Assembly: GCA_012517435.1 (NCBI GenBank)
Contig: JAAYUY010000076.1
Coordinates: 1,609 to 65,608, forward strand
Length of the DNA: 64,000 bases
DNA from: Sphingobacteriales bacterium
GTDB lineage: Bacteria > Bacteroidota > Bacteroidia > CAILMK01 > JAAYUY01
Reading direction: 5' to 3'
Positions within the stretch are counted from its first letter, which is position 1. Each line of letters begins with the position of its first letter. Below are positions 1 to 64,000 of this stretch, one piece after another. Both the position numbers and the translations under genes were made by a program. The notes below the pieces were generated by a model. The model saw only the letters and a list, made by a program, of their open reading frames with translations. It had not been told where the DNA came from and made no database searches.

Positions 1-200
1 TTGATACCTACCCATTGATTGCGTGAGTCGAGGAAAGCCGACCATGTCCCATAATCGCCCGTATTGGCCGGATTGATTAAAATCCTGTTCAGATGATACA
101 GATCATACACGGGAAGTTGCTGTGCCGACAGAGAAAGTGAAAAAAGCATGGCAACGATCCATAAGTTTATTATCCTGTTCTTTTTCATTGTTTTGTTCAT
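1..200 (-). CDS. PorP/SprF-family T9SS-associated outer-membrane protein, N-terminal fragment. The gene continues past the window start.
   Basis: Hand translation of the minus strand from the ATG at 198-200 gives MNKTMKKNRIINLWIVAMLFSLSLSAQQLPVYDLYHLNRILINPANTGDYGTWSAFLDSRNQWVGI with no stop before position 1. It shows a signal peptide followed by AQQxPxY, INPA and RxQWxG motifs, which match the conserved PorP/SprF N-terminus. The start lies 7 nt after the stop of the upstream type-B CTD gene. Confidence 0.6.
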   Translation of the reverse strand, partial: MNKTMKKNRIINLWIVAMLFSLSLSAQQLPVYDLYHLNRILINPANTGDYGTWSAFLDSRNQWVGI

Positions 201-207
201 TTAGCGG

Positions 208-2268
208 TTAACGTAAAATGGTTAAATATCCTGAATACACTTTATCGCTGTTATCAAACCTGATAAAGTAATAATAAGTGCCTTCAGGGACAGGATTTCC
301 TTTGTACATGCCATCCCAGTTGTCGGCATAGGCTTTCTGACGATAGACTTCCACTCCCCAGCGGTCGTAAATTACCACTTCATTATCGGAGTAGTATTTC
401 AGTCCGATATCCCAGATATCATTTGCTCCGTCACCGTTTGGTGTCAGCATGTTGACCAGATCAAGCGTATAATCAAGATTTACGGTAACTTTCAGTGACT
501 TTGTGTTTTTACATCCTTTAAGGTCTTCCCCGGTTACGGTATAGGTAATGGTTTGTAACGGAAGTGAAACAGGATCGGATTTAAAGGCATTGTCGAGATA
601 ATCGGGTGGCGACCACGAATAGGTATTTGCTCCCCACGCCAGTAAAGGTACGGGTTTTCCAAGGCTGACCGCAGTATCTTCAGGAGATACCATGATAACA
701 GGCAGTTCGTTTACAGTAACCATGATGCTGTCTTTGTTCACACAGCCATGATTGTCAAATACCAGTGCCCTGTATTTCCCGCTGTTTTTGGCAGTAATGG
801 TAAATGTGTTTTCCCCTGTGGACCATAATATGGTATTGATGGCCGGTGAAACGGTCAGGACAACACTGTCGTTCCGGCAAAACTCTGTCGGGCCTCCTGC
901 TGTGATGGTAACACTTGGCAATGCCCAGACATTCACGGCCTTCACAAAGGTGTCGCTGCAGGCAAAAATATTGGCCACAATCAGGCTTACCTGATAGGTG
1001 CCCGGTGACTGATACAGGTGTTTGGGGTTCTGGTTAATTTCCCCATGATTATCATCAAAATCCCAGTAATAATCTTTTATCGGGGCTCCGTTAGGTTGTG
1101 AGAGATTTTCAAAACTAACCGTGTTCCCGAGGCAGACGTCCTGGGCATTAAATCCGGCCGAAGGTGTTGGATGTATGGTTATATTCTTGGATATCATATC
1201 ATTACATCCGTATGCAGAGCTTCCTGAAAGCTCAATGGTATAGGTTCCGGCATCGTTGTAAACATGAACAGGGTTGGCAGCAGTAGAAGTGTTGCCATCT
1301 CCGAATTTCCACAAATATGTTTTTGCGTATGAAAAACTGTTGTCGATGTTAATATCGTATCCAACGCAGGTATTTGAAAAGGTGAAGTTAAGCGTAGGCC
1401 GTGGGGCTATCACCACCAGTTTGACCGTATCTTTTACACATCCCTTATCCGATTCCGATTTAACCTGAACCAGATAATTTCCCGGAGCAATAAAGCTGAG
1501 TCTGTTGTCAGGGCTGGTGGTTGTCTGCTCATAGAGCGGATCTCCGTCAAAGTTCCAGTAATACTTGCTGATGCTTCCGCCTGCAACTGAGGAAGTAACA
1601 GTAAATTCGGTGGTATCATGGAAACAGGTTTTATCGAAATTAAAGTCAACAACCGGCAACGGATTTACCTTAACAGTCTTTAAAACAGTTGAAATACAGC
1701 CACTATCTGTTATCACCATGAGGCCAACAGTATAGGAACCGGGAGTATTGAACAAACGGGACACATCGGTACCGGAAGAATCATCATAGATCAGGTCATT
1801 GTTAAAGTCCCATTTGTATTTGACAATGCTGCCGCCCGAAATGGTTGAAGTGCTTTTAAAGGTGTTGGCTTCGCCCAAACAGGCATCCGTGGCAGTAAAA
1901 CTAGCTACTGCCAGCGGATTGACTGTAATGGTTTTATAAGCGGTTGTAACAACGTTTAAACTACTCCGGATACGGATACCTACCGGATAACTGCCTGCAG
2001 AGGCAAACAGTTTGGTAACAACCGGTCCGGTGGCATCCGAAAAATTTCCGTCTGCATTAAAGTCCCATTCATACAGAACGATAGTTCCGGAGGTAACCGT
2101 TGAAGTACTTGTAAATTTAACAGCACTGCCATCGCATGCACTGGTATAGATAAAACTGGCTACATCACCAAAACTTTTGGTCATCATCAGGGCTGCTGCC
2201 AGTACCAGACTCAGGGTTTTCATTGCTTTTTTCATCGCTTTACTTTTTAAAAGTTTTACCATTCTCAT
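208..2268 (-). CDS. Secreted multi-PKD-domain protein with a T9SS type-B (gliding-motility-associated) C-terminal sorting domain
   Basis: 686-aa ORF. It has an N-terminal signal peptide (MKKAMKTLSLVLAAALMM) and five or six PKD-like repeats with WDFxxDG...GxYxV signatures. The C-terminal 80 aa (LTPNGDGANDIWDI...IYDRWGVEVY...WDG...P.GTYYYFIRF...GYLTILR) matches the type-B CTD consensus. The gene sits 3 nt downstream of the 9405-aa gene and 7 nt upstream of the PorP/SprF fragment. Confidence 0.9.
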   Translation of the reverse strand: MRMVKLLKSKAMKKAMKTLSLVLAAALMMTKSFGDVASFIYTSACDGSAVKFTSTSTVTSGTIVLYEWDFNADGNFSDATGPVVTKLFASAGSYPVGIRIRSSLNVVTTAYKTITVNPLAVASFTATDACLGEANTFKSTSTISGGSIVKYKWDFNNDLIYDDSSGTDVSRLFNTPGSYTVGLMVITDSGCISTVLKTVKVNPLPVVDFNFDKTCFHDTTEFTVTSSVAGGSISKYYWNFDGDPLYEQTTTSPDNRLSFIAPGNYLVQVKSESDKGCVKDTVKLVVIAPRPTLNFTFSNTCVGYDINIDNSFSYAKTYLWKFGDGNTSTAANPVHVYNDAGTYTIELSGSSAYGCNDMISKNITIHPTPSAGFNAQDVCLGNTVSFENLSQPNGAPIKDYYWDFDDNHGEINQNPKHLYQSPGTYQVSLIVANIFACSDTFVKAVNVWALPSVTITAGGPTEFCRNDSVVLTVSPAINTILWSTGENTFTITAKNSGKYRALVFDNHGCVNKDSIMVTVNELPVIMVSPEDTAVSLGKPVPLLAWGANTYSWSPPDYLDNAFKSDPVSLPLQTITYTVTGEDLKGCKNTKSLKVTVNLDYTLDLVNMLTPNGDGANDIWDIGLKYYSDNEVVIYDRWGVEVYRQKAYADNWDGMYKGNPVPEGTYYYFIRFDNSDKVYSGYLTILR

Positions 2269-2271
2269 TTT

Positions 2272-5200
2272 TTACCTCCTGAATATTTTATGTCTCAGCA
2301 CACCGTCTTTGGTCGTTATTTCAACCATGTAGAGGCCTTTCGCATAATTCATGAGGTCGATGCGGTGGCGATACTGTTTATCAAATACATCTCCTTTATA
2401 TTCGTCCATGACTGCCCCTTCGGAGTTAAGAACCCTGATATAGAGTTCTCCAATGTCCTGATTGGCTGTCATTTCCAGATTGACGTAATCGTCAGCAGGA
2501 TTGGGATAAATGACTACACCGATATACTGTCCTGAATTTTCATCACCAATGGATGTCGGATAAATATTGAGCTGTTTGGTGATTGTATCGCTTGTACAGC
2601 TATTGATAGCAATCAGTGTTACAGTGTATTTACCAGCTGCTTTATAGATATGTACCGGAGAATTGGCGGTGGAAGTTGATGCATCTCCAAAGTTCCATTG
2701 ATAAGATGTGGCATTCTTTGACTTATTGACAAATGATGCTGAATGGCTGTTGATGTACACATCAAAATCAGCTTCAGGAGGCAAGGTGTTGGAGCTGATG
2801 GTAATCAGCTTGCTCTGCAGGCAGAGTTTGCTGTCTTTTACCCAAATTTCATAGGTTCCGGATTTAAGATTGCTGAAAGTACCTGATGCCTGATAGTTGA
2901 CACCATCTTTCGAATAGGTGTAAGGTGCGGTACCACCTGCGCCACTTACCGTCAATGCACCGGTACCGTCATTCGGACAGTTTTCATTGGTGATGTTATC
3001 CACTTTAATGCTTAGTGGTGCGGAAGGTTCGCTGATGGTAACCTGCTGATCGGTCTGACAACCATTCTGGTCGATTACCGTAACCGTGTAAACTCCTTTC
3101 ACCAGATTGATAAAGTTGGAATCGCTGCGGTAATGTACTTTATCCAGCGTGAATTTATACGGTTTGACACCACCTGAGGCATGGACTGTAAGTTTTCCAC
3201 TGAAGTCGCCATAGCAGGCCACATCTGTCTTGTCGATGCTCTTGATGGTCAGTGCCTGTGCAGGCTCTGTGATGGTAAAGCTGACTGAATCAAGGCACAG
3301 GTTGGCATCTCTGATGTAGGCTTTGTAATTGCCTGCAGGGAGATTGTTGAAGTAACCACTGGCCTGGAAGGTAGTTCCGTTCAGGCTATACTGGTACAGT
3401 CCGGTTCCGCCTGTTCCTGTCAAAGATACACTTCCTGTTGAGCTACCCTTACAACTGACATTTGTTTTGGAAGCAACGGTTACATCGAGTGCAGCAATAG
3501 GCTCTGTAATGGTAACACCCTGGGATTCACTGCAGTTGTTGCCATCTTTGACGGAAACAATATAGTATCCTGCTTTCAGTCCGTTGAAGACATTGCCGGC
3601 CTGATAGGTCTTTCCGCCATCAGCAGAATACTGATAAGTACCGGTACCTCCTGTTGCTGTCAATGTAATGCTTCCGGTCATATCTCCCTTACATTTAACA
3701 TTGACTTTCGATACGGTAATGACAATCGGGTCAGGCTCTGTAATGACAAAACTGCCGGTATCCATGCATCCTCTCTGGTCTTTTGCAAAGACACTGTATG
3801 ACCCTTTGCCCAGCTTGACAAAATTACTGTCGTTCTGGTAAGTGGTTCCGTTCATTGAGAAGGAATAAGGACTGGTGCCTTTGTGTGCATGAACGGTGAT
3901 TTTACCGTCATTAAGCCCGGCACAGGTAATGTTGTAGGCATCAATGTTAATATCAGGTTTCGGATAAATGGTTACCGGAATGGTAAGGCTGTCGGAACAA
4001 CCATGATTGCTGGTGGCTACCAGTTTGACCTGATAGGTTCCGGCTGAAGCATACATTTTTGTTGCATGCATGGAAGTAGTGGTCGATCCGTCTCCGAAAT
4101 ACCATTTGTAAGTCAATACACCTGTATTGATGGAAGATGTATTGGTAAAGCTTGCCTGATTGCCATAACAAACATTGGCGGTTGTGAACGATACTGAAGG
4201 AGCATCGTAAACCGTTACTGATTTGGTAACGCTATCGGAACAGCCTTTATCAGAAACAGTAACCAGTTTTACCGTATAAGTGCCCGGAGCTGAATAGAGT
4301 TTGGTTGGATTAATGACAGTTGAACTTGAGCCATCGCCAAAATACCAGGTATGTGACATGGTACCGCTGCTGATGGTAGAGTTGTTGACAAAGCTGGCAC
4401 TGTGTTTATCGCAGACATTGGCCGTACTAAAGGAAACTTTCGGCATGGCATATACAGTGATGGTTTTGGTTGAGCTGTCTTTACATCCGTAATTGGAAGT
4501 GGCTACCAGTTTTACATTGTAGCTATTGGCAACAGAATAGGTATGGTTCGGGCTCATAACAGTGGAAGTAGCGCCATCGCCAAAGTTCCATGCAAACGAC
4601 ATTGATCCGGAAGTAATGGTTGAATTATTATAGAAGCTGGCAGAACTGCCTTCGCAAATATTGTTAAAGGTAAAGGATACCACAGGCATCGGGTAAACGG
4701 TTACCTGACTTGAGATGGTGGATACACAACCTTTATCGGAAGTAACTGTCAGTGTAACAGTGTAAGTTCCGGCAGCTGCATAAAGGTGGGCAGGACTGGT
4801 TTGCGTGGAGGTGGTGTTGTCTCCGAAATTCCACAAATAACTCATGGTACCACTGCTGATGGTACTGCTGTTGGTAAAGCTGGTGCTGGTACCGTAACAC
4901 ACATTGCTGGCACTGAATCCGGCAACCGGCAACGGATAAACAGTTACCTGCTTGCTTAAAGTATCAATACAACCTTTGTCAGTGGTTGCCTGCAACACAA
5001 CTGTAAAGGTACCACTGGCAGAATAGGTATGATAAGGACTTACATTATTGCTGCTGTTACCATCTCCAAATGTCCAGTAATAACTGTTGCTGCCACCCGA
5101 TACGGATGAGGTGTTTTTGAATTCAATGGCCGTTCCCTGACAATCATTATTGGCGGTAAAGCTGACTGTCGGCATTGGATAAACGGTTACACTTGAATTA

Positions 5201-8200
5201 TAAGTGGAAACACATCCTTTATCACTGGTAGCTTTCAGGCTTACGGAGTAAGTACCTGCCGAAGCATAGAGATAGCTCGGACTGGTGGAAGTTGAGGTAT
5301 TGCCATCTCCAAATGTCCAGTAATAGCTCATCGTGCCGGAGCTGATTGTACTCGTATTGTTAAATGAAACATACTGTCCGTCACAGACATTATTGGCACT
5401 AAAGCCTGCAACCGGCACCGGATTGACATTCACAGTCTTGACCACACTTGCCACACAACCCTTATCGCTGGTGATGACCAGTTCAACGCTGTATGTTCCA
5501 CTGGAGGCATAAGTATAGTTCGGGCTGACGTTGTTGGAAGTATTTCCATCTCCAAATTTCCAGAGATAACTCATTGATCCTGAAGAAATAGTTGAATTAT
5601 TGGAGAAGCTTACAGCATTGCCGTTACATACATCATTGGCAGTAAATGAAGCAACCGGCATCGGATTCACAGTAACTGTCTGAGTTATACTGTCTTTGCA
5701 GCCGTTTGATGTACTGACCACCAGTTTGACGGTATATGTACCGGCTGATGCATATTTATATTTAAAGCTTGTTGCTGTGCTTGTGTTTCCATCACCCAGA
5801 TACCACATATAATCCATGGTTCCTGAACTGATAGTGCTTGTATTGGTAAATACTGTTGAGTCACCTGAACAAACCGTTGTAGCGCTGAAGCCTGCATGTG
5901 GTGCAGGATAAACCACCACCTGTTTAATCAGACTGTCTTTACAGCCATTGTTGGTGGTTGCTATCAGTTTTACGTCAAATGTTCCTGAACCAGTATAGGT
6001 ATGTGTCGGGCTGGTGTTGGCTGAAGTTGATCCATCACCAAAGTTCCAGCTATAGCTATTGGTACCGCTACTTACACCTGAATTATTGGTGAAGGAGACC
6101 TGATTACCTTCGCACACATTGGCAGCAGTGAAGCTGACCACCGGCATCGGATAGACTGTTACTGTCTTGCTGATGCTGTCTTTGCAGCCATTACCTGAGG
6201 TAACTACCAGTTTTACCGTATAAGTGCCTGCAGATGCATAGGTGTAAACCGGATCGGATGAGGTGCTGCTGTTGCCGTCTCCGAATGTCCAGACATAACT
6301 CATCGTGCCGCTGCTGATCGTGCTCGTGTTGGTGAAGCTGGTGGCTGTGCCTTTACAGACATCGCTGGCATTGAAGCCTGCCACAGGCTGCGGATACACT
6401 TCTACGGTCTTCACCAGACTGTCCACACATCCATTATTGGTAGTGGCTATCAGTTTTACACTGTATGTGCCACTGGCTGAATAGGTATAATTAGGACTGG
6501 TATTATTCGAGGTGTTGCCATCTCCGAAATTCCACAGATAGCTGTTACTACCGCTGCTTACACTTGAGCTATTGACAAAGTTCACAGCCTTGCCGTTGCA
6601 GACATTGGCGGCTGTGAAGCTGACCACCGGCATCGGATAGACCGTTACTGTCTTGCTGATGCTGTCTTTGCAGCCATTAGCTGAGGTAACTACCAGTTTT
6701 ACCGTATAGGTGCCTGCAGATGCATAGGTGTAAACCGGATCGGATGAGGTACTGCTGTTGCCGTCTCCGAATGTCCAGACATAACTCATCGTGCCGCTGC
6801 TGATCGTGCTGGTATTGGTGAAGCTGGTGGCTGTGCCTTTACAGACATTGCCGGCATTGAAGCCTGCCACCGGCTGCGGATACACTTCTACGGTTTTCAC
6901 CAGACTATCCACACATCCATTGTTGGTAGTGGCTATCAGTTTTACACTGTATGTGCCACTGGCTGAATAGGTATAATTAGGACTGGTATTATTCGAGGTA
7001 TTGCCATCTCCGAAGTTCCACAGATAGCTGTTACTACCGCTGCTTACACTTGAGCTATTGACAAAGTTCACTGCCGTGCCGTTGCAGACATTGGCGGCTG
7101 TGAAGCTGACTACCGGCATCGGATAGACTGTTACCGTCTTGCTGATGCTGTCTTTGCAGCCATTATCTGAGGTAACTACCAGTTTTACCGTATAGCTGCC
7201 TGCAGATGCATAGGTGTAAACCGGATCGGATGAGGTGCTGCTGTTGCCGTCTCCGAATGTCCAGACATAACTCATTGTGCCGCTGCTGATCGTGCTGGTA
7301 TTGGTAAAGCTGGTGGCTGTGCCTTTACAGACATTGCCGGCATTGAAGCCTGCCACCGGCACCGGATAGGCGGTTATTGTCGAAATGGCTGTATCTTTAC
7401 AACCCTTGTCCGAAGTGGATATCAGGGTAACAGTATAAGTATTTGCAGTAGTATAGGTATGTAACGGATTGACCGAAGTTGATGAGGTATAATCTCCGAA
7501 GTCCCAGACATGGGTTAAGGTGCCGGAACTTACAGTTGAAGTATTGCTGAAGCTAATGGATTTTCCGGTACAGTTGTCGGTAGCACTGAAGGCAGATACT
7601 GGTTTTGGATAAATACTGATTGATTTGACCGTTGAATCCTTACATCCGAAGTTGCTTGTGGCTACAAGGGTAACATTGTAGCTGCCATCAGCATTGTAAT
7701 AATGACTGGGTGATGCAGTCGTGCTGCTGCTTCCGTCTCCGAAATTCCAATTACTGGTAAACGTTCCGCTGGTGATATAGGTAATATTGTTAAAGCTTGC
7801 ATTCTGGCCATAGCAAACGTCATTGAGGGTGAAGTTAACAATCGGATTCGGATATATGGTCACGTTATAGGTGAATACATCTGTACAGTTATTGTCAGTT
7901 ATCACTGTTAAGGTTACCACATAAGTACCTGAAGACTGATAGAGATGTTTCGGGTGCTGAACTGTTGAAGAATCACCATCGCCAAAGCTCCAGATATAAC
8001 TCATGGTTCCTGAAGAAAGGGTCGAAGTATTGGTAAACACAGTAGAATCGCCAAAGCAATTGTTATTGACAGTGAAGGAAGCTACCGGCAGCGGTGTAAC
8101 CTTAACAACAGAAACTGCTGTGTCGCGGCAACTGTAATTGGAAGTAACTATTAACTGAACGGTATAATTACCTGCCGAATTATAAAGATGAACCGGGTTC

Positions 8201-11200
8201 TTAACTATAACTGCCCCACTGCCATCTCCCATGTTCCACAGATAAGAGGTAATGCTGCCACTGCTTACACTTGAAGAATTGTAGAAGTTAATGGCCTGAT
8301 TGACACATCCTGCATCATGCGTAAATACAGCATCAGGTTTCGGATATACTGTCAATGTTTTGACAACTGTATCCTTACACCCTTTATCGGTTGTTTCAAC
8401 CAGCATAACATTGTAATTGCCTGATACAGCGTATTTATGCTTCGGATGCTGGTCAGTTGAGTTATAGGTATCAGCAAAGTCCCAGTAATGAGTAGCAATG
8501 CTTCCTCCTGAAATGGTGCTGAGGTTGGTAAAGGCAAGGGTATCATCCAGACAGGCATTGGCTACACTGAAGTCAACACTGCTCTGCGGATGGACGGTAA
8601 TCTGTTTTGTCAGTGAATCTGTACATCCATTGTTGGTGGTCGTAATCAGTTTAACATCATAAGTTCCTGCAGAAGCATAAACTTTACCTGTTGGATTTTG
8701 CAGGGTTGAGCTGCTACCATCTCCAAATGTCCATGCAAATCCGGTAACTGATCCTGATGAAACAGTCGAACCGTCTGTGAAATCAAAGCTGTTGCCTTTC
8801 AGACATTGCTTGTCGTTGTTGATGCTGAAGCTGACTGTTGTTTGCGGATCTACCGTAACTGAGCTGCTGGCAGAATCCAAACAGCCATTATTGGTGGTAA
8901 CAATCAGTTTTACAGTGTAAGTGCCGGCTGAAGTATATACCTTGGTCGGATGCTGGGTGGTGGCATTGCTGCCATCTCCAAATGTCCAGTTCCAGTTGGT
9001 AATGCTACCGGAACTAACCGTTGAAATATCTGTAAAGCTGAAGCTATTGCCGCTCAGACATTGTTTATCGTCATTGATATTAAATCCGGCTGTTGATTGC
9101 GGATAAACAACAACATTCTTAATAACTGAATCAATACAACCTTTATCGGTAGTAACCATCAGTTTGACTGAATAGGTTCCGGCTGCAGAATAGCTATGTG
9201 TCGGGTTTTGAGATGATGATACATTTCCGTCTCCGAAACTCCATGACCATCCGGTTATACTTCCCGAACTGACTGTAGAATTATCTGTAAAGCTAAAGCT
9301 GTTGCCACTCAGGCATTGCTTGTCGTCATTAATGCTGAAGTCGGCAGCAGATTGCGGATAAACGGTAACGGATTTACTGACAGAATCCTGACATCCGTTG
9401 TCTGTTGTTACAATCAGTTTCACCGTATATGTTCCGGCAGAAGTATAGGAATGGGTTGGATTCTGAGTTGTTGAGGTTCCTCCGTCTCCGAAGTTCCAGT
9501 TCCAGGCAGAAATGCTACCTGAACTGACCGTTGAAAGATCAGCAAAGCTAAAGCTATTGCCACTCAGACACTGTTTATCGTTGTTGATACTGTAATCAGC
9601 CACAGATTGCGGGAATACAATCACTTGTTTGACTATGGTATCTTTACATCCGTTGTCAGTCGTTACAATCAGGGTAACGTCAAAGGTGTCAGGTACGGAA
9701 TAGGTCTTTCCTGAAGGATTTTGTGCAGTTGATGTGGTTCCGTCACCAAAATTCCAATCGTATGATACAATAGAACCTGAACTGACTGTACTGGTATTTG
9801 TAAAGCTGAAGCTGTGACCACTGTAACATTGTTTGTCATCGTTAATGGTGAAGTCAGCCATTGGTTTGGGATAAACAGTAACTGTTTTTACAACGGTATC
9901 TTTACCACCAGTATTAGTGGTTACAATAAGCTGAACATCATAGGTTCCTGATGCAGAATATTGATGGGTCGGATGCTGAAGGGTTGATGTAGTTCCATCG
10001 TCAAAGTCCCAGTGATGTGAAACAAATGTTTGTCCCGGAGGTGCATAACTGGTATTGGTAAAGGTGGTTGTAAAGCCGTAACATTCGTTGGTATAGTTAA
10101 AGTTTGCACCCGGCTTCGGATAAATAATCAACTGATTGACCTGAGTATCTTTACAACCGTAGTCAGAGACAACAATCTGAGATACATAGAAGGTATCATA
10201 GGTCAGGTATTTATGTTTTGGATTTTGCAGGGTGCTGTTTGTTCCATCATCAAAATCATAATAGAACCCGACAATTGATCCACTTGTGATAGTTGAGGAG
10301 TCGGAGAACTGAACAGTATCGTCAATACTTGAATTCGGGGCATAGAAATCGGCTACCGGTTTCGGATAAACGGTAATGTTATTGGTTGTAGAGTCTTGAC
10401 AACCATTGTTGGTTGTAACTATCAGTTTTATGGTGTAATTGCCCGGGTTGCTGTAAATGTGGCTTCCATTAGTGGATGAACTGGTGTTGCCATCTCCGAA
10501 ATTCCAGAGGCTGGCGGTTATTGAACCACTTGAAACCGTACTGGTGTTGAATGTAGTTGCAGGATTTTCACGACAGGTATTTCCTGTAGTAAAAGATGCC
10601 ACCGGCTGTACATCTACGGTAACTTGTTTGGTAATGCTGTCTTTACAGCCATTGTTCGTGGTAACTACCAGTTTTACATTATATGTTCCGGCTGTACTGT
10701 ATGTCTTGGCAGGAGGATTCTGACTGGTGGAAGTCGTTCCGTCTCCAAAGGTCCAGTAATAGCTCGTAATCGTGCCTGATGACACTGATGAATTATCAGT
10801 ATAGGTAAAGCTGTTGCCACTCAGACATTGCTTATTGTCATCTATGGTAAAGTCAGCTACAGGCTGAGGATCGACTGTTACCTGTTTCGTGATGCTGTCT
10901 TTACAGCCATTGTTCGTGGTTGCCACGAGCTTGACATTGTATGTGCCGGCTAAGCTGTAGCTGATTCCTGACGGATTCTGGCTGGTCGAAGTGTTCCCAT
11001 TGCCAAAGGTCCAGCTCCAGCCACTGACACTGCCGCTTGATACGGTGCTGCCATCGGTAAAGCTGAAACTGTTTCCGCTCAGACATTGCTTGTCGTCAGC
11101 TATGCTGAAGTCGGCTACCGGCTGCGGATCGACTGTTACCTGTTTCGTGATGCTGTCTTTACAGCCGTTGTTCGTGGTAACTACCAATTTGACATTATAT

Positions 11201-14200
11201 GTTCCGGCTGTGCTGTATGTCTTGGCAGGTGGATTCTGACTGGTGGAAGTCGTTCCGTCTCCAAAAGTCCAGTAATAGCTCGTAATGGTACCTGATGTTA
11301 CTGAAGAGTTATCTGTATAGGTAAAGCTGTTGCCACTCAGACATTGTTTATTGTCATCTATGGTAAAGTCAGCTACAGGCTGCGGATCGACTGTTACCTG
11401 TTTCGTGATGCTGTCTTTACAGCCATTGTTCGTGGTTGCCACCAGTTTTACATTATAAGTACCGGCTAAGCTGTAGGTGATTCCTGACGGATTCTGGCTG
11501 GTCGAAGTGTTCCCATTGCCAAAGGTCCAGCTCCAGCCACTGACACTGCCACTCGATACGGTGCTGCCATCGGTAAAGCTGAAGCTGTTTCCGCTCAGAC
11601 ACTGCTTGTCGTCAGCTATGCTGAAGTCGGCTACCGGCTGCGGATCGACTGTTACCTGTTTCGTGATGCTGTCTTTACAGCCGTTGTTCGTGGTAACTAC
11701 CAGTTTTACATTATATGTTCCGGCTGTACTGTATGTCTTGGCAGGAGGATTCTGACTGGTGGAAGTCGTTCCGTCTCCAAATGTCCAGTAATAGCTCGTA
11801 ATCGTGCCTGATGACACTGATGAATTATCAGTATAGGTAAAGCTGTTGCCACTCAGACATTGTTTATTGTCATCTATGGTAAAGTCTGCTACCGGCTGCG
11901 GATCGACTGTTACCTGTTTCGTAATGCTGTCTTTACAGCCGTTGTTGGTCGTTGCTACCAACTTGACATTGTAAGTACCAGCTACACTATAGGTGATTCC
12001 TGACGGATTCTGGCTGGTCGATGTGTTCCCGTTGCCAAATGTCCAGCTCCAGCCACTGACACTGCCACTCGACACGGTGCTGCCATCGGTAAAGCTGAAA
12101 CTGTTACCGCTCAGACATTGCTTGTCGTCAGCTATGCTGAAGTCGGCTACCGGCTGCGGATCGACTGTTACCTGTTTCGTGATGCTGTCTTTACAGCCAT
12201 TGTTGGTCGTTGCCACCAGCTTGACATTGTATGTGCCGGCTGCACTATAGGTGATTCCTGATGGATTCTGGCTGGTCGAAGTATTCCCATTGCCAAAGGT
12301 CCAGCTCCAGCCACTGACACTGCCGCTCGATACGGTGCTGCCATCGGTAAAGCTGTAACTGTTACCGCTCAGACACTGCTTGTCGTCAGCTATGCTGAAG
12401 TCGGCTACCGGCTGCGGATCGACTGTTACCTGTTTCGTAATACTGTCTTTACAACCGTTGTTCGTGGTAACTACCAGTTTTACATCATAAGTACCGGCTA
12501 AGCTGTAGCTGATTCCTGATGGATTCTGGCTGGTCGAAGTGTTCCCATTGCCAAAAGTCCAGCTCCAGCTTGCAATGCTGCCACTCGACACGGTGCTGCC
12601 ATCGGTAAAGCTGAAGCTGTTCCCGCTCAGACACTGCTTGTCATCAGCTATGCTAAAGCCGGCCACCGGATTCGGATTGGGAGCTATCGTAGCTGTTGCC
12701 GTATCATTGCTGGCATCCGGGTCATTTTGCCCGTTTGGCTTATAGCTGACAGCTACAATATTTTCATTTGATGTAAAGTTATGAATACCAATACTGAATG
12801 TAATACTACTATCGGTCGGTAAGGAGCCTGTCCAGTAATAAGTAGTCTTGGGCACACCGTTGACGCTCCACCTGATGCTATCCTTGGTCAGGTAATTGGC
12901 TCCGTTGTTTTTCAGGGTAACATATACAGCATAATTGCCCGGACAACCCGGAGTGGCAGTAACAGAGACCAGTTGTGCATCATTTTCACGGCCTTCATCG
13001 GCTCCGATATATGGAGCAGAGGTGCTTCTGGTGGCTCCGTCAATATCCGTTGTAACAAAAGAAGTTACCGGGGTACCAGCCTTCATGGTATCTGTTTTTA
13101 CATGAAGATCGGTATTGCTGACAAAATACGGATTTTTGCTGATTGAATTCTGATCAAGGCCGGAGGCTGAATTCCATGTGGCCAGACTTGAATAGTTTGT
13201 GGAATTATAATATACCAGGTCGCTGCCTGTCGTACGAAGGTTATTGTAGTCAAACTGTGTTATGGTAGCTACAGAAGACATCGGGATATAAACTGCATAT
13301 CCTCCTCCGCTGTTGTTGAAAATATTGTTTTTGAAATAAAGACCTGAAGTGGTGGCATACAGGTATAATGCGGAGCTGTTGTTGGCTCCGGTGGTAATGT
13401 TTACTGAATTGTAGTAATAATCTGTATAATGCGAATTGTAGGAATAAATCCCATAATGAGTATATGAAGTACTGCTATTAGTGATTGAAACAAAGTTGTT
13501 GGCTACAAGGTTACGGTTGGCTGCGGTATTGTTGTCTCCGTTAAAGTAATAGAGATAAATTCCATAAGCAGTGTTAAGTCCCTGAAGCTGAATTTTATTG
13601 TTCTGTATCTGGGTCTTGGTGGTTCCGTTGACATAATAAACACTGGAGAAATAAATACCGTATTTGAAATTGGATGAATTGATATCAATGATATTGTTGT
13701 TGAACTTATTCCCGTAATAGCAGTTGATAGCATATATACCATAAGAAGCTACATTGATGGAATTGTAACTTACATCAGAAGTATAGGCTATCTGATTGAT
13801 ATTAATACCGTAAAAACCTACAACTGGTGAAGATATGGTATTATTGGTGATGGAAATACCTCTTTGCTGATTGACATTAATACCCTGATAGGTAAAGTTT
13901 TTAATGGTATTGTAATCAATCTTGTTCCCATAAACGACCGGATAACTATATCCATTCATCACCACACCGTTATAGCCATTTTCAATGGTATTGTATTGAA
14001 CCTCATCATATTGGCAATAGTTTCCTGAACCGGTTCCGACAAAAGAAACCACATCAGAATTGTTTCCATTCACGCTGGTCGAACTGCTAATAATATGGTT
14101 ATATTTTATTTTGACATAATTGGCTGAGTTGGTGGCGTAAATAACCCTGTTATACGTATTGGAAGTATTGCGGATGGTCAGGTACTGGAAGGTAATGTAA

Positions 14201-17200
14201 TCGGTACCATTGAGGCTGATTACATAGTTGGTGGATGAAGTAGAGTTGCCGTATGTCAATATAACCTTTGAAGTATCATTATCTTCCGACTTGAAAGTAA
14301 TGGTATTGACAGCTGAAGCACCCGGAATCTGTCCGAGTTCAAACTGCTCGTTATAAGTTCCGGCTCTGACATTAAAGGTTACCGGCCCGCGCACACCGCA
14401 GTTATTAAGGAAAAATGCAGCATCGGAGAAGGTGGCAAAATTGGGGGAAGTACCACCAATGGTATAATTACCGGACAATGCGGCACAAATGTAGCCTGTG
14501 GCTGTATCATTGGCGGGTTTGTTGTCTGTCGTGGCATTTGGTTCACTGGTGTTGGCCACAATGGTATAGAGAATACCATCTGAAACACTCACATTTCCAA
14601 GACTTTGCGTTGCGGTTTGTCCGCTTGTCAGTGAGCCGCCCCATGCTTGCTGGCTCTGAGCCGTACCATTGACTTTCCAATTGACTTTTGCACTGGTCAA
14701 GGTATTCAGACCATAGTTTTTAATGGTTGCTGAAATGCTCTTGGTACCAGGGGCATATGGCGGTGTAGGACCTGTAATGGCATACACGCCTGCATCATTG
14801 TTGACAGGCACTGTACCTGAAATATTAATATCATCAAAGATAACTGCTTCATTACCTAACTGATAACGTGATTTATAGGAAAATTTAAGTTGCGTGGTAC
14901 CTGATACCGATTGCCCTGCATTCCGTAATACATCACTGATACTTGCAGAAGCATTTTTCCATGTCATATCGCCAGCACGATTGGCACTGATATCATATAA
15001 TAAAACCCATGGTGTAGAAGGATCATTATTTCCTCTTACCCAAACTCCATCTTCAGCAGAATATTGGCGATACATCTGATACATGTACCAGAAAGAAATA
15101 TCCAGGTCAGTAGCTCCAACATAGTTGCTGAGATTCAGGGTAAGAATCAGATTACCAACTGCCCAGCTATTGAAAACAGCATTATCGATCAATGCAGCAT
15201 AAGCGCCTCCGGTCGTGTGATTATAAACCGAACCTGCATTCATTTGCAGACGCGACTGATCAGTGGGTGCAGGAACTGATTCAAACTGCCATTCTTCCAA
15301 TCCACTTCCATTGAGCGGCCTTGTTGAAGCGGTGTAGGTATATGGTGTTGTGGCGGTTTCAAAATCTTCACTATACGGCAAGGTAAGCGGCAACATATTG
15401 ACCATTCGGCTTCCTGTCGGATTTTGATCTGTTGTCGGATACAAAGAACCATTGACAGAAATACTGTTTGCTTTTATTTTGGCATCTACTGTATTAAACC
15501 AGACTGCATTCGAAGTAATGTCATAGGTGATCCAGAGATATGTTGTTGAATTGCCCGGTAAATCATAATTAATAGAATTCCATTTCACTGAGCCTCCGGA
15601 AAGTACTTTTCCCGTACCAACAGGAACGGCTGTTGAGAAGGTTGGCGTTGTGGTCCGGAACAACCTGACCGTGTCAATATCGCTGTTTGAAGTATTGACG
15701 GCAGTAACCTCCAGTGAATCAAGATAGAGGTTGCTGGTGGTTCCATTTACAACAAAGTCAAGCCTTAATACAGGATAATAGTTGGAATCCCTGTAAACAT
15801 CATCTGTCGAGGGCTGAACATATTCAATACGGCTGAGCACCTTATCATTGGTTATTTTTCTGAAGCCTGCAGGAGCAGTAACGGTATTTATTCTGGCCGT
15901 ATCATCAACGATAACCGTATCACATTCAGCATCAATGGTGTCGCCTATATTGGCTCCGCTCTTTACGTCATAAGCAAGCCAGAAATAGTTGGTACCTGCC
16001 TGGAGTTCCTGTGTTCCGGTAATGATAAACCGGCCATTGGGTGCACTGACCGTACTGCCAAACTGATTGGCAATGCTGAAATTATTACTGGTTCCTGTAT
16101 AGTACAATCTTGCATTTTGAATGTTGGTGGTGGGTGAATTGGTTCCGTTGGTGGTGAAAGAGAATTTGCTGGCAGAAATAGCACTATCCTCTCCGCTTGT
16201 AACAACCTGAATACCAAGAATCTGGTTGTAGGAAGAACCCGGAGTCACATTGCTGGTAACACTTTGCGTGGTCGTGGAAGACACATATTTCATGGCCGGC
16301 CTGATTTCATCGGCACCAATAGTAGGTGTGGAAGTACTGCGGCTGTGTCCGTCAATATCTGTATTGACATAAGTAACCGGGGTTCCTGCATTGAGCTGGG
16401 TGTTCCATGTATGCAGGTCATTTGCACTCCAGAACGATGGATTGTAGTTTTTGGAATTGGCTTCGAATGGTGTTACTGCTGTCTGCCAGTTGGCAAAACT
16501 GGTATAGGATGAACCATTCAGATAGCCAATATAGGTTCCGGTAGCATATATGTTATTGTAATCAGAAGCCTGAGGAACATAGCTGGAAGCAATATATACA
16601 GCATAACCTCCGCCTGTATTGGAAGCTATATTGTTGTAGAAATAATTGTAAGTGTTTGTTGATGAGTGATTAAAATACAAGGCGGCAGAAGAGGTGGAAC
16701 CATTGCGGATGCTGATGCTGTTGTGAATAAAATCTGTATTGTTACAGCTGGTGTACTGCACTCCGTAACAGGTTCCCGTACCGTTGTACAGCGAAACAAA
16801 GTTATTGGCAATCAACCATCTGTATTCTACACTTGAACCATTACCCTGTAAACTGTTCATGTATATACCTACAGAAGTTGAAGAAGAGGTTGTTCCCTTT
16901 AATATCACCTTGTTCCTCAACACGGTGGGTTTAACCATATTATCATTGTAGTAACAGCTTGTCAGATAGATACCTACCTGAACATAGGTGCTGTTGATGG
17001 TAATCTGGTTATCGTTTACCCTCGGGCCATAGTAACAGGAGGTGAAGTAAATACCGTACTTGGTATTTGAACTTCCATCGAGTAACACAGTGTTTCCGAT
17101 GGCTTCTGTCTGGTAATAACACTGGGTGATATAAATACCATAGTTTATATATGTATTGTTGGTTCTGACCGTATTGTAATCGGCTTTGGCAGCTTTCTGG

Positions 17201-20200
17201 TTGTAAATAAACACACCATAGTAGTAGAAACTATCAACAAGGTTGTAATTGAATACATTGCCTTCGGAATAGCTCGGGGAATAGCCACCCCACCTGAAGC
17301 CATAAGAACCGTATTTCACCACATTATAGGTAAATGTATTAAAGGTGCAATGTGTGCTTTGTGATGTATAATAAGAATAGACAACTGCATTGGCATCACT
17401 TGTATTGGTGGAATAATAACCAATAAAGATATTGGAGGTGAAGGTATTGTAGTTGGCCTGGTTGGTCAGGTCAACGACTCTTGAATAGGTAGTACCAAGG
17501 GCTTTGATGGTCATTTTCCGGATGATGATATAATCAGCTCCGTCAAGCTTAATGGTATAATTGGCAGTGCTTAAAGTAGCGGAATATTGCAGTGTAACCT
17601 TTGTACTGTCATTGCTTTCACTCTGGAAAGTAATGGTATTGGTAGCCGAAGAACCGGTGATGGATGGAATAACCACCTGCTCGGTATAAACACCATTTCT
17701 GACATTAAAGACGACAGGGCCGCAAATACCCTGCGTGCTTAAAGCAGTTACAGCTGCGTTAAATGAAGCGAAATCAGGACTTGTGCCGCCAATCGTGTAG
17801 GTCCCGCTCATCCCCCTGTAAATATTATTCCCATAAACCGTATCATTTCCTGTTTGAGTCTCAGCATACTGTCCGTTGAAATAAGAAACATATACCTTGA
17901 AATTGTAGGCTGTATTTGTACTCAAAGTGTATTGTCCGATAACAACCTGTGCGGTATCTCCGAAACTGAGATTTCCTGTCCATGCATAAGGTGTTTGTGC
18001 CACCCCGTTAACAGTCCACCTGATGGTATCACTGGTAAGCGCTGCAGTTCCAAAGTTTTTGATGGTTACTTTTACATCGGCCGTAGCGGCACAACTCGGA
18101 TGAACCGGGCTAAGAATTGCAATAATTCCGGCATCTCTGGCGATGGGTTTCAATTCATAGGCTCCTATGGTCGGAGTGTAACGGGTACTGTCGAAAATAT
18201 CGGTAGAAATGCCTAGTCCGGTAACTCCGCGGTTGAGTGAATAATTGGAATGGCTTAAATCGGTGTTGCTGACAAATCCCGGATCAATATTGACTGAATT
18301 GGCATCCCAGCCTGAGCCAGCCTGCCAGGCACTTAGCGTGGTATAGTTTGTTCCATTGTTGCATAAGTACAATGAATTGGTATAGAGATCATTATAATCG
18401 CAGGATGCTACATAATCATTGGGTGACAAATAAATAGCATAGCTGTTTTTGTTTACAACAATATTGTTTTTGACATTGTTATAGTAATTGCTGCTTCCGG
18501 ATAAATACAAACCTGCATTGGAAGTTGTATTTGATGGTCCTGCCTGAACATTTACGCTGTTGTGATAAATGTTGACGTATTGACTTGAATATACAGCAAG
18601 TCCGTAAACTGCACTCGAAGTATTGCTCCCGTAAATAGAGATGTAGTTGTTAAACACAGCGAAAGGCACAGATGAATTACCAGAACAACTGTTCATATAC
18701 AAGCCGTAATCACTACCAGGTCCTTTCAGGAAGATTCTGTTTCTCGAAATTTCGGAGCCAGTGCTACCTGTCGAAGTATTGCTGTTAATCAGATAAATTC
18801 CATATTCACCGGTTATAAGCGACCTGCTTCTGATCAGGTTTCTCTGAATTTTTATATCATACTGATAATAAGAATATATCCCGTAAGTGTAGAAGGAATC
18901 AATGGTATTACTGATGAAGGCATTTCTGTATTCGTAAGGGGAAGCATCTCCAAACCAGTAGATGGCATAGGAGCCATATTTGATGGTGTTCCCCTGAATG
19001 GTAATATCGTTACAGGTATTGGCCCCTGAAGAATAATTATAGATAACGGTATAGATATCACTGGACGACAGGAATGTCGAACCGTAAATCTTGTTGTTCA
19101 GAATGGTAATACTATCATTGTTTCCTTTAAACTCAATTACTCTTCCGTAAGCCGAAGAGCTGGTCTGGATTTTAAGGCCTTTAATGGTGATACATTTGGC
19201 ACCATTGAACCGTAAGACATAATTGGTCAGAGAGGATGACGGAGCATAGGTCAAAACGGCATCATAGGTATTTGCCGGATCGTTCTGGAAAGTAACCGAG
19301 CGGGACTGGATAGCACCAGGAATGGCTGGTATTTCAATCTGTTCATAATAAGTACCCTGGCGTACATTAAAGACAACATTTCCGCAAACACCATAGGTAA
19401 CCAAAGCATTGACGGCTTCAGTAAAGCTGGAATAATCGGGTGAACTGCCACCGATGGTATAGGTGCCGCTTAAGCCTGTTCTGATTCCTGCTGAAGTGCT
19501 TGTGTCGTTTGTCGGATTGCCATCTGCCTGCGTACCGTTGAAATAGGAAGGATAAGCCTTGATTGTATAGCTGTTTCCGGCTGTGAAACTATAGGCTCCT
19601 ATGTTCACATTGGCCGTCTGGCCTGAAGCCAGTGAGCCTGTCCATGCATAAGGTGTCTGAGCTGTACCGTTGATGCTCCAGCGGATGGTATCACTGGTCA
19701 GTGTTGTGCTACCAAAGTTTTTAAGGGTAACGGTAACATTCCCTGTCAGGGCACATAAGGGCACTACCGGATTCAGGATGGCTGTAATTCCGGCATCATA
19801 GGCCGGCTGAATGTATTCATAAGCACCCACTGTCGGGCTGATCCTTGTGGTTCCGAATATATCGGTAGTAACACCCGTCCCTGTAACGCCAAAATTCATG
19901 GTTGAACTATAATGCCTTAAATCGGTATTTGAATAAAATGACGGATCAAGATCCTTTGAATGATCATCCCATGGGGAATTGAGAATCCACTGGCTTAAAG
20001 AAGACTGATAGCCATAAGTCCCTGAATAAATGAAATAGTTACCATTGGTATAATAATCATTGTAATCACAGGCTGAAAGATAGTTGTCGGGATACAGATA
20101 CAAAGCTAACCCCTGATTTTTATGAACACCAATGTTATTAACAAATTCATTGTATTGACTGCTGCTTCCATACAGATAATAACAGGCTGAAGCAGACGAG

Positions 20201-23200
20201 TTTGCCTGACCGGCCAGCAGGTTAACCGAGTTGTGATATAATTTGTTGTAACTACTGTAATATAAATAAATACCATAAGTGGTACTGGTAGTCCCTCCTG
20301 TGATGGATACAAAGTTATTGTTAACCGGAATAGCCTTTGTTGAATTTGAACGGCAATAATTCATATATATGCCATAGTTTGTCTGGGTCGAGCGTAACAT
20401 GATATTGTTACCGGTAATGGCAAGGGATGTATCGCAATAATAAAGGTAAAGTCCATATTCCGTACTGTAAACGCCACGGCTCCTCAGGGTGTTTTTATCC
20501 AAAGTCAGGTAGCAATGGTAATAGAAATACATCCCCATATAGTAGAATGAATCCAGGGTGTTACCGGTGAAATTATTTGTCCTTTCAGGATCAGAGGTGG
20601 AATTACCCATCAGGTAAACGCCATAGGATCCATATTTCATCGTATTGTTGGTGATATTGGAACGGTGTAACTGATTGCCTGATGTTCCATACAGCAATGC
20701 CAGATTGGTAGAAGCCCAGTTTCCTGATGCAGCATTTCCGGTACCTTCTATCCAGTTGCTGTCGAGGGTGAGATATTCATTAGCACCGGTAAAATTAAAT
20801 ACAGTTCCGTAAATGGTGCTTGTATTGATAAATTTAATCTTCTTGAACGTAATATAACTGGTTGCATTGAACCTGACAATCCAGTTGGTGCTTCCTGTTC
20901 CGGCATAGGTAAGTACCGGCATCTGGGAGTTGCTGTAATCAGAACGGAAGGTAACTGTATTGGATGAAGAAATACCTGAAATGGCTGGTATTGTAATTTG
21001 CTCATTATAGGTTCCCTGCCTGACCAGGAAGGTTACCGGCCCGCATACTCCATAAGTCTGAAGTGCAGTTACTGCTTCGGTGAAGGAGGAGAAGGTCGGG
21101 CTGACGCCACCGATGGTCAGTGTGCCGCTAAGTTTCTGCAATATTCTGTTCTTGTACAGATCATTGGAAGTATTGTTATCCGTGCTGTTGTTGGGGTCTT
21201 CTGTCCATGCATACAGGGTATCTCCGTAATTCATGTTGATACTTCCTGCAAATGCATAATCGTAATAGCCATTCGAAAGAATAGTGGTAACAACTTTAAC
21301 TGATGTAACAGTACCGTTGTAATTCACTTTGTATTTTACCCACACGGAATCAATGGTAGCTGTTCCGTAGTTTTTGATTCTGACAGTTGGGGTAACACTT
21401 CCCGGACAAACTGCCGATGAGGGGCTGACAATGGCTGAAATACCTGCATCCAGTGTGGCTACATTATATTCATCAGCACCCGGATCAGGAGTTGAAGCAT
21501 TTCTGCTTTCATTGTCGATGTCGTCTGCAACTAACCATGACAAACCTACTCCTTTATTATTCATGTTGGTATTTGACGCATGAAGATTGGTGGAAGAGAC
21601 AAAATTTGGATTGTAGTTTACTGCACTTGAATCTTTGGCTGTGGCTGTTTTCCATGCAGCAAGGTCTGTTCTGGCTCCTCCCCAATAACCCAGGTAGGTT
21701 CCAGTTGTATAATAGTTGTTATTGTTCATCCATCTGATTGCAGTATTGGTGCTGTAATAAGCACAATATCCCGCTGCAGTATTCACAAAATTGTTGTTTA
21801 CCACATCCACACTATTGGTAACCTGAACACCGGTTACATAAAATGCATAATATGATGATGATGATGATGCGACATGTATGGTATTGTGTACAAAATCAGT
21901 ATAGCCCGGGGATGAAAAATATACAGCATAAGCATAACCAGAAGGATTATTGGTCAGACTGATAAAGTTATTGGCTATCAGGTTTTTGTACGTCATGCTG
22001 TTTCCCCATCCTGAAATATAATATAAACCGTATTGATATATATAATAACTGCTATTTCCTATCAACCTGACATTGTTTTTCAGTACGGTACTCTTTTGTG
22101 AACCGTAAGCAGAATCCATGCTTTGCAGATAAATACCATATTGATAATAAGCAGTTGTTGTTCCTGTATAAGTCAGGGTGATGTCGTTTTTGTTTACCTG
22201 ATTCCCGCTGTAGGGATAGTACAAACTGATGCCATATTGATAATAAGTTCCGCTGATGGATATGGTATTGTTGTTAAACTGATTACCAAAATAGGAATAA
22301 TATGAATAAATACCGTATCCCGTTGAGGTTGTTCCTGTTGTGGTAATAGTGTTATTATTCACCTGGCATCCGTAATAAAAATAATATGTATAAATGGGAT
22401 AATAAGCAGCCGCAGAGGGGGACTGCAAAATATTGTTATTAATTTTTATTCCTCTCTGGTTGTAAGCATAAATGCCATAATAGTAAAAGTCTTTGCAAAC
22501 ATTGTATTCAATTACATTGTTCCATGTATAAAGATTCAGTGAGGCATTGGTATAACCATTCAGGTAAATACTTGCGGAACCGTTTTCAATTCTGTTGTAA
22601 CGGATGGTAACATTCTGAACCCTGTAATTGGCCATTGAGCCGTCTGAATAAATGACAGCATAGCCTGTTCCGCTGCTTGTCGTGGAAACACCTACCAGGC
22701 GGTTGTTCAGAATATATATTGAATCTGTTCCGTTGGCAATATCTATGACTCTGTTGTATCCGCTTGTGGAGTTGTTCCAGATGGTCAAATAGCGAAGAAT
22801 AATATGGCTGGTATTGAAAAGTTGTACAATGTACTGCCCGTATTGTGTGGTAGCGTCATAATAAATAGTTACCTTGGAACTGTCGAGGGCTTCCGACTGG
22901 AAGGTGATGGTATTGGTAGCAGAGGCTCCTGAAATGGCTGGAATGCTGAACTGTTCGGTATAGGTGCCATTTCTGGCATTGAATACCACAGGCCCGCACA
23001 CACCATTGGCTATCAGGGCATTTACTGCAGCTGTAAAGGTCGGATAGTCCGGAGAAGTTCCGCCTATGGTATAATTTCCACTCATTCCCCGCTGTATGCC
23101 GGTAACGTTCAGGGTATCGTTACCGGGATTAATATCTGCTATGGTTCCATTGATGTAAGAATGATATACTTTGAAAGTATAACTGCTTCCTGTATTGATA

Positions 23201-26200
23201 TTGTATGTTCCAAGTACCACCTGTTCTGTATCTCCCGGTATCAGTAGTCCGGTCCATGCCACCGGTGTCTGGCTTACTCCGTTCACTTCCCAGCGAATGG
23301 TGTCGCTGGTAATGTTGTAAGTTCCCAGATTCTTTATTACCACCTTAACTGTCTGCGAAGTTGAACAGATTGGTTTGACAGGTGACAGCAGTTGTGTCAC
23401 ACTCAGATCATAACCACTTGATGGTTTTTCATAGGCTCCGATGGTAGGAGCAATTCTTGCAGAATCAAAAATATCAACTGTTATACCCAGTCCGCCAACA
23501 CCTACATTCAGGTTATTGTTGTTGTGTCGGAGATCGGTATTGCTATAGAAACCCGGAACCTCAACAATGGAATGGGCATCCTGCAGCGTTCCGGCTCTCC
23601 ATTGCGAAATGGTATTGTAAAATGTGGAATTGGCATATCCGATAAAGGTTGCATAGAAACAGTTATAATCGCTTGCTGATACATAATCTATCGGGCTCAG
23701 ATACATGCAAATGCTGTTGCCATTGTATAAAATATTGTTTTTTACGATATTGTTGGAATTAGTACTTCCTGATAAATACATACAGGTGTTACCTGTTGTT
23801 CCTGCTGAGCCAACCACAATGTTTATGCTGTTGTGGTAATATTTGTGCCATGTACAACCAGATGAGTAAATACCATAGTTTGACCCTGTACTTGTGCCGG
23901 TATGTGATATGAAGTTATTGGCAATCAGACCGGGGGATGATAGTGTCCCGATGCCCTGGATGATATACATCCCATAATTCGTGCTGGTGGACCTGACCTG
24001 TACGTTATTTTGGGTAATTTCCAGTGCATTGTAACAATAATAAGCATAAATTCCATATTCAGTGCTGTATGCCCCCATTCCTCTTATTGTGTTTTTATTG
24101 ATTTTCAGGTTGCTCTGATAATAATTATATAACCCATAATAATAGAAGGAGTCAATCAGGTTGCCGGTAATTTCATTGGCTTCTTCCATATCAGACGAAC
24201 TGACTCCATAGGTATAAATACTATAAGAGCCATATTTAATCACATTATTCTTGATTTTATTGTAATTTGCCTTATTGGCAGTAGAAGTATTGTGATAAAC
24301 AACTGCCTGTGATGTTGATGTAGTTGAACCAATATATCCGTATAAATAGCAGCTTTCAACGGTATTATAATTTGTCAGTCCCTGGAATACAACTACATTT
24401 GCGTAGGTTGTCCCCAATGCATAGAGTTTCATTCCTTTCCATGTTACATAATCTGCTTCATAAAAGCGAAGTACCCAGTTATCGCCTGTTCCTGTAGCTG
24501 AATAGTTAATAATAACCGGATTGGTATTGGCCGGGTCAGGCTGGAAGACAATATAATTGGTAAGCGAAGCACCGTTGATTTGCGGAATGGTAATCTGAGT
24601 ATTGTAAGTTCCTTCTCTGACATAAAAAATAGTCGGGCCGCAAACACCCTTGTTGGTGAGATCTGTAATGGCATCATTAAAGGTAGCATAATCGGGGCTT
24701 GACCCTCCGATGGTATAAATGCCGCTCATCCCTAACTGGGCAATAGTTACAACAGCAGTAGCAGTATCATTATAAATATTCGGGTCTGTCTGAGTGTTGT
24801 TGATGACCTTGCCTACCCAAGCCTTGACGGTGTAGGTTTGTGAGACGGTAAATGAATAAGTTCCGATGGTAACATTTGTGCTGTTTCCGGAAGCCAGTGT
24901 ACCACTCCATACATAAGGAGTTTGTGCAGTTCCGTTTACCGACCAGAAAATGGTATCATGGGTTAATGTCTGTAAACCATAGTTGTTAAGGGTAACAATA
25001 ACGGAAGAACCGCAGAAAGGAACAGATGGAGACACGATGGCTGAAATACCGGCATCATAGGAAGGTGTTTTGTATTCATAAGCCCCAACTGTAGGTGTAA
25101 CCCTCACAGTATCATAGATATCTGTGGTAATTCCAAGTCCGGTTTCCCCGAAATTCATGGCATTGCTGAAATGCATAGGACTGTTGACCCATGGGAACTG
25201 CGGGTCAACACTCATTGAATTGGCATCCTGCAGGGAGGTGGATTGCCAGTTGCTCAGGGTGTTGCAGTTGGTACCTCCCCAGTTTCCGAGAATGGTTCCA
25301 TTTGTATAGAAGTCATTATAGTTGCTGCTGGTAAATGTGGCGGTAGATGCCGTATAAATGCAATAACCCGATGATTTGTTGACAAGAAGATTATTCCTCA
25401 GTTTTATGGTATTGTTGGTAATTGGTGTAGAGAAATACATACAGACATTGGAAGTAGAAGATGGTCCGGCATAATTTACCACAGAATTGTGGTAGAAATT
25501 GACATAGTTGGTGTAATAAACATAAAAACCGTAAGCTGTTCCGGTGCCACCGTTAATTGAAACAAAGTTGTTGGCTACCGTATGGGTGTTTGCTAAATCT
25601 GTTCGGCAATAATACATATAAACACCATAAGAAGTATTTGATGAAGTCCGGGTGTGAATTATCTGATTTTGCTGAACACTCACCAGGGTATCACAGTAAT
25701 ATAAATCCAGACCATACAACGTAGTAGCAGATGGCCCGCCTCTGACAATATTTTTATTAATCGTGGTTTTTCTGTTGTAATATAACCACAATCCTTCCTG
25801 ATAGAAAGAGTCAATCAGGTTACCGGATATATTGTTCAGGTATTCATACGTACTTTGAGAGGTACTGTTTCCATACAGATAAATACCATAAGATCCATAT
25901 TTAATGGTATTATTGGTAATGTTGGTATATTCTGTATTGTTCCCGGAACCTGAAAGGTCATAGATAACCGCATAATTGCTTCCGGTACTGGTGGAATAAA
26001 GTCCCTGAAAGATATTGCTGTCGAGGGTAATGTATTTGTTGTTCCCCTGAAATTTTACAACATTTGCATAACCAGTTACAGAATTATTTATTATTTTCAG
26101 TTTCTTTACGGTAATATAATTTGCCCCATTGAACATGATCACATAAGGAAAGCTTGAAGTTCCTGCATAATAAATTACAGGAGTAGTGCTGTTGGCCGGA

Positions 26201-29200
26201 TCAGGGCGGAAAGTTATGGTATTGGTTGGTGAAGCTCCGATAATATTAGTAAAGGCAAACTGCTCGTTGTAGGTGCCCGACCTGACATAGAACACAACAG
26301 GACCACACACGCCACCTGCATTCAAATCACTGACGGCTTCTGTAAAAGTAGCATAATCCGGTGAAGTACCTCCAATGGTATAAGTACCTGTCAAACTCAA
26401 TGTAGCTTTAACTTTTTTCAGGTCATTGGATGTATTTCCGTCAGAGGCACTGTTTGGATTTTCTGTCCATGCATATACACTGTCTCCTTTTGTAAGAGTA
26501 AGCACACCAACTGTAACATCCAGCGTATTGTACGAAGGTACTGAAATTGAGCTCAGGCTGTAAGTAGTAACCGTACCATTGTAGTTTTTCTTAAACTTGA
26601 CATCCACAGAGGTCAATGTTGAGGTACCATAATTGTAAATCCTTACTTTTACAGAGTCGGTACCCGGGCAGGAAGGATCGGAGGAAGAGGGTTTTAAAAT
26701 GTCTGTTACCCCTGCATCATTGGCATAAGGCGTGAATTCATCGGCTCCGATATCCGGTGTGGAAGCATGACGGCTTTCTCCGTCAATATCATCTGATACC
26801 GAAGTAACCGGTGTACCCGATGCATTCAGATTGCTGTTCACCGTGTGGAGATCATAGGTGGTGAAATAATATGGATTGACTGATTTTGAGTTTGCATCCA
26901 GCGAGGTTCCGGAATTCCATGAAGAAAGAGTCCCGTAACTGGTTCCATTGTAGTACCCCAGATTGGTGCCTGTAGCGTAAAAATTATTGTAATTACTCGT
27001 ATTTACTGTCGTGCTGGATGAGTAATACATGGCATAACCGCCTCCGGTATTCGACACACAGTTGTTTTTTACGTCATGATATGCCGATGAGGATGTGAGG
27101 TACAAACCATAACTACTGCTCGTTACTCCCGTAATATTTACACTGTTGTAATATATTTCCGAATAAGTTCCGGCATCATAAATCATATAGGTAGAGCCCG
27201 TTCCAATGGCTTGAGAAACAAAATTATTCGCAATTAATGATTTCTTGGTTGATGAGTTGGATCCACTTCTGTAAATACCATAATTGGTATTGGTGGAATT
27301 GTTTCCTTTCAGCGTTATTTTATTCTTTACAATTTCATTTATGGTCGAACCGCTATTGTCATAATAACTGGAAGCATAAATACCATACTGAGTGCTTGTC
27401 CCTTCTATGATTATTTCATTTCCATTGGTCTGGTTATTGGTATATGCTGAGTTGTAATAAATCCCATATTTGGTTCCGCTTCCGCCATTATAGATGTAAT
27501 TATTGTTTACTTTATTTCCAGTATTAAAATTAGTACCATAAAAACCATAGGCGGTAGAGGAAGTTGTCAGGTTAATGTTATTCCCGATAACCTCAGCATT
27601 CTGGCAACCGGAATTGTTGAAATAAATCCCATAATAGGTTGTTGAACTGGAGGAAGTAATACGATTGTATCTGATTTTCGCATAATTTTGATAATACATG
27701 TAAAAACCATACTGATACTGATTTTTAACCACATTGCTGTCAAAGGTATTATACTGGCAATAACTGCTGCTATAACCATAAAAGTAAACAGCGTAGGTGG
27801 CACCATCAAAAATGCAGTATTTAGAGGTGATTGACCCGGAATTGGAAGAGGCTGCCGTGGAATACAGATACCAGATGGCCCAATCGGTAGAAGCAGTAGT
27901 GGTTTGATTAGCCAGAAAACGGCAACTTTGAAACACCAGACTATCTGCTTTGGAGGCAAACTCAATCACCCTGCCCCGGCCGGTGGAGGTATTCTGAAAG
28001 GTAATCTGTTTGAAGGTAATATGGCTGCATCCGTTAAGTTTCAGGACATAGTTGTCTGTAGCCGTGGCATTATTGCTTAAAATGACCTTTGAACTGTCGC
28101 CTGAGTATGACCTGAAGAGAATAGTATTGGAGGTCGAAGCTCCCGGAATATTATTGATGGTGTAGTATCCGTTGTATGTCCCGTCATAAATTTCAAACAC
28201 AACGGCTGCATTCACACCTCTGCCGTTCAGATCGTTAATGGCTGCTGTTACAGAAGTATAATTGCGCGGTCCGGTGGTATTTGGGTCTATGGTATAGGTT
28301 CCGTTCATGGGCTCTGTAATCAGCCTTTCTCCTGTCGGATTCGATACCACAGGATATTTTGTCAGAATAGTTCCTGACGAATCAATGATGATGGTATCAA
28401 TGGTCCCGTCAATATAATCCCCGAGGCTTGCTGCAGTTACCACATCATAAGCCAGCCAGAAATAATTGGTTCCTGCGAGCAATGCCTGCGAACCGCTGAC
28501 AGAAAAGGTGTTGGTTATCGTATTCAGTGTTGAACCAAACTGAGTAGTGGTTGAAAAGGTAGAATCGTTTCCTGTATAGTAAACCCTTGCATTTTCCACA
28601 TCGCTCAGCGAAGTTGTTCCGCTGGAGGTAAATGCCAGCCGCTTGAGGATAAGCGGATTTGAACAGCCTGTGGTAATTATCTTCACGCCTAATACTTCGT
28701 TTTTAACCGAATTAGGCACTACCACCCCAAGATTGCTGTGAAATCCTGTTGCATAATTCATGGCATGAGCCGAAGGATTGTCGTCTGCACCGGCAAAAGC
28801 AGGCAAGGCACGGCAATTTCCGTCTATATCCGTAGTAATTCCATATAAAGACTGAACTATTTTCAATGAAGTATTGGAAGTATGCAGATCGCTGGTACTC
28901 GTAAAGGAAGGATTTACGTTTATTGAATTGGCATCATTGTTATTAAAGTTGTTTTTCCATGTTGCAAGGGTGCTTTTTGTTACACTGTTCAGATAACCCA
29001 TCTGTGCACTGCCGGTATAGTAAAAATTATTGTAATCGCAGGAAGTAATATTGGTAGAAGCATAAGAACTGGAAACAATCATAGCATAACCGGTACCTGA
29101 TTTTGAAATATTGTTATTTAAAAATCTTATATCCAGATAACTTGAACTGGTAGAGGTAGGTATATAAACTGCCGCACACGAAGTTGCTGAAGAGCCTGAA

Positions 29201-30489
29201 CAGGTATTGTTCACACTGTTAAACATGAAATCTGTGTAACCGCAGGAAGTCAAATAAACACTGTATATGGTTGAACCTGTACCGTTGGCTGTGGCAACAA
29301 AGTTATTATACACCTTGTTCCTTGCCGATGCAGTACCATAGCAGCTTGATAAATATAAACTATAACTTGTACCAGTAGTTGCTCCTTTACAATAAATTTT
29401 ATTACCTGAAATATTGGTGGTTAGGCTGCCGTTTGTGCCAGTAGCACTCGAAACATATATCCCGTATTGCGTGCCGGTACCTCCTGCAGAAACTTCTACG
29501 ATATTATTTTGAATCTGTGGTCCGTTGTAAGTACTTGATAAATACATACCATAAGTCGTAGAAGAGGAGGTTACATTAACATTATTGCCGGTAATAGTTG
29601 AATAATAATTGCTGGAGCCATAAATTCCATATAATGTTGATGAACTTGTTATATTGACAGTATTGTTGGAAATAATGGCATAATAGGAATAATAGACATA
29701 TATACCATACCTTGTAGTAGTTGCACCGGTATAGCTAATATTATTACCCGTAATTACAGAGTAGTAAAAAGGATAATAATGATAAATTCCATAATAATAA
29801 AAACCACCTATCTTGTTTCCTATTAATGAATCATAGGATGCATTGTATGAAGTAGAGCTCGCATAATATAAATAAAAACCAGAATAACCATTATTGACTA
29901 CATTGTATTTAAAAGCATTTCCCTGAAATTTACCACTTGAACTGACAGTAGCTCCAATTGATACTACTCCGTAATTTGCTCCGGAGGTAGTGGTTGTAGC
30001 TCTTTGAAGAATACAGTTTTCAATTTTGATATAATTGGTACCATACGTACTACTTGGATTAAACCTTACGGCATTCCCGGTCCCTGTACTGGTATTTACG
30101 ATTTTTATCCATTTAAACCGGTAATACTGAACATTACCTGTAGAAGGTGTAAATTGAACGGTAGCAGTGGTACTCGAATCGGTCAAAGTTACCTTTGTAC
30201 TGTCCATGCTCTGACTGACAAAAGTAATCATATTGGATGCAGAAGCTCCTGTTACATCCCGAAGGGTAATCGCTTCATTATAGGTTCCGTCTCGCACGAC
30301 AAAGGTAACACCACCCGTACCAACACCTTTGCTATTCAGGTCGGATATGGCTGCTGTAAAAGTGGCATAATCAGGGCTGGTGCCTCCGATGGTCTTCGTT
30401 CCGGTCAGGGCCTGGCCCCGGCTTTCCGTTACTGAAAACAGTACTGTAACTGCAATAAATACAATGAAATTCAATACGGCTCTTTTCAT
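2272..30489 (-). CDS. Giant (9405 aa) T9SS-secreted cell-surface adhesin-like protein. It has nine beta-helix/CARDB supermodules, BACON/Ig-like domains, a MAM-like jelly-roll domain, about 33 PKD domains, five SprB repeats and a type-A C-terminal sorting domain.
   Basis: Uninterrupted 28,218-nt ORF. The signal peptide is MKRAVLNFIVFIAVTVLFSVTESRGQ. The N-terminal part shows periodic NxxYGIY beta-helix rungs, PDIGADE-type linkers and CARDB-like Ig domains. It is followed by long arrays with the WxFGDG...GxYxVxL PKD signature. The C-terminus (YPNPADDYVNLEM...GLYMVEITTKDGVLRHKIFRR) is a Por_Secre_tail-type CTD. Confidence 0.93.
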   Translation of the reverse strand: MKRAVLNFIVFIAVTVLFSVTESRGQALTGTKTIGGTSPDYATFTAAISDLNSKGVGTGGVTFVVRDGTYNEAITLRDVTGASASNMITFVSQSMDSTKVTLTDSSTTATVQFTPSTGNVQYYRFKWIKIVNTSTGTGNAVRFNPSSTYGTNYIKIENCILQRATTTTSGANYGVVSIGATVSSSGKFQGNAFKYNVVNNGYSGFYLYYASSTSYNASYDSLIGNKIGGFYYYGIYHYYPFYYSVITGNNISYTGATTTRYGIYVYYSYYAIISNNTVNITSSSTLYGIYGSSNYYSTITGNNVNVTSSSTTYGMYLSSTYNGPQIQNNIVEVSAGGTGTQYGIYVSSATGTNGSLTTNISGNKIYCKGATTGTSYSLYLSSCYGTASARNKVYNNFVATANGTGSTIYSVYLTSCGYTDFMFNSVNNTCSGSSATSCAAVYIPTSTSSSYLDIRFLNNNISKSGTGYAMIVSSSYASTNITSCDYNNFYYTGSAQMGYLNSVTKSTLATWKNNFNNNDANSINVNPSFTSTSDLHTSNTSLKIVQSLYGITTDIDGNCRALPAFAGADDNPSAHAMNYATGFHSNLGVVVPNSVKNEVLGVKIITTGCSNPLILKRLAFTSSGTTSLSDVENARVYYTGNDSTFSTTTQFGSTLNTITNTFSVSGSQALLAGTNYFWLAYDVVTAASLGDYIDGTIDTIIIDSSGTILTKYPVVSNPTGERLITEPMNGTYTIDPNTTGPRNYTSVTAAINDLNGRGVNAAVVFEIYDGTYNGYYTINNIPGASTSNTILFRSYSGDSSKVILSNNATATDNYVLKLNGCSHITFKQITFQNTSTGRGRVIEFASKADSLVFQSCRFLANQTTTASTDWAIWYLYSTAASSNSGSITSKYCIFDGATYAVYFYGYSSSYCQYNTFDSNVVKNQYQYGFYMYYQNYAKIRYNRITSSSSTTYYGIYFNNSGCQNAEVIGNNINLTTSSTAYGFYGTNFNTGNKVNNNYIYNGGSGTKYGIYYNSAYTNNQTNGNEIIIEGTSTQYGIYASSYYDNSGSTINEIVKNKITLKGNNSTNTNYGIYRSGSNSSTKKSLIANNFVSQAIGTGSTYMIYDAGTYSEIYYNSVNITGVTSSSYGLYLTSSSAYHDVKNNCVSNTGGGYAMYYSSSTTVNTSNYNNFYATGTNLGYYNGTSYGTLSSWNSGTSLDANSKSVNPYYFTTYDLHTVNSNLNASGTPVTSVSDDIDGESRHASTPDIGADEFTPYANDAGVTDILKPSSSDPSCPGTDSVKVRIYNYGTSTLTSVDVKFKKNYNGTVTTYSLSSISVPSYNTLDVTVGVLTLTKGDSVYAWTENPNSASDGNTSNDLKKVKATLSLTGTYTIGGTSPDYATFTEAVSDLNAGGVCGPVVFYVRSGTYNEQFAFTNIIGASPTNTITFRPDPANSTTPVIYYAGTSSFPYVIMFNGANYITVKKLKIINNSVTGYANVVKFQGNNKYITLDSNIFQGLYSTSTGSNYAVIYDLSGSGNNTEYTNITNNTIKYGSYGIYLYGNSTSQSTYEYLNNISGNLIDSFYQEGLWLYYNRKTTINKNIVRGGPSATTLYGLDLYYCDTLVSVQQNQIIHTRTSSNTSYGVYMYYCRTDLANTHTVANNFVSINGGTGTAYGFYVYYTNYVNFYHNSVVNYAGPSSTSNVCMYFSTPITNNTIKLRNNLLVNKSSGYCIYTASTATFTSSNYNDFYTNGTILGNWGGTNCNTLSNWQSTSLQDANSMSVDPQFPWVNSPMHFSNAMNFGETGLGITTDIYDTVRVTPTVGAYEYKTPSYDAGISAIVSPSVPFCGSSVIVTLNNYGLQTLTHDTIFWSVNGTAQTPYVWSGTLASGNSTNVTIGTYSFTVSQTYTVKAWVGKVINNTQTDPNIYNDTATAVVTIAQLGMSGIYTIGGSSPDYATFNDAITDLTNKGVCGPTIFYVREGTYNTQITIPQINGASLTNYIVFQPDPANTNPVIINYSATGTGDNWVLRFYEADYVTWKGMKLYALGTTYANVVVFQGLTNYNTVESCYLYGYIGSTTSTSQAVVYHNTSTANKANYNKIKNNVIKYGSYSIYTYGVSSSDMEEANEITGNLIDSFYYYGLYNYYQSNLKINKNTIRGMGAYSTEYGIYAYYCYNALEITQNNVQVRSTSTNYGMYIIQGIGTLSSPGLIANNFISHTGTSTGSNYGIYSSGCTWHKYYHNSINIVVGSAGTTGNTCMYLSGSTNSNNIVKNNILYNGNSICMYLSPIDYVSASDYNCFYATFIGYANSTFYNTISQWRAGTLQDAHSIVEVPGFYSNTDLRHNNNNLNVGVGGLGITVDIFDSARIAPTIGAYEKPSSGYDLSVTQLLSPVKPICSTSQTVKVVIKNLGTYNITSDTIRWEVNGVSQTPVAWTGLLIPGDTEQVVLGTYNINTGSSYTFKVYHSYINGTIADINPGNDTLNVTGIQRGMSGNYTIGGTSPDYPTFTAAVNALIANGVCGPVVFNARNGTYTEQFSIPAISGASATNTITFQSEALDSSKVTIYYDATTQYGQYIVQLFNTSHIILRYLTIWNNSTSGYNRVIDIANGTDSIYILNNRLVGVSTTSSGTGYAVIYSDGSMANYRVQNVTIRYNRIENGSASIYLNGYTNASLNLYTWNNVIEYNVCKDFYYYGIYAYNQRGIKINNNILQSPSAAAYYPIYTYYFYYGCQVNNNTITTTGTTSTGYGIYSYYSYFGNQFNNNTISISGTYYQYGISLYYPYSGNQVNKNDITLTYTGTTTAYYQYGIYLQSMDSAYGSQKSTVLKNNVRLIGNSSYYIYQYGLYYISGWGNSMTYKNLIANNFISLTNNPSGYAYAVYFSSPGYTDFVHNTIHVASSSSSYYAFYVTGVQVTNSVDVVNNNFVNTAAGYCAYYSTNTAIRWMNNNNYYTTGTYLGYWGGARTDLAAWKTATAKDSSAVNYNPNFVSSTNLHASNTNMNNKGVGLSWLVADDIDNESRNASTPDPGADEYNVATLDAGISAIVSPSSAVCPGSVTPTVRIKNYGTATIDSVWVKYKVNYNGTVTSVKVVTTILSNGYYDYAFAGSINMNYGDTLYAWTEDPNNSTDNNTSNDLYKNRILQKLSGTLTIGGVSPTFSSFTEAVTALQTYGVCGPVTFLVRQGTYNEQITIPAISGISSSNTVTFRSDYSNSQMPVLTYAGTGSTNWIVRFNATSYITFKKIKFINTSTIYGTVFNFTGANEYLTLDSNWIEGTGNAASGNWASTNLALLYGTSGNQLHRSNITNNTMKYGSYGVYLMGNSTSDPERTNNFTGNTLDSFYYMGMYFYYHCYLTLDKNTLRSRGVYSTEYGLYLYYCDTSLAITGNNIMLRSTQTNYGIYMNYCRSNSTKAIPVNNNFVSITGGTTSTTYGIYLYYSSYNKLYHNSVNLLAGQANSSASACYYLYGSSSQYNEFVNNIGVHKNQGLALYLYPDNYLSACDYNDYYTNGNYFIYSGTYGYQSSLSQWILNSPWDDHSKDLDPSFYSNTDLRHYSSTMNFGVTGTGVTTDIFGTTRISPTVGAYEYIQPAYDAGITAILNPVVPLCALTGNVTVTLKNFGSTTLTSDTIRWSINGTAQTPYAWTGSLASGQTANVNIGAYSFTAGNSYTIKAYPSYFNGTQADGNPTNDTSTSAGIRTGLSGTYTIGGSSPDYSSFTEAVNALVTYGVCGNVVFNVRQGTYYEQIEIPAIPGAIQSRSVTFQNDPANTYDAVLTYAPSSSLTNYVLRFNGAKCITIKGLKIQTSSSAYGRVIEFKGNNDSITILNNKIYGSTFLSSSDIYTVIYNYSSGANTCNDITIQGNTIKYGSYAIYWFGDASPYEYRNAFISNTIDSFYTYGIYSYYQYDIKIQRNLIRSRSLITGEYGIYLINSNTSTGSTGSEISRNRIFLKGPGSDYGLYMNSCSGNSSVPFAVFNNYISIYGSNTSSAVYGLAVYSSQYVNIYHNSVNVQAGPSNTTSNAGLYLSGSSNYYNNVKNNIVVNKNSYAIYLSPNDYVASCDYNDLYTNSLYLCNNGTNYTTLSAWQAGSGWDANSVNIDPGFVSNTDLSHSNYSLNRGVTGLGISTDIFDSTRYTPTIGAYELKPIARDAGIIAILSPVHPSCAATADVKVTIKNFGTAALTSDTIRWTVNGVAQTPYAWTGNLSFGDTAQVVIGQYTLSTNTAYNFKVYVSYFNGQYAETQTGNDTVYGNNIYRGMSGTYTIGGTSPDFASFNAAVTALSTQGICGPVVFNVRNGVYTEQVVIPSITGSSATNTITFQSESNDSTKVTLQYSATLSTANYTIKLDGADYIIIRKMTIKALGTTYSRVVDLTNQANYNTFTSNIFIGYYSTNTSDANAVVYSYYTSQSTHCTFNTFTYNVVKYGSYGFRWGGYSPSYSEGNVFNYNLVDSFYYYGVFIYNQKAAKADYNTVRTNNTYINYGIYITQCYYQTEAIGNTVLLDGSSNTKYGIYFTSCYYGPRVNDNQITINSTYVQVGIYLTSCYYNDNMVKPTVLRNKVILKGTTSSSTSVGIYMNSLQGNGSSVEYRWLIANNFVSLYNGTGTCYGVQYTSCNNTDFIHNSISIRNGSTSSAALYFNHSSTNTYNYFYNNIASNTGGGYAVYIASSYVPQASDYNNIYATGTYIGYLNGSSYTSFANWQTAVTPFEANSKNYNPSFWSANDLHTWNTQLNAGTPVTYVNTDIDGHSRSTSTPTIGADEIRPAMKYVSSTTTQSVTSNVTPGSSYNQILGIQVVTSGEDSAISASKFSFTTNGTNSPTTNIQNARLYYTGTSNNFSIANQFGSTVSAPNGRFIITGTQELQAGTNYFWLAYDVKSGANIGDTIDAECDTVIVDDTARINTVTAPAGFRKITNDKVLSRIEYVQPSTDDVYRDSNYYPVLRLDFVVNGTTSNLYLDSLEVTAVNTSNSDIDTVRLFRTTTPTFSTAVPVGTGKVLSGGSVKWNSINYDLPGNSTTYLWITYDITSNAVWFNTVDAKIKANSISVNGSLYPTTDQNPTGSRMVNMLPLTLPYSEDFETATTPYTYTASTRPLNGSGLEEWQFESVPAPTDQSRLQMNAGSVYNHTTGGAYAALIDNAVFNSWAVGNLILTLNLSNYVGATDLDISFWYMYQMYRQYSAEDGVWVRGNNDPSTPWVLLYDISANRAGDMTWKNASASISDVLRNAGQSVSGTTQLKFSYKSRYQLGNEAVIFDDINISGTVPVNNDAGVYAITGPTPPYAPGTKSISATIKNYGLNTLTSAKVNWKVNGTAQSQQAWGGSLTSGQTATQSLGNVSVSDGILYTIVANTSEPNATTDNKPANDTATGYICAALSGNYTIGGTSPNFATFSDAAFFLNNCGVRGPVTFNVRAGTYNEQFELGQIPGASAVNTITFKSEDNDTSKVILTYGNSTSSTNYVISLNGTDYITFQYLTIRNTSNTYNRVIYATNSANYVKIKYNHIISSSTSVNGNNSDVVSFVGTGSGNYCQYDEVQYNTIENGYNGVVMNGYSYPVVYGNKIDYNTIKNFTYQGINVNQQRGISITNNTISSPVVGFYGININQIAYTSDVSYNSINVASYGIYAINCYYGNKFNNNIIDINSSNFKYGIYFSSVYYVNGTTKTQIQNNKIQLQGLNTAYGIYLYYFNGDNNTAANRNLVANNFVSITNSSTSYTHYGIYSYNSHYTDYYYNSVNITTGANNSSALYLYATTSGLYFKNNIFNNSGGGYAVYIPMSSVATITQFDYNNLRTTGSDLVYYNSTNYSSLATWNSASGLDQNSISKNPYFVSNTDLHVKTDTMKAGTPVTSFVTTDIDGATRSTSAPYIGADEGRENDAQLVSVTATPGCPGNYAVYVTLKNNGANYLTKDSIRWSVNGVPKTTYYWTGSLPTDSSITFSIGIHNFTSNENIVAVSYKPNGQNDPDASNDTATATIAPNPNPVAGFSIADDKQCLSGNSFSFTDGSTVSSGSIASWSWTFGNGNTSTSQNPSGISYSLAGTYDVKLVVTTNNGCKDSITKQVTVDPQPVADFSIADDKQCLSGNSYSFTDGSTVSSGSVSGWSWTFGNGNTSTSQNPSGITYSAAGTYNVKLVATTNNGCKDSITKQVTVDPQPVADFSIADDKQCLSGNSFSFTDGSTVSSGSVSGWSWTFGNGNTSTSQNPSGITYSVAGTYNVKLVATTNNGCKDSITKQVTVDPQPVADFTIDDNKQCLSGNSFTYTDNSSVSSGTITSYYWTFGDGTTSTSQNPPAKTYSTAGTYNVKLVVTTNNGCKDSITKQVTVDPQPVADFSIADDKQCLSGNSFSFTDGSTVSSGSVSGWSWTFGNGNTSTSQNPSGITYSLAGTYNVKLVATTNNGCKDSITKQVTVDPQPVADFTIDDNKQCLSGNSFTYTDNSSVTSGTITSYYWTFGDGTTSTSQNPPAKTYSTAGTYNVKLVVTTNNGCKDSITKQVTVDPQPVADFSIADDKQCLSGNSFSFTDGSTVSSGSVSGWSWTFGNGNTSTSQNPSGISYSLAGTYNVKLVATTNNGCKDSITKQVTVDPQPVADFTIDDNKQCLSGNSFTYTDNSSVSSGTITSYYWTFGDGTTSTSQNPPAKTYSTAGTYNVKLVVTTNNGCKDSITKQVTVDVQPVASFTTGNTCRENPATTFNTSTVSSGSITASLWNFGDGNTSSSTNGSHIYSNPGNYTIKLIVTTNNGCQDSTTNNITVYPKPVADFYAPNSSIDDTVQFSDSSTITSGSIVGFYYDFDDGTNSTLQNPKHKYLTYDTFYVSQIVVSDYGCKDTQVNQLIIYPKPGANFNYTNECYGFTTTFTNTSYAPPGQTFVSHHWDFDDGTTSTLQHPTHQYSASGTYDVQLIVTTNTGGKDTVVKTVTVYPKPMADFTINDDKQCYSGHSFSFTNTSTVSSGSIVSYDWNFGDGTTSTAQNPSGKTYSVPDTFDVTLIVTTDNGCKDTIVKQVIVFPQSVADYSINNDKQCLSGNSFSFADLSTVSSGSISAWNWNFGDGGTSTTQNPTHSYTSAGTYTVKLIVTTDNGCQDSVSKSVTVYPQSAADFSINDDKQCLSGNSFSFTDNSTVSSGSITGWSWSFGDGNVSSSQNPTHSYSAAGTYSVKLMVTTDKGCIDSVIKNVVVYPQSTAGFNINDDKQCLSGNSFSFTDISTVSSGSITNWNWTFGDGSNATTQHPTKVYTSAGTYTVKLIVTTNNGCLDSASSSVTVDPQTTVSFSINNDKQCLKGNSFDFTDGSTVSSGSVTGFAWTFGDGSSSTLQNPTGKVYASAGTYDVKLITTTNNGCTDSLTKQITVHPQSSVDFSVANACLDDTLAFTNLSTISGGSIATHYWDFADTYNSTDQHPKHKYAVSGNYNVMLVETTDKGCKDTVVKTLTVYPKPDAVFTHDAGCVNQAINFYNSSSVSSGSITSYLWNMGDGSGAVIVKNPVHLYNSAGNYTVQLIVTSNYSCRDTAVSVVKVTPLPVASFTVNNNCFGDSTVFTNTSTLSSGTMSYIWSFGDGDSSTVQHPKHLYQSSGTYVVTLTVITDNNCTDVFTYNVTIYPNPIVNFTLNDVCYGQNASFNNITYITSGTFTSNWNFGDGSSSTTASPSHYYNADGSYNVTLVATSNFGCKDSTVKSISIYPKPVSAFSATDNCTGKSISFSNTSTVSSGTLTHVWDFGDYTSSTSVNPLHTYTTANTYTVTLISTSDKGCKDTAISTITAYPVPVAGFNAGNVCKGTATSFTNTSTISSGTMSYVWTFGDGNSSTSSDPVYTYASAGSYTVKLVVTSDNGCKDSISKTVTVYPMPVVSFTAANVCNGTAVNFVNSSSVSSGSNSYLWNFGDGNTSNNTSPNYTYSASGTYSVKLIATTNNGCVDSLVKTVEVYPQPVAGFNAGNVCKGTATSFTNTSTISSGTMSYVWTFGDGNSSTSSDPVYTYASAGTYTVKLVVTSANGCKDSISKTVTVYPMPVVSFTAANVCNGKAVNFVNSSSVSSGSNSYLWNFGDGNTSNNTSPNYTYSASGTYSVKLIATTNNGCVDSLVKTVEVYPQPVAGFNASDVCKGTATSFTNTSTISSGTMSYVWTFGDGNSSTSSDPVYTYASAGTYTVKLVVTSGNGCKDSISKTVTVYPMPVVSFTAANVCEGNQVSFTNNSGVSSGTNSYSWNFGDGSTSANTSPTHTYTGSGTFDVKLIATTNNGCKDSLIKQVVVYPAPHAGFSATTVCSGDSTVFTNTSTISSGTMDYMWYLGDGNTSTATSFKYKYASAGTYTVKLVVSTSNGCKDSITQTVTVNPMPVASFTANDVCNGNAVSFSNNSTISSGSMSYLWKFGDGNTSNNVSPNYTYASSGTYSVELVITSDKGCVASVVKTVNVNPVPVAGFSANNVCDGQYVSFNNTSTISSGTMSYYWTFGDGNTSTSTSPSYLYASAGTYSVSLKATSDKGCVSTYNSSVTVYPMPTVSFTANNDCQGTAIEFKNTSSVSGGSNSYYWTFGDGNSSNNVSPYHTYSASGTFTVVLQATTDKGCIDTLSKQVTVYPLPVAGFSASNVCYGTSTSFTNSSTISSGTMSYLWNFGDNTTSTQTSPAHLYAAAGTYTVTLTVTSDKGCVSTISSQVTVYPMPVVSFTFNNICEGSSASFYNNSTITSGSMSFAWNFGDGATSTVMSPNHTYSVANSYNVKLVATSNYGCKDSSTKTITVYAMPKVSFSTANVCDKHSASFVNNSTISSGTMSHTWYFGDGSSSTVINPTKLYSAPGTYTVKLVTVSDKGCSDSVTKSVTVYDAPSVSFTTANVCYGNQASFTNTSSINTGVLTYKWYFGDGSTTTSMHATKMYASAGTYQVKLVATSNHGCSDSLTIPVTIYPKPDINIDAYNITCAGLNDGKITVHAHKGTSPYSFSMNGTTYQNDSNFVKLGKGSYSVFAKDQRGCMDTGSFVITEPDPIVITVSKVNVKCKGDMTGSITLTATGGTGTYQYSADGGKTYQAGNVFNGLKAGYYIVSVKDGNNCSESQGVTITEPIAALDVTVASKTNVSCKGSSTGSVSLTGTGGTGLYQYSLNGTTFQASGYFNNLPAGNYKAYIRDANLCLDSVSFTITEPAQALTIKSIDKTDVACYGDFSGKLTVHASGGVKPYKFTLDKVHYRSDSNFINLVKGVYTVTVIDQNGCQTDQQVTISEPSAPLSIKVDNITNENCPNDGTGALTVSGAGGTAPYTYSKDGVNYQASGTFSNLKSGTYEIWVKDSKLCLQSKLITISSNTLPPEADFDVYINSHSASFVNKSKNATSYQWNFGDASTSTANSPVHIYKAAGKYTVTLIAINSCTSDTITKQLNIYPTSIGDENSGQYIGVVIYPNPADDYVNLEMTANQDIGELYIRVLNSEGAVMDEYKGDVFDKQYRHRIDLMNYAKGLYMVEITTKDGVLRHKIFRR
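2275..2530 (-). other. T9SS type-A C-terminal sorting domain (Por secretion tail) of the 9405-aa protein
   Basis: The last ~85 aa read ...IYPNPADDYVNLEMTANQDIGELYIRVLNSEGAVMDEYKGDVFDKQYRHRIDLMNYAKGLYMVEITTKDGVLRHKIFRR. The coordinates are approximate. Confidence 0.8.
2790..3965 (-). other. Five tandem SprB repeats near the C-terminus of the 9405-aa protein
   Basis: Five ~80-aa units have the CxG.xDG.I...GG..PY.YS pattern. One example is NITCAGLNDGKITVHAHKGTSPYSFSMNGTTYQ. The coordinates are estimated from residue counts. Confidence 0.6.
6105..7385 (-). repeat. In-frame tandem DNA repeat of 486-bp units (two PKD domains each), about 2.6 near-identical copies
   Basis: The string ggc(g/a)gc(t/a)gtgaagctgac(c/t)accggcatcggatagac recurs at 6121, 6609 and 7096. 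The protein shows ...YPQPVAGFNAGNVCKGTATSF...VKTVEV repeated with only a few substitutions. Confidence 0.85.
10612..12676 (-). repeat. In-frame tandem DNA repeat of eight 258-bp units (one PKD domain each). Two alternating variants in the order B A B A B A A A by ascending coordinate.
   Basis: The string ggctgcggatcgactgttacctgtttcgt recurs at exact 258-bp spacing, for example at 11120, 11378 and 11636. The protein units are near-identical (PQPVADFSIADDKQCLSGNSFSFTDGS... versus PQPVADFTIDDNKQCLSGNSFTYTDNS...). Identity is visibly above 95% between same-type copies. Confidence 0.9.
14795..15380 (-). other. MAM/cleaved-adhesin-like jelly-roll domain (choice-of-anchor-J-like) inside the 9405-aa protein
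   Basis: The segment runs LPYSEDFETATTPY...GWxx...FWYMYQ...VIFDDINISG. YSEDFE at the domain start is typical of this fold family in Bacteroidota surface proteins. The assignment comes from motif recall only. Confidence 0.4.
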
Positions 30490-30581
30490 ATACTTGAATT
30501 TAAAAATTTTACAAATGAAAATGGTGTTCCTTTTACCGGAAACACCTGATGACTGAAGTGATTGGGAACTATTTTCCCACA

Positions 30582-30598
30582 GGAGTAAAATTTACTCC
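30582..30598. promoter_or_regulatory. Perfect 17-bp palindrome ggagtaaaAtttactcc, a candidate operator or hairpin
   Basis: Read directly: 8 nt, a centre A, then the exact reverse complement. It lies ~95 bp upstream of the giant gene ATG, on the leader/promoter side. An adjacent 6-bp-stem hairpin tgggaa-ctatt-ttccca sits at 30563-30579. Confidence 0.35.
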
Positions 30599-30672
30599 AG
30601 CGAGCTATCAAACCTTGGATGTGACCTGACATCCTTTCTTTTTTCATTTTCTTCAACTTTTTTCCCAAGTCA

Positions 30673-30775
30673 AAGTGAAGTGAGTTTTAAAATACTACCG
30701 GGAGGTAGAGCGCGTCTTTTATCGGAGGTGTATCGTTTGTCTTATAGGCATTCTATTTTAAAAATCACTTCACTT
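30673..30775. promoter_or_regulatory. 21-bp inverted repeat pair flanking a 61-bp spacer
   Basis: aagtgaagtgagttttaaaat at 30673-30693 and attttaaaaatcacttcactt at 30755-30775 are reverse complements with one mismatch. The spacer contains an inner hairpin ctacc-ggga-ggtag. Confidence 0.35.
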
Positions 30776-30992
30776 AATTACATTCCAGCATTGTTTTAAT
30801 ACGCAATATTAATACGTTATCAACAATTGTGAAAAAAAATTTTTTTTATTTTTCTAAAAAAAATCAAACTAATTTAACGATTTGAATTTCAATATTTTAT
30901 AAATTCCGGAGTAATTTTTCAGACAAAAATTCCCGGCAAGGTCAGATAAAATATTGAGGAGATAAAAAAATTTACAATCATAGGAGAATTGT

Positions 30993-31000
30993 TAGCTTTG
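30993..31000 (+). promoter_or_regulatory. Candidate Bacteroidota sigma-A -7 box (TAGCTTTG, matching TAnnTTTG) for trkA
   Basis: Exact match to the TAnnTTTG consensus, 26 nt upstream of the trkA ATG. No clean TTTG -33 element is seen. Confidence 0.3.
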
Positions 31001-31025
31001 TTGTCTGGTAAAATTTCATTTAAAG

Positions 31026-32369
31026 ATGAATATAGTAATTTCCGGAGCAGGGGCTGTAGGTTTATATCTGGCAAAAATGCTGGTAGAAAATGATCATAAT
31101 GTTACACTTATTGATAAAAACGAGGAGAGGTTACGCATAGCATCCGCCCATCTGGATATTTTGACTTATTGCGGCTCATCTTCGCTGATATCGGTTCAGA
31201 AAGAAGCCAATATTCCTGATTGTGATCTTTTAATTGCAGTTACCAACGAACAGGATGCTAACTTTCTGACCTGCATTTTAGGGAAAAAATCAGGAGCCAA
31301 AACCACCATCGCCCGCATCAACAACCTCGAATATCTGGAAAAATCTGAACAAGAGATGTATCAGTCATTTGGCGTTGACACCATGATATTTCCCGAGCTC
31401 ATAGCCGCCAATGAAATAGTTGCCCTGATCAGGCAAAGTGCTGCCACCGAAATCGTATCCTTTTGTAATGACAAGTTGATTCTGATGCAGTTAAGGATTG
31501 AAGAGGATGCTGAAGTAAAAGGAAAAACCCTTCGTGAAATTATTGAAAAAGACCCTACCATCGACTACCGTGCCGTGGCTATTCAGCGTAACAATAAAAC
31601 CATCATGCCTTCCGGAAAAGATGTTTTCATCCCGGGTGATGAGGTTTTTGTGGTTACCAAAAAGGAAAAAATTGATAAATTGCTTAAAATAAGCGGATCG
31701 AAAAATTTCCACATTCGCAATATTATGCTCATTGGGGCTTCTGAAGTAGGTATTCTGGCTGCCAGGGAACTCGAGCAGGATTATCATGTCAAGCTGATTG
31801 AAAAAAGAGCTGATATTTGCCAGAAATTAGCCGGAGAACTCAAACATACATTAATTATTAATGCAGACGGTCATGAGCTGAACACCCTGAAAGATGAGGG
31901 TCTGGAAGAAATGGATGCTTTTATATCGGTTACGGAAAATACGGAAGCCAATATATTTTTCTGCCTGCTTGCCAAACGCAACGGTGCCAAAAAAACCATT
32001 GCCCTGATTGAAGATACCGAATTTATTGAGATTTCTCATGATATTGGGGTAGATACCATCATCAACAAAAAACTGATTGCTGCCAGCCATATTCACCGCT
32101 ATACGCTTGAAGCCGAGGTGGTTGCCTCCAAATGTCTGAACAGTGTGGAGGCCGATGTTTTTGAGTTTATCGTTAAAAAAGGTTCTCGCATTACTTCCAA
32201 AAAGGTCAGTGAGCTGAATTTCCCTGAAAATGCCATTTTAGGCGGCTATATCCGAAATGGGGAAAGCTATATTGTGAAAGGCGATACTCAACTTCAGGAA
32301 GGCGACCATGTGGTGGTCTTTTCTGTTCCTTCTGTCATTCATAAAGTCGAACAGTTTTTTTCAATATAA
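31026..32369 (+). CDS. trkA: Trk-system K+ uptake protein TrkA, a NAD-binding regulatory subunit with two RCK_N/RCK_C pairs
   Basis: 447 aa. Both halves begin with a Rossmann GxGxxG motif (MNIVISGAGAVGLYLAKML... and IMLIGASEVGILAAREL...). The duplicated architecture and length are typical of TrkA. Confidence 0.9.
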   Translation: MNIVISGAGAVGLYLAKMLVENDHNVTLIDKNEERLRIASAHLDILTYCGSSSLISVQKEANIPDCDLLIAVTNEQDANFLTCILGKKSGAKTTIARINNLEYLEKSEQEMYQSFGVDTMIFPELIAANEIVALIRQSAATEIVSFCNDKLILMQLRIEEDAEVKGKTLREIIEKDPTIDYRAVAIQRNNKTIMPSGKDVFIPGDEVFVVTKKEKIDKLLKISGSKNFHIRNIMLIGASEVGILAARELEQDYHVKLIEKRADICQKLAGELKHTLIINADGHELNTLKDEGLEEMDAFISVTENTEANIFFCLLAKRNGAKKTIALIEDTEFIEISHDIGVDTIINKKLIAASHIHRYTLEAEVVASKCLNSVEADVFEFIVKKGSRITSKKVSELNFPENAILGGYIRNGESYIVKGDTQLQEGDHVVVFSVPSVIHKVEQFFSI

Positions 32370-32375
32370 TCAGTC

Positions 32376-33824
32376 ATGTTAAAATCTCGCCTGATTATCA
32401 ATCTTTTAAGCCGGATTCTTATACTGGAAAGCATACTGATGGCTACTTCATTAAGCTTTTCAGCCTATTACGGGTACAGTGATTTCAAAGCCATTGCCCT
32501 TTCTTCGCTGATCACCTTTTCATGCGGTATCTTTTTGTTTTTTGTTACCAGAAAAACTGAATACAATGCCACCAAAAGAGAAGGCTACCTGATTGTCAGC
32601 CTTGGCTGGATTATTATTTCCTTGTTTGGCACACTGCCATACATCCTCAGCGGAGCCATTCCCGACTTTACTGATGCTTTTTTTGAAACCATGTCGGGCT
32701 TTACCACCACAGGAGCCTCTATTCTGACAGATATTGAAAAGATTCCCAAAGGAATACTATTCTGGCGTGCCATGACTCACTGGATCGGGGGAATGGGTAT
32801 TATTGTACTGACTGTAGCCATCATGCCCTTTCTGGGAGTTGGCGGGTTTCAGCTTTTTGCCGCTGAAGTACCGGGTATTTCAAAAGATAAACTCCATCCC
32901 CGGATTACCGAAACAGCCAAAAGACTTTGGGGACTTTATGCCCTTTTCACCTTAGCTGAAACCATTCTTCTTGTCCTTGGCGGCATGAACCTCCACGAAT
33001 CATTATGCCATTCTTTTGCCACCATGGCTACCGGTGGCTTCTCTACCCGAAATGCCAGCGCTGCTGCATTTTCTCCCTATATTCAGTATGTATTTATTGT
33101 CTTTATGTTTATTGCCGGAATAAATTTTACCCTTTCCTATCTCGCTGTCATCAAAGGTGATGTTAAAAAACTGTTTAAGGACGATGAATTCAAATTTTAC
33201 TCCACCTTTATTCTTTTATCGGCCTTTGTCATTGTTGTAGTTCTGGCCGTATTGCAACACCACGGAGTGGAGGAATCTTTCAGAAATGCTTTGTTTACGG
33301 TCGTTTCCATCATCACTACTACTGGCTTTGTCAATTGTAACTATGAAAACTGGGGTATTTTCGGGATGATGCTTGTGTTTATTTTAATGTTTATCGGTGG
33401 TTCATCAGGCTCCACGGGCGGCTCTGTCAAGTGTATCCGCCATCTTTTGTTGATAAGAAATGCCTCTCTCGAATTTAAAAGACTTGTCCATCCGCGAGCC
33501 GTTCTACCTGTCAGATATAACCAGCAAAGCGTTTCAAAAGATACCATTTCGCATGTCCTTGCCTTTTTCTTTTTATATGTGATTATCTTTATCGTCTCTT
33601 CTCTCCTGATGGTAGCTTTTGGCAGCGATATTGAAACCTCAATGGGATCTGTCGCTGCAACACTCGGAAATGTAGGCCCGGGTATCGGCCATGTAGGACC
33701 TGTAGAAAACTACGCCCATTTAAACATCGAATCCAAATGGCTTCTTTCTTTCGACATGTTGGTCGGACGTCTTGAATTGTTTACCGTCCTGATTATTTTC
33801 AGTAAAGCCTTCTGGAAAAAATAA
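32376..33824 (+). CDS. trkH: Trk-system K+ uptake transmembrane protein TrkH
   Basis: 482-aa polytopic membrane protein. It has TrkH/KtrB-family selectivity-filter-like motifs (MSGFTTTGASIL, MATGGFSTRNAS, GGSSGSTGGSVK). Its start is 6 nt after the trkA stop. Confidence 0.88.
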   Translation: MLKSRLIINLLSRILILESILMATSLSFSAYYGYSDFKAIALSSLITFSCGIFLFFVTRKTEYNATKREGYLIVSLGWIIISLFGTLPYILSGAIPDFTDAFFETMSGFTTTGASILTDIEKIPKGILFWRAMTHWIGGMGIIVLTVAIMPFLGVGGFQLFAAEVPGISKDKLHPRITETAKRLWGLYALFTLAETILLVLGGMNLHESLCHSFATMATGGFSTRNASAAAFSPYIQYVFIVFMFIAGINFTLSYLAVIKGDVKKLFKDDEFKFYSTFILLSAFVIVVVLAVLQHHGVEESFRNALFTVVSIITTTGFVNCNYENWGIFGMMLVFILMFIGGSSGSTGGSVKCIRHLLLIRNASLEFKRLVHPRAVLPVRYNQQSVSKDTISHVLAFFFLYVIIFIVSSLLMVAFGSDIETSMGSVAATLGNVGPGIGHVGPVENYAHLNIESKWLLSFDMLVGRLELFTVLIIFSKAFWKK

Positions 33825-33888
33825 ATTTGCATATCTGATTTAATTCTCAATTTTGATTCGAAATTAAAATGCTACTTTTTGCAAAATA

Positions 33889-35646
33889 ATGAAGTATTTT
33901 TCAGGCTCGGGCTTCAGGAATTTTCTTTTAAAATTCAATATTGTTTTTTCTCTGATTGTAATAACCACGCAGTTATATGATTTTGGATACCCTTCATCCC
34001 TGTACGGCCAGAAAAATATCCATACCTTTTACCAGATTGCAGCCATTGTTTACCTGCTCAACTTCATCGGTGAACTGATTTCTGAAAGATTGTTACTGTT
34101 GAGAATACTCAGGGAAAATCCGCTGAAATTTGCTTTTCATATACTCGGATTAATTGTTTTAATGGTTTCGTTTTCGAATGTAAGCATTTTGATTCAGGAC
34201 CTCGGATTTATATCTTCAAATCTGAATATCGAAACGGCTCTGATCGTATTTTTAAATGCCTATCTACTCCTAAATTCATTGATTATTATCGTTAAACTTA
34301 GAGAAAACTGGCTTTTTGTCTCTGCTAATCCATCAAAGGTTCTGTTTTTTTCCTTCGGTATTTTAATACTGACAGGGACATTGCTTTTAAAACTGCCAGC
34401 TTGTTCAAATTATCATCTTAGCTGGCCGGATGCTTTGTTTACCGCTACTTCAGCAGTTTGTGTAACAGGCCTTTCAACCATCAATATTGCTTATGCTCTG
34501 ACTTTTAAAGGGCAAATAATCTTAATGCTTTTAATTCAGGCTGGTGGGCTTAGTATTATTACTCTTACAACTTTTATCGCTTTGTTTTTCAGAAGGGGAT
34601 TTAAATTGAAAGACCAATTATTACTCCAATACATGTTTTCAGATGAAAATATCAGTTTTATAGAAAACATACTTAAAATTATCATTGGTGTCACTTTAAT
34701 TATAGAGACTTTTGGTGCCATATCATTTTTCTTTTCATGGCAGTATCTTCATCTTTCTTCAGGGCGACGCTTATTTCATGCTGTTTTTCACGCAGTCAGT
34801 GCTTATTGTAATGCAGGCTTTTCCGTTTTCCCTAATGGTTTTGAAGAAAATTTTCTCTCAACCAGTTATCCTACCCTAATTACAGCTATGATTCTTATTA
34901 TTCTTGGAGGAATTGGCTTTTATACCATCAGTGATATATTCAAATTTGAGCATAAAGAACATTTTAACATCCGGCCAAAAGGGCTTAGGCTACAAACACG
35001 AATCATTTTATCAGGAACAGGCATTCTTATTATTACAGGAGCCGTTTTAATCTGGTTTTTTCAATACCCGGAATGGAAAAATCTTCCGGTCGGACAACAA
35101 ATCATTTATTCATTATTCAACAGTGTTACCAGCAGAACAGCAGGATTCAGCTGTTACCCTGTTTCTAAAATGGCTATACCATCAGCGTTGATTATCATTT
35201 TGCTGATGTTTATAGGGGCATCACCCAATGGTACTGCTGGAGGTATAAAAATCACTACATTTTATACGGTAATATTAGCATTTTTCTCCTTTTCCCGTGG
35301 AAAAGAACGAGTAACTTCCGGCTGGAATACTATTCCTATGACCCTTGTCAGGAAGGCTTTTATTGTTTTTTTTGCCTCCATTTCTTTAATTTTTATTGCT
35401 GTATTGCTGATTTCATCTGTTGAAAAAAAAGACTTTTTTGACATTTTATTCGAAACAGTCAGTGCTTTTGGAACCGTTGGGTTGAGTAGGGGTATCACCC
35501 CTTTTCTGACAGATTTTAGCAAAATCGTCTTGGTGTGTGTGATGTATTTAGGCAGGGTTGGCCTTTACTCACTGGCCATTGCTGTTACAGATGAATTGGG
35601 ATCAAATGCATATAAATTTCCTGAAACAAGTTTAATGATTGGTTAA
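33889..35646 (+). CDS. TrkH/KtrB-family cation (K+) transporter membrane subunit with an N-terminal transmembrane extension
   Basis: 585-aa polytopic membrane protein. It has TrkH/KtrB motifs (TGLSTI, GASPNGTAGGIKITTF, FGTVGLSRG) plus ~150 extra N-terminal residues with additional transmembrane helices. Confidence 0.85.
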   Translation: MKYFSGSGFRNFLLKFNIVFSLIVITTQLYDFGYPSSLYGQKNIHTFYQIAAIVYLLNFIGELISERLLLLRILRENPLKFAFHILGLIVLMVSFSNVSILIQDLGFISSNLNIETALIVFLNAYLLLNSLIIIVKLRENWLFVSANPSKVLFFSFGILILTGTLLLKLPACSNYHLSWPDALFTATSAVCVTGLSTINIAYALTFKGQIILMLLIQAGGLSIITLTTFIALFFRRGFKLKDQLLLQYMFSDENISFIENILKIIIGVTLIIETFGAISFFFSWQYLHLSSGRRLFHAVFHAVSAYCNAGFSVFPNGFEENFLSTSYPTLITAMILIILGGIGFYTISDIFKFEHKEHFNIRPKGLRLQTRIILSGTGILIITGAVLIWFFQYPEWKNLPVGQQIIYSLFNSVTSRTAGFSCYPVSKMAIPSALIIILLMFIGASPNGTAGGIKITTFYTVILAFFSFSRGKERVTSGWNTIPMTLVRKAFIVFFASISLIFIAVLLISSVEKKDFFDILFETVSAFGTVGLSRGITPFLTDFSKIVLVCVMYLGRVGLYSLAIAVTDELGSNAYKFPETSLMIG

Positions 35647-35649
35647 TAT

Positions 35650-36339
35650 ATGAGCAAAACACAAAAATACGTTTTAATTGGCATGGGTGCTTTTGGCCAG
35701 GAAATAGCCTATACCCTGAAAGAGTACAATGCTGAGCTTATTATTATCGATAAAAATGCAGATACTGTCGCACAACTCAAACGCGATGGTTTTCCATTTG
35801 TCGTCCAACTCGACTCAACAGACGGCTTTTCACTTGAAAAATTTGTCTCTCCTGACGATATTGTCGTCCTTTCTATGGGCGAATCTTTTGAAGATAATAT
35901 CGTTACGGTTGGAATTCTGACCAGAATTGGTGTCAAAAAAATTTATACTCGTGCTACCCGGATTATTCATGAAGAAATTCTGAATCAGATGAAAAACACT
36001 ATTACTCTCTTCCCTGAACGTGAGGAAGGTAAACGGGTCGCTCTTAAACTGCTTTACAAAGAATTTTATTTAATTGAGGAAATTTCTCCGGGAATTTTTC
36101 TTTGTGAAATGGATGTCCCTGAATCATTTGTCGGCCAGACAATTATAGAACTTGATGTCAGAAACAAATATGGAATTAATATCATCGGACTGAAAAAGCA
36201 TTCTGAGGATAATGAAGGTCTCATTTCCTCTGAAATGCAGGTTATTGGTTTTGAAAAAGTAATACTTGAAAAAAATCATATACTTGCCTTTCTGGCTAAT
36301 GAGAAAAATATGGCTCAGATGTTAAAGCATAAATTCTGA
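35650..36339 (+). CDS. KtrA/TrkA-like RCK-domain K+ transport regulatory subunit
   Basis: 229 aa. The N-terminal Rossmann motif is VLIGMGAFGQEIAYTL, and a TrkA_C-type C-terminal domain follows. The start is 3 nt after the KtrB-like gene stop. Confidence 0.85.
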   Translation: MSKTQKYVLIGMGAFGQEIAYTLKEYNAELIIIDKNADTVAQLKRDGFPFVVQLDSTDGFSLEKFVSPDDIVVLSMGESFEDNIVTVGILTRIGVKKIYTRATRIIHEEILNQMKNTITLFPEREEGKRVALKLLYKEFYLIEEISPGIFLCEMDVPESFVGQTIIELDVRNKYGINIIGLKKHSEDNEGLISSEMQVIGFEKVILEKNHILAFLANEKNMAQMLKHKF

Positions 36340-36389
36340 AATAACTTTTTCGCCTGATCCTTGCTATTTACTGATTATCTTAGGTTTAC

Positions 36390-39300
36390 CTAATATCCCT
36401 GCTGTATTTTAAATACCCGTTCAACCCAGATTTTGTTGTTAACATTCAGTCGGATGAAATAGATCCCGCCTGCCAGGCCTTCATCACCGAAAGCATATTC
36501 ATAACGCCCTGCCGGTAAGGCAGTATTGACCAGCACTTCGACTTCTTTACCATAAGCATCGTAAACACCCAGCTTTACATTTGAAAAGCTGTTAAGGTCG
36601 AAACGTATATTGGTGGATTGTTTAAACGGATTAGGATATACCAGCATTTTAAAACGTGCCTGATAAAGCTCTTCTTCACTCAGACAATTTGTAATTACTG
36701 CCGTATCAATCACATAGTTGTAACAACCATTATTTGAAATCACCAGCATAATGACGGGGTATTTTCCGTTGGCATTGTATTTATGAACCACTTTATGCCC
36801 TGAGGAAGTATCATTATCGCCAAAGCTCCAGTAGAAGGTGTTCAGGGTGTCGCCACCTGCCAAAAAGGTAGCCTCTCCGTTGCTGCCGTAAACAATGGTA
36901 AATTTAGCTTCGGGCAAAGGATATATTTCAATGGTTTTATACGCTGTATCTGCACATCCCTCATTGCTTACCGCTTCGAGGCTGATGGTATAAAATCCTG
37001 CCGTATCGTAAATATGTTCAGGATGCTGGCTTACCGACTGATGCTGGTCGCCAAAATCCCAGTTCCATGCGCTGATATATGCCGGACTATCCACAACCGA
37101 TTGATCCGTAAACCTGACCGTATCGCCCGCACAGCTGTTTTTTGTGTCAAATCCGGCAACCGGCATTTTCCAGATAAACACATCACGATAAGCGGAATCG
37201 GCACAGCCAAATCCTGATACAGCCTTTAGTTTTACTGCAAAATATCCGGTAGTGTCATAACTAAATACAGGATTTTTTACATGAGACACATATTTCGGAT
37301 CCGAAGTATTTTCTCCGGCAAAATACCAGGTAAACCGGAGAGTGTCTCCGATGACTGAACTCAGGTTGCTGAATTTAAACTTATTATCCCTGAAACATTG
37401 CTCGTTGTCATCTACATTGAAGCCGGCAACAGGCATTTTAACTACCACCACATATTTCATGACAGTATCGGAACATCCAAGATTACTTTCTGCCATCAGC
37501 CATACATGATAATTCCCTGCCATTTGATAAAAATGGCTTGTATTGACAGCTGTGGAAGTATCTCCGTCACCGAAAGACCAGATAAACTTCATGTTTCCGC
37601 TTTGAATGTAAGATGAATTACTGAAAACAAACAGGTTATTACTGAAACACTGGCTGTCGCTGTTCACCGAGAATGAGAGCTGAGGAGACGGGAACACATA
37701 GACTTCTTTAATCAGCGAATCTGTACAGCCAAGATTTGAAGTTGCCGTCAGTTTTACCGAAAAGGTATCTGCATTCAGGTAAATGTGGCTTGTGTTGGTT
37801 GAAGTTGAAGTATAGGCATCTCTGAAATCCCATAAATAGGTCATACTGCCGGAATTGATTTTCGACTGGTTGGTAAATACAAAATGATTGTGTTTAAAGC
37901 ATTGCATACTGTCGTTGATCACGAAATCCAACTGCGGGCTTGGCCAGATATATGTCTGACTAACAAAGGTATCGGCACAATTCTGAATGGAAATGGCTAT
38001 TAGTTTTACTGTAAATATTCCGTCCCTGTTATACTGATAAACGGGATGGGTGGCTGATGAAATGTTGCTGTCGCCAAAATCCCATGAGAATACCATATTT
38101 CCGGTATTCAGCGAAGATTGATTGGTGAAAACAAACTGATTCCCTGTCAGACACTGGTCTGTATCGTTTATTGCAAATTTTACGGAAGGCATTTCGTAAA
38201 CATATACTGTTGCTGATGAAACATCTGTACAGTTTTTATCAGAAACTGCAGTCAGTTCGACCAGATAATTACCATAAGCCGTATATGAATGCTGAGGATT
38301 GGTCTGAACGGAAGTAGTATTATCACCAAACTTCCATTGATAGCTCAGATTTCCGTAAGCCAATGCTGACTGATTGGTAAAGTCAAACTGATTGCCTTTC
38401 TGACACTGGTCTGTGTCATTAATTGTAAAGGTACTTGTTGGAGAAGGATAGACATAAACGGTCCGGATGGCAGAGTCTCCACAGTTTTTGTCTGAAATAG
38501 CCACCAGCCTGACAGAAAAAGTGTCGGCTGCAGAATAAGTGTGAGAATCATGGGTTTGAACAGATGTTGACCCGTCACCGAAATACCATTTGTAAGTAGA
38601 AAGGCCTTGTGCCAGCGTGGTCTGATTGGTCATTACAAAATTATTTCCGTTAAAACACTGGTCAGTGTCGTTCACCTTGAATGAGACAATCGGATTGGGA
38701 TTGACGGTTACTGTTTTTATCAGGCTATCAGGACAGTTTTTATCAGTTATGACCAATAGTTTGACATCAAAAGAGCCATAGGAAGTGTACTGTTTTGAAG
38801 GATTCGGCAAGGTGCCGGTGCTGTTGTCGCCAAATGACCAAAACTGGCTGAGTGTTCCGCTGCTCACCGTTGAGTTGTTGGTAAAACTGAACTGATTACC
38901 TGCCAGACATTGAACATCATTGTTGATGCTGAAGTTGGCCACCGGACTCGGATGGACGGTAACCGTTTTGGTCAGCGAATCCTTACAGCCATAGTTCGAG
39001 GTGGCTATCAGTTTCACCTGATAAGTGCCTGCAGCGGTATAGCTATGCTGTGGCGAAGTTTGGGCTGAGGTGCTGTTGTCTCCGAAGTTCCATAAATAAG
39101 TCAGTGTTCCGCTGCCTATGCCGGATTGATTGGTAAAGCTGAAACTGTTCCCATTTTTACATTGCTCTGTATTGTTGATGGCAAAGGCAACTGATGGATT
39201 TGCCCTGACATTCAGCGTTTTGGTTGTAGAGTCCTTGCAACCCTTGTCGGAGATAAGCAATAGTTTCACCGTATAAGAACCAAAACCGGCATACGAGTGA

Positions 39301-42300
39301 CTGGGGCTGGTCTGCGTGGAGCTGCTGTTGTCTCCGAAATCCCAGAGATTTGCAAAAGTTCCTGAACTGATGGAGGAAGTGTTTGTAAACACAAAATTAT
39401 TGTTCGTAAAACATTGTGAATCAGCATTTACACCAAACGAAGCCACCGGACTCGGATGGACGGTAACCGTTTTGGTCAGCGAGTCCTTACAGCCATAGTT
39501 CGAGGTGGCTATCAGCTTCACCTGATAAGTGCCTGCAGCGGTATAGCTATGCTGTGGTGAAGTTTGTGCTGAGGTGCTGTTGTCTCCGAAGTTCCATAAA
39601 TAAGTCAGTGTTCCGCTGCCGATGTTGGATTGATTGGTAAAGCTGAAACTGTTCCCATTTTTACATTGCTCTGTATTGTTGATGGCAAAAGAAACAGATG
39701 GATTTGCCCTGACATTCAGCGTTTTGGTTGTAGAATCCTTGCAACCCTTGTCGGAGATAAGCAATAGTTTCACCGTATAAGAACCAAAACCGGCATACGA
39801 GTGACTGGGGCTGGTCTGCGTGGAGCTGCTGTTGTCTCCGAAATCCCAGAGATTTGTAAACGTTCCTGAACTGATGGAGGAAGTGTTTGTAAACACAAAA
39901 TTATTGTTCGTAAAACATTGTGAATCAGCATTTACGCTAAACGAAGCCACCGGACTCGGATGGACGGTAACCGTTTTGGTCAGCGAGTCTTTACAGCCAT
40001 AGTTCGAGGTGGCTATCAGCTTTACCTGATAAGTGCCTGCAGCGGCATAGCTATGCTGTGGTGAAGTTTGTGCGGAGGTGCTGTTGTCTCCGAAGTTCCA
40101 TAAATAAGTCAGTGTTCCGCTGCCTATGCCGGATTGATTGGTAAAGCTGAAACTGTTCCCATTTTTACATTGCTCTGTATTGTTGATGGCAAAAGAAACA
40201 GATGGATTTGCCCTGACATAGACTGTTTTTGTCAGGCTGTCCTTACAACCAAAATCAGAAGTAACAACAAGCTTCACTATGAAAGAATCTGCTGTTGCAT
40301 AGCTATGTGAAGGATGCTGTTGGGTGGAAGTAGTGTTATCCCCAAAATCCCAACGATAGGTTATATTTCCGGAACTGATGGTCGATGAATTTGTAAAACT
40401 GAAATTATTTCCTGTCAGGCATTGCTCGGCAGTGTTGACACTGAACTGAACAGCAGGCTGCGGAAATACACGGATATTTTCAGTTACCGAATCAATACAG
40501 GCTTCATTGCTGATGGCTTTCAGCTTGACGGAATAAGTGTTGGCCGAGCTATAAGATTTTGAAGGACTTACAGAGGTCGAAGTGTCTCCGTTTCCGAAAT
40601 TCCAGAGATATGTCAAAGTTCCGCTACCGATTGAAGAATTGTTGGTAAACTTAAACGAATTTCCGCTCAGGCATTGGCTGTCGTTGTCAATGGTGAAGGA
40701 AGCAACAGGCATTTCAAAGACAGAAACTGTTTTTGTGACCGAATCCATACAGCCTTTGTCGGAAGTAATAATCTGACGGATATAATGAATACCTTTTGAA
40801 GTAAAAGATGTTGACGGATGCTGGCTGTTCGAAGTGGCTGAATTGTCGAAACGCCAGAGATAACTCATGCTTCCTGAGGCTATTTTGCTGGTATCGGTCA
40901 TCACAAAGTTATTGCCTGATAAGCATTGCCCGGTATCATTGATGGTAAAACCGGGCTGAGGCATGGGATAAACGTTAATGGTTTTATAGCTCGAATCGGA
41001 GCAGGAAGCATCGGAAGTAGCAATGAGCCACACATTGAAATTACCATGGGTGGTATAGGAATGGGTGGCTGTATCAGCAGTAGCAGTAGTGCCATCACCA
41101 AAACGCCACAGGCGGGTATAATTTCCACTGCTTAAGGTTGAAGTATTGTAAAAGTTGAAAGTGTTGCCATACAGACAATTTCCGGTAACAGGTGCTGAAA
41201 ATGAAACTACCGGAGTCGGATTGACCGTAACCATGACACTATCCGTATTCACACAGCCAAAGGAATCCTTCACCACAAGTTGATAAGCGGTGGTGGTGGT
41301 GGGAGAAGCTACCGGATTGCTGGCAGAATCGTCATTAAGCGTAGTGTAAGGCCGCCATGAATAGATATAGGGAGCTTTGGTTCCGCTGGCAGTGGGTGAT
41401 CCCCCGATAGTAACACTCTTACCGGAACAAATAGTTTTATCATTTCCTGCATTTGCAACAGGCAGGTTGAGAATCGGGAAATAATCGCTGAAACTCAGGC
41501 CTGCATCATTCAACGCATTGGTGATCAATATTCTGTAGTATTTTCCACTCACAATACTATCAGGCATTTCCCAGGTGTAAGTTGAATCGGTTATATCGAT
41601 GCCATTGGCAATAGGGACATAAGTTCTGCCACTGTCGGCTGTATATTTAATATTAATTAATGGTACTTCCACTTTTCGCCAGGCTATTGTTATGTCGGTA
41701 CCTTTACAATAAGCTGATAAGCTATCTGGTTTTACAATCATCTGGAAAGGCTTTATTTTGATGGTTGCCTCTCCTGTAGTTTTGGCTGCTTCCTTATTTC
41801 CCACATTGTCTTTTGCCCTTGTATAAAACCTGTATTCATTGCCATATTCACCCGAAAATATGGTAAAAGTATCGGCAATATCTTTTTTATACAGTGAGAA
41901 ATTTGAGCTGTTTTCAGAAACGTACAGATCATAGGTTTTGACACCTGAACCTTTGTTGTCGTCAGAACCTTTCCATGTAACCACCACTGAAGCCGTATCG
42001 ACTGAAGGAGGCAGGCTGTCCACCTTACTGTCGGGTGCTCCGGCATCAAACACATTGGCCCATGTATTGGTATAGATCGGGCTGTGAATATCGAATACAA
42101 TTTTGGCCTGAGCCTTAACGGTATCACTTGTTTTTACGGTTGTTTTCGGGAAAATATAAAAGCTGACAAATCCTTCTCCTCTATGGGTAATGCTGTCGTT
42201 GACGGGCAAAAAACCTTTGGAGGGATCGCTTGGCGGAAGACCATTATCAGGCCCGATGGATTCAAAAATCCAGAAAGCTTCTCCTTTTGTCGGGTCAATA

Positions 42301-44996
42301 CCAGCAATAAAATCGACATAAACGCCCAGAGAATCTTTCACATCAATCCGGGTGGCATAGCTTGTTTTATTAGCAGGAGCCTGAAAGGTAAAATCCCCGA
42401 AGCCAAAGTCTTTCAGCCGGAAAGTGTACATATCCATTTTGGGATCGAAGGGAAGCGTTACTATCACTCTCTGGGCAGGTGCGGAAGCAAATTTAGGATC
42501 GTTTTCAAAACGGACATTGTAATAAAGCGGGTCTGATTTACTGACGAAATGTTCAGGGCCAAAGCCTTCAGGGCCTGTAATATCGTTGGGGTCGCGTGAA
42601 CAAAGGATGGGAATAAACCAGACAAAGGTAGCTCCTGAAGCTTTACAACCATTGTCATCCACCACATCACAACGGTAAATACCTGTGGCACTGACCACCA
42701 GGGTCTGATTCGGCCAGCTATAGGTATAAGGGGCAGTTCCACCTGAAGCAACTGCCGTCAGGGTAACCGTTGGGTTTCCATCCTGCACACAGAAAGGAAT
42801 CACAGCCGGGCCTCCGAGAATATTTACATTTATTGGCAGGGGTTCTTCCACTGTCGTATCAGCATACCCTTTACACCCTCTGGCATCCTGTGCCATTACC
42901 TTGTAATATCCTGCCGGTACCGGAGCAAGGGTCTGTGTCCGTGCTCCTCCATAATTCCACAAATATGCAGAATATGGCAGTTCTCCCGAATGTGGTATGG
43001 CTTTAACCACGCCTGAAACATCACCGTGACATTTTATATCCTGCTTGGTAATGCCGACATAGGTCAATGAGTCAAAATTGAAATAATGTGCTTTATCGCT
43101 CTGTGAAGGGGTACTTGGTGTCCATGTTCCATTGCTGTTCAGCTTAGGAATATTGTTCCCCGACAGATTTGCCTGATTCTGAAATCCAAAAATATCCTGA
43201 TTGTAAAGGTCTTTTCCCGTAATAAAAAGTTTATGCTTTTTGTAAGTATGACCGGCTACCTTATCCACCGGAATGGTAAATTCCCATTTGGTCAGGGTAT
43301 CGGTGGCGGTATTCTTTTCTTCGGAATAACTCAGGGAAGGCACTTCGAGTTTGACACTTTTCATGGGCTCAGTGAGGTAAATGACTACTCTCACCGGTTT
43401 GTTACAAACAGCCACTGTATCCCTAATCAACTGATATTCATACCGGTTATTGGCAGACGACCAGTTCCACCGTGCATGATAAACCTTATTATTGTCTGCA
43501 TACACCTCCACTTCTCTGACCATTGGCCTGAAGTTTTGCACCATTACATTTTTGGTAAAAAAAGTATCATGTATCAGGTCACCAACCACTGCATAAACTT
43601 TATAAACCCCGTCAGGGAATTCCCATTCTCCCGGACTGCGGGCTTTATTGCCTGTGGGCCCTGCACCGTTCGACCATGTTTCCGTATTACGGGCATTGGT
43701 CGCCCACGACCTGCTATCATCAAGGTTTGTTTTTGAACCATTGAAACCGGAGGTATTGGTTAACAGCCATGTAAACCATTGCCAGAAATCATAGTCAGGA
43801 TCGGGCGTTACCGGTGGTTTTGAACGGTATGAATCCCAGGGAATAATCATTGCATTTAAAAGCGAATTTGATGTTTTATTGAAACTATCGCTTAAAAATT
43901 CATCACACTTAAATAACAAATAAGGAGAAGCAGCCGAACGAACAGTATCCACCCAGTTGTTGCCCACCTTTTTCCTGATATAATACCCCACCTTGTGTGG
44001 ATTTTGATAAAATCCGTTGGTGCTCATACGGTCCAGCAGCTCCCATTGAATATCCACTCTGTTGTAGGCTACAGTGTCAACAGTAGTATTGGTCCAGTTG
44101 CTGTCGAGCAGAAATTTAAAATACTTATTATCATCATTGGTATTCAGGGTAACAGGTTTATTGTTCCCGGGATCTTTGTCTTCATTCGATAAATACATTT
44201 GTAAAGCATGCCTTGTACCTGCCAGCATGGTAACACCATTTAACCAGCGGTGAAAATGAATATGATAACACTGGGTATTCCAGAAACTATCCACTATTTC
44301 ACCAATGGTATCTCCAGCCTTTATGGAAGTTCCAACGGTCAGGTATGGCCTGAGGTTTTTCATGTGGTTGTACTGGTAATATTGATTTACCCCGTTAATA
44401 AAAACCTGGACATTGATATATTTTCCGGTCTCTCCCTGTCCAAATGAAACAATCTGTCCGCTGAATGAGGCAATAACGGTTTCTGTCTTGTAATTATAGT
44501 CCCCGTTAATATCGACTCCTTCATGAAAATATTTATCCCCGCCTGCCATGATGGGTTGGTTAAAATTATGCATCAGATTACGGCTGGGACCGGTTTTAGC
44601 CTGATTCAATACAGGCCAGTATCTCTTAACATAAGTAAACTTTGTGCTCGAAGCGCTCCACACGCCTGCTTTTTTTACACCCATGTTAAAAGTAATGGTA
44701 TCTCCTTCCGAAAAATTAAAATTGTACCATTTACTGGTCAGATTTGAGGCTACTGTGCTGTCCCAATTGGAAAAATTACCCGAGTTTACTTTATATCTGA
44801 TCCGGTATGCCTGACACGGGGTATCCGCTGCCCATACAATAATAGCACTGTTATGGGAATAATCAGGTATAACAGATTTTATAACCGGCTGTGCCTTAAG
44901 ACTCATGGAGCCCGCCAGGAGGAATATTGTTAAAAGAAGATACTTCATCAAACAATTGTATTGAGCTTCTTTATACATTTTAGTTAATCCTTTCAT
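36390..44996 (-). CDS. Giant (2868 aa) T9SS-secreted surface protein. It has an FN3-like domain, an M23 peptidase domain, SprB repeats, an FN3 domain, 20-plus PKD domains and a type-A CTD.
   Basis: Uninterrupted ORF. The signal peptide is [20 protein letters not shown], so an alternative start at 44945 is possible. The C-terminus ([34 protein letters not shown]...[25 protein letters not shown]) matches the type-A CTD. The stop is convergent with ktrA-like. The annotated start lies 2 nt after the stop of the 340-aa gene. Confidence 0.92.
   Translation of the reverse strand: [2868 protein letters not shown]
38951..40217 (-). repeat. In-frame tandem DNA repeat of 504-bp units (two PKD domains each), about 2.5 near-identical copies
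   Basis: accggactcggatggacggtaaccgttttggtcagcga recurs at 38941, 39445 and 39949, an exact 504-bp period. The protein unit [24 protein letters not shown]...DSTTKTLNV repeats with a few substitutions. Confidence 0.88.
44219..44579 (-). other. M23 (LytM/lysostaphin-type) metallopeptidase domain within the 2868-aa protein
   Basis: Residues ~140-260. The HxxxD motif is HEGVD at 158-162 and the HxH motif is HIHFH at 244-248. They are ~82 aa apart, with a GDTIGEIV glycine-rich segment before HxH. This is the canonical M23 zinc-ligand arrangement. Confidence 0.65.
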
Positions 44997-44998
44997 AA

Positions 44999-46021
44999 TT
45001 ACCTGTTTAATTGAAGTTTAACCAATTGCTTCCCCGTCCTCAGCAGAATTTTATCCTTCCCTTCAAAAACTGCCATCCGGTAGGGTTCCCAGAATGGCGA
45101 CTCATTTATCTCAATTTCTGAAATCAGTTTTCCGTCTTTCAGGCTGATAGCCGACAGGTGATAGACGTTTCCCGAACCTAATGAAACAACAATAAAGTAA
45201 TCCTTATCAGCAGAAATGGTGATGGGATATCTGCTGAAGGTTTTGCCGGGCAGAACTCCTGAAAAAATAGGTTTTGCCCCATTATTTATGCTATAGAGTT
45301 TCCAGCCGTTTTCTTCTGTCACAATAAACTGTTTTTCGGAAATAAATTCAATTCCGCCAACACTCAGCGTATGATTCAGGCTGAAAAGTTTAGCTCCTTT
45401 ATCATCGTAAAAATCCGTAATAAAACTCATGCTTTCCTCTTTGAGGTAAGTGACAGCCATCAGTTCTCCACCGGGAGAAAGATTGACGGCCTGCGGAATG
45501 CAGTCTTCCATCCTGATTTCCCACTGAATATTCCCGTTTTTATCAACTTTCTTCAGGTATGGCAGGGAGTGAATGCTATCGATGTCCACATGGGCAAAGG
45601 CATAAAAATCACCTCCTGCAGAAGCAGCCACGGCATAAGGTGCATGACCTATTACTCCGACATTTTTAATCCAGTTCCCGTTTGTTTTTAAAACATGAAG
45701 TTCAAGGTTGTAATCTGTGTAAAAACCAGGTTCTTCTCCGTAATTAAATAATCTTTCAGCCTCCGGAACCACGATAAACATCCCAAGGGGTTTTTGTATT
45801 TCCATCCGCTGATTGTTGTAAGTAACAAATAACTCAGCCGGTTTTTCCACATAAAAATATCCTTCGAAACTTCCCGTAATAATTCCCTTGTTATCAGGCA
45901 GGTCGTTGATATTGTAATTCCTTGTGTAAGACACAGAAGATAAAATACGAAATCCGTTTTCCTGCGCTAAAACAAGGTGTGTCGAAAATACGGATAATAC
46001 TATCAAAATCCATTTATTCAT
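44999..46021 (-). CDS. Hypothetical secreted protein (340 aa) with beta-propeller-like (PQQ/BamB-like) repeats
   Basis: The signal peptide is MNKWILIVLSVFSTHLVLAQ. Several repeated strand motifs are present (GxxYAFAHVD, NGNIQWEI, ENGWKLYSI, GNVYHLSAISLKDGKLISEI). The stop is 2 nt before the start of the 2868-aa gene. The start is 23 nt after the stop of the 5482-aa gene. Confidence 0.75.
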   Translation of the reverse strand: MNKWILIVLSVFSTHLVLAQENGFRILSSVSYTRNYNINDLPDNKGIITGSFEGYFYVEKPAELFVTYNNQRMEIQKPLGMFIVVPEAERLFNYGEEPGFYTDYNLELHVLKTNGNWIKNVGVIGHAPYAVAASAGGDFYAFAHVDIDSIHSLPYLKKVDKNGNIQWEIRMEDCIPQAVNLSPGGELMAVTYLKEESMSFITDFYDDKGAKLFSLNHTLSVGGIEFISEKQFIVTEENGWKLYSINNGAKPIFSGVLPGKTFSRYPITISADKDYFIVVSLGSGNVYHLSAISLKDGKLISEIEINESPFWEPYRMAVFEGKDKILLRTGKQLVKLQLNR

Positions 46022-46044
46022 GATCGTCTTTTTTATCAGATTAA

Positions 46045-49000
46045 CTATTTAATTTCAGGCAACATGATCTGGAAGCCAAGACCGGCAGTTGACTTTGTAT
46101 AAATCAGGACAGAGCCGTAAGCACCCGGTCGAATGACCCATTGCGGGCCGTTCAGCTCCTTGAGCATAAAGGTCAGTTCGGTCTTTTTATTCTCAAGATC
46201 CGGAACACTCATTCCGACAGGCGCCAGAGCAAGACTTTTCAGGATAATGGTAGGCACATCAATATCTGTATTACCCACGTTGGCAAAATCGAGCGACATG
46301 GCCGTAATCGCAGAAGGCCTGACGTTGGCTGGTTTTGAAATACTGACCTGAAGGTCGGATGCCACTCCATTTACAATTTCAAAGCCCTTTATCAGTTTTG
46401 CCGTATCAGGCTTACTTGTTTTGATGGCTACCACATCATATTTGCCCAGCTTCGCACCCGCAAGGTTGTAGGTAACGAAAACCTTTGTCGGGTCAACATA
46501 AACAAGGGTGTCAGGCTCATAGACGGCACTGTCGTTTTGTAAAATAACCGTCATGGTGGTATCGAATTTACTTCCGCTGACAATTACGGTTACTTTCCCT
46601 GTATTTCCACCCTGGTTGGCACTGATTCCCCTGACTTCAAAATGAAGAATTTTCGCCATTAACCCTATTTTCTGCATGCTCCCTACCATCGTATAGCCGT
46701 AAACCATGATATAATAAGTACTGTCTTCCAGTGATGGCACTATTATTTCCTGATTGCCGTGGAAAGGCTCTGAATATGCATAATCGTAAACATTTCGGGT
46801 CGGTACCTTCAGATAACTGAGATACAACTCATTATCACCATTAACAGAATCACCGTACAGATTTAGTAACAGCGTTTCGGATTTCAGGGTATCGTGGCTT
46901 TCGAGTTTGAAATAGACCTCTGAATTATCATAAAGTGTATCGTAGGTCATGGTGTACCATGGCAGGTTCTGCACATTGACCTTCATGGTATCCACAGAAA
47001 TTTTTTCATTGTTGTTGTCATTGGTCTCATTGATGTTAGTAAGTATATCCGTCCTGACAATCACATAATAATAACCCAGCGTAACCCCTTTCAGTTGTTT
47101 TGTCATATTCTTTGAAACCTCCGTGTTGGGCGACAATCCGATGGTGTACTGATTCGTTCCGAACAATACGTCATTGACATCCCACTGATTGTCTTTTGAA
47201 ATATAAATGGCATCCCTGATGTAGCCTGTGGCGGGATTGATACCTGTATTTTTGATTTTGTAGGTAATGGTTGCTGATTTACCTGCAACGGCATTGAGTG
47301 GAAATCCGATATGAGAAACAATCAGGTCGCAGGGTGGAGCGGCAGTAATGGATATGGGGGCGCCCATGATGTTGTTGTCTTCTCCGTTATGCTCGTATTC
47401 TGCATCTGTGGCATCTGTTTTCAGTAAAATAATGCGGTTACCGGTGATATTTGAAGGTAAAAAGACCTGCTGACTCTGGTTGTAAGACGAGTTCACCGCC
47501 AATGAGGACGTTCGTTGAAAACTTCCTAGTAAGACATCGCTGCCGTCAATAGTAAAGTCAGCCGACAGATATATTCTGTCTTCAAAGGTAACACTGGTTG
47601 CTGCCTGCCCCTGATTTTTAACAGTCCACGTCACGGTAACGGGCTGTCCGGAGGTTCCGGTAGCTGGCGAATTGACAGATGTGGGTTTCAGGTCGGGTGT
47701 GAGGGTAAGCTTGATAAATATTTTCTTCATCTTATTCTGTGCGTCTGTCCTCGCCCGGTAATTATTGCTCAGGTTGACATCGTTGTTGTTGTTGTTTTCA
47801 TCCGTTACCACCAACAGGTAATAATTTCCTGTTATTCCGTTGGGCAGAGTCACATTAATGTTTTTCGTGTATGAAGCATTGGCTGCCAGCTGGGTTGTCA
47901 TGTCTTCACGGTTGATCAGGATGTCGGTGGCAGGGCTCCAGATGGAATCAGTTGAAAGATAGACCGCATTTTTGTAAGACGGAGCTAAACTCTTCCCCTG
48001 ACCATTGTTTTTAACCGAATAGGCAATGGCAAATGTTTTTCCTGAAGAGCCGGTGTCTCCGCAGGTTACATTGTAGATCATGAAATCAACCGGAGGATAG
48101 GCTTTGATATAAATAGGACGGAAAGAAGAGTTGTTGCTGTTTGAGGTATGCTCATAAATCTTGTCTTCATAATCTGTATAAACATGCAGGTAATATATTC
48201 CTGCAGTCAGGTTTGTTGCCAGTCCGGCCATGGTGGTGATATTGTAGGAATCACTGACGGCAAGCGAAGTTGGCCTGATCACATCTTTAAGTAAACTTGC
48301 TGTTGAAGAATTAAATACCGAGTCTTTTGAAATAAACACATTGTCTTTCCAAGATGAACCGGTAGCAGTAGCAGTTCCTTTGTTGGTAACCGTGAAATGA
48401 ACCGTTATCGGATCACCTGCTGTGGCAGTGTCGGGAGCTGATATTTCAACTACCTGAAGGTCAGGCCATGGGGACAAGGTAACCGTTATGGATGTATCGG
48501 CTTTTTTAGTGTTATTGTTTTCTCCCCCTGCTTCAAAGACATTATTGACTGCATCGGTGGCAATATACAGATAGTAAACACCTGAATATCCGTTGGGAAT
48601 GGTAATATTTGACGTTAACAGGTATTCATTGTTCACATTCATGCTTACAGAAGCAATGGTAATTTCCTGCAGAAATACTGCAGTGGAAGAATTGAATGTT
48701 GAATAAGGGGAAATATAGATTTTGTCTTTCCAGCCTCTGTTGATAATTTTTCCCGGGCCTGTGTTTTTATCTTTCCATTTGATATTAATGCTTGTTCCTG
48801 AATAGGCAGTTGCCGGATTTGAAATCCATGAAACTGTCAGGTCAGGCGATTTGATATAAATGGAATCGGGATCAGAAACATTGTTGTTTTCATAAGTGTA
48901 TTCATAAACACTGTTAAAACAGTCAGTTTTAACAAAAATGTAATATTTTCCGTTAATTCCTGTAGGAATGGTTATATTGCCCGGCAAAGTATCTGTCTGG

Positions 49001-52000
49001 CCGGGAGACAGGTCTTGTGAATGATAACGGGTGGCAAGCAGGATTGACCCTGATTCACTGAAAGTGCGGGAGGCAGAAATATAAATTTTATCATACCAGG
49101 AGCTTTCCGGATCATTTCCTCCCTGATTTTTAAGGTAATAGCTCATGCCAAGGGTTTCGTTATTGCTGGCACTGTCGGGGACATCTGTTCCGGTAACAAC
49201 CAGATCTGGCGGAGGAGTCAGAATGATTGAAATAGCATCACTTCTTTTCACATTGTTGTTTTCCCATGCATGCTCATATTCACTGTTGAAATAGTCCGTT
49301 TTAACAAAAATATAATAGGTCCCGAATATAGCATTGGGAATTGATACGGTTTTAGCTGCATTATACGTGCTGTTGACCAGCAACTGTCCATTATGATATA
49401 CATTTCCGAGATAATAACAATTGGCCGGATCAAAGGTGGTATCCTGTCCCAGATAAAGTGCATCGTACCAGTAATTGGTTACAGTGTTGCCGGTTCCCTT
49501 GTTCTGCACTGTCCATGAAACATTGGCATTTGTACCACTGTAAATCGTGTTTGGACGCACAATCGAAATGACCTGAAGGTCCGGAGGCGGAGTCAGTTGT
49601 ATCTGAAGGGTTGAGGAATTATAACCTTTATTATTGTTTTCATTTGACTCAGTCAGGGCAGAAAATTTATCGGTGATAAGGATAACGTAATAATTGCCCG
49701 ATAGTCCCTGCGGAATGGTGAATGTTTCCGTCTGATTATAGCTCACTCCGGATCCGAGTGAACTGAGATTGCTGACAGCTCCCAGATAAAAATCAACATT
49801 TTCATCCAGGTTGGTGTCTGATGATAAATAAGCTACATCAAACCATTCCGTGGAAAGGGTGCTGCCTGTTCCGGTATTTTTTATCTGCCACGACACATTG
49901 AAAGTCTGTCCTGAATATGCAGTCGAAGGTACCGTTACACTATTGACAATCAGGTCGGGGAGATACCTGACCGTAAATTTCTGAATATTTCCGGCAGTCT
50001 GACAGAATATACTCTTTGCCACAATCTGCCATTTATAAGTTTTGCCATATTGTAGGCTACCGTTGTAGGTGTAGGTAATCTGTGTAATGTTGGCAACCGT
50101 TGGGCTTACGGGTTTATTTTCCGTTTCAGGCCAGATATACAGATCATAACTGTTGGCTCCTGAGGCCGGAGACCATGAAAATGTTACCGGCAGGGCTACA
50201 TTCTGTGCAGTATCAACGGGCAGCATATTGCTGATGGCTCCCGGATAAGGATAATTGCTGAAATTATAGATAAAGGTATCATTTGAATGAATAGTATCTC
50301 CGCTGAGATTGGTCCAGCAAATCAGGGTATGATTTCCCTGCGTTGAAATATTCAGTACGGTATCGAATTTATATACATAGCTGCTTCCCTTTGGTATGGT
50401 AAGCGAACCAATATTCCTGACTACCACCTGCTGATTGTCGAATTTGTAATAAACATTGAAGTTGCTCTGTGACTGACCGCCAAAATTCTGGATTTTGACC
50501 CTGACGGTATCGCTTGACAGTCCGCACCCTGAAACAGGAGCTATAACAGCCGAAATCCCGACATCATGACTGACATAAGTAAACTCATCGGCTCCGATAT
50601 CAGGATAATTGGTATTACGGTTTTGATTGTCAATATCCTTTGTGATCCCTGTCACCGGAACAGCTGCACTGTCGAGTAATACCTGCGAAATGTGCAGATC
50701 GGTAGTGCTGTAAAACAAAGGATCCAATGATTTTGAATTATTATCCTGTCCGCTTGCCGACCTCCATGCTGACAAATCTGTTCGGTTTCCGCCCCAGTAA
50801 CCGAGAACAGATCCTGCAGAATAATGGTCGTTGTAATTCGAGTAAACAATAGCCGAAGTATTACTGATATAACAGGCATAACCTCCTCCGGTATTGGCAA
50901 AAATATTATTTTGCAAAACCACATTGGCATTGCCGTTTTCAACAAACAAAGCCCTGCTCCCTGTATGCGTATTACTGACGTTTATCGAATTGTAAATGAA
51001 ATCGGTATAGTCACAGAAGTTCATCACAACAGCAGAGGAAGAAGCAGTTCCTCCCAGTTGAAAGAAGTTGTTATAGATCTTCATTTTATTTGAAGAAGAA
51101 CCGTCTGCATCATACAATTGAAGGGAATAAGCTGATTTTTCAGAGCTGATTTTATTACCATAAATTTTCGGGCCATTGTTGGCTGTATTGATTGATATAG
51201 CTCCCTGGTAATTATTTACAGATGAAGAAAAGGTGTTGAAGGCTATCACCGGCTCACTTTGTCCATACAGAAAGACACCGGAAACAGACTGATTTTCAAA
51301 TATATTTCCGTAAATATAGGTTCCGCTTTCGTAAGACCCTGACAATCCGTATAGGCGAATGCCAAAACTTCCGTTATTAAATACATTGTAGCTGAATTCA
51401 TTTCCAATATCATTGTCTCCTGAAGAATATACATTGCTGAAGAAGTCGGAGGAATTAGTGGTTGAAACGCCTTCAAATCGGCAATTCCGGAACTTGTTAT
51501 AGTTGGCACCACCAAGGAGTTCAACGCCCCTTGCATAATAATTATGAATGGGCTGGAAGGTCATTTTCTTAAAGGTAACATAATCTGCACCGTTAAGCCT
51601 GAGTACATAGTTGTCTGAACTGTTGCCCTGATAGGTCAGGGTTACCAGATTGCTGTCGTTTCCTTCAGATTGAAAAGTAATCTGATTAACCGATGAACTT
51701 CCGGGAATTTGTCCGATGGATAGCTGTTCGTTGTAAACTCCTGTCCTGACATTAAACACAACCGCACCTACCACCCCGCCAAGATTCAGGATGTTGGCTG
51801 CTGCACCAAAACTAATAAAGTCAGGATTGCTGCCGCCAATGGTATAAGTCCCGCTTAAAGCTGCATAGAGATTCAGGGTTCTTGCCGTATCATTGGTATT
51901 CAGCGAGTCTCTGACACCATTCGGATTATAGGTATAGGCAACCAGGTTATAGGCAATGACTGTTTTAAATATATAATTACCAATGACTACCGTATCGTAT

Positions 52001-55000
52001 CTGCCTGGCAAAATGCTACCGCTCCAGCTCTTTGGCGTTTGAGAAATTCCATTGACCGACCATTTGATGGTTACTGTGGTAAGCGTATCGTATCCGAAAT
52101 TTTTCAATAAAACCTTCACCGGCAGGGTATCAGCAGGAAATGGAACAGCTGGATCGATAAAGCTCACAATACCAGCGTCATCGGAATAAGGTGCTTCAAA
52201 TTCATCCGCACCAATATCGGGTTTGCTGGCATGTCGTGTTTCTCCGTCAATATCCGCTGTTATGCCTGCAATTGGAGTACCTGCTTCGTTCAGCGTGATT
52301 TCACGAACATGTAAATCTGAATTTGAAACATATTGCGGATCTACTGAAATGGATGTTGCATCCAGACCAGTGGCACTTTTCCATGCTGCAAGGCTGCTGA
52401 TGTTACCGTTGTAATAAGCCAGATAATTTCCTTTTGAATAAATATTATTATATCCGGATGTAATTCCACTGGCAGTGCTGATATAATAAGCATACCCTGC
52501 TCCCCTGTTCACAATATTATTGTTTAACAAATTGATATTGTTTACACTATACAGATACAACGCCCGGCTGCCCGTTGCTGAGCCTGAAGTTATATTAATG
52601 TTGTTGAAATAAACATTGTGGTAAGACGAGTAATACAAATACAAACCTGTCGGATTAGATGTATTTCCGCCCACATAAATAAAATTGTTGTAAATATTTC
52701 CCTTGTAAGTTGATGTCCCATTGCTGTTGGATAAATAAATCCCAAAATACCCTGCCGGAACACTGATTTTATTACCCGCTATTTTGGTGGCATTCCGGCA
52801 ATCATACAGATAAACACCTATCGAATAGGAATAATAGGAAGACAGGTTGATAACATTGTTTTCAATTATCAGCCCGTCATGATAATAAGCATAAATGCCG
52901 TAATAAACAGCATTCTGAATGATGTTGCCCTTAATCTGTACTCCCGTTGAACCGGATGAACTGCTTCCAATAAGATAAACTCCGAAACTCCCATATTGAA
53001 TAACATTGTTCAGCAGGTTCAGGTGATGATTATTCCCTCCCTGAATATTAAACACACTGTAACTTGTAGAAGTAACATTACCGTTATACCCCTGAACCAC
53101 ATTGCCGGAGAATGTATTGTAAACGGCATCATTTGAAACCTGTATAACCGTACCGTAATATCCGGATGAGGCGGTTGTCCGTATGGTCATTTTTCTGAAG
53201 GTAATATAATCTGCTCCATCCAGATAAAGTGTGTAGTTATCATTATCGGTGTTCCAGCTAAGGAAAACCTGTGTACTGTCGCCAGACTCTGACTGGAATA
53301 CCACACTCCTTGACGACAAAGTTCCCGGGTATGAATTGATTTTCACCCGCTCGGTATAAATGCCGTTCCTGACATTAAAGATAACATTTCCTAAAATGCC
53401 GCCATTGTTTAAAATATTTACTGCATCGGAAAAGCTGTTAAAATCGGGTGAACTCCCGCCAATGGTGTAGGTTCCGTTCAATGCAGCATAAAGAACTGCC
53501 GATAACATTGTGTCGTTGGTATTAAAGGAGTCTGCATTTCCGTTTGGATTCACGGAATAAACTTTTATCTGGTAAGCTGTACCAATATTGAAATCAAATT
53601 TTCCGATGGTAACTGTATCTGAATTCCCGGTCAGCAGACTGCCCGACCAGTTATAGTCATTTTGACTGACTCCGTTTACTTTCCATTTGATGGTAACGGA
53701 TTTCAGCGTATCAGCGCCATAATTGGTAAGAACGACCCTCACCAGATTGGTATCAGCCGGAAATGGCACTGTCGGTGAGACAATGTCGTTGATTCCGGCA
53801 TCATCCTGAAGTGGCGGAGTAAATTCGTCAGCACCAATATCAGGGCGGGTGTTGTCGCGTGGCTCACCGTCTATGTCAACTGTAACTTCAGCTATGGGTG
53901 TTGCGGCTTTGTTTAAGGCTACCTCCTGAACATGTAAATCATTATTACTGTTGAACAAGGGATCTTTGGAAATAGAATTTGCATCTTTTCCGCTGGCTGC
54001 CTTCAGACCTGTCAGGGTGCTGATGTTTCCGTTCCAATAGGCGAGATAGGTGCCTCCTGTGTAAAAATTGTTGTAGTTGCTGGTACTGATAGTCGAAGTA
54101 CTGCTCACATAATATGCATAACCGGTTTTACAGGAAAATATATTATTTACCACATTAACATTTGAACCACCATAAATATAAAACGCATCACTTGAAGAAC
54201 TTGTATGATAAACATTAATGGAGTTGTAATAAAAATTACTGTAATAAGTATAGTAATTATACATTCCATAACCATAGGTATAAGTTCCGTTTATCGCAAT
54301 AAAATTGTTGGCAATCAGATTATACTCATTGGAGTTCCCCTGAACATTATATAAATACAATCCAAAGCCATCATTCTGGATGATTCTGTTGCCGGTAATA
54401 ACCGTCCGGTTGTAGCAATAATCAAGCTCTATACTCTCCATGTAATTATACGTTGAAGCCTGAAGGTTAATATAATTGTCTTTAATCACCAGATAACTCT
54501 GATTATATGCATAAATAGCGATATAACTGATGGAGTCAATTACATTCTTTTCAATTAAAGTGTTTTGCTGGTATCCTGAAGGTCCATATAGCCAAATTGC
54601 TGAAGCACCTTTCCGGATTACATTACCTGAAATGGTCAGATTATTTACGATCTGATAATTGTTGAATATCAGGAAATTATCGGATGATGTACTGCTATAA
54701 TTCGAACCGATAATAAGATTGTTTTTTAAAGAACAGTTCAAAGCATTGTTTGTAAGTTCGATTACCCTGCCATAAGAGCCATTTAATGCCTTGAGGGTCA
54801 TGTACCTGAATGTCAGATAATCGGCTCCGTTAAACCTGATCGTATAATTATTTGAAGAATTAGAGGAATACTGAAGTACGACTTTGGTACTATCCAGACT
54901 TTCCGACTGAAAAATGATAGTATTACTTGCTGAAGTCCCAGTAATTTCCGTAATATCGAGCTGTTCGGTATAAACTCCGTTTCTGACATTAAACACGACA

Positions 55001-58000
55001 TTGCCCAGTATTCCCCCCAGTTTCAGGGAATTGACTGCGCTCGTAAATGACGTAAAATCAGGGTTGCTGCCTCCTATGGTATAAACCCCGGAAAGTGCAG
55101 GCGACAGGTTGGGTACAACGATTGAATCATTTATCAAATTGTTATCTGTCAATCCATTGGGTAAAGTTGTCCATGCCTGTATCTGGTAAGTTGTCCCAAG
55201 ACTGAAAATAGCGTTTCCGATAATAACATAAACAGTGTCAGCACTTTTCAGACTTCCTGACCAGTAATATGGTGTTTGGGTTACTCCATTGATTTTCCAG
55301 TTGATGGTTACGCTTTTCAGGGTATCACTTCCATAATTCCTTAACCTGACCGTTACGGCATAGGTATCTGCCACAAAAGGTTTGACCGGATTGAGTAAGG
55401 CAACAAGGCCGGCATCATTTGAAGGAGGAGTAAATTCATCGGCTCCGATATCGGGAGTTACACTGTTTCTTGTCTCATTGTCAATATCTTTGGTTATTCC
55501 ACTGACCGGGCTGGCGGCTGCATTCAGGGTAATTTCTGAAACATGAAGATCTGTACTGGAATAAAATAACGGATCTATCGAAACAGAATGGTTGTCATAA
55601 CCTGAGGAAGAATTCCACGATGCCAGATCTGTTTTACTGTTCCCTCCCCAATATGCAAGATATTGCCCTTTGGCATACAGATTATTGTAATCAGAATATA
55701 CGAGTGAGTAATTAGAGTAGGCATAAATGGCATAGCCATCACCTTTATTGCATAGAATATTGTTCTTTAGTCTGTTGTTGCCGCCATAATATAATCCAAT
55801 ACAATATCCACTTGAGTTGCTTGTATTTGTAATGTTTATATTGTTGTAGTAAAAATTAACGTAATAACTACCATAGCAATAAATTCCTCTGCCACTCGAA
55901 CTACCTGTGATGGAAATAAAGTTGTTGTAGATACTAACCGGAATTGCATTAGTCCCCTCGCAATAATAGAGCGTTACACCATAGCCCTGAAAGCCAATCT
56001 GAATCTTGTTTTCAGAAATCCTTACCTCCTCGTTGCAATAATATAAATACATTCCGTAGGTATAGTTTGCTGAGGAGGTAGCGATATAGTTTCCGCTTAT
56101 CTGAGGAGATGTCTGATAATACAAAAATAATCCGGCATAATACATATTGTCAAAAGTATTATTAAGGATAACAGTGCCTTTCATTCTCTCTGAATAGTTT
56201 TTTCCACTGATCAGTAAGCCAAAGCTGCCGTTTTTCAGTACATTACTGATATACTGATTATCATTACAGTTGTCGTAACTAATGTAAATCAGTGCATCGT
56301 AATCTGACGTTGAATTGATCGAAGGTCTGATGATAATATTGTTTAAAATTGAATTGTTGGAAGCGCTGTTAACCATTTTAATGACCCTGCCATAATAAGA
56401 ATTCAGGCTCTTGAGCGTCAGCTTTTTAAATGTGATAAACCTGGCACCATTAAGCAATATGACATAGTTGTAATCATAATTTGTACTGTTGTATTGAAGA
56501 ATCACCTTTGTACTGTCATAGCTGTACGACTGGAATGTGATGGTTTTCTCGGCAGAAACACCATCAATATTACCGATAACAATTTGTTCCGTATAAGTCC
56601 CGTCTTTTACTCTGAATATTACAGATCCTGAAATTCCATTCGTCATAAGGCTGTCAACAGCCTCCGTAAAACTGGCAAATGAATCCGTTGAAGATGACCC
56701 GATGGTATAAATGCCGTTTAATGGATTTTTTGCTGTCAGGCTGATGCTTAGGGTATCATTCAGTTTATTGCCATCGATGCTGTTGTTGGGATTTTTTGTC
56801 CAGATTTTTATATTATGAGTTCCCCAGCTCAGATAGGCAGTACCTATGGTTACGGCTATTGCTGTATCCCCTTCCGGTAACGAACCACTCCAGTTGTAGG
56901 CAGTTTTTGAAGTCCCGTCAATTTGCCATTCTACTGTAACTGATTTGAGTGTATCGCTTGCAAAGTTTTTTATGGAAACTTTAAATGTTCTGCTTCCCTT
57001 CTGACATGGACTGCCAGGCTCATCAAGAGCAATGATACCGGCATCCAGGTTGGGAGGGGTAAATTCATCGGCACCAATATCTGAATTTAACGTATCGCGG
57101 GCATCTCCGTCAATATCTATATCAACTTCTGCAACCGGTTGTGCCTTTCCATTGATGTTTTTACTGAATGAATGCAGGTCGGTAGCAGAAAAATATTCCG
57201 GATCTGCTGAAATACTGTTTGAATCCATTGATGTAACGGATTGCCATGCAGACAGATTTGTTATCTGTGAACTGAAAAAGCCGAGATAGCTGCCGTTGGT
57301 TTTCAGATTATTATAATCGCTTGTGAATGTATTGGCCATGGAACAGTAATAGGCATATCCACCGGCATTGTTGATGAAATTATTATTCTTCACCCGGTTG
57401 TTATAGTAAGTATAGGTGGATATATAAAATGCATAGCTGTAATTATAGTATCCGGTAATATTTACGCTATTATAAAAAACATCTGAATACTGGTTGTATG
57501 CACTGTAAATACCATAGCTGCTGTTTCCATTTGCATTGATGATTATGAAATTATTGGCAACCAGTACTCTCCGGTCTGATTGTCCTGTAGCATTATAAAT
57601 ATATATTCCATATCCTCCTGATGAGTTCCTGGCTATAATCTTATTTTTGATGATCTTTGAGGAATATCTGATAGAGTAGAGATAAATTCCGTAATAATAA
57701 TATGTTGTGTTGGTCTCAAAAGTATTTCCTTCGATAAGTATTCCGTCATGTCTTTCATTATAAATTCCAATGTAATACTGGTTTAAAAAAACATTGTTCT
57801 TAATGACCATTCCACTTTCATAATTGCTCCCGTACCAGTATAATCCCATGCTCCCATTCACAAACAGATTACCGATAAATATAAAATTGCTGTCGATCGA
57901 AGCATCCGAATATATTAACGCCCTGTCATTTGAAGTTGATGTGTTATTGCTCCCTTCAAATATGCAATTTTGGAATTGGTTGTCTGAGGAGTAATTGTCA

Positions 58001-61000
58001 ACCACTATCACCCTGCTATAGCTTGTATTCGGGTTTAAGAAAGTCATTTTATAAAAACGAAAATATTTTGCCCCTGACATTTTTATCACATAATTGTCAG
58101 TGTATGAGGATGGTGTGTAAGTAAGTTTTACTGCCGTACTGTCGTTTGCAGAAGATATGAAGGTAATGGTATTCACCGCTGAACTTCCACTTATATAGGG
58201 AATGCTTATTTGTTCCGTATAGGTCCCGGAATTGACAATAAATACCACCGGCCCGCAAATACCATAAGCAATCAGGCTATCAACCGCACTTTTAAAACCC
58301 GGAAAGCTGGCTCCGCTACCGCCAATGGTAAAGGTATCACAAAGATACGAGAACTTGACTGTAACCAATTGGGTGTCATTATTCTTATTTCCATCGGTTG
58401 TATTGTTTGGATTTTTTGTCCATGCTTTAATGGTATAGGTTCCTGTAGAAAAGGTAAAATTGCCAAGACTCAGATTGCTGACTGACTGGTTTGGAGGTAA
58501 GGTTCCACTCCAGTTATAGGTTGTTTGTGAAGTTCCGTTTATTTTCCATTCAATACTTACATTTTTAAGCGTATCTGTCCCGTGATTTTTAAGCGTAACT
58601 TTCACTGCATACTGGCCATTTTTATTTGTTCCTGAAGGGTCGGTAATGGCAATGATGCCGGCATCATTGGCTGGAGGTACAAATTCATCGGCTCCAATAT
58701 CGGGTGTCGTGGTATGACGTGTTTCATCATCAATGTCTTTGGTAACATTGGCAACAGGCAATGCTTTTCCATCCAGGGCAAGATTTGATATATGGAGGTC
58801 GGAATTGGACACAAAATCGGGAAATACTGATACAGAATGAAGATCTTTCCCTGATGATGACTGCCAGGCTGACAGGTTATTTTTGGGCGTTCCAAGATAG
58901 TTTCCCAGATTAGTTCCTGTAGTGTAATAATTATTATGATCGCTTGAATCGGGCGAGACTCCTTCAAATTGTACTGCAAAAGAACCTGTCTGATTACAGA
59001 TATTATTGTTCAACAGAATATTTCCGGTATTCGACTGCCAACTATTATAATAAAGGCCGGCTCCTGATGAATAGGTCCCTTTCAGATTGACACTGTTGTA
59101 AAATATCTGCTGATAATAACAGCTGTTAATATAAATTCCGTAAACATTATTGCTACTATTACCCAGATAAATGAAATTATTGGCAATCAAACCTTTTTTC
59201 GAACTACTTCCATTGCAGTAATAAAGAATTAAACCCATTCCTCCTCCACAGTAAGGAGCTTGAATTTTATTTGATAAAATACTTGATTCATTATCACAAC
59301 TGTATAAGTAAAAGCCATAAAAATTGGAATAATTTGTTACAGTCGAGATAAAATTTTTCTCAAAAACGGGAGAATTTTGATTGTAGGCCAAAAAACCAAT
59401 ATAATAAGGATCCTGAATAACATTAGAAATAAACCTGTTGTTATCGGGTTTTATTGAGGTTGTGGAATACAAATAGAATCCGATTGATCCGTTCAAAATA
59501 AGGTTATTGCTGAACAAATTATTTTCGCTTGACTCATTTCCTGTATCATATATATAAACAACCGTCATATTGTTACTTGTAGATGTCGTATTATAACCGG
59601 TCAGGCAACAGTTTTTAATCTGGTTATGACATGCTCCGTTGTTTAGCCAAACCACTCTTGAATAGTAGGAGGAGGTGTTTTTAATGGTAACATTTTTAAA
59701 AATGATATAGTCGGCTCCGTCAAGCATTAAAACATAATTACTGGAGGAATAGTAAGGGGCATAAGTTATGATGACGGTAGATGAATCGCCTGAAACAGAT
59801 TCAAAGGTTATGGTATTGGTAGATGAAGCCCCCATGATGGATGGTATATACACCTGTTCATTATAGGTACCGGAAGCTATTTTGAAAACCACAGGCCCGC
59901 TGACTCCGCAGCGGTTTATCAGAGCATTGACAGCCGCAGTCAGAGAAGAAAAAGAGTCTCCCGGGTTCGGGCCAATGGTATAAGTACCGTTCAAAGGAAT
60001 ACACGACTGAAATGTTATTTCCTGTGTGTCGTTTGGGGCAAATTGATCTGTCTGGGTGTTGGGGTTTTTCGTCCATGCCTTCAGGGTGTGAGTCCCAAGC
60101 GAAACAGACACATTCCCAAGTGTAATTAGCGAGGAAGTATCTCCCGATTTAAGGCTACCTGACCAGTTATAGGTTGTCCCTGAATTACCATCATATTTCC
60201 AGTCGATTTGAGCTGATTTGATGGTATCGGCACCAAAATTCCTGAATCTAACTTTAACGGCTGTATTTCCCGGGTATGCGGGTGTAACAGGCTGATCTAT
60301 TGTTAAAATTCCAACATCCACACTGTTTAAATCAAATTCATCTGCTCCGATATCAGGCAAACTGGATGAACGGTTTTCCTGATCAATATCTATCGCTACA
60401 CCGGCAAAGGGTTTTGCTTTTCCATTCAGGTTAATATCTTTCAGGTGAAGATTACTGGCACTGAAAAACTGTGGTAAAACAGACAAGCTGTGTGAGTCTT
60501 GTTTGGTCGTTGAAATCCAGCTGGTTAAGTTTATAATATTAGTTGCCCAGTAGCCCAACCTGCTGCCGGTAGTAAAAAGATTGTTGTAATCTGATGAAAT
60601 GCCGGAAGTATTGCTGCAATAGATCGAATATCCGTTTGCCTGATTTACTGAGATATTATTCCTGAATGTACAGTTTGAAAAATTGCTCCCTGAATAATAA
60701 AACCCAAAACTGTTACTGTAATTTCCGGTAATGTTGATGCTGTTATAGACAATATCCTGATACTCGCTGTAATAATGATAAATACCATAGGCATTGTTAT
60801 TTACCGAAGGAATATGAATAAAATTATTTGCTGTCAGACAATGTAAGGCAGAGTCGCCATAGCACATATCCAGAAAAATACCATACCCTCCTGAGGTTGC
60901 ATCAGGTAATAAGATACTGTTTCCTGAATTGACAAATCCCTCTGTGCAAAAATACAGGTAAATTCCATAAAACGTGACGGATGTCGATGATTCGATCAGA

Positions 61001-62493
61001 TTGTATTTAATCTCATGATGTGACTGATTTTCAAGAAAAATTCCGAAATAATACTGCTCTTTAAAATGATTACCGATGAATTTATTGTAGCTCTCATCGT
61101 CAACACCTCCATAAAAACAAACTCCGTAAGAACCATATAAAAAATAATTCTGCAGAAACGTATTGCTGGTATCTGTTTCATCATCTGAATAAACAATGGC
61201 AAAGTCTTCGGAAAAGTTGAAAGCCTGGGTGCTTTGCAACTGATTGTTCTGAAAAATATTATTGCATGCTCCTCCGGTCAGATACACGGTCCGGGCATAA
61301 TTGGTTCCGTTTGCCCTGAAAGAAATTCTTTCAAATCTGATATAATCGGCCCCATCCAGCATGACCACATAATTGTTTTCCAAATCGCTGGCAGAATAAA
61401 CTATTTTCACCTTACTGCTATCGCTGACGGCTGATTTAAAAGTAATGGTATTCGAAGAAGAAGCTCCCTGGATAGCAGGAATTCTGATGTGTTCATTATA
61501 AGTTCCGGTGTCTGCCACAAAAGTAACAGGTCCGTTTACCCCGCAGCTCACCAACCTTTGAACTGCCGCTGTAAAGTTTGGGAAGGAATCGGTGGCATCA
61601 GGTCCGATTGTGTATGTACCGCTCAATGCATTGCATACGTAAAAGCTGTAAATAAAGGTGTCGTTGTTCTTATTGCTGTCATTGACATTGTTGGGATTTT
61701 TTGTCCATGCTTTTATCGTATGGGCACCAACCGGGAAATGATGATTCCCCAGCAAAAGTTGGGAAGATGTCTGTCCGGTTGCGAGGCTTCCTGTCCAGCT
61801 GTAGCCGGTTTTATTGCTGGTATCTGCTTTCCAGTCAATTCCCGCACTTTTCAAAGTATCCAATCCATAATTTTTGATTCTTGCTTTGATGTTAACTGTA
61901 CCCGGCCTGACCGGCACTGCAGGTGAATCAACCGATATGACACCCGCATCATGATGATAGGGAACAACCAACTCGACCGAATAATCTTCCACCTCACCCC
62001 ATGAAAAAACTCCGCAGGAGTTGTGACTTCCCTGATAACGGCAACGGATTCTTAACACGGTTTTTCCTTTATAAGTTAATCCGACTGGTACATTTATCGT
62101 AAATGAAGACGGGCTGGTGCTTTTACTCCCCAGATATTCATTCGCATCCGTAAAATCTTTATCGTTGTTCCAGTCGATATAGGCATCAAAATAATCACCA
62201 TTGTAATGATTACCATTGTAAACTGTCAGGGTATAGCTATTCCCTGCAGTCAATACTGTTAAAATATTTGTGTAATCAGAATAGCCGGATATGCCATTGC
62301 TGCCAAGTCCGCAACCAGAGGATTTGCTGATGGTGTTTAATTCAACCTTTGAAATATATTCATCACAATTGCTCGCCCCTGCTGAACAATAAGTCTGGGA
62401 TTTCAGGCTGAGAGGAATTTGTAAAACGACAAACAGCATTAAATATTGCCAAAAATGATGATGCTTTTTTAGCTGCAATGTACCCATATACAA
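46045..62493 (-). CDS. Giant (5482 aa) cell-surface protein. It has an N-terminal GEVED-motif domain, seven beta-helix/CARDB supermodules, an FN3-like domain, eight tandem CARDB domains, a PPC-like (pre-peptidase C-terminal-like) domain and an IPT-like end. No recognisable T9SS CTD.
   Basis: Uninterrupted 16,449-nt ORF. The N-terminal hydrophobic signal is MLFVVLQIPLSLKSQ, and ...SCGVFSWGEVEDYSVELV lies at residue ~170. Seven modules carry PDIGADEF linkers. CARDB units are separated by PPPDL motifs. The C-terminus ...GLGFQIMLPEIK lacks type-A and type-B CTD signatures. Confidence 0.92.
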   Translation of the reverse strand: MYMGTLQLKKHHHFWQYLMLFVVLQIPLSLKSQTYCSAGASNCDEYISKVELNTISKSSGCGLGSNGISGYSDYTNILTVLTAGNSYTLTVYNGNHYNGDYFDAYIDWNNDKDFTDANEYLGSKSTSPSSFTINVPVGLTYKGKTVLRIRCRYQGSHNSCGVFSWGEVEDYSVELVVPYHHDAGVISVDSPAVPVRPGTVNIKARIKNYGLDTLKSAGIDWKADTSNKTGYSWTGSLATGQTSSQLLLGNHHFPVGAHTIKAWTKNPNNVNDSNKNNDTFIYSFYVCNALSGTYTIGPDATDSFPNFTAAVQRLVSCGVNGPVTFVADTGTYNEHIRIPAIQGASSSNTITFKSAVSDSSKVKIVYSASDLENNYVVMLDGADYIRFERISFRANGTNYARTVYLTGGACNNIFQNNQLQSTQAFNFSEDFAIVYSDDETDTSNTFLQNYFLYGSYGVCFYGGVDDESYNKFIGNHFKEQYYFGIFLENQSHHEIKYNLIESSTSVTFYGIYLYFCTEGFVNSGNSILLPDATSGGYGIFLDMCYGDSALHCLTANNFIHIPSVNNNAYGIYHYYSEYQDIVYNSINITGNYSNSFGFYYSGSNFSNCTFRNNISVNQANGYSIYCSNTSGISSDYNNLFTTGSRLGYWATNIINLTSWISTTKQDSHSLSVLPQFFSASNLHLKDINLNGKAKPFAGVAIDIDQENRSSSLPDIGADEFDLNSVDVGILTIDQPVTPAYPGNTAVKVRFRNFGADTIKSAQIDWKYDGNSGTTYNWSGSLKSGDTSSLITLGNVSVSLGTHTLKAWTKNPNTQTDQFAPNDTQEITFQSCIPLNGTYTIGPNPGDSFSSLTAAVNALINRCGVSGPVVFKIASGTYNEQVYIPSIMGASSTNTITFESVSGDSSTVIITYAPYYSSSNYVLMLDGADYIIFKNVTIKNTSSYYSRVVWLNNGACHNQIKNCCLTGYNTTSTSNNMTVVYIYDTGNESSENNLFSNNLILNGSIGFYLYSTTSIKPDNNRFISNVIQDPYYIGFLAYNQNSPVFEKNFISTVTNYSNFYGFYLYSCDNESSILSNKIQAPYCGGGMGLILYYCNGSSSKKGLIANNFIYLGNSSNNVYGIYINSCYYQQIFYNSVNLKGTYSSGAGLYYNSWQSNTGNILLNNNICNQTGSFAVQFEGVSPDSSDHNNYYTTGTNLGNYLGTPKNNLSAWQSSSGKDLHSVSVFPDFVSNSDLHISNLALDGKALPVANVTKDIDDETRHTTTPDIGADEFVPPANDAGIIAITDPSGTNKNGQYAVKVTLKNHGTDTLKNVSIEWKINGTSQTTYNWSGTLPPNQSVSNLSLGNFTFSTGTYTIKAWTKNPNNTTDGNKNNDTQLVTVKFSYLCDTFTIGGSGASFPGFKSAVDSLIAYGICGPVVFIVNSGTYTEQISIPYISGSSAVNTITFISSANDSTAVKLTYTPSSYTDNYVIKMSGAKYFRFYKMTFLNPNTSYSRVIVVDNYSSDNQFQNCIFEGSNNTSTSNDRALIYSDASIDSNFIFIGNLFVNGSMGLYWYGSNYESGMVIKNNVFLNQYYIGIYNERHDGILIEGNTFETNTTYYYYGIYLYSIRYSSKIIKNKIIARNSSGGYGIYIYNATGQSDRRVLVANNFIIINANGNSSYGIYSAYNQYSDVFYNSVNITGYYNYSYAFYISTYTYYNNRVKNNNFINNAGGYAYYCSMANTFTSDYNNLKTNGSYLGFFSSQITNLSAWQSVTSMDSNSISADPEYFSATDLHSFSKNINGKAQPVAEVDIDIDGDARDTLNSDIGADEFTPPNLDAGIIALDEPGSPCQKGSRTFKVSIKNFASDTLKSVTVEWQIDGTSKTAYNWSGSLPEGDTAIAVTIGTAYLSWGTHNIKIWTKNPNNSIDGNKLNDTLSISLTAKNPLNGIYTIGSSSTDSFASFTEAVDSLMTNGISGSVIFRVKDGTYTEQIVIGNIDGVSAEKTITFQSYSYDSTKVILQYNSTNYDYNYVILLNGARFITFKKLTLKSLNSYYGRVIKMVNSASNNSILNNIIIRPSINSTSDYDALIYISYDNCNDNQYISNVLKNGSFGLLISGKNYSERMKGTVILNNTFDNMYYAGLFLYYQTSPQISGNYIATSSANYTYGMYLYYCNEEVRISENKIQIGFQGYGVTLYYCEGTNAIPVSIYNNFISITGSSSGRGIYCYGSYYVNFYYNNINITNTSNSSGYCIGLYYGGNNRLKNNILCNKGDGYAIYAYSNYSLVYSDYNNLYAKGQYLAYWGGNSKTDLASWNSSSGYDNHSVSIDPLFYSSTDLHVSEITLNAAASPVSGITKDIDNETRNSVTPDIGADEFTPPSNDAGLVALLNPVKPFVADTYAVTVRLRNYGSDTLKSVTINWKINGVTQTPYYWSGSLKSADTVYVIIGNAIFSLGTTYQIQAWTTLPNGLTDNNLINDSIVVPNLSPALSGVYTIGGSNPDFTSFTSAVNSLKLGGILGNVVFNVRNGVYTEQLDITEITGTSASNTIIFQSESLDSTKVVLQYSSNSSNNYTIRFNGADYLTFRYMTLKALNGSYGRVIELTNNALNCSLKNNLIIGSNYSSTSSDNFLIFNNYQIVNNLTISGNVIRKGASAIWLYGPSGYQQNTLIEKNVIDSISYIAIYAYNQSYLVIKDNYINLQASTYNYMESIELDYCYNRTVITGNRIIQNDGFGLYLYNVQGNSNEYNLIANNFIAINGTYTYGYGMYNYYTYYSNFYYNSINVYHTSSSSDAFYIYGGSNVNVVNNIFSCKTGYAYYVSSTSTISTSNYNNFYTGGTYLAYWNGNISTLTGLKAASGKDANSISKDPLFNSNNDLHVQEVALNKAATPIAEVTVDIDGEPRDNTRPDIGADEFTPPLQDDAGINDIVSPTVPFPADTNLVRVVLTNYGADTLKSVTIKWKVNGVSQNDYNWSGSLLTGNSDTVTIGKFDFNIGTAYQIKVYSVNPNGNADSFNTNDTMLSAVLYAALNGTYTIGGSSPDFNSFSDAVNILNNGGILGNVIFNVRNGIYTERVKINSYPGTLSSRSVVFQSESGDSTQVFLSWNTDNDNYTLYLDGADYITFRKMTIRTTASSGYYGTVIQVSNDAVYNTFSGNVVQGYNGNVTSTSYSVFNIQGGNNHHLNLLNNVIQYGSFGVYLIGSSSSGSTGVQIKGNIIQNAVYYGIYAYYHDGLIIENNVINLSSYYSYSIGVYLYDCRNATKIAGNKISVPAGYFGIYLSNSNGTSTYKGNIYNNFIYVGGNTSNPTGLYLYYSSYHNVYFNNINITSGSATGSRALYLYSVNNINLLNNNIVNRGAGYAYYISTASGITSGYNNIYSKGNYLAYYNGNISSLAAWKSATGLDATSISVDPQYVSNSDLHVREITLNEAGTPIAGITADIDGETRHASKPDIGADEFEAPYSDDAGIVSFIDPAVPFPADTLPVKVLLKNFGYDTLTTVTIKWSVNGISQTPKSWSGSILPGRYDTVVIGNYIFKTVIAYNLVAYTYNPNGVRDSLNTNDTARTLNLYAALSGTYTIGGSNPDFISFGAAANILNLGGVVGAVVFNVRTGVYNEQLSIGQIPGSSSVNQITFQSEGNDSNLVTLTYQGNSSDNYVLRLNGADYVTFKKMTFQPIHNYYARGVELLGGANYNKFRNCRFEGVSTTNSSDFFSNVYSSGDNDIGNEFSYNVFNNGSFGIRLYGLSGSYESGTYIYGNIFENQSVSGVFLYGQSEPVIAFNTFSSSVNNYQGAISINTANNGPKIYGNKISSEKSAYSLQLYDADGSSSNKMKIYNNFFQLGGTASSSAVVMNFCDYTDFIYNSINVSNTHTGSRALFVENGNANVVLQNNIFANTGGGYACYISNTSAIVYSNYNDHYSAGSVLGYWGGNRTDLSAWRSASGQDNNSKSLDPLFYSTTDLHISQVLLDSAAVPVTGITKDIDNQNRNTNYPDIGADEFTYVSHDVGISAVIAPVSGCGLSSDTVRVKIQNFGGQSQSNFNVYYKFDNQQVVVRNIGSLTIPKGSSYVYKFDTVLNISTQGNHTLICWTNLSGDTIHSNDTFIYNFSNYPYPGAISNMLPVDTAQNVALPVTFSWSPASGANSYDLYIWPETENKPVSPTVANITQITYTYNGSLQYGKTYKWQIVAKSIFCQTAGNIQKFTVRYLPDLIVNSVTVPSTAYSGQTFNVSWQIKNTGTGSTLSTEWFDVAYLSSDTNLDENVDFYLGAVSNLSSLGSGVSYNQTETFTIPQGLSGNYYVILITDKFSALTESNENNNKGYNSSTLQIQLTPPPDLQVISIVRPNTIYSGTNANVSWTVQNKGTGNTVTNYWYDALYLGQDTTFDPANCYYLGNVYHNGQLLVNSTYNAAKTVSIPNAIFGTYYIFVKTDYFNSEYEHAWENNNVKRSDAISIILTPPPDLVVTGTDVPDSASNNETLGMSYYLKNQGGNDPESSWYDKIYISASRTFSESGSILLATRYHSQDLSPGQTDTLPGNITIPTGINGKYYIFVKTDCFNSVYEYTYENNNVSDPDSIYIKSPDLTVSWISNPATAYSGTSINIKWKDKNTGPGKIINRGWKDKIYISPYSTFNSSTAVFLQEITIASVSMNVNNEYLLTSNITIPNGYSGVYYLYIATDAVNNVFEAGGENNNTKKADTSITVTLSPWPDLQVVEISAPDTATAGDPITVHFTVTNKGTATATGSSWKDNVFISKDSVFNSSTASLLKDVIRPTSLAVSDSYNITTMAGLATNLTAGIYYLHVYTDYEDKIYEHTSNSNNSSFRPIYIKAYPPVDFMIYNVTCGDTGSSGKTFAIAYSVKNNGQGKSLAPSYKNAVYLSTDSIWSPATDILINREDMTTQLAANASYTKNINVTLPNGITGNYYLLVVTDENNNNNDVNLSNNYRARTDAQNKMKKIFIKLTLTPDLKPTSVNSPATGTSGQPVTVTWTVKNQGQAATSVTFEDRIYLSADFTIDGSDVLLGSFQRTSSLAVNSSYNQSQQVFLPSNITGNRIILLKTDATDAEYEHNGEDNNIMGAPISITAAPPCDLIVSHIGFPLNAVAGKSATITYKIKNTGINPATGYIRDAIYISKDNQWDVNDVLFGTNQYTIGLSPNTEVSKNMTKQLKGVTLGYYYVIVRTDILTNINETNDNNNEKISVDTMKVNVQNLPWYTMTYDTLYDNSEVYFKLESHDTLKSETLLLNLYGDSVNGDNELYLSYLKVPTRNVYDYAYSEPFHGNQEIIVPSLEDSTYYIMVYGYTMVGSMQKIGLMAKILHFEVRGISANQGGNTGKVTVIVSGSKFDTTMTVILQNDSAVYEPDTLVYVDPTKVFVTYNLAGAKLGKYDVVAIKTSKPDTAKLIKGFEIVNGVASDLQVSISKPANVRPSAITAMSLDFANVGNTDIDVPTIILKSLALAPVGMSVPDLENKKTELTFMLKELNGPQWVIRPGAYGSVLIYTKSTAGLGFQIMLPEIK

Positions 62494-62565
62494 ACATTTT
62501 AAAAATAATCAACTTAAAAAAAAAAAGATTAAGGACTCCAGTTCAAGAATACTTAACCCTTATAA

Positions 62566-63312
62566 CTATATTTTGTTTCCTGTATTCCTGATAAGCTGGT
62601 CGAGCTGAGTACCTAATTCTTCGGTTATCTTTGTCAGTTGATTCTTGGTGAGGGCAATCATGTCAATTAATTCAACCCTGGTGCGGTTAATTCTCGAATC
62701 CAGGGAGGCTTGAGACAACTGTACCTCTTTGGTAATCATGGGTTTAATTTCAGATTTCATCTTGCCGAAATCTTCCTTAGCCGATTCAAGCGCCTCATTG
62801 ACGGTTTCTTCAAGATAGGCCAGTTTGCTTATTTTTTTGTTCAGGATGAAAAACAAAATAATCTCTAAAACCAATAAAACGGCCAATCCGGCAAATGCCA
62901 GTAATACCATTCCCTTAACCATCGTCACACTTCCTCTGACAACTTCCAGGTCGTCATCCACTTTCTTTCTCAGGTCGCTGACCGTAAAAATGGTATTGCT
63001 GAGAGAATCAGAAGTCAGACTGACTTTGATGTTCATCGATTGCAAAACCTTTGTCAGTGTGTCAATGTTTGCTTTCAGGGCATCGAAATTATTATCTTTT
63101 GCATTAACTCGTGCACTCAGGGCACCTATTTGTCCCGAAATGCGGCTAAGTTTTTCACTCATTTCAGCCATGCTTGCATCATAATCTTTTTTTAAGACAT
63201 ATTGCGGGGGAGGTGTTTTTGGCGGTGTTTTCGGGGGAGTGGTTGTTTGTGCAAACAAGTTTGAAATCATGAATAATGCTACTAATGTGTAAACCAATCT
63301 TTTCATAGGCAA
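62566..63312 (-). CDS. Hypothetical membrane-anchored coiled-coil protein (248 aa) with a PPKT-repeat N-terminus
   Basis: The signal peptide is MKRLVYTLVALFMISNLFAQ, followed by TTTPPKTPPKTPPPQ. Heptad-rich segments are split by one internal transmembrane helix (MVKGMVLLAFAGLAVLLVLEIILFFIL). It is first in the operon, 72 nt upstream of the 5482-aa gene. Confidence 0.7.
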   Translation of the reverse strand: MPMKRLVYTLVALFMISNLFAQTTTPPKTPPKTPPPQYVLKKDYDASMAEMSEKLSRISGQIGALSARVNAKDNNFDALKANIDTLTKVLQSMNIKVSLTSDSLSNTIFTVSDLRKKVDDDLEVVRGSVTMVKGMVLLAFAGLAVLLVLEIILFFILNKKISKLAYLEETVNEALESAKEDFGKMKSEIKPMITKEVQLSQASLDSRINRTRVELIDMIALTKNQLTKITEELGTQLDQLIRNTGNKI

Positions 63313-63328
63313 GTTTTTTTTATGTTAA

Positions 63329-63336
63329 CAAATATA
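63329..63336 (-). promoter_or_regulatory. Candidate -7 box (TATATTTG on the minus strand, matching TAnnTTTG) for the 248-aa/5482-aa operon
   Basis: The plus strand reads caaatata at 63329-63336, which is an exact TAnnTTTG match on the coding strand ~17 nt upstream of the ATG at 63312. No clear -33 TTTG is seen. Confidence 0.3.
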
Positions 63337-63508
63337 CTACTCCTGATTTAAATTTTATGGCCAAAGTATAAAAATTTGAAAATCTGACAATATTAATTTG
63401 TGGCTAAATATACAAACTTTATTTATAAAAAAAGCAGGAAAAATTTTTTTTTGTTACTGTTCAGCTATCCCATTGTGTTTAATATCAATATTTTATATTT
63501 TCCTAAAA

Positions 63509-63536
63509 AGAAATAAACCGCTAATTCTCGCTAATG
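63509..63536. promoter_or_regulatory. Three direct repeats of CGCTAAT spaced 10-11 bp apart, a candidate transcription-factor binding array
   Basis: cgctaat occurs at 63509, 63519 and 63530, with helical-turn periodicity. It lies between the arginase-family stop (63624) and the 248-aa gene start (63312). The palindrome ttcgcgaa follows at 63538-63545. Confidence 0.3.
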
Positions 63537-63623
63537 AAACGCTAATTTTCGCGAAGATCAGCGGTCTAATCTGCGTTTATTCGCGGTAACAATAACAATT
63601 GGCAGCTGAACAGTAACTTTTTT

Positions 63624-64000
63624 TTATTTACTGTTTATCGCAAGGCCACAAAGTTTGTACAGTATTCTTGCCCCTGTAATCGCATCAATATCAGGGATCG
63701 GGCCAGGAGCTACCTCGCATAAATCAAAACCGATGATGGTTTTTTTCTGCTGAGAAAGTTTTTTTAACAGATACGAAACCTGATTAAAATCTAACCCACC
63801 CGGGACAGGTGTCCCCGTTCCCGGACAAAAAGAAAGATCAAGACCGTCAATATCAAAACTTACATAAACTTTATCAGGTAAACAGGAAACAATTTCATCA
63901 CATATTTTATCCCATGTTTTCCCCAGATACATTTCCGAAAAAATCCGGCTGCTTTCAAACCAATGAATAAAAGAATTTTCACAAGCAAGTTTTTTTTCCG
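63624..64000 (-). CDS. Arginase/agmatinase/formiminoglutamase-family protein, C-terminal portion. The gene begins beyond the window end.
   Basis: The reading frame stays open to position 64000 (hand-checked: ...EKKLACENSFIHWFESSRIFSEMYLGK...). SFDIDGLDLSFCPGTGTPVPGGL...GFDLCEVAP matches the arginase-family SxDxDxxDPxxxPGTGTPxxGGL...E motif. Confidence 0.75.
   Translation of the reverse strand, partial: EKKLACENSFIHWFESSRIFSEMYLGKTWDKICDEIVSCLPDKVYVSFDIDGLDLSFCPGTGTPVPGGLDFNQVSYLLKKLSQQKKTIIGFDLCEVAPGPIPDIDAITGARILYKLCGLAINSK

Follow-up and report, generated by a model that had tools for sequence, protein, structure and literature searches.

A probable type B cargo and its candidate wall-binding PorP/SprF-family carrier, encoded next to a type A giant in a Sphingobacteriales bacterium

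The type B loci of Flavobacterium johnsoniae have reportedly been tabulated by Kulkarni et al. in 2019. Models of cognate pairs from this species have been reported to reach an ipTM above 0.8. It is a published rule of the T9SS, though one with exceptions, that a cognate PorP/SprF-family gene lies directly after the gene of a type B cargo (PMC12618676, PMC9143113, PMC10202324), and such cargo depends on the carrier whose gene comes next and remains attached to it (PMC12618676, PMC9143113). As to the fate of the bound cargo, the view of the field, drawn from indirect evidence, is that type B cargo accompanied by a PorE-like wall binder is static and that SprB-like cargo rides the gliding track. 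PorP binds PorE, which itself binds peptidoglycan (PMC9143113), and static complexes have been proposed for operons containing a PorE-like gene (PMC12618676). In SprF, residues Cys324 and Cys326 are needed for attachment to the track, but not for carrier function (PMC12635249).

The locus described here lies at the start of a 64,000-nt stretch of Sphingobacteriales DNA (hereafter the window) and comprises three genes in a row (Table 1), encoding a giant protein, a 686-aa PKD protein (the cargo) and a PorP/SprF-family protein (the carrier). A sequence-only reading had called this arrangement a SprB/SprF-like secretion cassette, tightly coupled by a 3-nt gap to an upstream giant bearing a type A CTD; the coupling is real, and the open reading frames lie where that reading had placed them. 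The sequence AGGAGG sits within the last codons of the giant gene. The start used for the carrier in databases corresponds to Met5, which would lengthen the spacer between cargo and carrier to 19 nt instead of 7 nt. More genes for giant surface proteins are found close by within the window, and an Rfam search returned 0 matches across its whole length.

Table 1. Coordinates of the three-gene locus and of its sorting domains within the window.
Feature	Position	Strand	Details
Giant	2272..30489	(-)	9405 aa; stop TAA at 2274..2272
Giant type A CTD	2284..2511	(-)	about residues 9327-9402; TIGR04183, PF18962
Giant-cargo spacer	2269..2271	(-)	3 nt, from giant stop codon to cargo ATG
Cargo gene	208..2268	(-)	686 aa; stop at 210..208
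Cargo type B CTD	211..462	(-)	residues 603-686; TIGR04131, PF13585
Cargo-carrier spacer	201..207	(-)	7 nt
Carrier gene, 5' part	1..200	(-)	ATG at 200; ORF leaves the window end; 66 codons

The 686-aa protein has a putative signal peptide, five PKD stretches (PF18911, 176 bits) and two Ig-like domains, and ends with a type B CTD. Its N-terminus is basic and then hydrophobic (LSLVLAAALMM), and the AF2 model, an all-beta chain of domains with a mean pLDDT of 87, has an N-terminal helix at residues 5-26; public gene calls, as recovered by the homologue search (P0001), begin at Met3 and give 684 aa. That this protein ends in a type B CTD, as first read from the sequence, was confirmed by two profiles, TIGR04131 (67.7 bits, cut-off 35; residues 604-686, profile positions 3-85 of 85) and PF13585 CHU_C (86.1 bits, cut-off 27; from residue 603/604 to 686), and the domain displays the motifs TPNGDGxND, IYDRWG, WDG and GTYYY as well as a final LTILR. 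A porP/sprF-like gene follows directly downstream, in the window and likewise in all related loci. An origin of the cargo as a recent duplicate of the PKD array of the giant was considered and rejected, because the identity between the two is only 30-35%. When the collection of species-representative genomes, in which the source organism has no close relative, was scanned with the cargo, only remote type B proteins were recovered (from Limnovirga, a Flavobacteriales MAG and Myroides), and the gene contexts of these were uninformative.

The window holds only the first 66 residues of the carrier, but these already open as a PorP/SprF protein, in agreement with the sequence-only reading: they align with the start of the PorP/SprF models, over 43-60 positions, scoring 28.8 bits against PF11751 (over the cut-off of 22.3) and 39.9 bits against TIGR03519, the latter under the full-length cut-off of 90.55, as is expected of a fragment. 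The full-length protein was read, beyond window position 1, from metagenome contigs of the same species in other samples (L004-L008), which share 99.1-99.3% nucleotide identity with the window and encode the same first 66 carrier residues. In these contigs the carrier measures 531 aa (527 aa in the version P0121). One of them (L005) scores 200.6 bits against TIGR03519 (cut-off 90.55; profile positions 4-292 of 292) and 182 bits against PF11751 (profile positions 2-273 of 273). The expectation that the fragment would extend into a PorP/SprF homologue thus held, the full model being covered, while the anticipated length of ~300 aa did not, because a coiled coil and an OmpA-like domain come after the barrel.

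In order, the carrier has a putative signal peptide, the PorP/SprF barrel (about 25-321), a helix of 63 residues (327-389 in the P0121 numbering), a disordered linker and an OmpA-like domain (429-523; PF00691, 79.3 bits, cut-off 27.2). The spacer of Lpp is similar in length to the carrier helix, about 9.5 nm. The AF2 model gives a barrel of about 14 long strands at residues 50-318 (pLDDT about 90) and places the OmpA-like domain at 421-527 (pLDDT above 90), with the helix between them modelled at moderate confidence only (pLDDT 57-75). Foldseek matches the barrel to FadL barrels and to PorV of the T9SS complex (8gl6_F), and the C-terminal domain to those of Pal and OmpA, at 1.1-1.5 A rmsd, and of PorE (6top). 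This domain carries the motifs GYADDVG...LSQQRA and NRRV, with the Asp and Arg residues expected of peptidoglycan contacts; both motifs are kept in the alignment consensus, and the domain is predicted to bind peptidoglycan. A match to the T9SS_PorE model NF052230 (51.7 bits, cut-off 600) is confined to the OmpA part, and profile searches found neither the TPR nor the beta-propeller domains of PorE in the carrier. Importantly, the carrier and its close orthologues contain zero cysteines, and the carrier therefore does without the Cys-X-Cys tail of SprF.

The fusion of a PorP barrel to an OmpA-like domain is by no means particular to this locus: the same order of domains is seen in 112 of the 150 best cluster representatives, so that the idea of a rare or novel fusion had to be abandoned. 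Only 3 of these 112 fusion proteins have a CxC after the barrel. In the most distant of the orthologous triplets, this position is taken by a coiled coil and a SPOR domain (PF05036, 24 bits against a cut-off of 21); the occurrence of a different peptidoglycan binder there speaks for wall binding as the function under selection. No account of a PorP-OmpA fusion came up in a literature search of incomplete coverage.

Taken together, these data point to the 686-aa PKD protein being a type B cargo of the T9SS and the gene directly downstream encoding its dedicated PorP/SprF-family carrier. This core pairing is textbook and will not surprise a specialist. The label SprB/SprF-like, in contrast, names the wrong sub-type, as the carrier has a periplasmic coiled coil and an OmpA-like domain in place of a Cys-X-Cys tail and hence resembles the static PorP-PorE class rather than the mobile class of gliding adhesins. 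The pair would then be nothing unusual as type B cargo and cognate carrier go, and would belong to the static kind, with its PorP-like and PorE-like parts fused. In the corresponding model, to which as a whole we assign a probability of roughly 0.7, the cargo would be exported by Sec and pass the T9SS translocon, after which its type B CTD would be captured by the 14-strand, FadL-like outer-membrane barrel of the carrier and remain bound there, exposing the string of PKD and Ig-like domains at the cell surface. Instead of ending in a Cys-X-Cys tail to the moving GldK track, the carrier would reach into the periplasm with a helix of roughly 9 nm, a flexible linker and a peptidoglycan-binding OmpA-like domain, so that a single chain would unite roles that published models split between PorP-like and PorE-like proteins, and the cargo would be kept at a fixed, wall-anchored site and not propelled. 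The giant would take the other route, in which its type A CTD is handled by the PorV shuttle, followed by release or by attachment to surface lipopolysaccharide.

The giant is an adhesin-like protein. Its N-terminal half gives matches to beta-helix/NosD, BNR_assoc_N and CARDB models, and its C-terminal half holds 36 PKD stretches, SprB repeats (PF13573, 77 bits) and the type A CTD (42.3 bits against TIGR04183, cut-off 23; 39.3 bits against PF18962, cut-off 27). The protein falls outside the definition of SprB, since it has the repeats but a CTD of type A instead of type B. The part of it that is conserved is the C-terminal region adjoining the CTD, of ~1100 aa. The sequence-only reading had proposed that the giant could anchor the smaller protein; nothing was found in favor of this, and the anatomy runs the opposite way, as it is the small protein that would be tethered to the wall.

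Conservation of the triplet in relatives had been put forward as a check on the proposed arrangement, and the triplet indeed recurs in seven further lineages (L009, L010, L011, L012/L013, L014, L018/L019 and L020/L021), which with that of the window makes eight. The flanking genes are unrelated from one locus to another. Across relatives, the three proteins diverge in parallel, identities being 80, 54, 50, 40 and 39% for the cargo, 84, 47, 43, 30 and 30% for the carrier, and 79, 46, 44, about 30 and 33% for the C-terminus of the giant. In L009-L012 and L014, the upstream gene encodes a type A CTD (33.7-45.6 bits), and in L018 and L020 a C-terminus that is colinear and homologous with that of the giant; in L018, the gap between giant and cargo is 138 nt, which leaves space for a separate promoter there. 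One relative also retains an M23/PKD giant near its triplet. More distant pairs of a type B gene and a PorP-OmpA gene occur without any giant, which these pairs thus do not need in general. In this clade, the giant is co-inherited with the pair and most likely forms one transcription unit with it, an assignment taken solely from the 3- and 7-nt gaps and the conserved adjacency; scans for sigma-70 promoters, terminators and the Bacteroidota -7 motif TAnnTTTG gave counts at or below chance and are uninformative for a Bacteroidota genome. No paper on a triplet of type A, type B and PorP genes was found in the literature search, again with incomplete coverage.

Two other readings concern the carrier itself. 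According to the one closest to the original interpretation, the locus is a mobile adhesin cassette in which the carrier links the cargo to the gliding track as it moves, perhaps along with the giant. The order of a type B gene and a downstream PorP/SprF-family gene, as in sprB-sprF, and the SprB repeats of the giant speak for it. However, the carrier has no cysteine, whereas SprF needs its Cys-X-Cys tail for sustained helical movement of SprB (PMC12635249), the predicted peptidoglycan-binding domain would immobilise the carrier, published data tie wall-binding partners to static cargo, and the CTD of the giant is of type A; we regard this reading as the least likely of those considered here. 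Also very improbable is that the PorP-OmpA protein serves the T9SS or the envelope in general and holds the machinery to the wall. The precedent is the single PorP of P. gingivalis, which associates with PorE and PorK/N and has been proposed to fasten the rings to peptidoglycan (PMC9143113), but the carrier gene invariably comes next after that of a type B cargo and had porKLMN beside it in none of the loci examined, and its family is large and diverse, as would be expected of paralogous carriers that are specific to their cargo.

Two further readings concern the giant. Its proximity may reflect no more than independent adhesins that share a locus and its regulation, through co-expression of surface proteins or a vertically inherited neighborhood. 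Such an explanation would fit the other giant genes near the triplet in the window, the M23/PKD giant near the triplet of one relative, which suggests an adhesin-rich region, and the fact that pairs of other lineages dispense with the giant; yet the order is strictly kept and the gaps stay very short down to 39% identity despite a complete turnover of the flanks, and we consider its chances to be somewhat short of even. The alternative is a composite surface fibre, in which the wall-tethered 686-aa protein is the dedicated docking base for the type A giant and two sorting signals deliver the two halves of one structure. The recurrence of the triplet in eight lineages, with its parallel divergence, short gaps and changing flanks, is in line with this, as is the location of the conserved part of the giant beside its CTD. 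But the PKD similarity of cargo and giant, at 30-35%, is generic, type A cargo already has an established route of anchoring or release, and elsewhere type B and PorP-OmpA pairs manage without a giant, which makes a composite fibre rather unlikely. Distant PorP-OmpA pairs have no giant; its link to the pair may consist of shared regulation only.

A large natural family that joins a carrier barrel to an OmpA-like or, distantly, a SPOR wall binder provides gene-fusion evidence for the partnership of PorP and PorE, and offers a simple way to predict from sequence whether cargo is static or mobile, by asking if the carrier ends in a wall-binding or in a Cys-X-Cys tail. In its conserved coupling with a type A giant, the locus in addition provides a specific, testable instance where cargo of both sorting routes may cooperate. 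More speculatively, the giant could be mounted on a wall-tethered type B base, such that the three-gene unit would build a two-part, peptidoglycan-anchored fibre, and PorP-coiled coil-OmpA/SPOR carriers could be general, fixed anchoring posts of the T9SS; we hold this to be doubtful.

Among described systems, the locus shares with Fjoh_3952, Fjoh_3951 and Fjoh_3950 of F. johnsoniae, which encode a type B cargo, an SprF-like shuttle and a PorE-like protein, respectively, the order of cargo and cognate carrier, a co-encoded peptidoglycan binder and the proposal of static anchoring (PMC12618676). Unlike in that locus, with its separate PorE-like protein, the OmpA-like domain is here fused to the carrier through the coiled coil, no PorE-like gene is found nearby and a type A giant lies upstream. 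With PG1035-PorP-PorE of P. gingivalis, the pair has in common a type B CTD protein on a PorP barrel and an OmpA_C-like link to peptidoglycan (PMC9143113), and the C-terminal domain of the carrier matches the structure of the PorE C-domain (6top). PorE of P. gingivalis is, however, a lipoprotein in its own right, built of four domains (TPR, beta-propeller, CRD and OmpA_C), whereas a single fused chain is encoded here beside the cargo gene, and P. gingivalis PorP is the sole member of its family and tied to the core PorK/N rings, whereas the carrier gene here adjoins that of its cargo. SprB/SprF of F. johnsoniae resembles the present locus in that a giant adhesin with SprB repeats is encoded, a type B CTD is present and a PorP/SprF-family gene comes next; yet the SprB giant itself bears the type B CTD, while here the giant is of type A and the type B CTD is on the separate 686-aa protein, and SprF, of about 330 aa, moves by means of a Cys-X-Cys tail in disulfide linkage with GldK (PMC12635249), in place of which the cysteine-free carrier has an OmpA-like domain. 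Finally, the OmpA, Pal and Lpp tethers likewise attach a peptidoglycan-binding module to an element in the outer membrane, and the OmpA-like domain of the carrier can be overlaid on Pal at 1.1-1.5 A, but the membrane element here is a 14-strand PorP/SprF carrier rather than the 8-strand barrel of OmpA or a lipid anchor.

At the low-coordinate end of the window, three minus-strand ORFs follow one another head to tail: a 9405-aa giant, a 686-aa PKD protein (the cargo) and a PorP/SprF-family gene (the carrier) cut at position 1. As read directly from the sequence, 3 nt separate giant from cargo and 7 nt cargo from carrier. The proposal that the three form one operon rests on these gaps and on the fact that the genes stay adjacent in relatives; scans for consensus promoters and terminators were uninformative on this point. 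In profile searches, the cargo shows five PKD stretches and ends (residues 603/604-686) in a type B C-terminal sorting domain (CTD; TIGR04131, 67.7 bits, cut-off 35; PF13585, 86 bits); AlphaFold2 (mean pLDDT 87) predicts it as an all-beta chain in which about seven Ig-like domains are followed by the CTD. A homologue search recovered the same protein at 100% identity, called from Met3, on contigs up to 151 kb (P0001). The giant matches beta-helix, NosD, BNR_assoc_N and CARDB models in its N-terminal half, carries 36 PKD stretches and four SprB repeats in its C-terminal half, and ends in a type A CTD (TIGR04183, 42.3 bits, cut-off 23). Its PKD domains share no more than 30-35% identity with the cargo's, so the cargo gene is not a recent duplicate of giant sequence.

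The 66-residue carrier fragment matches the start of PorP/SprF models. The full protein was read from five same-species contigs of different samples (L004-L008), 99.1-99.3% identical to the window in nucleotides and continuing past position 1. It is 531 aa long, with residues 1-66 identical in contigs and window, and spans the whole PorP/SprF model (TIGR03519, 200.6 bits, cut-off 90.55; PF11751, 182 bits, profile positions 2-273 of 273). The sequence-only reading, accurate as to the ORFs, gaps, both CTD types and the PorP/SprF start, had made its proposal depend on such an extension into a barrel, which all five contigs provide. NCBI entries of this same carrier from Bacteroidia and Sphingobacteriales MAGs (HPD64841.1, HRS58445.1, NLJ06879.1) are named only PorP/SprF family protein.

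The carrier runs on beyond about 320 residues, with an OmpA-family domain at 429-523 (PF00691, 79 bits). The AlphaFold2 model of the carrier draws on 29 homologues. In Foldseek comparisons its barrel resembles FadL and the PorV of the T9SS complex 8gl6, and its C-terminal domain resembles Pal, OmpA and TagL (1.1-1.5 A) as well as the PorE C-terminal domain (6top). The motifs GYADD...LSQQRA and NRRV, which we take from OmpA/Pal structures to be peptidoglycan-contact residues, occur in the carrier and are kept in the family consensus. Since an even number of strands would leave both barrel termini in the periplasm, the OmpA-like domain probably faces the wall; the 63-residue helix, if continuous, would measure about 9.5 nm, comparable to the Lpp spacer. 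The carrier and its close orthologues contain no cysteine. No PorE-like gene lies near the carrier, the next genes (L005) encoding proteins of 1591 and 666 aa.

Location of genes and of predicted carrier regions (window coordinates unless a contig or residues are named)
Feature	Location	Strand	Remarks
Carrier start	from 200 to window edge	-	66 codons, then cut off
Cargo	208..2268	-	686-aa ORF
Giant	2272..30489	-	9405-aa ORF
Two tandem trkA/trkH potassium-uptake gene pairs	31026..36339	+	447, 482, 585, 229 aa; between two giant-gene sets
2868-aa protein	36390..44996	-	M23 peptidase, DUF7619, 16 PKD stretches, SprB repeat, type A CTD; 2-nt gap after 340-aa gene
340-aa secreted protein	44999..46021	-	no known family; 23-nt gap after 5482-aa gene
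5482-aa protein	46045..62493	-	GEVED, beta-helix/NosD, eight CARDB stretches
1591-aa protein	L005:8674-13449	-	just past window edge, convergent with carrier; C-terminal Peptidase_S74 (endosialidase intramolecular chaperone)
666-aa protein	L005:13503-15503	+	weak type A CTD; adjoins 1591-aa gene
Carrier barrel	residues 50-318		about 14 long strands, pLDDT about 90 (AlphaFold2)
Carrier single helix	residues 327-389		AlphaFold2
Carrier disordered stretch	residues 390-418		AlphaFold2
Carrier compact C-terminal domain	residues 421-527		pLDDT above 90 (AlphaFold2)

The surroundings are also rich in large genes. A second tightly packed minus-strand set (36390..62493) combines, over its three proteins, a domain order that mirrors the single giant; no CTD match was found in the last 499 aa of the 5482-aa protein. 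An M23/DUF7619/PKD giant is also kept near the triplet of one relative (L020). Peptidase_S74 domains, such as that of the 1591-aa protein, are typical of tail-fibre-like proteins. The giant contains a 486-nt tandem repeat (6112..7368; 2.6 copies, 96% matches) and PKD-period arrays of 255-258 nt (8785..9592 and 10625..12677). Short-read metagenome contigs of the species all break within it, and L004 apparently has one 486-nt copy fewer; repeat number may vary in the population or reflect assembly collapse. The divergent giant/trkA intergenic region (30490..31025; 536 nt, AT-rich) gave no Rfam match, and has a GC-rich hairpin with a T-run (30546..30523) just upstream of the giant start codon.

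Conservation of the triplet, to which the sequence-only reading had looked for confirmation, was found in seven further lineages.

Triplets in the window and in relatives (identities to the window proteins; gaps in nt, negative values being overlaps)
Locus	Cargo	Carrier	Giant C-terminus	Giant-cargo gap	Cargo-carrier gap
Window				3	7
L011	80%	84%	79%	36	17
L020/L021		72%	59%	30	56
L009	54%	47%	46%	24	18
L010	50%	43%	44%	21	11
L018/L019		46%	42%	138	18
L012/L013	40%	30%	about 30%	22	12
L014	39%	30%	33%	-17	9

Each cargo gene in these triplets is immediately preceded by a large, PKD-rich gene. All five upstream genes scored among the seven lineages end in a type A CTD (33.7-45.6 bits), while the ends of the other two (L018, L020) are homologous to, and colinear with, the last 400 residues of the giant. 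Colinearity with the giant covers its C-terminal 1100-2700 residues, although the upstream proteins are very unequal in length (2911 and 3030 aa versus 9405 aa), and identities of giant, cargo and carrier drop in parallel between loci. As the triplet is kept while its flanks are wholly different (rhodanese, transposase, ankyrin-repeat, TonB-dependent receptor or trk genes, among others), it is a conserved unit specific to one clade of uncultured Bacteroidia.

Such constancy could reflect a physical partnership of giant and cargo, which we consider unlikely; independent adhesins under plain co-regulation are a more probable explanation. At two more distant PorP-OmpA loci (L015, L016) a type B PKD protein precedes the carrier with no giant, so the triplet is no general property of such pairs. 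If giant and cargo do interact, their anatomy suggests that the giant would be mounted on the small wall-tethered cargo, the reverse of the earlier suggestion that the giant could anchor the smaller protein.

The predicted wall-binding end of the carrier differs among relatives. The carriers of the orthologous triplets furthest from that of the window (L012/L013 and L014; cargo 39-40% identical) are 480 aa long, and their PorP barrel is followed by a coiled coil and then SPOR in place of OmpA (L014:12092-13534 and L012:7413-8855; PF05036, 24 bits, cut-off 21). The protein P0144 has the same architecture with a stronger match (37 bits), and the protein P0138 likewise joins its barrel to SPOR through a coiled coil. 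That two peptidoglycan binders of unrelated kinds occupy one and the same place argues for selection to preserve wall binding in these carriers. Fusion of the barrel to OmpA is common in public data: when 1.84 billion cluster representatives were searched in full with HMMER, 352 matched at E<=1e-30, and among the best 150 of these, 112 have the barrel followed by an OmpA-like domain, with linkers of 64-312 residues (median 125) and a CxC after the barrel in only three. A further 34 of these 150 are barrel-only matches, many of them 430-646 aa long and so probably carrying other C-terminal modules. Among the papers that could be searched, none was found to discuss the PorP/SprF-OmpA fusion.

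Type B cargo depends on the PorP/SprF-like product of the gene directly downstream, to which it stays attached at the cell surface (PMC12618676, PMC9143113, PMC10202324). The pairing recognized by the sequence-only reading is therefore the textbook arrangement; its analogy with SprB/SprF, however, picked the wrong sub-type, leaving that interpretation partly supported. SprF joins the moving GldK track via a Cys-X-Cys in its periplasmic C-tail, required for movement but dispensable for carrier function (PMC12635249), whereas the present carrier is cysteine-free and has the helix and OmpA-like domain in place of that tail, an architecture suited to static anchoring at the wall. A PorE-like gene is part of several type B/SprF-like operons of F. 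johnsoniae, whose products are proposed to form static complexes, while SprB and other dynamic substrates are encoded without one (PMC9143113, PMC12618676). We thus read cargo and carrier as a type B pair of the static class, whose carrier tethers itself to peptidoglycan. By analogy with established T9SS biology, the cargo would cross the outer membrane via the translocon, the carrier barrel would take up its CTD and keep hold of it, and the OmpA-like domain would secure the complex at the wall. The giant would take the type A route via PorV, followed by release or attachment to surface lipopolysaccharide. PorE of P. gingivalis binds both PorP and peptidoglycan (PMC9143113); the fusion supports this PorP-PorE model, with the difference that two roles held there by separate proteins are here combined in one chain.

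Follow-up and report, generated by a model that had tools for sequence, protein, structure and literature searches.

An intact 28-kb gene of an uncultured Bacteroidota bacterium encodes a 9405-residue type IX secretion cargo that is probably a static surface fibre

Introduction

A type A C-terminal domain (CTD; TIGR04183/PF18962) characterises cargo proteins of type IX secretion systems (T9SS) such as RemA and AmyB of Flavobacterium johnsoniae and the gingipains of Porphyromonas gingivalis, and cargo of this class becomes attached to A-LPS. PorV serves type A domains, whereas in F. johnsoniae the type B domain is necessary and sufficient for loading on the gliding track, and SprB carrying a type A domain is surface-exposed and immobile (PMC12618676). 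In F. johnsoniae, however, a subpopulation of the type A cargo RemA is mobile (PMC12618676), so that carrying a type A domain is no strict bar to movement. Non-mobile cargo has been proposed to be wall-tethered through PorP-PorE (OmpA-like) complexes, and in P. gingivalis the PorP-PorE-PG1035 complex pairs a type B cargo with a PorP-like barrel, the latter being tied to peptidoglycan via an OmpA-like domain (PMC9143113).

Here we describe a giant gene in a DNA stretch of 64,000 nucleotides (the window). Its product shares with type A cargo a signal peptide and a type A domain of about 75 aa, but is about 4-5 times longer than its type A-CTD relatives (typically about 2,000 aa), has nine tandem beta-helix supermodules and a stalk of 36 PKD domains, and is encoded in a conserved cassette that also contains the genes of a type B cargo and of a PorP/SprF-OmpA fusion. 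Many of the relatives are "right-handed parallel beta-helix repeat-containing" proteins with PF18962, PKD and SprB repeats. With SprB of F. johnsoniae (sprCDBF operon), it has in common that it is a huge repetitive T9SS surface protein with PF13573 and a PorP/SprF-family gene nearby; however, SprB has a type B domain and sprF directly downstream, whereas the giant has a type A domain and the PorP/SprF gene lies behind that of a separate small type B protein and is OmpA-fused. In contrast to the PorP-PorE-PG1035 complex, the PorP barrel and OmpA form one polypeptide here, and the pair is located directly behind the gene of a 1-MDa type A cargo. Each supermodule belongs to the fold class of right-handed parallel beta-helix proteins (PL/GH enzymes, phage tailspikes, adhesin PfbA), but the supermodules show neither sequence-level membership in an enzyme family nor conserved charged residues in the helix body across 16 modules and, unlike these proteins, occur in nine tandem copies with a choice-of-anchor-Q-like motif cap and CARDB.

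The giant adhesins secreted by type I systems (LapA, SiiE and the Marinomonas ice-binding adhesin) follow the same design logic, with a tandem Ig-like extender and distal ligand-binding modules. They differ from the giant in secretion system, domain families and polarity, the anchor of the giant being C-terminal, and RTX repeats are absent from the giant. The protein is large, yet it sets no record and does not represent a novel type of system, and its architecture is a concatenation of known domains.

Results

The ORF listing places the giant gene at positions 2272..30489 of the window on the minus strand, with an ATG start and 9405 codons for a product of 1.01 MDa. Its translation contains no internal stop, and the other five frames over the same 28.2 kb have 328-703 stops each and a longest open stretch of 157 codons. 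The chance of 9405 stop-free codons expected from the base composition is about 1e-241. As recognisable repeat units span aa 26 to aa 9402, the ORF is coding throughout. The original prediction of a single 28.2-kb ORF without stop or frameshift was exact in its coordinates and is borne out by this translation and by independent contigs, in which no frameshift was found. The accompanying claim that the product is among the very largest bacterial proteins was overstated, as 7,478 gap-free proteins of at least 10,624 aa and a longest reported ORF of 85,804 aa were known from BV-BRC in 2023 (bioRxiv 10.1101/2023.11.21.568195) and more than 41,000 UniProt proteins have at least 5000 aa (PMC11573180). 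A homologue search with aa 1-1364 is useless for size ranking, because all proteins listed had at most 2380 aa and the partial copies of the giant itself were missing from the list. With aa 1-1300 as query, no close orthologue was detected among GTDB species representatives, the best relatives being 32-36% identical.

Independent assemblies from at least 8 samples cover the giant gene except for about 0.5 kb, and 98% of it is found again in independent contigs at 97-100% identity and free of frameshifts. Window positions 21026-39011 are present at 99.99-100% identity in two other assemblies of run ERR1876141, in which copies of the giant are called with 5959 aa (Logan) and 6192 aa (ENA) before the contig ends. 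Another contig (L091) corresponds to window 1-11424 at 99.84% identity with no gap. The sole stretch lacking a second assembly is approximately window 11425-11913 (aa ~6193-6355), within a zone of PKD domains where alternate units are 98-99% identical. Contigs of seven further assemblies start or have a 100-N gap within window 6469-7224 or at 11129-11267, and these break positions fall in the two near-identical PKD repeat zones:

10625..12677, minus strand: recently duplicated PKD zone 1 (units 1-8); tandem repeats finder (TRF) period 258 x8, units i and i+2 with 98-99% protein identity, contig ends.
6112..7368, minus strand: PKD zone 2, likewise of recent duplication, in which a two-unit repeat of 486 nt is present in 2.6 copies, 96% identical (TRF); seven contigs start here or have a 100-N gap.

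The copy number of zone 2 differs between assemblies, and one assembly (L086) has two 81-aa PKD units fewer, with 162 aa missing at aa ~7806-7967. These observations, namely that all short-read assemblies examined break within the PKD array, that about 0.5 kb is seen in one assembly and that another is two units short, would be expected if the ORF were an assembly chimera, a collapsed or expanded repeat artefact or a pseudogene. Such an origin is nevertheless extremely improbable, given the frameshift-free recovery of 98% of the gene, the confinement of the stop-free run to one of the frames and the same long open architecture in relatives at 46-59% identity. In addition, an error in copy number cannot break the frame because the repeat units are multiples of 3 nt. 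ORF and frame are thus solid, and the exact number of PKD domains (35+1) is uncertain by about two units or multiples of two. The presence of an intact and real 28-kb gene in an uncultured Bacteroidota bacterium is confirmed. The organism recurs in assemblies of many samples, the nucleotide identity being about 97-100% overall and close to 99% for most contigs.

The N-terminal part of the protein consists of the following elements, all on the minus strand:

30415..30489, minus: Sec signal peptide including the start codon (aa 1-25, MKRAVLNFIVFIAVTVLFSVTESRG, followed by Q), by direct reading of the translation.
28714..30414, minus: supermodule 1 (aa 26-592), a right-handed beta-helix with N-cap and C-cap but no CARDB (self-comparison, module HMM, alignment A1).
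28309..28713, minus: BNR_assoc_N-type beta-sandwich no. 1 (aa 593-727); PF14873, 55-65 bits, cut-off 25.
16249..28308, minus: supermodules 2-8 (aa 728-4747; self-comparison, module HMM, alignment A1).
15370..16248, minus: two BNR_assoc_N-type beta-sandwiches (aa 4748-4863 and ~4864-5040); PF14873, 69.4 bits in 2 stretches, phmmer matches to self and relatives.
14809..15369, minus: jelly-roll domain (aa ~5041-5227) of CBM/MAM-like fold; AlphaFold model with pLDDT 87.6, and Foldseek.
14485..14808, minus: stand-alone CARDB-type domain (aa 5228-5335), module HMM positions 496-597.
12670..14484, minus: supermodule 9 (aa 5336-5940), module HMM, 781 bits.

The signal peptide has basic residues K2/R3, a hydrophobic core of 16 residues and no Cys, and as a lipobox Cys is thus missing, the giant is not a lipoprotein. 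The nine supermodules, of about 555-650 aa apiece, were delimited by a windowed phmmer self-comparison, blastp self-comparison having returned the identity match only. Supermodules 2-8 start at aa 728, 1365, 1920, 2467, 3118, 3671 and 4226, and each consists of a beta-helix with an Asn ladder, a choice-of-anchor-Q-like cap (DIDG..R..PDIGADE) and a CARDB domain, which is lacking in module 8. Supermodule profile matches were obtained for NosD (29.8 bits, cut-off 23.6), CARDB (28.2, cut-off 22.7) and NF041518 (30 bits, cut-off 25), and Beta_helix (PF13229) stayed under its cut-off (20.6-23.9 bits versus 25.9). An AlphaFold2 model of the supermodule at aa 3118-3670 (pLDDT 92.7, pTM 0.86) adopts the right-handed, pectin-lyase-like beta-helix fold, and in Foldseek it matched beta-helix lyases, hydrolases, tailspikes, the adhesin PfbA and CARDB structures, with probability 1.0 to many beta-helix structures. 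The predicted beta-helix/CARDB modules were thus recovered by profiles, module HMM and fold model alike. BACON domains, which had also been predicted, were not matched at E<=0.01 in the whole protein or at E<=1 in eight segments, the Ig-like sandwiches being of the BNR_assoc_N type.

For the jelly-roll region at aa ~5041-5227, Pfam and NCBIfam gave no match even at E<=1, and the MAM family PF00629 was not matched on aa 4740-5340 (E<=1) or on nine relatives of the domain (E<=0.1). In Foldseek, the model resembles CBM61/22/4/11/30, Reelin and the neuropilin-1 MAM domain (TM 0.4-0.59); for the last, TMt was 0.50-0.52 and E 8.5e-5, and several CBM families scored equal or better. The suggestion of a MAM-like domain therefore holds at most for the fold, to which several CBM families are as similar or more similar, and not as a family assignment. 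A full HMMER scan, which was needed because a word-seeded search gave zero matches, detected 258 relatives of this domain among 1.84 billion representatives.

The beta-helix fold raises the question of whether the giant might be a multi-catalytic polysaccharide depolymerase, in which nine beta-helix lyase or hydrolase units would form a cell-borne, tailspike-like array acting on exopolysaccharide or plant glycans, with Ig and CBM domains for targeting. The best structural matches are GH136 lacto-N-biosidases, a rhamnogalacturonan lyase, RbmB, PL6 alginate lyases and phage depolymerases, and CBM-like and BNR_assoc_N domains are present. However, the TM-scores are just 0.3-0.4 at about 10% identity, the matches include the non-enzymatic beta-helix adhesin PfbA, and at sequence level the generic Beta_helix and NosD models were found and no CAZy-type Pfam family. 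In an alignment of 16 paralogous modules (A1), invariance is confined to the Asn ladder, the caps and glycines, and no conserved charged (acidic or basic) residue was found in the groove or helix body. This pattern points to structure or binding more than to catalysis and makes a depolymerase rather unlikely, although some of the modules may have an enzymatic role.

The C-terminal part of the protein is made up of the following elements:

3958..12669, minus: tandem array of 35 PKD domains (aa 5941-8844), the unit length falling from 86 to 81 aa; PF18911 x36, PF00801 x33, unit map, unit identities.
2779..3957, minus: five SprB-repeat Ig-like units with paired Cys (aa 8845-9237); PF13573, 134.6 bits in 5 stretches, cut-off 28.
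2557..2778, minus: last PKD domain (aa 9238-9311); PF18911, 48.7 bits, unit map.
2284..2511, minus: T9SS type A C-terminal sorting domain (aa 9327-9402); TIGR04183 and PF18962, motifs YPNPA, GLYMVEI and KIFRR.

In the whole protein, PF18911 is matched in 36 stretches (1632 bits) and PF00801 in 33 (838 bits), in agreement with the roughly 33 PKD domains of the original prediction, whose SprB repeats are also present, in five copies. Its assignment of the giant to type A T9SS cargo is likewise upheld, as the sorting domain exceeds the curated cut-offs for both TIGR04183 (28.4 bits with the whole half of the protein, 38.5 bits with the tail, cut-off 23) and PF18962 (39.2 and 51.3 bits, cut-off 27), and a signal peptide is present by direct reading. 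Further T9SS-related genes in the window are the PorP/SprF-family gene and other genes with CTDs; none of the core genes (porK/L/M/N, sprA, porU/V) is among them. No type B sorting domain (TIGR04131/PF13585) was matched in the giant; the type B match is located in the next gene:

208..2268, minus: protein of 675-686 aa that combines 5 PKD domains with a T9SS type B sorting domain (PF13585 86.1 bits; TIGR04131 67.7 bits, cut-off 35), on 11+ contigs.
1..200, minus: first part of a gene for a PorP/SprF-OmpA fusion (full length 527 aa), cut by the window edge (PF11751 28.8 bits, cut-off 22.3; TIGR03519 39.9 bits on the first 60 positions).

On 11+ contigs the type B gene is directly followed by a full-length PorP/SprF-family gene, whose product carries PF11751 and PF00691. 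The fusion of a PorP barrel to OmpA is rare (12 of the 120 best relatives). The distances from the stop codon of the giant to the type B gene (3-36 nt) and from there to the fusion gene (7-19 nt) are short, and for this reason the giant is probably co-transcribed with the two downstream genes. The order giant gene, 675-aa type B PKD protein, PorP/SprF-OmpA fusion is kept in relatives and the cassette is conserved in four lineages, with PorP identities of 72%, 47% and 46% and tail identities of 59% and 46-50%, the tail comprising 26-36 PKD domains, 5 SprB units, a PKD domain and the type A domain. At least 6,400 open codons of the orthologue of the giant are present in one relative. An orthologue of 3030 aa, which may be complete or split, is present at L094. 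A neighbouring paralogue of 5482 aa has 7 modules of the same kind and no recognisable sorting domain, so the head region can exist in another export context.

The original prediction offered two functions for the giant, a SprB-like mobile gliding adhesin or a giant attachment fibre. A gliding adhesin, loaded on the gliding track and propelled along the cell surface, would fit a giant repetitive surface protein with five SprB repeats, a type B cargo gene and a PorP/SprF-like gene directly downstream, and the type A cargo RemA can move. Nevertheless, the giant has a type A domain and lacks the type B domain responsible for track loading in F. johnsoniae, and so it is probably not a SprB-like mobile adhesin. 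SprB repeats are not specific to gliding adhesins, since many type A cargo relatives also carry PF13573. Immediately 3' of the giant, a cognate sprF/PorP-like gene is absent, the 675-686-aa gene intervening. Finally, PorP/SprF is fused to a peptidoglycan-binding domain of the OmpA type, so that the surface complex is predicted to be tethered to the wall and non-mobile, in line with the proposal for non-mobile cargo (PMC9143113). Taken together, a gliding function appears very unlikely and the fibre is the best reading.

Upstream of the giant gene, the following features were identified:

30490..31025, no strand assigned: divergent intergenic region between the giant gene and trkA, containing an inverted repeat and a terminator-like hairpin.
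30673-30694 and 30754-30775: 22-nt inverted repeat, 95% complementary.
30523-30546, minus: terminator-like hairpin, its end 33 nt ahead of the ATG of the giant.

The leader had been predicted to be unusually structured, and its folding z-score (-2.9 to -3.3) is indeed below those of all 20 coding windows (mean -0.74, sd 1.3, minimum -2.64). The signal is marginal, however, and because the opposite strand folds even better (z -4.6), it is attributed to inverted repeats in the DNA. No Rfam match was obtained in the leader at E<=1. In L093, the single relative whose 5' end is complete, neither the sequence nor the structure is conserved (z -0.27). The Bacteroidetes -7 motif TAnnTTTG is absent from the giant's strand of the intergenic region and not enriched window-wide; its single intergenic occurrence, at 30993 on the plus strand, lies ahead of trkA.

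Discussion

From the domain content and the conserved gene order, we consider it probable that the giant leaves the cell via PorV and forms a static fibre that binds glycans and is either anchored to the surface or shed. The protein would be exported by Sec and then cross the outer membrane through the T9SS, its type A domain being the part that the PorV shuttle recognises. If it behaves like the type A cargo studied so far, the PorU sortase complex would then remove the sorting domain, and the protein would be either joined to anionic LPS or shed. With the C-terminus as the point of attachment, the Ig-like units, 41 in number (36 PKD and 5 SprB-type), would form the cell-proximal stalk, and the N-terminal 5,900 aa may project outward as a rod-like, glycan-binding head in which nine beta-helix/CARDB supermodules are combined with three BNR_assoc_N sandwiches and one CBM/MAM-like jelly-roll. 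At full extension, such a fibre might measure roughly 250-300 nm, as estimated from typical domain sizes. It would serve in static adhesion, whether to surfaces rich in polysaccharide, to other cells or to floc matrix. The fold matches are unspecific (TM 0.3-0.6, about 10-17% identity) and point to no particular ligand.

For the 675-aa type B PKD protein, the PorP/SprF-OmpA fusion would be the cognate shuttle-anchor. Whether the whole cassette builds one composite, wall-tethered organelle, in which the type B protein on PorP-OmpA serves as base or assembly partner of the type A fibre, for example through PKD-PKD contacts, is a further idea that we regard as unlikely. If true, it would imply that the type A and type B branches of the T9SS interact functionally, and a translocon handling cargo of about 1.5 times the size generally given for SprB.

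The case illustrates that short-read assemblies systematically break genes of this type where PKD domains have been duplicated in tandem. If expressed, the static fibre favoured here would be among the larger T9SS substrates, at about 1 MDa, and would bear on the size limit of folded cargo in the SprA/Sov translocon. The occurrence of the cassette in four lineages permits a test of the idea that OmpA- or PorE-linked PorP goes with static cargo and free PorP with mobile cargo. The surface fibre may also matter for aggregation in the communities where the organism recurs.

Integrity and size of the giant open reading frame

The giant gene is the following feature of the window:
2272-30489, minus strand, open reading frame of 9405 codons with an ATG start

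Listing and translation of ORFs showed zero internal stops in this frame, whereas each of the other five frames across the same 28.2 kb contains 328-703, and the probability of a stop-free frame of 9405 codons arising by chance, computed from base composition, is about 1e-241. The claim of the original prediction that 28.2 kb encode 9405 aa without interruption is thereby confirmed. The predicted product has 1013.5 kDa, a pI of 5.4 and abundant Thr, Ser, Asn, Gly and Tyr, and from the numbering of the flanking proteins, NLJ06880.1 and NLJ06882.1, it is presumably deposited at NCBI as one CDS between them.

Genes flanking the giant gene are also present in other assemblies. Window 21026-39011 recurs at 99.99-100% in two ERR1876141 assemblies (Logan and ENA), in which the giant gene is called up to the contig end as 5959 aa (Logan) or 6192 aa (ENA), and a third contig, from the same ENA assembly, corresponds without gaps to window 1-11424 at 99.84%. 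About 0.5 kb (window 11425-11913) is covered only by the assembly from which the window was taken. The 3' part was found at 97-99% identity in contigs of JGI 3300010347, 3300025686 and 3300009664, in ENA ERZ27257464 and ERZ795050, and in two NCBI MAGs, all of which begin, or carry a 100-N gap, within window 6469-7224 or at 11129-11267. These break positions coincide with two zones of PKD units (units 1-8 and 22-27) in which alternate units are 96-99% identical at the protein level:
6112-7368, two-unit PKD duplication (486 nt)
10625-12677, two-unit PKD duplication (516 nt)

No exact repeat of 127 nt or more occurs within the giant gene, and one assembly (L086, another contig with a copy) is without two 81-aa PKD units. 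The PKD count may thus vary by multiples of two units, and the identity of alternate units together with this two-unit difference suggests that the PKD stalk is still expanding and contracting. From the agreement with other assemblies, it is concluded that the ORF is real and in frame, and that it should be an artefact or a pseudogene is very unlikely.

A place among the very largest bacterial proteins, which had also been claimed, does not hold: 9405 aa is huge, and large for the family, yet BV-BRC contained 7,478 gap-free proteins of at least 10,624 aa in 2023, and the longest reported ORF has 85,804 aa (bioRxiv 10.1101/2023.11.21.568195). UniProt holds more than 41,000 proteins of at least 5000 aa (PMC11573180).

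Domain architecture of the giant protein

Pfam and NCBIfam scans, an iterated in-house PKD profile, windowed self-comparison and an HMM for the supermodule, a beta-helix unit that mostly ends in CARDB, gave the following map.

Domain map of the giant protein (residues)
1-25, signal peptide
26-592, supermodule 1
593-727, BNR_assoc_N sandwich
728-4747, supermodules 2-8
4748-5040, two BNR_assoc_N-type sandwiches
about 5041-5227, domain without family model (jelly-roll)
5228-5335, CARDB
5336-5940, supermodule 9
5941-8844, 35 tandem PKD domains
8845-9237, five SprB-repeat units
9238-9311, one additional PKD domain
9327-9402, type A T9SS sorting domain

In an alignment of 16 supermodules, nine from the giant and seven from the adjacent 5482-aa gene, the N-terminal cap reads LSGTYTIGG..., the C-terminal cap (DIDG..R..PDIGADE) resembles the choice-of-anchor Q motif, and an invariant Asn ladder and the CARDB domain are also seen. 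The AlphaFold2 model of one supermodule (pLDDT 92.7, pTM 0.86) was compared with the PDB by Foldseek and matched right-handed beta-helix proteins at TM 0.3-0.4 and about 10% identity, among them GH136 lacto-N-biosidases, rhamnogalacturonan lyase, RbmB, PL6 alginate lyases, phage tailspikes and the adhesin PfbA, while its final ~100 residues matched CARDB structures. A search of 1.84 billion representative proteins returned 258 relatives of the domain at residues ~5041-5227, and in nine relatives scanned no Pfam model covered it (E<=0.1). The predicted fold of the domain is a jelly-roll (pLDDT 87.6), for which Foldseek matched CBM61/22/4/11/30/16, Reelin sub-repeats and MAM domains about equally.

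Relatives of the giant protein

L092, a related locus in ENA ERZ24794645, is 46-50% identical to the giant across more than 4,100 aa and has the same tail of jelly-roll, CARDB, supermodule, 36 PKD domains, five SprB units, PKD and type A domain; 5' of a 100-N gap, 2,000 more open codons are 47.6% identical to residues 2924-4838. The complete 6318-aa relative P0140 keeps the multi-module head, BNR_assoc_N domains and jelly-roll and has a different stalk. Among GTDB genomes, two complete relatives have 5,407 and 6,143 aa, and one of Flavobacterium anseongense has at least 5,646 aa. Typical relatives are 'right-handed parallel beta-helix repeat-containing' type A cargo proteins of about 2,000 aa from Bacteroidota and Ignavibacteria, a figure from a homologue search that listed nothing above 2380 aa, not even the partial copies of the giant itself (5959-6192 aa); very long proteins seem to have been missed by it, and size comparisons were taken from loci and the representative library. 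On the 390-kb contig L094 (JGI 3300066682), the cassette described below is preceded by a gene with a called length of only 3030 aa (46% identical), with at least 26 PKD domains, five SprB units, a further PKD domain and a tail resembling type A; either the beta-helix head is absent from this lineage or a frameshift divides the gene.

Genes downstream of the giant gene

The next gene starts 3-36 nt past the giant stop codon. Its 675-686-aa product has five PKD domains and a type B sorting domain, which scores 86.1 bits with PF13585 and 67.7 bits with TIGR04131 (cut-off 35). After another 7-19 nt a PorP/SprF-family gene begins, of which the window contains only the start:
1-200, minus strand, PorP/SprF-family gene (partial)

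Full-length copies (L084-L092, L094 and L095) encode 527 aa, in which the PorP_SprF barrel is fused to an OmpA-type peptidoglycan-binding domain. Among the 120 best relatives such a fusion is uncommon, with 12 cases; a SPOR domain takes the place of OmpA in one, and all others are plain PorP/SprF proteins of about 300 aa. The arrangement resembles a Rosetta-stone fusion, joining PorP to PorE. The three-gene cassette was found in three further lineages, with PorP identities of 72%, 47% and 46%.

The leader and neighboring genes

The 311-nt leader of the giant gene had been described as unusually structured. Its folding z-scores were -3.3 and -2.9 in two runs (20 coding windows of the giant gene: mean -0.74, sd 1.3, minimum -2.64), the opposite strand gave -4.6, and the signal comes mainly from a 22-nt inverted repeat and a few short hairpins. 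Three terminator-like sites were found in the region, against 0.6 +/- 0.9 expected from shuffles.
30673-30694 and 30754-30775, inverted repeat, 95% complementary
30523-30546, minus strand, terminator-like hairpin, GGTGTTTCCGGTAAAAGGAACACC then ATTTTCATTT, ending 33 nt before the giant ATG

This region could be an attenuator or operator. No Rfam match was found (E<=1), and the leader of the one relative compared, L093, was neither similar in sequence nor structured. The described structure is marginal.

On the other side of the intergenic region lie two tandem Trk potassium-uptake pairs in mirrored order, with a Bacteroidetes-type -7 box, TAGCTTTG, 26 nt ahead of trkA:
31026-36339, plus strand, in order TrkA (447 aa), TrkH (482 aa), TrkH (585 aa), short TrkA (229 aa)

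Further genes of the window are:
36390-44996, minus strand, 2868-aa protein with Peptidase_M23, DUF7619, 17 PKD domains, one SprB repeat and a type A sorting domain
44999-46021, minus strand, 340-aa protein without known family
46045-62493, minus strand, 5482-aa paralogue of the giant with a GEVED domain, seven supermodules (aa 289-4073) and eight further CARDB domains
62566-63312, minus strand, 248-aa coiled-coil protein containing PPKTPPKTPP, directly preceding the 5482-aa gene on its upstream side
about 63640-64000, minus strand, 3' end of what we take, by eye, to be an arginase/formiminoglutamase-like gene (DIDGLD...PGTGTPVPGGL)

Neither a type A nor a type B sorting domain was detected in the last 500 aa of the paralogue. 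As 24 nt separate the 5482-aa gene from the 340-aa gene downstream, and the 2868-aa gene starts 3 nt after the 340-aa gene, the three look like one operon. A similar M23/DUF7619/PKD gene lies near the cassette in L095.

Possible function of the giant protein

Type A domains are known to be collected by PorV, after which the cargo is either attached to anionic LPS or shed, and type B cargo needs, and is anchored by, a cognate PorP/SprF encoded just downstream; complexes of PorP with the OmpA-like PorE have been proposed to tie non-mobile type B cargo to the cell wall (PMC9143113). The giant would accordingly be a PorV-dependent fibre, attached at its C-terminus or shed, with a proximal PKD/SprB stalk and a distal beta-helix/CBM-like head, and the 675-aa type B protein and PorP/SprF-OmpA would form a wall-tethered type B anchor. 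Applied to the giant and the downstream pair, this literature best supports a static glycan-binding adhesin, which we consider the probable function. A multi-enzyme depolymerase, to which the lyases and lacto-N-biosidases among the distant beta-helix matches might point, is improbable. The earlier interpretation as a gliding adhesin, offered as an alternative to an attachment fibre and drawn from the SprB repeats beside a T9SS CTD, is more doubtful still, and was, like the size rank, not upheld; the T9SS type A surface protein with beta-helix/CARDB, PKD and SprB modules was. The giant is an unusually long new T9SS type A surface protein assembled from known domains.

Follow-up and report, generated by a model that had tools for sequence, protein, structure and literature searches.

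The tandem array in this window, by which we mean the whole stretch of 64,000 nucleotides that was analysed, consists of PKD domain copies which are old and selectively maintained and are not near-identical new copies. The best overall explanation, to which we assign a probability of about 0.7, is that the array forms one end of a PKD stalk, that an old amplification generated its two unit types, A and B, and that the units have since decayed independently under purifying selection, with little turnover at present.

The array is part of an open reading frame for a giant T9SS type-A cargo protein of 9405 aa. The N-terminus of this protein (MKRAVLNFIVFIAVTVLFSVTESRGQ) resembles a signal peptide by eye, and at least nine beta-helix/CARDB-type modules of ~550-650 aa extend to about residue 5940. 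Beyond these modules, residues 5942-8845 form a run of 35 contiguous PKD domains, which is followed by SprB repeats (Pfam PF13573), one further PKD domain and the type A C-terminal sorting domain (CTD), so that the array is placed between the N-terminal beta-helix modules and the sorting domain. The CTD matched TIGR04183 with 41.6 bits (cut-off 23) over residues 464-539 of the last 542 aa and Pfam PF18962 (Por_Secre_tail) with 39.3 bits, and flanking genes bear CTDs of both type A and type B.

The units are PKD beta-sandwich domains. Above the gathering threshold, Pfam PKD_4 (PF18911) reached 1633 bits over 36 stretches of the reading frame and PKD (PF00801) 839 bits over 33, and with a profile built from the PKD domains of the gene itself the eight units scored 114-118 bits each. 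The WxFGDG-type motif reads WTFGNG in type A and WTFGDG in type B. In addition, an AF2 model of an A+B pair was all-beta (pLDDT 95.3, pTM 0.79), and Foldseek aligned it with the PKD1 domain of PrtV (4l9d; TMt 0.91-0.92, rmsd 1.2-1.3 A) and, as the best fold match for a two-domain unit, with neighbouring pairs of Ig-like domains in the stem of GhpA (9flw; TMq 0.68), while the BIg repeats of MpIBP and SiiE-type proteins (PDB 5irb, 2yn3) gave weaker fold matches. A sequence search of the PDB likewise ranked GhpA first (E=1.9e-78, 10 stretches).

Tandem Repeats Finder placed the array at 10625-12677 of the window with a period of 258, 8.0 copies and 78% matches (score 2303), or alternatively with a period of 516, 4.0 copies and 89% matches (score 3094). 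When set in the phase of the PKD domain, it comprises eight in-frame units of 258 bp (86 aa), which correspond to aa 5942-6629 and represent D1-D8, the first eight of the 35 contiguous domains. The original prediction of eight 258-bp in-frame tandem PKD units within the 9405-aa gene is thus borne out by the repeat search, the reading frame and the two Pfam families. It had also been stated that two variants alternate; two sequence types do exist, but their alternation is not strict, the order being A-A-A-B-A-B-A-B in the direction of the gene (B A B A B A A A on the plus strand). All features are listed in the table.

Table. Positions in the window of the giant gene, its PKD domains and the units of the array
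Feature	Position	Strand	Remarks
9405-aa open reading frame	2272..30489	(-)	Giant T9SS type-A cargo protein
T9SS type A C-terminal sorting domain (Por_Secre_tail / TIGR04183)	2284..2511	(-)	HMM match
Tract of 35 PKD domains	3955..12666	(-)	Uninterrupted; 81-86 aa each; median pairwise DNA identity 54%
D22-D26, second, younger array	6142..7356	(-)	486-bp two-domain super-unit, order C-D-C-D-C
D12-D16, older block	8581..9861	(-)	PKD domains of 85-86 aa; mutual identity 58-73%
Array under study, D1-D8	10603..12666	(-)	8 x 258 bp; Tandem Repeats Finder and unit alignment
Unit 1, type A	12409..12666	(-)	Edge unit; most diverged A, 85-90% to remaining A units
Unit 2, type A	12151..12408	(-)	
Unit 3, type A	11893..12150	(-)	ENA megahit contig of ERR1876141 stops at 11913, within the tail of this unit
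Unit 4, type B	11635..11892	(-)	
Unit 5, type A	11377..11634	(-)	
Unit 6, type B	11119..11376	(-)	
Unit 7, type A	10861..11118	(-)	
Unit 8, type B	10603..10860	(-)	Edge unit; last ~30 nt drift toward the next PKD domain
Unit tail, example	11119..11178	(-)	60 nt, last 20 codons (TTNNGCKDSITKQVTVDPQP); common to A and B types

The age of the array is indicated by the divergence between its units. Pairwise DNA identity among the eight units was 85.3-95.3% for A-A pairs, 91.1-95.0% for B-B pairs and 70.5-75.6% for A-B pairs, and the 516-bp AB super-units were 93.0-95.2% identical. No two units differ by fewer than 12 nt, and exact repeats within the array measure 100, 98, 92 and 80 bp in the longest cases. 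The DNA had originally been described as virtually identical over ~2 kb, which is incompatible with these values and with the 78% of matches at period 258. The repeats of the giant RTX adhesin MpIBP are essentially identical in DNA sequence, unlike the array described here. At the protein level the units are indeed near-identical within a type, interior units of the same type differing by 0-3 residues. Identity amounts to 98.3-98.8% for the AB super-units of 172 aa, to 89.5% and 97.7% for adjacent A-A pairs and to 74-77% for adjacent A-B pairs. The most diverged copy of each type is an edge unit (unit 1 for A and unit 8 for B).

The 12-38 nucleotide differences between units of the same type are mostly synonymous (dS 0.22-0.82, dN 0.005-0.058, dN/dS 0.01-0.11), and every copy in the array is under purifying selection. 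The smallest pS between units of the same type is ~0.20, a value that rests on only ~56 synonymous sites per unit. For comparison, the two strains of the species gave pS values of 0.0315 and 0.0417 in the same gene, so that even the closest units are 5-6 times more diverged than the second strain is from that of the window. Because the youngest pairs exceed strain divergence to this extent, the expansion is not very recent, contrary to what had been proposed.

One sign of past recombination is nevertheless preserved in the array. Between A and B units, pS is 0.21 in the last 20 codons, the tail at the low-coordinate end of every unit, vs 0.76 in the remaining head, and a Fisher test of head against tail gave p values of 2e-4 to 3e-3 for each adjacent A-B pair. 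In all other PKD pairs of the gene, which served as control, tail pS was 0.68-0.88, a low value thus being seen only between A and B. A 32-mer from the tail occurs five times exactly and once with one mismatch, at a chance expectation of 0. The common tail shows that recombination or gene conversion took place in the past. Within type A, the PHI test for recombination was not significant (p 0.23-0.36), and half of the informative site pairs were incompatible, which may mean very short conversion tracts or multiple hits; over all eight units the test was marginal (p 0.04-0.09) and was left out as evidence. Among all eight units compared, no whole-unit pair is younger than pS ~0.2, and none looks recently converted. 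Amplification of an AB or BA dimer as the sole history was rejected because the closest pairs, u5-u7 (A) as well as u4-u6 and u4-u8 (B), fit neither dimer phase.

The rest of the PKD tract contains arrays of other ages. The younger 486-bp array, whose outer limits are also given as 6112-7368, shows a within-type DNA identity of 96-97% and a pS of ~0.09-0.10, whereas D12-D16 are the nearest relatives of the A and B units within the gene (60-69%). Identity in this one gene is thus graded from 96-97% in D22-26 through 85-95% in D1-8 and 58-73% in D12-16 down to a background of 54%, a series consistent with tandem amplification having occurred repeatedly, with subsequent decay.

From these data we propose that an ancestral 86-aa PKD unit was duplicated and then split into types A and B, and that A units (258 bp) as well as A-B pairs (516 bp) would then have been multiplied by unequal homologous recombination between misaligned units. 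During this amplification, recombination or gene conversion may have made A and B alike in their last 20 codons. Afterwards the copies would have evolved mostly independently, synonymous changes building up while purifying selection kept the amino acids nearly unchanged. In the protein, the array would constitute the membrane-distal end of the 35-domain stalk of Ig-like beta-sandwiches on a T9SS-exported surface protein, each unit presumably acting as a spacer domain and the eight together lengthening the stalk, so that the N-terminal beta-helix modules would be held farther from the outer membrane. The stalk position suggested originally is consistent with the location of these in-frame units in the giant gene, and the stalk role itself is proposed from the comparison with GhpA, SprB and fibrillar adhesins. 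Binding of ligands is another role that PKD domains can have. As units share identical tracts of 40-100 bp, blocks of 258 or 516 bp may still be gained or lost in frame by RecA-dependent recombination, yet with a divergence of 5-15% such events are expected to be far less frequent than where units are truly identical, and copy number probably does not change over the time span in which strains diverge.

The array had been predicted to be an assembly hazard, and indeed three independent short-read assemblies of the species end within it, at window positions 12613, 11913 and 10730. The last position lies in unit 8 and is where both the SPAdes contig and the MAG scaffold of the second strain begin; this strain (99.1% nt identity) is the only other one in public data. 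At 11913, where the megahit contig of ERR1876141 (from the same strain as the window) breaks, exact repeats of at least 127 bp are absent from the window, and the break might reflect heterogeneity of the population. The partial gene on the ENA contig encodes 6192 aa, and this length agrees with that predicted for a gene colinear with the window from unit 1 to unit 3.

An exact search of JGI metagenome contigs with the 32-mer of the unit tail gave no match, and searches of 5.8 billion proteins returned only one near-identical fragment (P0001). A scan of genome contigs with the array protein yielded 459 related PKD tracts and no relative above 46% identity, from which we conclude that the A and B units are specific to this species. 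No literature was found on PRJEB19890, and a protein look-up returned no record of the exact 686-aa protein encoded downstream.

Periscope Proteins (Whelan et al. 2021, PMC8201768; review PMC9704523), e.g. SasG, Rib and the SHIRT arrays of Sgo_0707, resemble the present case in that a single-chain surface protein carries tandem folded domains of more than 50 aa with high protein identity, located between the anchor end and distal functional modules, and in that intragenic homologous recombination has been proposed to change their length. It could accordingly be argued that the array is a contingency locus of this type, either young or actively homogenised, in which frequent RecA-mediated changes in copy number tune stalk length and surface antigenicity. 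The units are in frame and long enough, adjacent A-A pairs and AB super-units lie above the 80% protein identity used for screening in PMC8201768 (adjacent A-B pairs fall below it), and the identical tracts of up to 100 bp, the tail common to A and B and the three assembly breaks, of which the one at 11913 lacks an explanation by exact repeats, point in the same direction. In PMC8201768, however, the largest variation in repeat number is tied to the arrays of highest identity, and with DNA identities of 85-95% within and 71-76% between types, instead of near 100%, the present array is not one of these. A synonymous divergence of the closest units far above that between strains, the lack of any recently converted whole-unit pair, the non-significant PHI test within type A and the absence of any length variant among the public sequences searched likewise argue against it, and we therefore consider it unlikely. 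The setting differs as well, as the host is an uncultured environmental member of the Bacteroidia using the T9SS and not a pathogen with a sortase-anchored or autotransporter protein, and the array makes up only eight of the 35 stalk domains.

The failure of three short-read assemblers to cross the array raises the question of whether the units were collapsed, expanded or mis-ordered during assembly, or whether haplotypes of different strains were strung together as tandem copies. All eight units are distinct, however, and have kept the frame, the PKD consensus and a low omega, their differences are far too large for haplotypes of one unit, and the longest exact repeat, of 100 bp, is short enough for the array to be resolved, in principle, by reads of at least 150 nt. 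The length of the ENA partial gene also agrees with colinearity through the first three units, and an artefact is thus very improbable. Least credible of all is that selection for near-identical domains, e.g. in a multimeric stem like that of GhpA, was combined with selection for a synonymous scrambling that suppresses recombination and so fixes the length of the array. Such a scenario would match the near-identical protein with its many synonymous differences, and the closest solved relative is indeed the GhpA stem, but neutral decay under purifying selection accounts for the data and the N-terminal regions are without GhpA similarity. Selected proofing against recombination by evenly spaced synonymous changes was rejected, as the identity runs between same-type units match random synonymous placement, none being significantly shorter (smallest P = 0.11) and that of u4-u8 being longer. 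An old amplification with independent decay under purifying selection therefore remains our preferred reading.

Among characterised proteins, the grappling-hook protein GhpA of Aureispira sp. CCB-QB1 (PDB 9flp/9flw; bioRxiv 10.1101/2024.01.29.577165), whose stem contains 52 such repeats, is also a giant T9SS substrate of the Bacteroidota in which tens of consecutive, slightly varying Ig-like/PKD repeats form the stem, and it too has a PorP/OmpA-type gene nearby. The N-terminal region of the present protein is a series of beta-helix modules and not a hook, and PDB sequence searches detected no GhpA similarity in aa 1-1400 and aa 4331-5941. In addition, the PorP_SprF-OmpA gene, which is present in the locus of the sister strain and, together with the CTDs of the flanking genes, gives an indirect hint that the host encodes a T9SS, follows the separate 686-aa type-B CTD protein instead of the giant gene. 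Orthology with GhpA was rejected because only the PKD tract is matched. Giant gliding proteins or adhesins of the SprB type and fibrillar adhesins with Ig-like stalks (PMC8286594) share the length of thousands of residues, a stalk of beta-sandwich domains in tandem, a T9SS C-terminal domain and the presence of SprB repeats, but SprB has a CTD of type B whereas that of the giant protein is of type A, and no adhesive domain was identified in the latter. Giant RTX adhesins of the MpIBP / SiiE type likewise use long runs of similar Ig-like extender domains as spacers, but these belong to another domain family and to T1SS secretion.

The array is an ordinary feature of such giant surface proteins and offers little that is biologically new, tandem PKD/Ig-like stalks being common in giant T9SS proteins of the Bacteroidota, as the related tracts in the genome scan illustrate. 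Near-identity of the protein hides synonymous divergence, and where arrays look identical by eye, dS should consequently be determined before they are taken to indicate recent expansion or contingency behaviour. As the locus is a proven break point for short-read assemblers, gene models of the giant protein in MAGs are truncated, as in the case of P0001. It is conceivable, if rather unlikely, that the array and the younger 486-bp array 3 kb away are a working length-variation module, in which PKD units are gained and lost in frame so as to tune how far a ~1-MDa T9SS appendage reaches. In that case the Periscope principle would also apply to T9SS cargo, here of an uncultured environmental member of the Bacteroidia, and differences in copy number within a single population would have left their mark in the contig break at 11913. 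Given long-read population data, this gene with its arrays of three ages may serve as a small model of how domain arrays arise and decay.

The eight-unit array is a real, in-frame repeat, which is concluded from the Tandem Repeats Finder calls, its location within a single ORF, the equal length of its indel-free units and the recurrence of one 32-mer. In detail, a period of 258 with 8.0 copies and 78% matches (score 2303) was obtained at 10625-12677, and when longer periods were admitted, 4.0 copies of a 516-bp unit also fitted this span (89% matches, score 3094). The array is contained in the minus-strand ORF 2272..30489 (9405 aa), all eight units are exactly 258 bp (86 aa) long with 0 indels, and one 32-mer of the unit tail was located six times, five of them as perfect matches and one with a single mismatch, where 0 occurrences were expected by chance. 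The in-frame 258-bp array of the original prediction was thus recovered, with coordinates agreeing to within 10 nt. As to the proposed alternation of two variants, two unit types (A and B) do exist, whereas the alternating order does not extend beyond six of the eight units, u1-u8 being arranged A A A B A B A B in gene order (B A B A B A A A on the plus strand).

The units had also been described as virtually identical at the DNA level, which does not hold. DNA identity is 85.3-95.3% between A units, 91.1-95.0% between B units, 70.5-75.6% between A and B and 93.0-95.2% between the 516-bp super-units; no two units are fewer than 12 nt apart and the longest exact repeat within the array is 100 bp. 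The protein level is where near-identity is found, interior units of the same type being at most three residues apart and AB dimers 98.3-98.8% identical. Divergence is greatest at the array edges, in u1 and in the tail of u8, as expected if exchange concentrates in the array interior. Every unit carries two conserved cysteines, at codons 12 (KQC) and 72 (NNGCKD), e.g. in 11377-11634.

The predicted domain type is borne out by Pfam (PKD_4), and the array lies where a stalk would be expected. The C-terminal half of the protein contains 36 PKD_4 stretches, four SprB repeats and a C-terminal Por_Secre_tail (Pfam), and a T9SS type A sorting domain was recognised by NCBIfam (TIGR04183, 41.6 bits vs a cut-off of 23). 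A profile built from the units placed 35 back-to-back PKD domains at aa 5942-8845 plus one at aa 9240-9313, the array (D1-D8) forming the N-terminal end of the 35-domain tract. The N-terminal half shows BNR_assoc_N, NosD/beta-helix and CARDB matches (Pfam), two BNR_assoc_N domains lying within aa 1 to ~5940, and its modules open with a TxTIGGxSPxY-type motif, T(I/L)GGxSPxY...TF, behind which come a Tyr/Ser/Thr-rich region of beta-helix-like character and a CARDB-like domain. Searched against the PDB, aa 1-1400 and aa 4331-5941 gave a single marginal match: within aa 4331-5941, to 4q6k, a BNR/Asp-box repeat protein (E=1.6e-4). Modelled with AlphaFold2, an A+B pair folds with good confidence into two beta-sandwiches (pLDDT 95.3, pTM 0.79); in Foldseek the model matches single solved PKD domains, e.g. 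PrtV PKD1 (TMt 0.91), and as a two-domain model the stem of GhpA, the grappling-hook protein of Aureispira sp. CCB-QB1 (9flw, TMq 0.68).

Units of the same type showed dS of 0.22-0.82, dN of 0.005-0.058 and omega of 0.01-0.11, and A-B pairs a saturated dS (1.0 or more) with dN of ~0.17-0.19 (all Nei-Gojobori). Since the differences between copies are mostly synonymous, every copy is evidently under purifying selection as protein. Between two strains of the species the same gene showed pS of 0.0315 (3.5 kb) and 0.0417 (4.4 kb) with pN of 0.002-0.003. The closest units (u5-u7, u4-u8 and u4-u6) have pS of ~0.19-0.21, which is 5-6 times the strain-level value, so that the last amplification or whole-unit homogenisation is clearly older than the split of the sampled strains. 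The very recent expansion that had been proposed finds no support in these values. The graded identities of D22-D26, D1-D8 and D12-D16, which lie in one gene with a PKD-pair background of 54% (median), fit recurrent tandem amplification with subsequent decay. The D22-D26 array is younger than the 258-bp array and better suited to the original wording; of the two it is also the stronger candidate for recent expansion or for variation in length.

Only codons 1-66 distinguish A from B. When interior units of the two types were compared, pS was 0.76 in this head and 0.21 in the last 20 codons, close to the 0.27 seen within a type, the head-tail contrast giving Fisher p values between 2e-4 and 3e-3 in all adjacent pairs. 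The tails of the controls (D12-16, the C-D types of the 486-bp array, D1-8 vs D12-16 and 136 background pairs) had pS of 0.68-0.88, about equal to the head. The contrast is absent from every control set and therefore does not characterise PKD tails in general, and the low tail pS relative to these controls indicates that the A and B tails have a more recent common ancestor than the heads. A mosaic of this kind requires either unequal crossing-over or gene conversion, with the breakpoint close to codon 66. Recent conversion, or the ongoing conversion suggested originally, was looked for within type A, where PHI was non-significant (p 0.23-0.36); informative site pairs of this type were incompatible in half of the cases, and site incompatibility can arise from multiple hits at dS of 0.3-0.8. 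A simple duplication of AB or BA dimers was rejected because the closest pairs (u5-u7 for A, u4-u6 and u4-u8 for B) fit neither scheme, from which it follows that the history of the array was not simple. Selection against recombination through synonymous changes spaced to break identity was likewise rejected, the run lengths being those of random placement.

RecA-dependent exchange in E. coli requires an identical stretch of ~25-30 bp, and a divergence of a few percent lowers it strongly. Within the array, identical tracts of 40-100 bp connect units at offsets of 258, 516, 774, 1032 and 1290 bp. In-frame gain and loss of units would still be possible, at a much lower frequency than in perfect arrays.

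The assembly hazard attributed to the array was borne out, as three independent short-read assemblies terminate within it; their end positions were derived from BLAST coordinates and from the lengths of the partial genes (5959 and 6192 aa). In the 486-bp array, moreover, the scaffold of the sister-strain MAG is interrupted by 100 Ns (window 7224 to 6698). The break at 11913 has no exact repeat of at least 127 bp in the window to account for it, that length lying above the array maximum, and possible causes are population heterogeneity where A passes into B, or low (k-mer) coverage. The eight-unit structure looks coherent because the units are all distinct, in frame and of low omega; the order of units 4-8 is provisional, and exactly identical extra copies, if present, would be invisible. 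The differences between units lie far above strain level, so the array is not a string of haplotypes.

Two contigs assembled from run ERR1876141 are 99.99-100% identical to the window, and a second strain, represented by MAG GCA_035450825.1 ('Bacteroidia bacterium') and contig NODE_21993 of ERZ795051, is 99.06-99.24% identical across 10.2 kb. The Trk gene set served as anchor for finding other contigs. A scan of GTDB species representatives gave nothing near-identical (459 PKD tracts, the best at 46% aa identity), JGI metagenomes gave 0 matches to an exact 32-mer of the unit tail, and among 5.8 billion proteins only P0001, a fragment from a truncated gene model, was near-identical (99%; next best 42%). 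The A/B units are accordingly species-specific and the species is rare in public data.

Coordinates of arrays, genes and contig ends (window positions unless a locus is named)
Feature	Position	Strand	Details
258-bp array, D1-D8, eight units in domain phase	10603-12666	minus	aa 5942-6629; 85-95% DNA identity within a type
D12-D16		minus	58-73% identity
D22-D26	6142-7356 (array 6112-7368)	minus	486-bp two-domain super-unit, 2.6 copies; 96-97% DNA identity, pS ~0.09-0.10
N-terminal modules	12667-30489	minus	aa 1 to ~5940; at least 9 modules of ~550-650 aa
Third high-identity array	38938-40219		504-bp period, 2.5 copies, 97% matches; inside ORF 36390..44996 (-)
686-aa protein	1-2268 and sister-strain locus L003:8070-11700, both together with PorP_SprF-OmpA gene		directly downstream of giant gene; 5 PKD domains, type B T9SS CTD (CHU_C / TIGR04131)
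PorP_SprF-OmpA fusion gene	1-188 (first 188 nt)		after 686-aa protein
TrkA-TrkH-TrkH-TrkA potassium-uptake gene set	31026-36339	plus	between giant surface-protein genes
5482-aa ORF	46045-62493	minus	TTG start; NosD/beta-helix, 7 CARDB stretches
End of Logan contig of ERR1876141	12613		54 nt into unit 1
End of ENA megahit (k127) contig of ERR1876141	11913		unit 3 tail, 20 nt before unit 3/unit 4 junction
End of SPAdes contig of second strain and MAG scaffold made from it	10730		in unit 8

The ORF carrying the third array encodes 2868 aa; a Peptidase_M23 domain and 16 PKD stretches were identified in it, together with a T9SS C-terminal domain of type A. The 5482-aa ORF resembles the N-terminal half of the 9405-aa protein in its domains, and within its last 4999 aa no T9SS C-terminal domain was detected (E<=1e-4). 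The gene arrangement downstream of the giant gene recalls ghpA-ghpB(PorP)-ghpC(PorE), and the PorP-type partner probably serves the type-B 686-aa protein.

The idea behind the original prediction corresponds to the concept of Periscope Proteins, surface proteins with length-varying domain arrays (PMC8201768, PMC9704523). Their defining property is repeat-number variation between strains, and Whelan et al. found the most extreme variation in the arrays of highest identity (PMC8201768). The A-A pairs and AB super-units do pass the protein-level screen (repeats >50 aa, >=80% identity; PMC8201768), however the array falls short of the DNA-level near-identity that drives variation, and repeat-number variation between strains is at most hypothetical for it; it was therefore not filed as a Periscope Protein.

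The array is an ordinary further case of a known kind. Domain arrays of high identity are also present in other Bacteroidota. In a long-read Prolixibacteraceae MAG (CAXXIY010000001.1, locus L065, 1-3312), adjacent arrays of 258 bp x 8.9 at 92% and 234 bp x 4.3 at 98% consist of a non-PKD Ig-like repeat within another giant Bacteroidota protein. High-identity arrays were nearly absent from the short-read MAG loci examined, probably due to failure to assemble, which suggests a systematic assembly bias against them.

By sequence, the best PDB match is GhpA (E=1.9e-78, 10 stretches), a 5898-aa T9SS substrate in which disulfides join nearby Ig-like domains (bioRxiv 10.1101/2024.01.29.577165). Outside the PKD tract, no similarity to GhpA was found by PDB sequence search in aa 1-1400 or aa 4331-5941, and as the likeness is limited to the PKD tract the giant protein is not a GhpA orthologue. 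The description that suits the array best is a segment of PKD stalk in a giant T9SS type A cargo protein which, by analogy, may work like the GhpA or SprB stalk while being non-orthologous to GhpA.

Follow-up and report, generated by a model that had tools for sequence, protein, structure and literature searches.

Tandem capped beta-helix and CARDB-type Ig units in two giant proteins of a Sphingobacteriales bacterium

Introduction

Two giant open reading frames in a 64,000-nucleotide stretch of DNA from a Sphingobacteriales bacterium (hereafter, the window) encode long arrays of a repeated unit, raising the question of whether this unit is a new kind of domain or a new arrangement of known ones, and what it might do for the cell. 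An original prediction, made from the sequence, described a supermodule consisting of a conserved head, parallel beta-helix rungs, a conserved PDIGADE linker, and a closing CARDB-like Ig domain. The analysis below gives a domain-level reading of approximately 10,000 residues that are left blank by current annotation. The unit is an unnamed sub-family of known folds and not a new kind of domain; no new fold, system, or mechanism is revealed.

The Giant Proteins and Their Repeat Units

ORF A (2272-30489, minus strand) is one open frame of 9405 codons encoding 9405 aa, and ORF B (46045-62493, minus strand) encodes 5482 aa. A module profile built from 11 clear copies and searched against both proteins detects nine beta-helix units between aa 27 and 5936 of ORF A, as well as seven complete units (aa 287-4077) and one orphan Ig (aa 178-282) in ORF B, confirming the predicted supermodule in nine plus seven copies. 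The domain E-values of the individual units in the two ORFs range from 1e-44 to 1e-228, and the matches are far beyond chance. In ORF A, the profile ranges are aa 27-572, 726-1361, 1364-1915, 1920-2466, 2468-3112, 3118-3669, 3672-4224, 4225-4788, and 5335-5934. The features of ORF A are listed from the N-terminus.

30412..30489, minus strand: signal peptide, aa 1-26, recognized by eye from the sequence MKRAVLNFIVFIAVTVLFSVTESRGQ
28780..30411, minus strand: unit 1, capped beta-helix aa 27-570, without Ig (module HMM, 16-copy alignment)
28381-28713, minus strand: BNR_assoc_N after unit 1 (Pfam E 5.5e-15)
26404..28314, minus strand: unit 2, long beta-helix with extra rungs, aa 726-1251, and CARDB-like Ig aa 1256-1362 (HMMs, alignment)
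24748..26400, minus strand: unit 3, beta-helix aa 1364-1805 and Ig aa 1809-1914 (the copy used for the structure model)
23095..24732, minus strand: unit 4, beta-helix aa 1920-2354 and Ig aa 2360-2465 (HMMs, alignment)
21139..23088, minus strand: unit 5, long beta-helix aa 2468-3007 and Ig aa 3012-3117 (HMMs, alignment)
19489..21138, minus strand: unit 6, beta-helix aa 3118-3558 and Ig aa 3562-3667 (HMMs, alignment, TIGR03804)
17821..19476, minus strand: unit 7, beta-helix aa 3672-4112 and Ig aa 4117-4223 (HMMs, alignment)
14497..17817, minus strand: unit 8, irregular, beta-helix aa 4225-4728 and Ig aa 5230-5331 (Pfam, module HMM, Ig HMM)
Interior of unit 8, minus strand: BNR_assoc_N aa ~4746-4863, then a 366-aa insert, aa 4864-5229, ahead of the Ig
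12685..14487, minus strand: unit 9, beta-helix aa 5335-5832 and Ig aa 5835-5935 (HMMs, alignment)
2284..12681, minus strand: C-terminal part with ~36 PKD domains, SprB repeats, and T9SS sorting domain (Pfam)
2284-2511, minus strand: T9SS type A sorting domain (Por_Secre_tail PF18962 E 5.9e-10; TIGR04183)

The C-terminal part of ORF A harbors 36 PKD_4 stretches (Pfam), and its sorting domain matches TIGR04183 with an E-value of 5e-10 (39.2 bits vs a cut-off of 23 bits). The corresponding features of ORF B are as follows.

61645..62193, minus strand: N-terminal GEVED aa 101-173 and orphan CARDB-like Ig aa 180-283 (Pfam, Ig HMM)
50260..61635, minus strand: units 1-7, aa 287-4078, each a beta-helix and a CARDB-like Ig (module and Ig HMMs)
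47008..49959, minus strand: eight canonical CARDB domains, aa 4179-5162 (Pfam CARDB E 1.1e-72, 8 stretches; jackhmmer)

The seven units of ORF B start at aa 287, 831, 1382, 1922, 2465, 3002, and 3543 and match the module HMM with E-values of 1e-204 to 1e-228. Its GEVED domain has a Pfam E-value of 1.7e-15, and the orphan Ig is a sub-threshold match to Pfam CARDB (E 6.4e-4, 20.3 bits). No T9SS sorting domain is detected in ORF B by Pfam and TIGR04183 scans.

The composite supermodule is genuine, and the predicted consensus strings for head, rung, linker, and Ig are all recovered in the 16-copy alignment. Several details of the original prediction require adjustment. The repetition stands, but the unit measures 535-650 aa, typically ~550, instead of ~600. 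The last unit of ORF A stops at aa 5936, i.e., nt 12682, close to the proposed array end at nt 12690. The nine ORF A units were assigned the same composition, which applies to seven of them; units 1 and 8 are irregular. The PDIGADE ending of the linker is replaced by (V/I)GAYE in ORF A units 3, 4, 6, and 7.

Copy-to-copy identity is 28-49% overall, with 31-49% among ORF A modules, 35-48% among ORF B modules, and 28-41% (mean 35%) between the two proteins, the last being lower than the 40-50% estimated by eye. Alignment of the whole proteins gives 32% identity across 4366 columns, in agreement with the proposal that the two giants are paralogous over approximately 4000 residues.

The Capped Beta-Helix Domain

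The first domain of the unit, from the head to GA(D/Y)E, comprises 426-544 aa and, according to the predicted structure, forms by itself a complete right-handed parallel beta-helix with the pectin-lyase fold. The modelled modules adopt the three-stranded right-handed form of this fold. In the model of ORF A unit 3, head and linker are continuous with the helix (pLDDT 84-98), and an N-terminal helix occupies residues 19-29. This helical cap is accompanied by a stacked asparagine ladder, with Asn conserved at 83-100% at profile positions 163, 191, 214, 242, 272/273, 300, 328/329, and 354.

A single domain begins with the head and ends with the linker, as shown by their fixed spacing in the giants and by the existence of single-module relatives. 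The 150 giants with the best scores contain 802 heads, of which 796 have a linker after them; the span has a median of 432 aa and a 5th-95th percentile range of 414-465 aa. In the single-module relatives P0031 and P0042, profile positions 2-442 are flanked only by a signal peptide and a T9SS tail. As predicted, head and linker are the most conserved segments, at 2.04 and 1.93 bits per column, respectively, vs 1.39 for the body and 1.26 for the Ig.

The body between the caps spans only ~270-380 aa, not the ~450 aa of rungs initially proposed. Judged by the Asn ladder and by the distance between YG(I/V)Y motifs, the rungs recur every 23-33 aa and most often every 26-28 aa, as opposed to a YGIY pattern every ~23 aa. 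Short copies have ~12-13 rungs, and ORF A units 1, 2, 5, 8, and 9 have 1-4 extra YGIY-type rungs. The body is composed of 56% S+T+N+G+Y, 13% Tyr, and 9% D+E+K+R.

The family assignment rests on the predicted structure and on relatives that score above the curated cut-offs, the window copies missing those of Beta_helix, NosD, choice_anch_Q, and CARDB. The window units reach 20.5 bits with Pfam Beta_helix (threshold 25.9) and 21.6 bits with NosD (threshold 23.6). ORF A unit 6 is the only window copy to reach the cut-off of TIGR03804 para_beta_helix (19.8 vs 19.45 bits). Relatives pass the beta-helix thresholds, such as P0061 with 52.3 bits, and many have precomputed PF13229 or PF05048 matches. 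The head has no Pfam match at E ≤ 1 beyond noise. Its profile aligns in register with the N-termini of five solved pectin methylesterases, with weak E-values of 0.07-0.95. Pfam and NCBIfam scans corroborate that no curated model spans the whole unit or the head.

On the basis of the model and the conservation pattern, the head would be an N-terminal cap in which a strand, an amphipathic helix, and a second strand are joined to the first rung by a G-T-Y-x-E turn. The body, in which Tyr, Asn, Ser, and Thr are abundant, would be held together by asparagine ladders and glycines. The linker would provide the C-terminal cap (C-cap), in which the last rung is followed by a short helix and then by a long ordered coil with D-I-D-G-x2-R-x4-P-D-I-G-A-(D/Y)-E at its end. 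The motif D-x-D-G-x2-R-x4-P-D-I-G-A-(D/Y)-E is nearly invariant in 813 copies, with D, R, G, and E at 99-100%. Such caps would let each helix fold alone and prevent end-to-end pairing of neighbors, and the low identity between copies would limit misfolding between adjacent domains. The strongly conserved end caps offer a defined starting point for asking how beta-helices in tandem avoid mis-pairing during folding.

The Linker and Choice-of-Anchor Q

Choice-of-anchor Q domains are typically preceded by a beta-helix region and followed by a C-terminal sorting signal. The family model, NF041518, is the only NCBIfam match to the window linkers, with E-values of 0.014-0.077 and 13.3-15.6 bits against a cut-off of 25 bits. 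The last ~40 linker residues, up to GA(D/Y)E, cover positions 17-57 of the 58 in the model. Among the linkers of relatives, 18 of 102 match at E ≤ 0.01, and the best scores are 29.3, 25.4, and 24.5 bits in the same register, with the first two above the cut-off. Because relatives' linkers pass the NF041518 cut-off in this register, the PDIGADE core is, by sequence, assigned as a divergent member of choice-of-anchor Q.

In the single-module relatives P0031 and P0042, the segment directly precedes the C-terminal sorting signal. In the window, by contrast, it recurs inside the chain, where a CARDB domain and a further helix come next in place of a sorting signal. In addition, the upstream half of the linker (DYNN.Y...L..W...G.DANS...DP.F) lies outside the NF041518 model. 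No solved structure is matched by the sequence of the second half of the linker.

The CARDB-Type Ig Domain

The second domain (~105 aa) is a CARDB-type Ig sandwich because the Igs of relatives pass the CARDB cut-off and because Foldseek matches the fold. Those of P0004 and P0061 score 35.5 and 30 bits, respectively, vs the 22.7-bit cut-off of Pfam CARDB. The module Ig adopts the CARDB-type beta-sandwich in Foldseek comparisons, with target-normalised TM-scores of 0.67 (3idu), 0.72 (2l0d, 25% identity), and 0.61 (2kl6); the same three structures are retrieved by a PDB profile search at E 0.02-0.04. The Ig proposed to close each unit is thus borne out, except in ORF A unit 1, from which it is absent.

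CARDB proteins (PF07705; 3idu, 2kl6, 2l0d) share with the module Ig the fold, the opening D(A/L)G(I/V)..I..P, and a closing N-D motif. The in-module copies differ in that they remain below the cut-off, with no Pfam CARDB match at E ≤ 0.1, and are distinct from the eight canonical repeats in the C-terminal part of ORF B. With those repeats, the Ig profile gives no hmmsearch match and is related only by hhalign (P 6e-4). Within the array, the Ig would space one helix from the next.

Identity of the Unit

No single described repeat family accounts for the whole module; each part is assigned separately instead. The original prediction placed neither head nor linker in a named family. This holds for the head insofar as no curated model covers it, although it weakly resembles pectin methylesterase N-termini, but not for the linker core, a member of NF041518. 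The reading of head and linker as new, independent domains unrelated to described families draws on the lack of a Pfam match for the head, on window linkers that fall below every curated cut-off, and on a second linker half that matches no solved structure. It is nonetheless highly improbable: both segments always flank one helix at a fixed distance and are modelled as continuous with it, relatives' linkers pass NF041518, and the head is in register with pectin methylesterases. A further possibility is that the arrays are collapsed or chimeric repeats produced by assembly or annotation of a metagenome-assembled genome, and the ORF A orthologues in other assemblies are indeed fragmented, being partial proteins of 5036, 6243, and 720 aa. 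However, the copies are divergent in protein sequence, DNA repeats in the array region are 60-80% identical in short conserved stretches only (spacing 1644-1665 nt), the frame of ORF A is open throughout, and at least four of the ten deposited members of its cluster match ORF B at 99.7% or full identity. Low DNA repeat identity together with near-identical proteins in independent assemblies argues that the array is not an assembly artefact, a possibility that was rejected on these grounds and carries almost no weight.

Relation to Known Systems

The closest known systems include the pectin-lyase-fold proteins (PF13229, PF05048, TIGR03804), and relatives of the modules are named by NCBI as "right-handed parallel beta-helix repeat-containing protein". 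The window body differs from these in being unusually poor in charge, in its Tyr content, and in having no conserved catalytic residues. Furthermore, the domain is repeated 7-13 times per chain, with each copy carrying its own caps.

In the AlgE mannuronan C-5 epimerases of Azotobacter vinelandii, beta-helix A-modules, one or two per protein, alternate with small R-modules, and secretion follows a different route. In contrast to AlgE, the window modules have no catalytic motif and are spaced by CARDB-fold Igs, not by calcium-binding R-modules. The calcium-binding nonapeptide repeats of R-modules are not among the Pfam and NCBIfam matches of the modules, for which only NosD, Beta_helix, and TIGR03804 are reported.

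SprB of Flavobacterium johnsoniae is likewise a repetitive protein of several thousand residues with a signal peptide and a T9SS sorting domain, and the C-terminal part of ORF A includes SprB repeats. The sorting domain of SprB is of type B, whereas that of ORF A is of type A (TIGR04183), and no PorP/SprF-type gene is found among the eight neighboring ORFs scanned. ORF A differs in both respects from SprB-type gliding adhesins, which combine a type B domain (TIGR04131) with a PorP/SprF neighbor.

Vag8, pertactin, and PfbA each have one long helix as opposed to a string of separately capped helices, and they rely on type V secretion or sortase anchoring, not T9SS. Pfam detects no autotransporter beta-barrel translocator at the C-terminus of ORF A.

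Export and Possible Function

ORF A combines the two features of T9SS cargo, a sorting domain and an N-terminal signal peptide, the latter assigned by eye, and many relatives carry PF18962. By analogy with T9SS cargo, ORF A would be exported by this system and tethered to the cell surface via its C-terminus, giving it a putative surface location. The nine beta-helix beads would then form the outer end of a fibre and the ~36 PKD domains its inner part, since the anchoring proposed for ORF A is C-terminal. The best explanation is probably that the capped beta-helix and CARDB units are non-catalytic rod or adhesive modules of a T9SS-exported surface fibre. In such an adhesin or fibre, the modules would act as rigid rod segments, with polar and aromatic faces giving multivalent contacts with surfaces or polymers. 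In a two-module model, the domains fold (pLDDT 83), with a pTM of 0.50 and an eight-row input alignment staggered by the repeats. The pTM does not support a rigid rod across modules, and the array may, as modelled, be a flexible string of beads.

Two other roles have to be weighed against this reading. The modules could be polysaccharide-active lyases, hydrolases, or epimerases, making the giants multi-catalytic surface enzymes like AlgE, but this is improbable. Across 813 modules, the body positions at which one residue reaches at least 60% are occupied by Asn, Gly, Ile, Leu, Phe, Thr, Tyr, or Ala, and no Asp, Glu, Lys, Arg, or His attains this level in the weakly charged helix body. The fully conserved charged residues D420, R426, and E437 (99-100%) are all located in the C-cap. 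The AlgE motif YG(F/I)DPH(D/E) is absent, with no DPH(D/E) anywhere in the arrays of ORFs A and B, no CAZy-type Pfam or NCBIfam family is matched by the modules, and the non-enzymatic beta-helices Vag8 and PfbA score equally well against them. AlgE-like catalysis was rejected on the missing conserved charged residues and the missing motif, and the modules appear to be non-catalytic, with the proviso that a module-specific site would escape a conservation test. A passive spacer or protective coat with no binding role is somewhat easier to accommodate but still unlikely. Conservation is limited to structural residues, surface positions vary freely among copies only 28-49% identical, and rung number differs from copy to copy, as would suit a spacer. 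Conversely, with ORF A anchored at its C-terminus, as proposed, the array would be distal to the PKD stalk, an odd place for a mere spacer. Moreover, sequence reading and Pfam reveal no further domain that might serve as an effector ahead of the array in ORF A, and ORF B has only GEVED and one Ig in this position.

The rod or adhesive reading leaves room for more specific roles. The unit could be a distinct, unnamed block of surface fibres across Bacteroidota and allied phyla with a C-cap clasp, formed by a metal or salt bridge, or with polymer-binding Tyr strips, which is conceivable but not the likelier outcome. The C-cap could, as a variant of the clasp, control folding after T9SS export or set the hinge between beads. 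If Tyr-rich faces do bind insoluble polymers, the giants would be multivalent tethers to particulate substrates. Literature searches on choice-of-anchor Q, T9SS beta-helix/CARDB, and giant beta-helix proteins retrieved nothing relevant to the function of the family.

Distribution and Deposited Relatives

Searches with the linker profile yield 12,949 protein clusters (50% identity), among them giants in which as many as 13 head-linker pairs occur. A related-locus search for taxonomic spread, with the seven ORF B linkers as the query, places the family in Bacteroidota and in assemblies labelled Calditrichaceae/Caldithrix, Ignavibacteriaceae, and Chlorobiaceae. Its cultured carriers include Marinilabilia salmonicolor JCM 21150 (ORF 505-4965 of the locus) and Saccharicrinis sp. 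FJH62. The composite had been proposed as the main structural novelty of the window; with this many linker clusters, the combination instead occurs in thousands of related bacterial proteins, and many giant surface proteins would be better annotated with a dedicated profile.

GenBank already lists ORF B as a hypothetical protein, with near-identical copies named "CARDB domain-containing protein", and an ORF A orthologue is deposited as "PKD domain-containing protein". Module identity with the 7-10-module giants P0100, P0107, P0109, P0096, and P0099 is 30-42% within and between proteins. The modules are about equally distant, so that a comparison for collinear module orthology gives no age estimate for the arrays. 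A word-index protein homologue search with the 102-linker alignment returned only one match, a yield limited by the index.

Architecture of the Giant Proteins

ORF A and ORF B are giant proteins built of units in which a head, a body of YG(I/V)Y rungs, and a linker with a PDIGADE core precede a CARDB-like Ig domain. A module profile made from eleven clear copies was searched against both proteins and against ORF C; it confirmed the predicted nine beta-helix units in ORF A and seven in ORF B, the latter all complete and lying between aa 287 and 4077 (domain E-values of 1e-44 to 1e-228 in the window proteins). No beta-helix units were found by this profile in ORF C.

Features of the giant ORFs (window coordinates, strand, description)
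2272..30489, minus, ORF A, 9405 aa
ORF A aa 27-572, 726-1361, 1364-1915, 1920-2466, 2468-3112, units 1-5 (profile search)
ORF A aa 3118-3669, 3672-4224, 4225-4788, 5335-5934, units 6-9 (profile search)
28381-28713 (A aa ~593-703), minus, BNR_assoc_N after unit 1, E 5.5e-15
15901-16254 (A aa ~4746-4863), minus, BNR_assoc_N after unit 8, E 1.2e-17
14803-15900 (A aa 4864-5229), minus, 366-aa insert of unit 8, between BNR_assoc_N and Ig
46045..62493, minus, ORF B, 5482 aa
ORF B aa 178-282, orphan Ig copy (profile search)
46048-47007, minus, last 320 aa of ORF B, sub-threshold PPC (pre-peptidase C-terminal) match only
36390..44996, minus, ORF C, 2868 aa, with an N-terminal M23 peptidase, 16 PKD domains, DUF7619, one SprB repeat, and a type A T9SS sorting domain

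The consensus strings originally read for head, rungs, linker, and Ig are reproduced in the 16-copy alignment A1. The repeat itself stands, but its size of ~600 aa is better given as 535–650 aa, of which the helix domain (head to GA(D/Y)E) takes 426–544 aa, and the rung period is 23–33 aa, most commonly 26–28, instead of ~23. Unit identity is 31–49% within ORF A, 35–48% within ORF B, and 28–41% between them, lower than the 40–50% estimated by eye for the last comparison. Whole-protein alignment (32% identity, 4366 columns) supports the proposal that the two giants are paralogous. Unit 9 of ORF A ends at aa 5936, i.e., nt 12682 (predicted, 12690), and four ORF A units close with (V/I)GAYE in place of PDIGADE. 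A BNR_assoc_N domain comes after unit 1, which has no Ig; in unit 8, a BNR_assoc_N domain and the insert precede the Ig. BNR-repeat neuraminidases carry BNR_assoc_N at their N-terminus, but neither copy in ORF A leads into a sialidase propeller. The sole match of the insert is a weak second BNR_assoc_N (E 6e-4), and by eye its second half (LPYSEDFE...W...) resembles MAM or LamG.

The repeat array is genuine. At the DNA level, the repeats reach 60–80% identity at most, in short conserved stretches spaced 1644–1665 nt apart. Residues 3–5482 of ORF B are 100% identical to GenBank NLJ06888.1 (a hypothetical protein of a Sphingobacteriales bacterium MAG), and ORF B is 99.7% identical to proteins of three further compared assemblies, in a cluster of ten deposited members. 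The divergence of the DNA repeats and the near-identical ORF B in other assemblies rule out an assembly artifact. As called mechanically, ORF B starts (62488-62493) with TTG, two codons before the start that the deposited 5480-aa proteins (P0095, P0246) use; the true start is therefore probably the downstream ATG. The window copy of ORF A appears complete; its orthologue is split in other assemblies into partial proteins of 5036, 6243, and 720 aa.

Fold of the Unit

An AlphaFold2 model of A3 (unit 3 of ORF A), computed from the 16 copies, is confident (mean pLDDT 90.7, pTM 0.84). It opens with a strand (residues 3–9), a helix (19–29), and a second strand (31–39), continues as an unbroken series of short strands up to residue 379, and passes through a short helix (382–389) and a long ordered coil (390–449, pLDDT in the 80s and 90s) into a seven-strand sandwich (450–552). 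Its structural matches are the Vag8 passenger (26.0), alginate lyase 6kfn (25.3), the AlgE4 A-module (24.8), NosD (24.1), BT_1002 (22.9), and the adhesin PfbA (22.2), with sequence identities of 7–17%, and Foldseek agrees with these beta-helix matches. The sandwich alone retrieves the CARDB structures 3idu, 2l0d, and 2kl6 by Foldseek (target-normalised TM-score 0.61–0.72). On the basis of the model and these matches, head, rungs, and linker form a single beta-helix domain, and the Ig is a CARDB-fold domain. In a two-module model, each domain is folded (pLDDT 83), but the pTM is 0.50; the result, from a thin and staggered alignment, is more in keeping with beads on a string than with a single rigid rod.

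Head and Linker as Caps

In a search of 1.84 billion representative proteins, the profile built from the 16 linkers matches 12,949 at E ≤ 1e-3, 6,875 at E ≤ 1e-10, and 1,615 at E ≤ 1e-30. The best 150 of the 12,949 are 1.7–7.8 thousand residues long, with 3–13 linkers each, and together hold 802 heads, 818 linkers, and 821 Igs. In these 150, a linker follows the head in 796 of 802 cases (median span 432 aa, 5th–95th percentile 414–465), and an Ig follows 668 of the 796 pairs. Some proteins (P0142, P0192) string helix domains back to back without an Ig, and in smaller relatives (P0031, P0042) a single helix domain, which ends precisely with the GA(D/Y)E motif, lies between a signal peptide and a T9SS sorting domain. 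Judged from this pairing, the Ig-less strings, and the single-domain relatives, the Ig is separable from the helix, while head and linker are not. Across 813 modules, head and linker (2.04 and 1.93 bits per column) are better conserved than body and Ig (1.39 and 1.26), which is why these two elements stood out in the original prediction.

Family Placement

Originally, neither head nor linker could be placed in a named family. The window linkers match a single model, NCBIfam NF041518 (choice-of-anchor Q; 58 positions, 25-bit cut-off), at 13.3–15.6 bits (E 0.014–0.077), below the cut-off. Eighteen of 102 diverse linkers of relatives match it at E ≤ 0.01; ten of these, re-scanned, gave 29.3, 25.4, and 24.5 bits, the rest lower, with model positions ~17–57 always on the last ~40 residues and ending at GA(D/Y)E. 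On these matches, the PDIGADE core is assigned as a divergent choice-of-anchor Q domain. The upstream linker half (DYNN.Y...L..W...G.DANS...DP.F) weakly matches the C-terminal region of 9rx2_A, a solved "parallel beta-helix repeat protein" (E 0.02); the second half has no sequence match among solved structures.

The Igs of the window modules fall below the Pfam CARDB threshold (22.7 bits), whereas their homologues in P0004 and P0061 exceed it (35.5 and 30 bits). The body scores below the NosD and Beta_helix thresholds in the window copies, while the bodies of many relatives exceed them. The head matches no Pfam family. Its profile lines up, in the same register, with the very N-termini of five pectin methylesterase structures (E 0.07–0.95), sharing a strand, a helix, and "...I.V..GtY.E.v.I"; these matches are weak singly, mutually consistent, and in line with the A3 model. 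The head and the composite lie outside every curated model, as predicted, but the proposed structural novelty dissolves into familiar parts: the unit is a divergent, unnamed sub-family in which a CARDB domain joins a pectin-lyase-fold beta-helix that carries the customary caps, with choice-of-anchor Q as the C-cap.

Distribution

The unit occurs widely among Bacteroidota and allied phyla, and ORF B was already deposited. A [PS]DIGADEF scan of one genome per species returned >600 stretches, 472 of them confirmed as relatives. The 80 loci kept stem from Bacteroidales, Flavobacteriales, Saprospiraceae, Chitinophagaceae, and Cyclobacteriaceae, and from assemblies that bear the labels Calditrichaceae/Caldithrix, Ignavibacteriaceae, and Chlorobiaceae. 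Among the cultured carriers are Marinilabilia salmonicolor JCM 21150, with a 1486-aa protein of two back-to-back helix domains (its C-terminal tail is T9SS sorting domain-like by eye), and Saccharicrinis sp. FJH62, whose protein has three or more helix domains. In NCBI, relatives appear as "right-handed parallel beta-helix repeat-containing protein", "CARDB domain-containing protein", or "hypothetical protein"; a literature search found no paper on the module or on choice-of-anchor Q.

Between ORFs A and B and five other multi-module giants (P0096, P0099, P0100, P0107, and P0109), module identity is 30–42%, about as within one protein, and modules do not correspond position by position. Identity seems to be at a floor, so the age and expansion mode of the arrays cannot be read from it.

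Proposed Surface Location and Function

A signal peptide, read by eye, opens ORF A, and the nine units are followed by ~36 PKD domains, SprB repeats, and a terminal type A T9SS sorting domain. Type A T9SS cargo loses its sorting domain at the outer membrane, and the C-terminus so created is joined to surface lipopolysaccharide. If this route applies, the beta-helix array of ORF A would form the distal half of a surface fibre of great length. No T9SS sorting domain is recognisable in ORF B, whose surface anchoring is putative; such tails are present on ORF A, ORF C, and a 686-aa ORF (208-2268).

The absence of the AlgE catalytic motif, a body low in charge (9% D+E+K+R, against 56% S+T+N+G+Y, with 13% Tyr), and the lack of any charged helix-body residue at 60% conservation among the 813 modules favour non-catalytic rod or contact parts, i.e., an adhesin or surface fibre. 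Strong conservation in the body falls on an Asn ladder, on glycines, and on a handful of hydrophobic or aromatic residues; all charged residues with full conservation (D420, R426, and E437; 99–100%) are in the C-cap. The caps may let each helix fold alone and block neighbouring helices from pairing end to end. The most novel, though less probable, reading would give the near-invariant C-cap motif and the Tyr-rich faces a specific role, e.g., a clasp formed by a metal or a salt bridge, or a strip of aromatic residues for binding.

Neighboring Genes

Genes flanking the giants (window coordinates, strand, description)
62566-63312, minus, 248-aa ORF upstream of ORF B, weak coiled-coil-type matches only (ArlX, apolipoprotein, IcmG/DotF)
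44999-46021, minus, 340-aa ORF, 23 nt downstream of ORF B in a different frame, immediately upstream of ORF C
31026-36339, plus, two TrkA/TrkH potassium-uptake gene pairs in succession
208-2268, minus, 686-aa protein of PKD repeats bearing a CHU_C (type B) T9SS signal domain, immediately downstream of ORF A

The 340-aa ORF matches no Pfam or NCBIfam family except weakly DUF5711, and by the same scans is not of PorP/SprF type. ORF C is a third giant surface protein. The TrkA/TrkH pairs part the giant genes and run on the opposite strand. The CHU_C protein follows ORF A at once, which makes type A and type B T9SS cargo neighbours.
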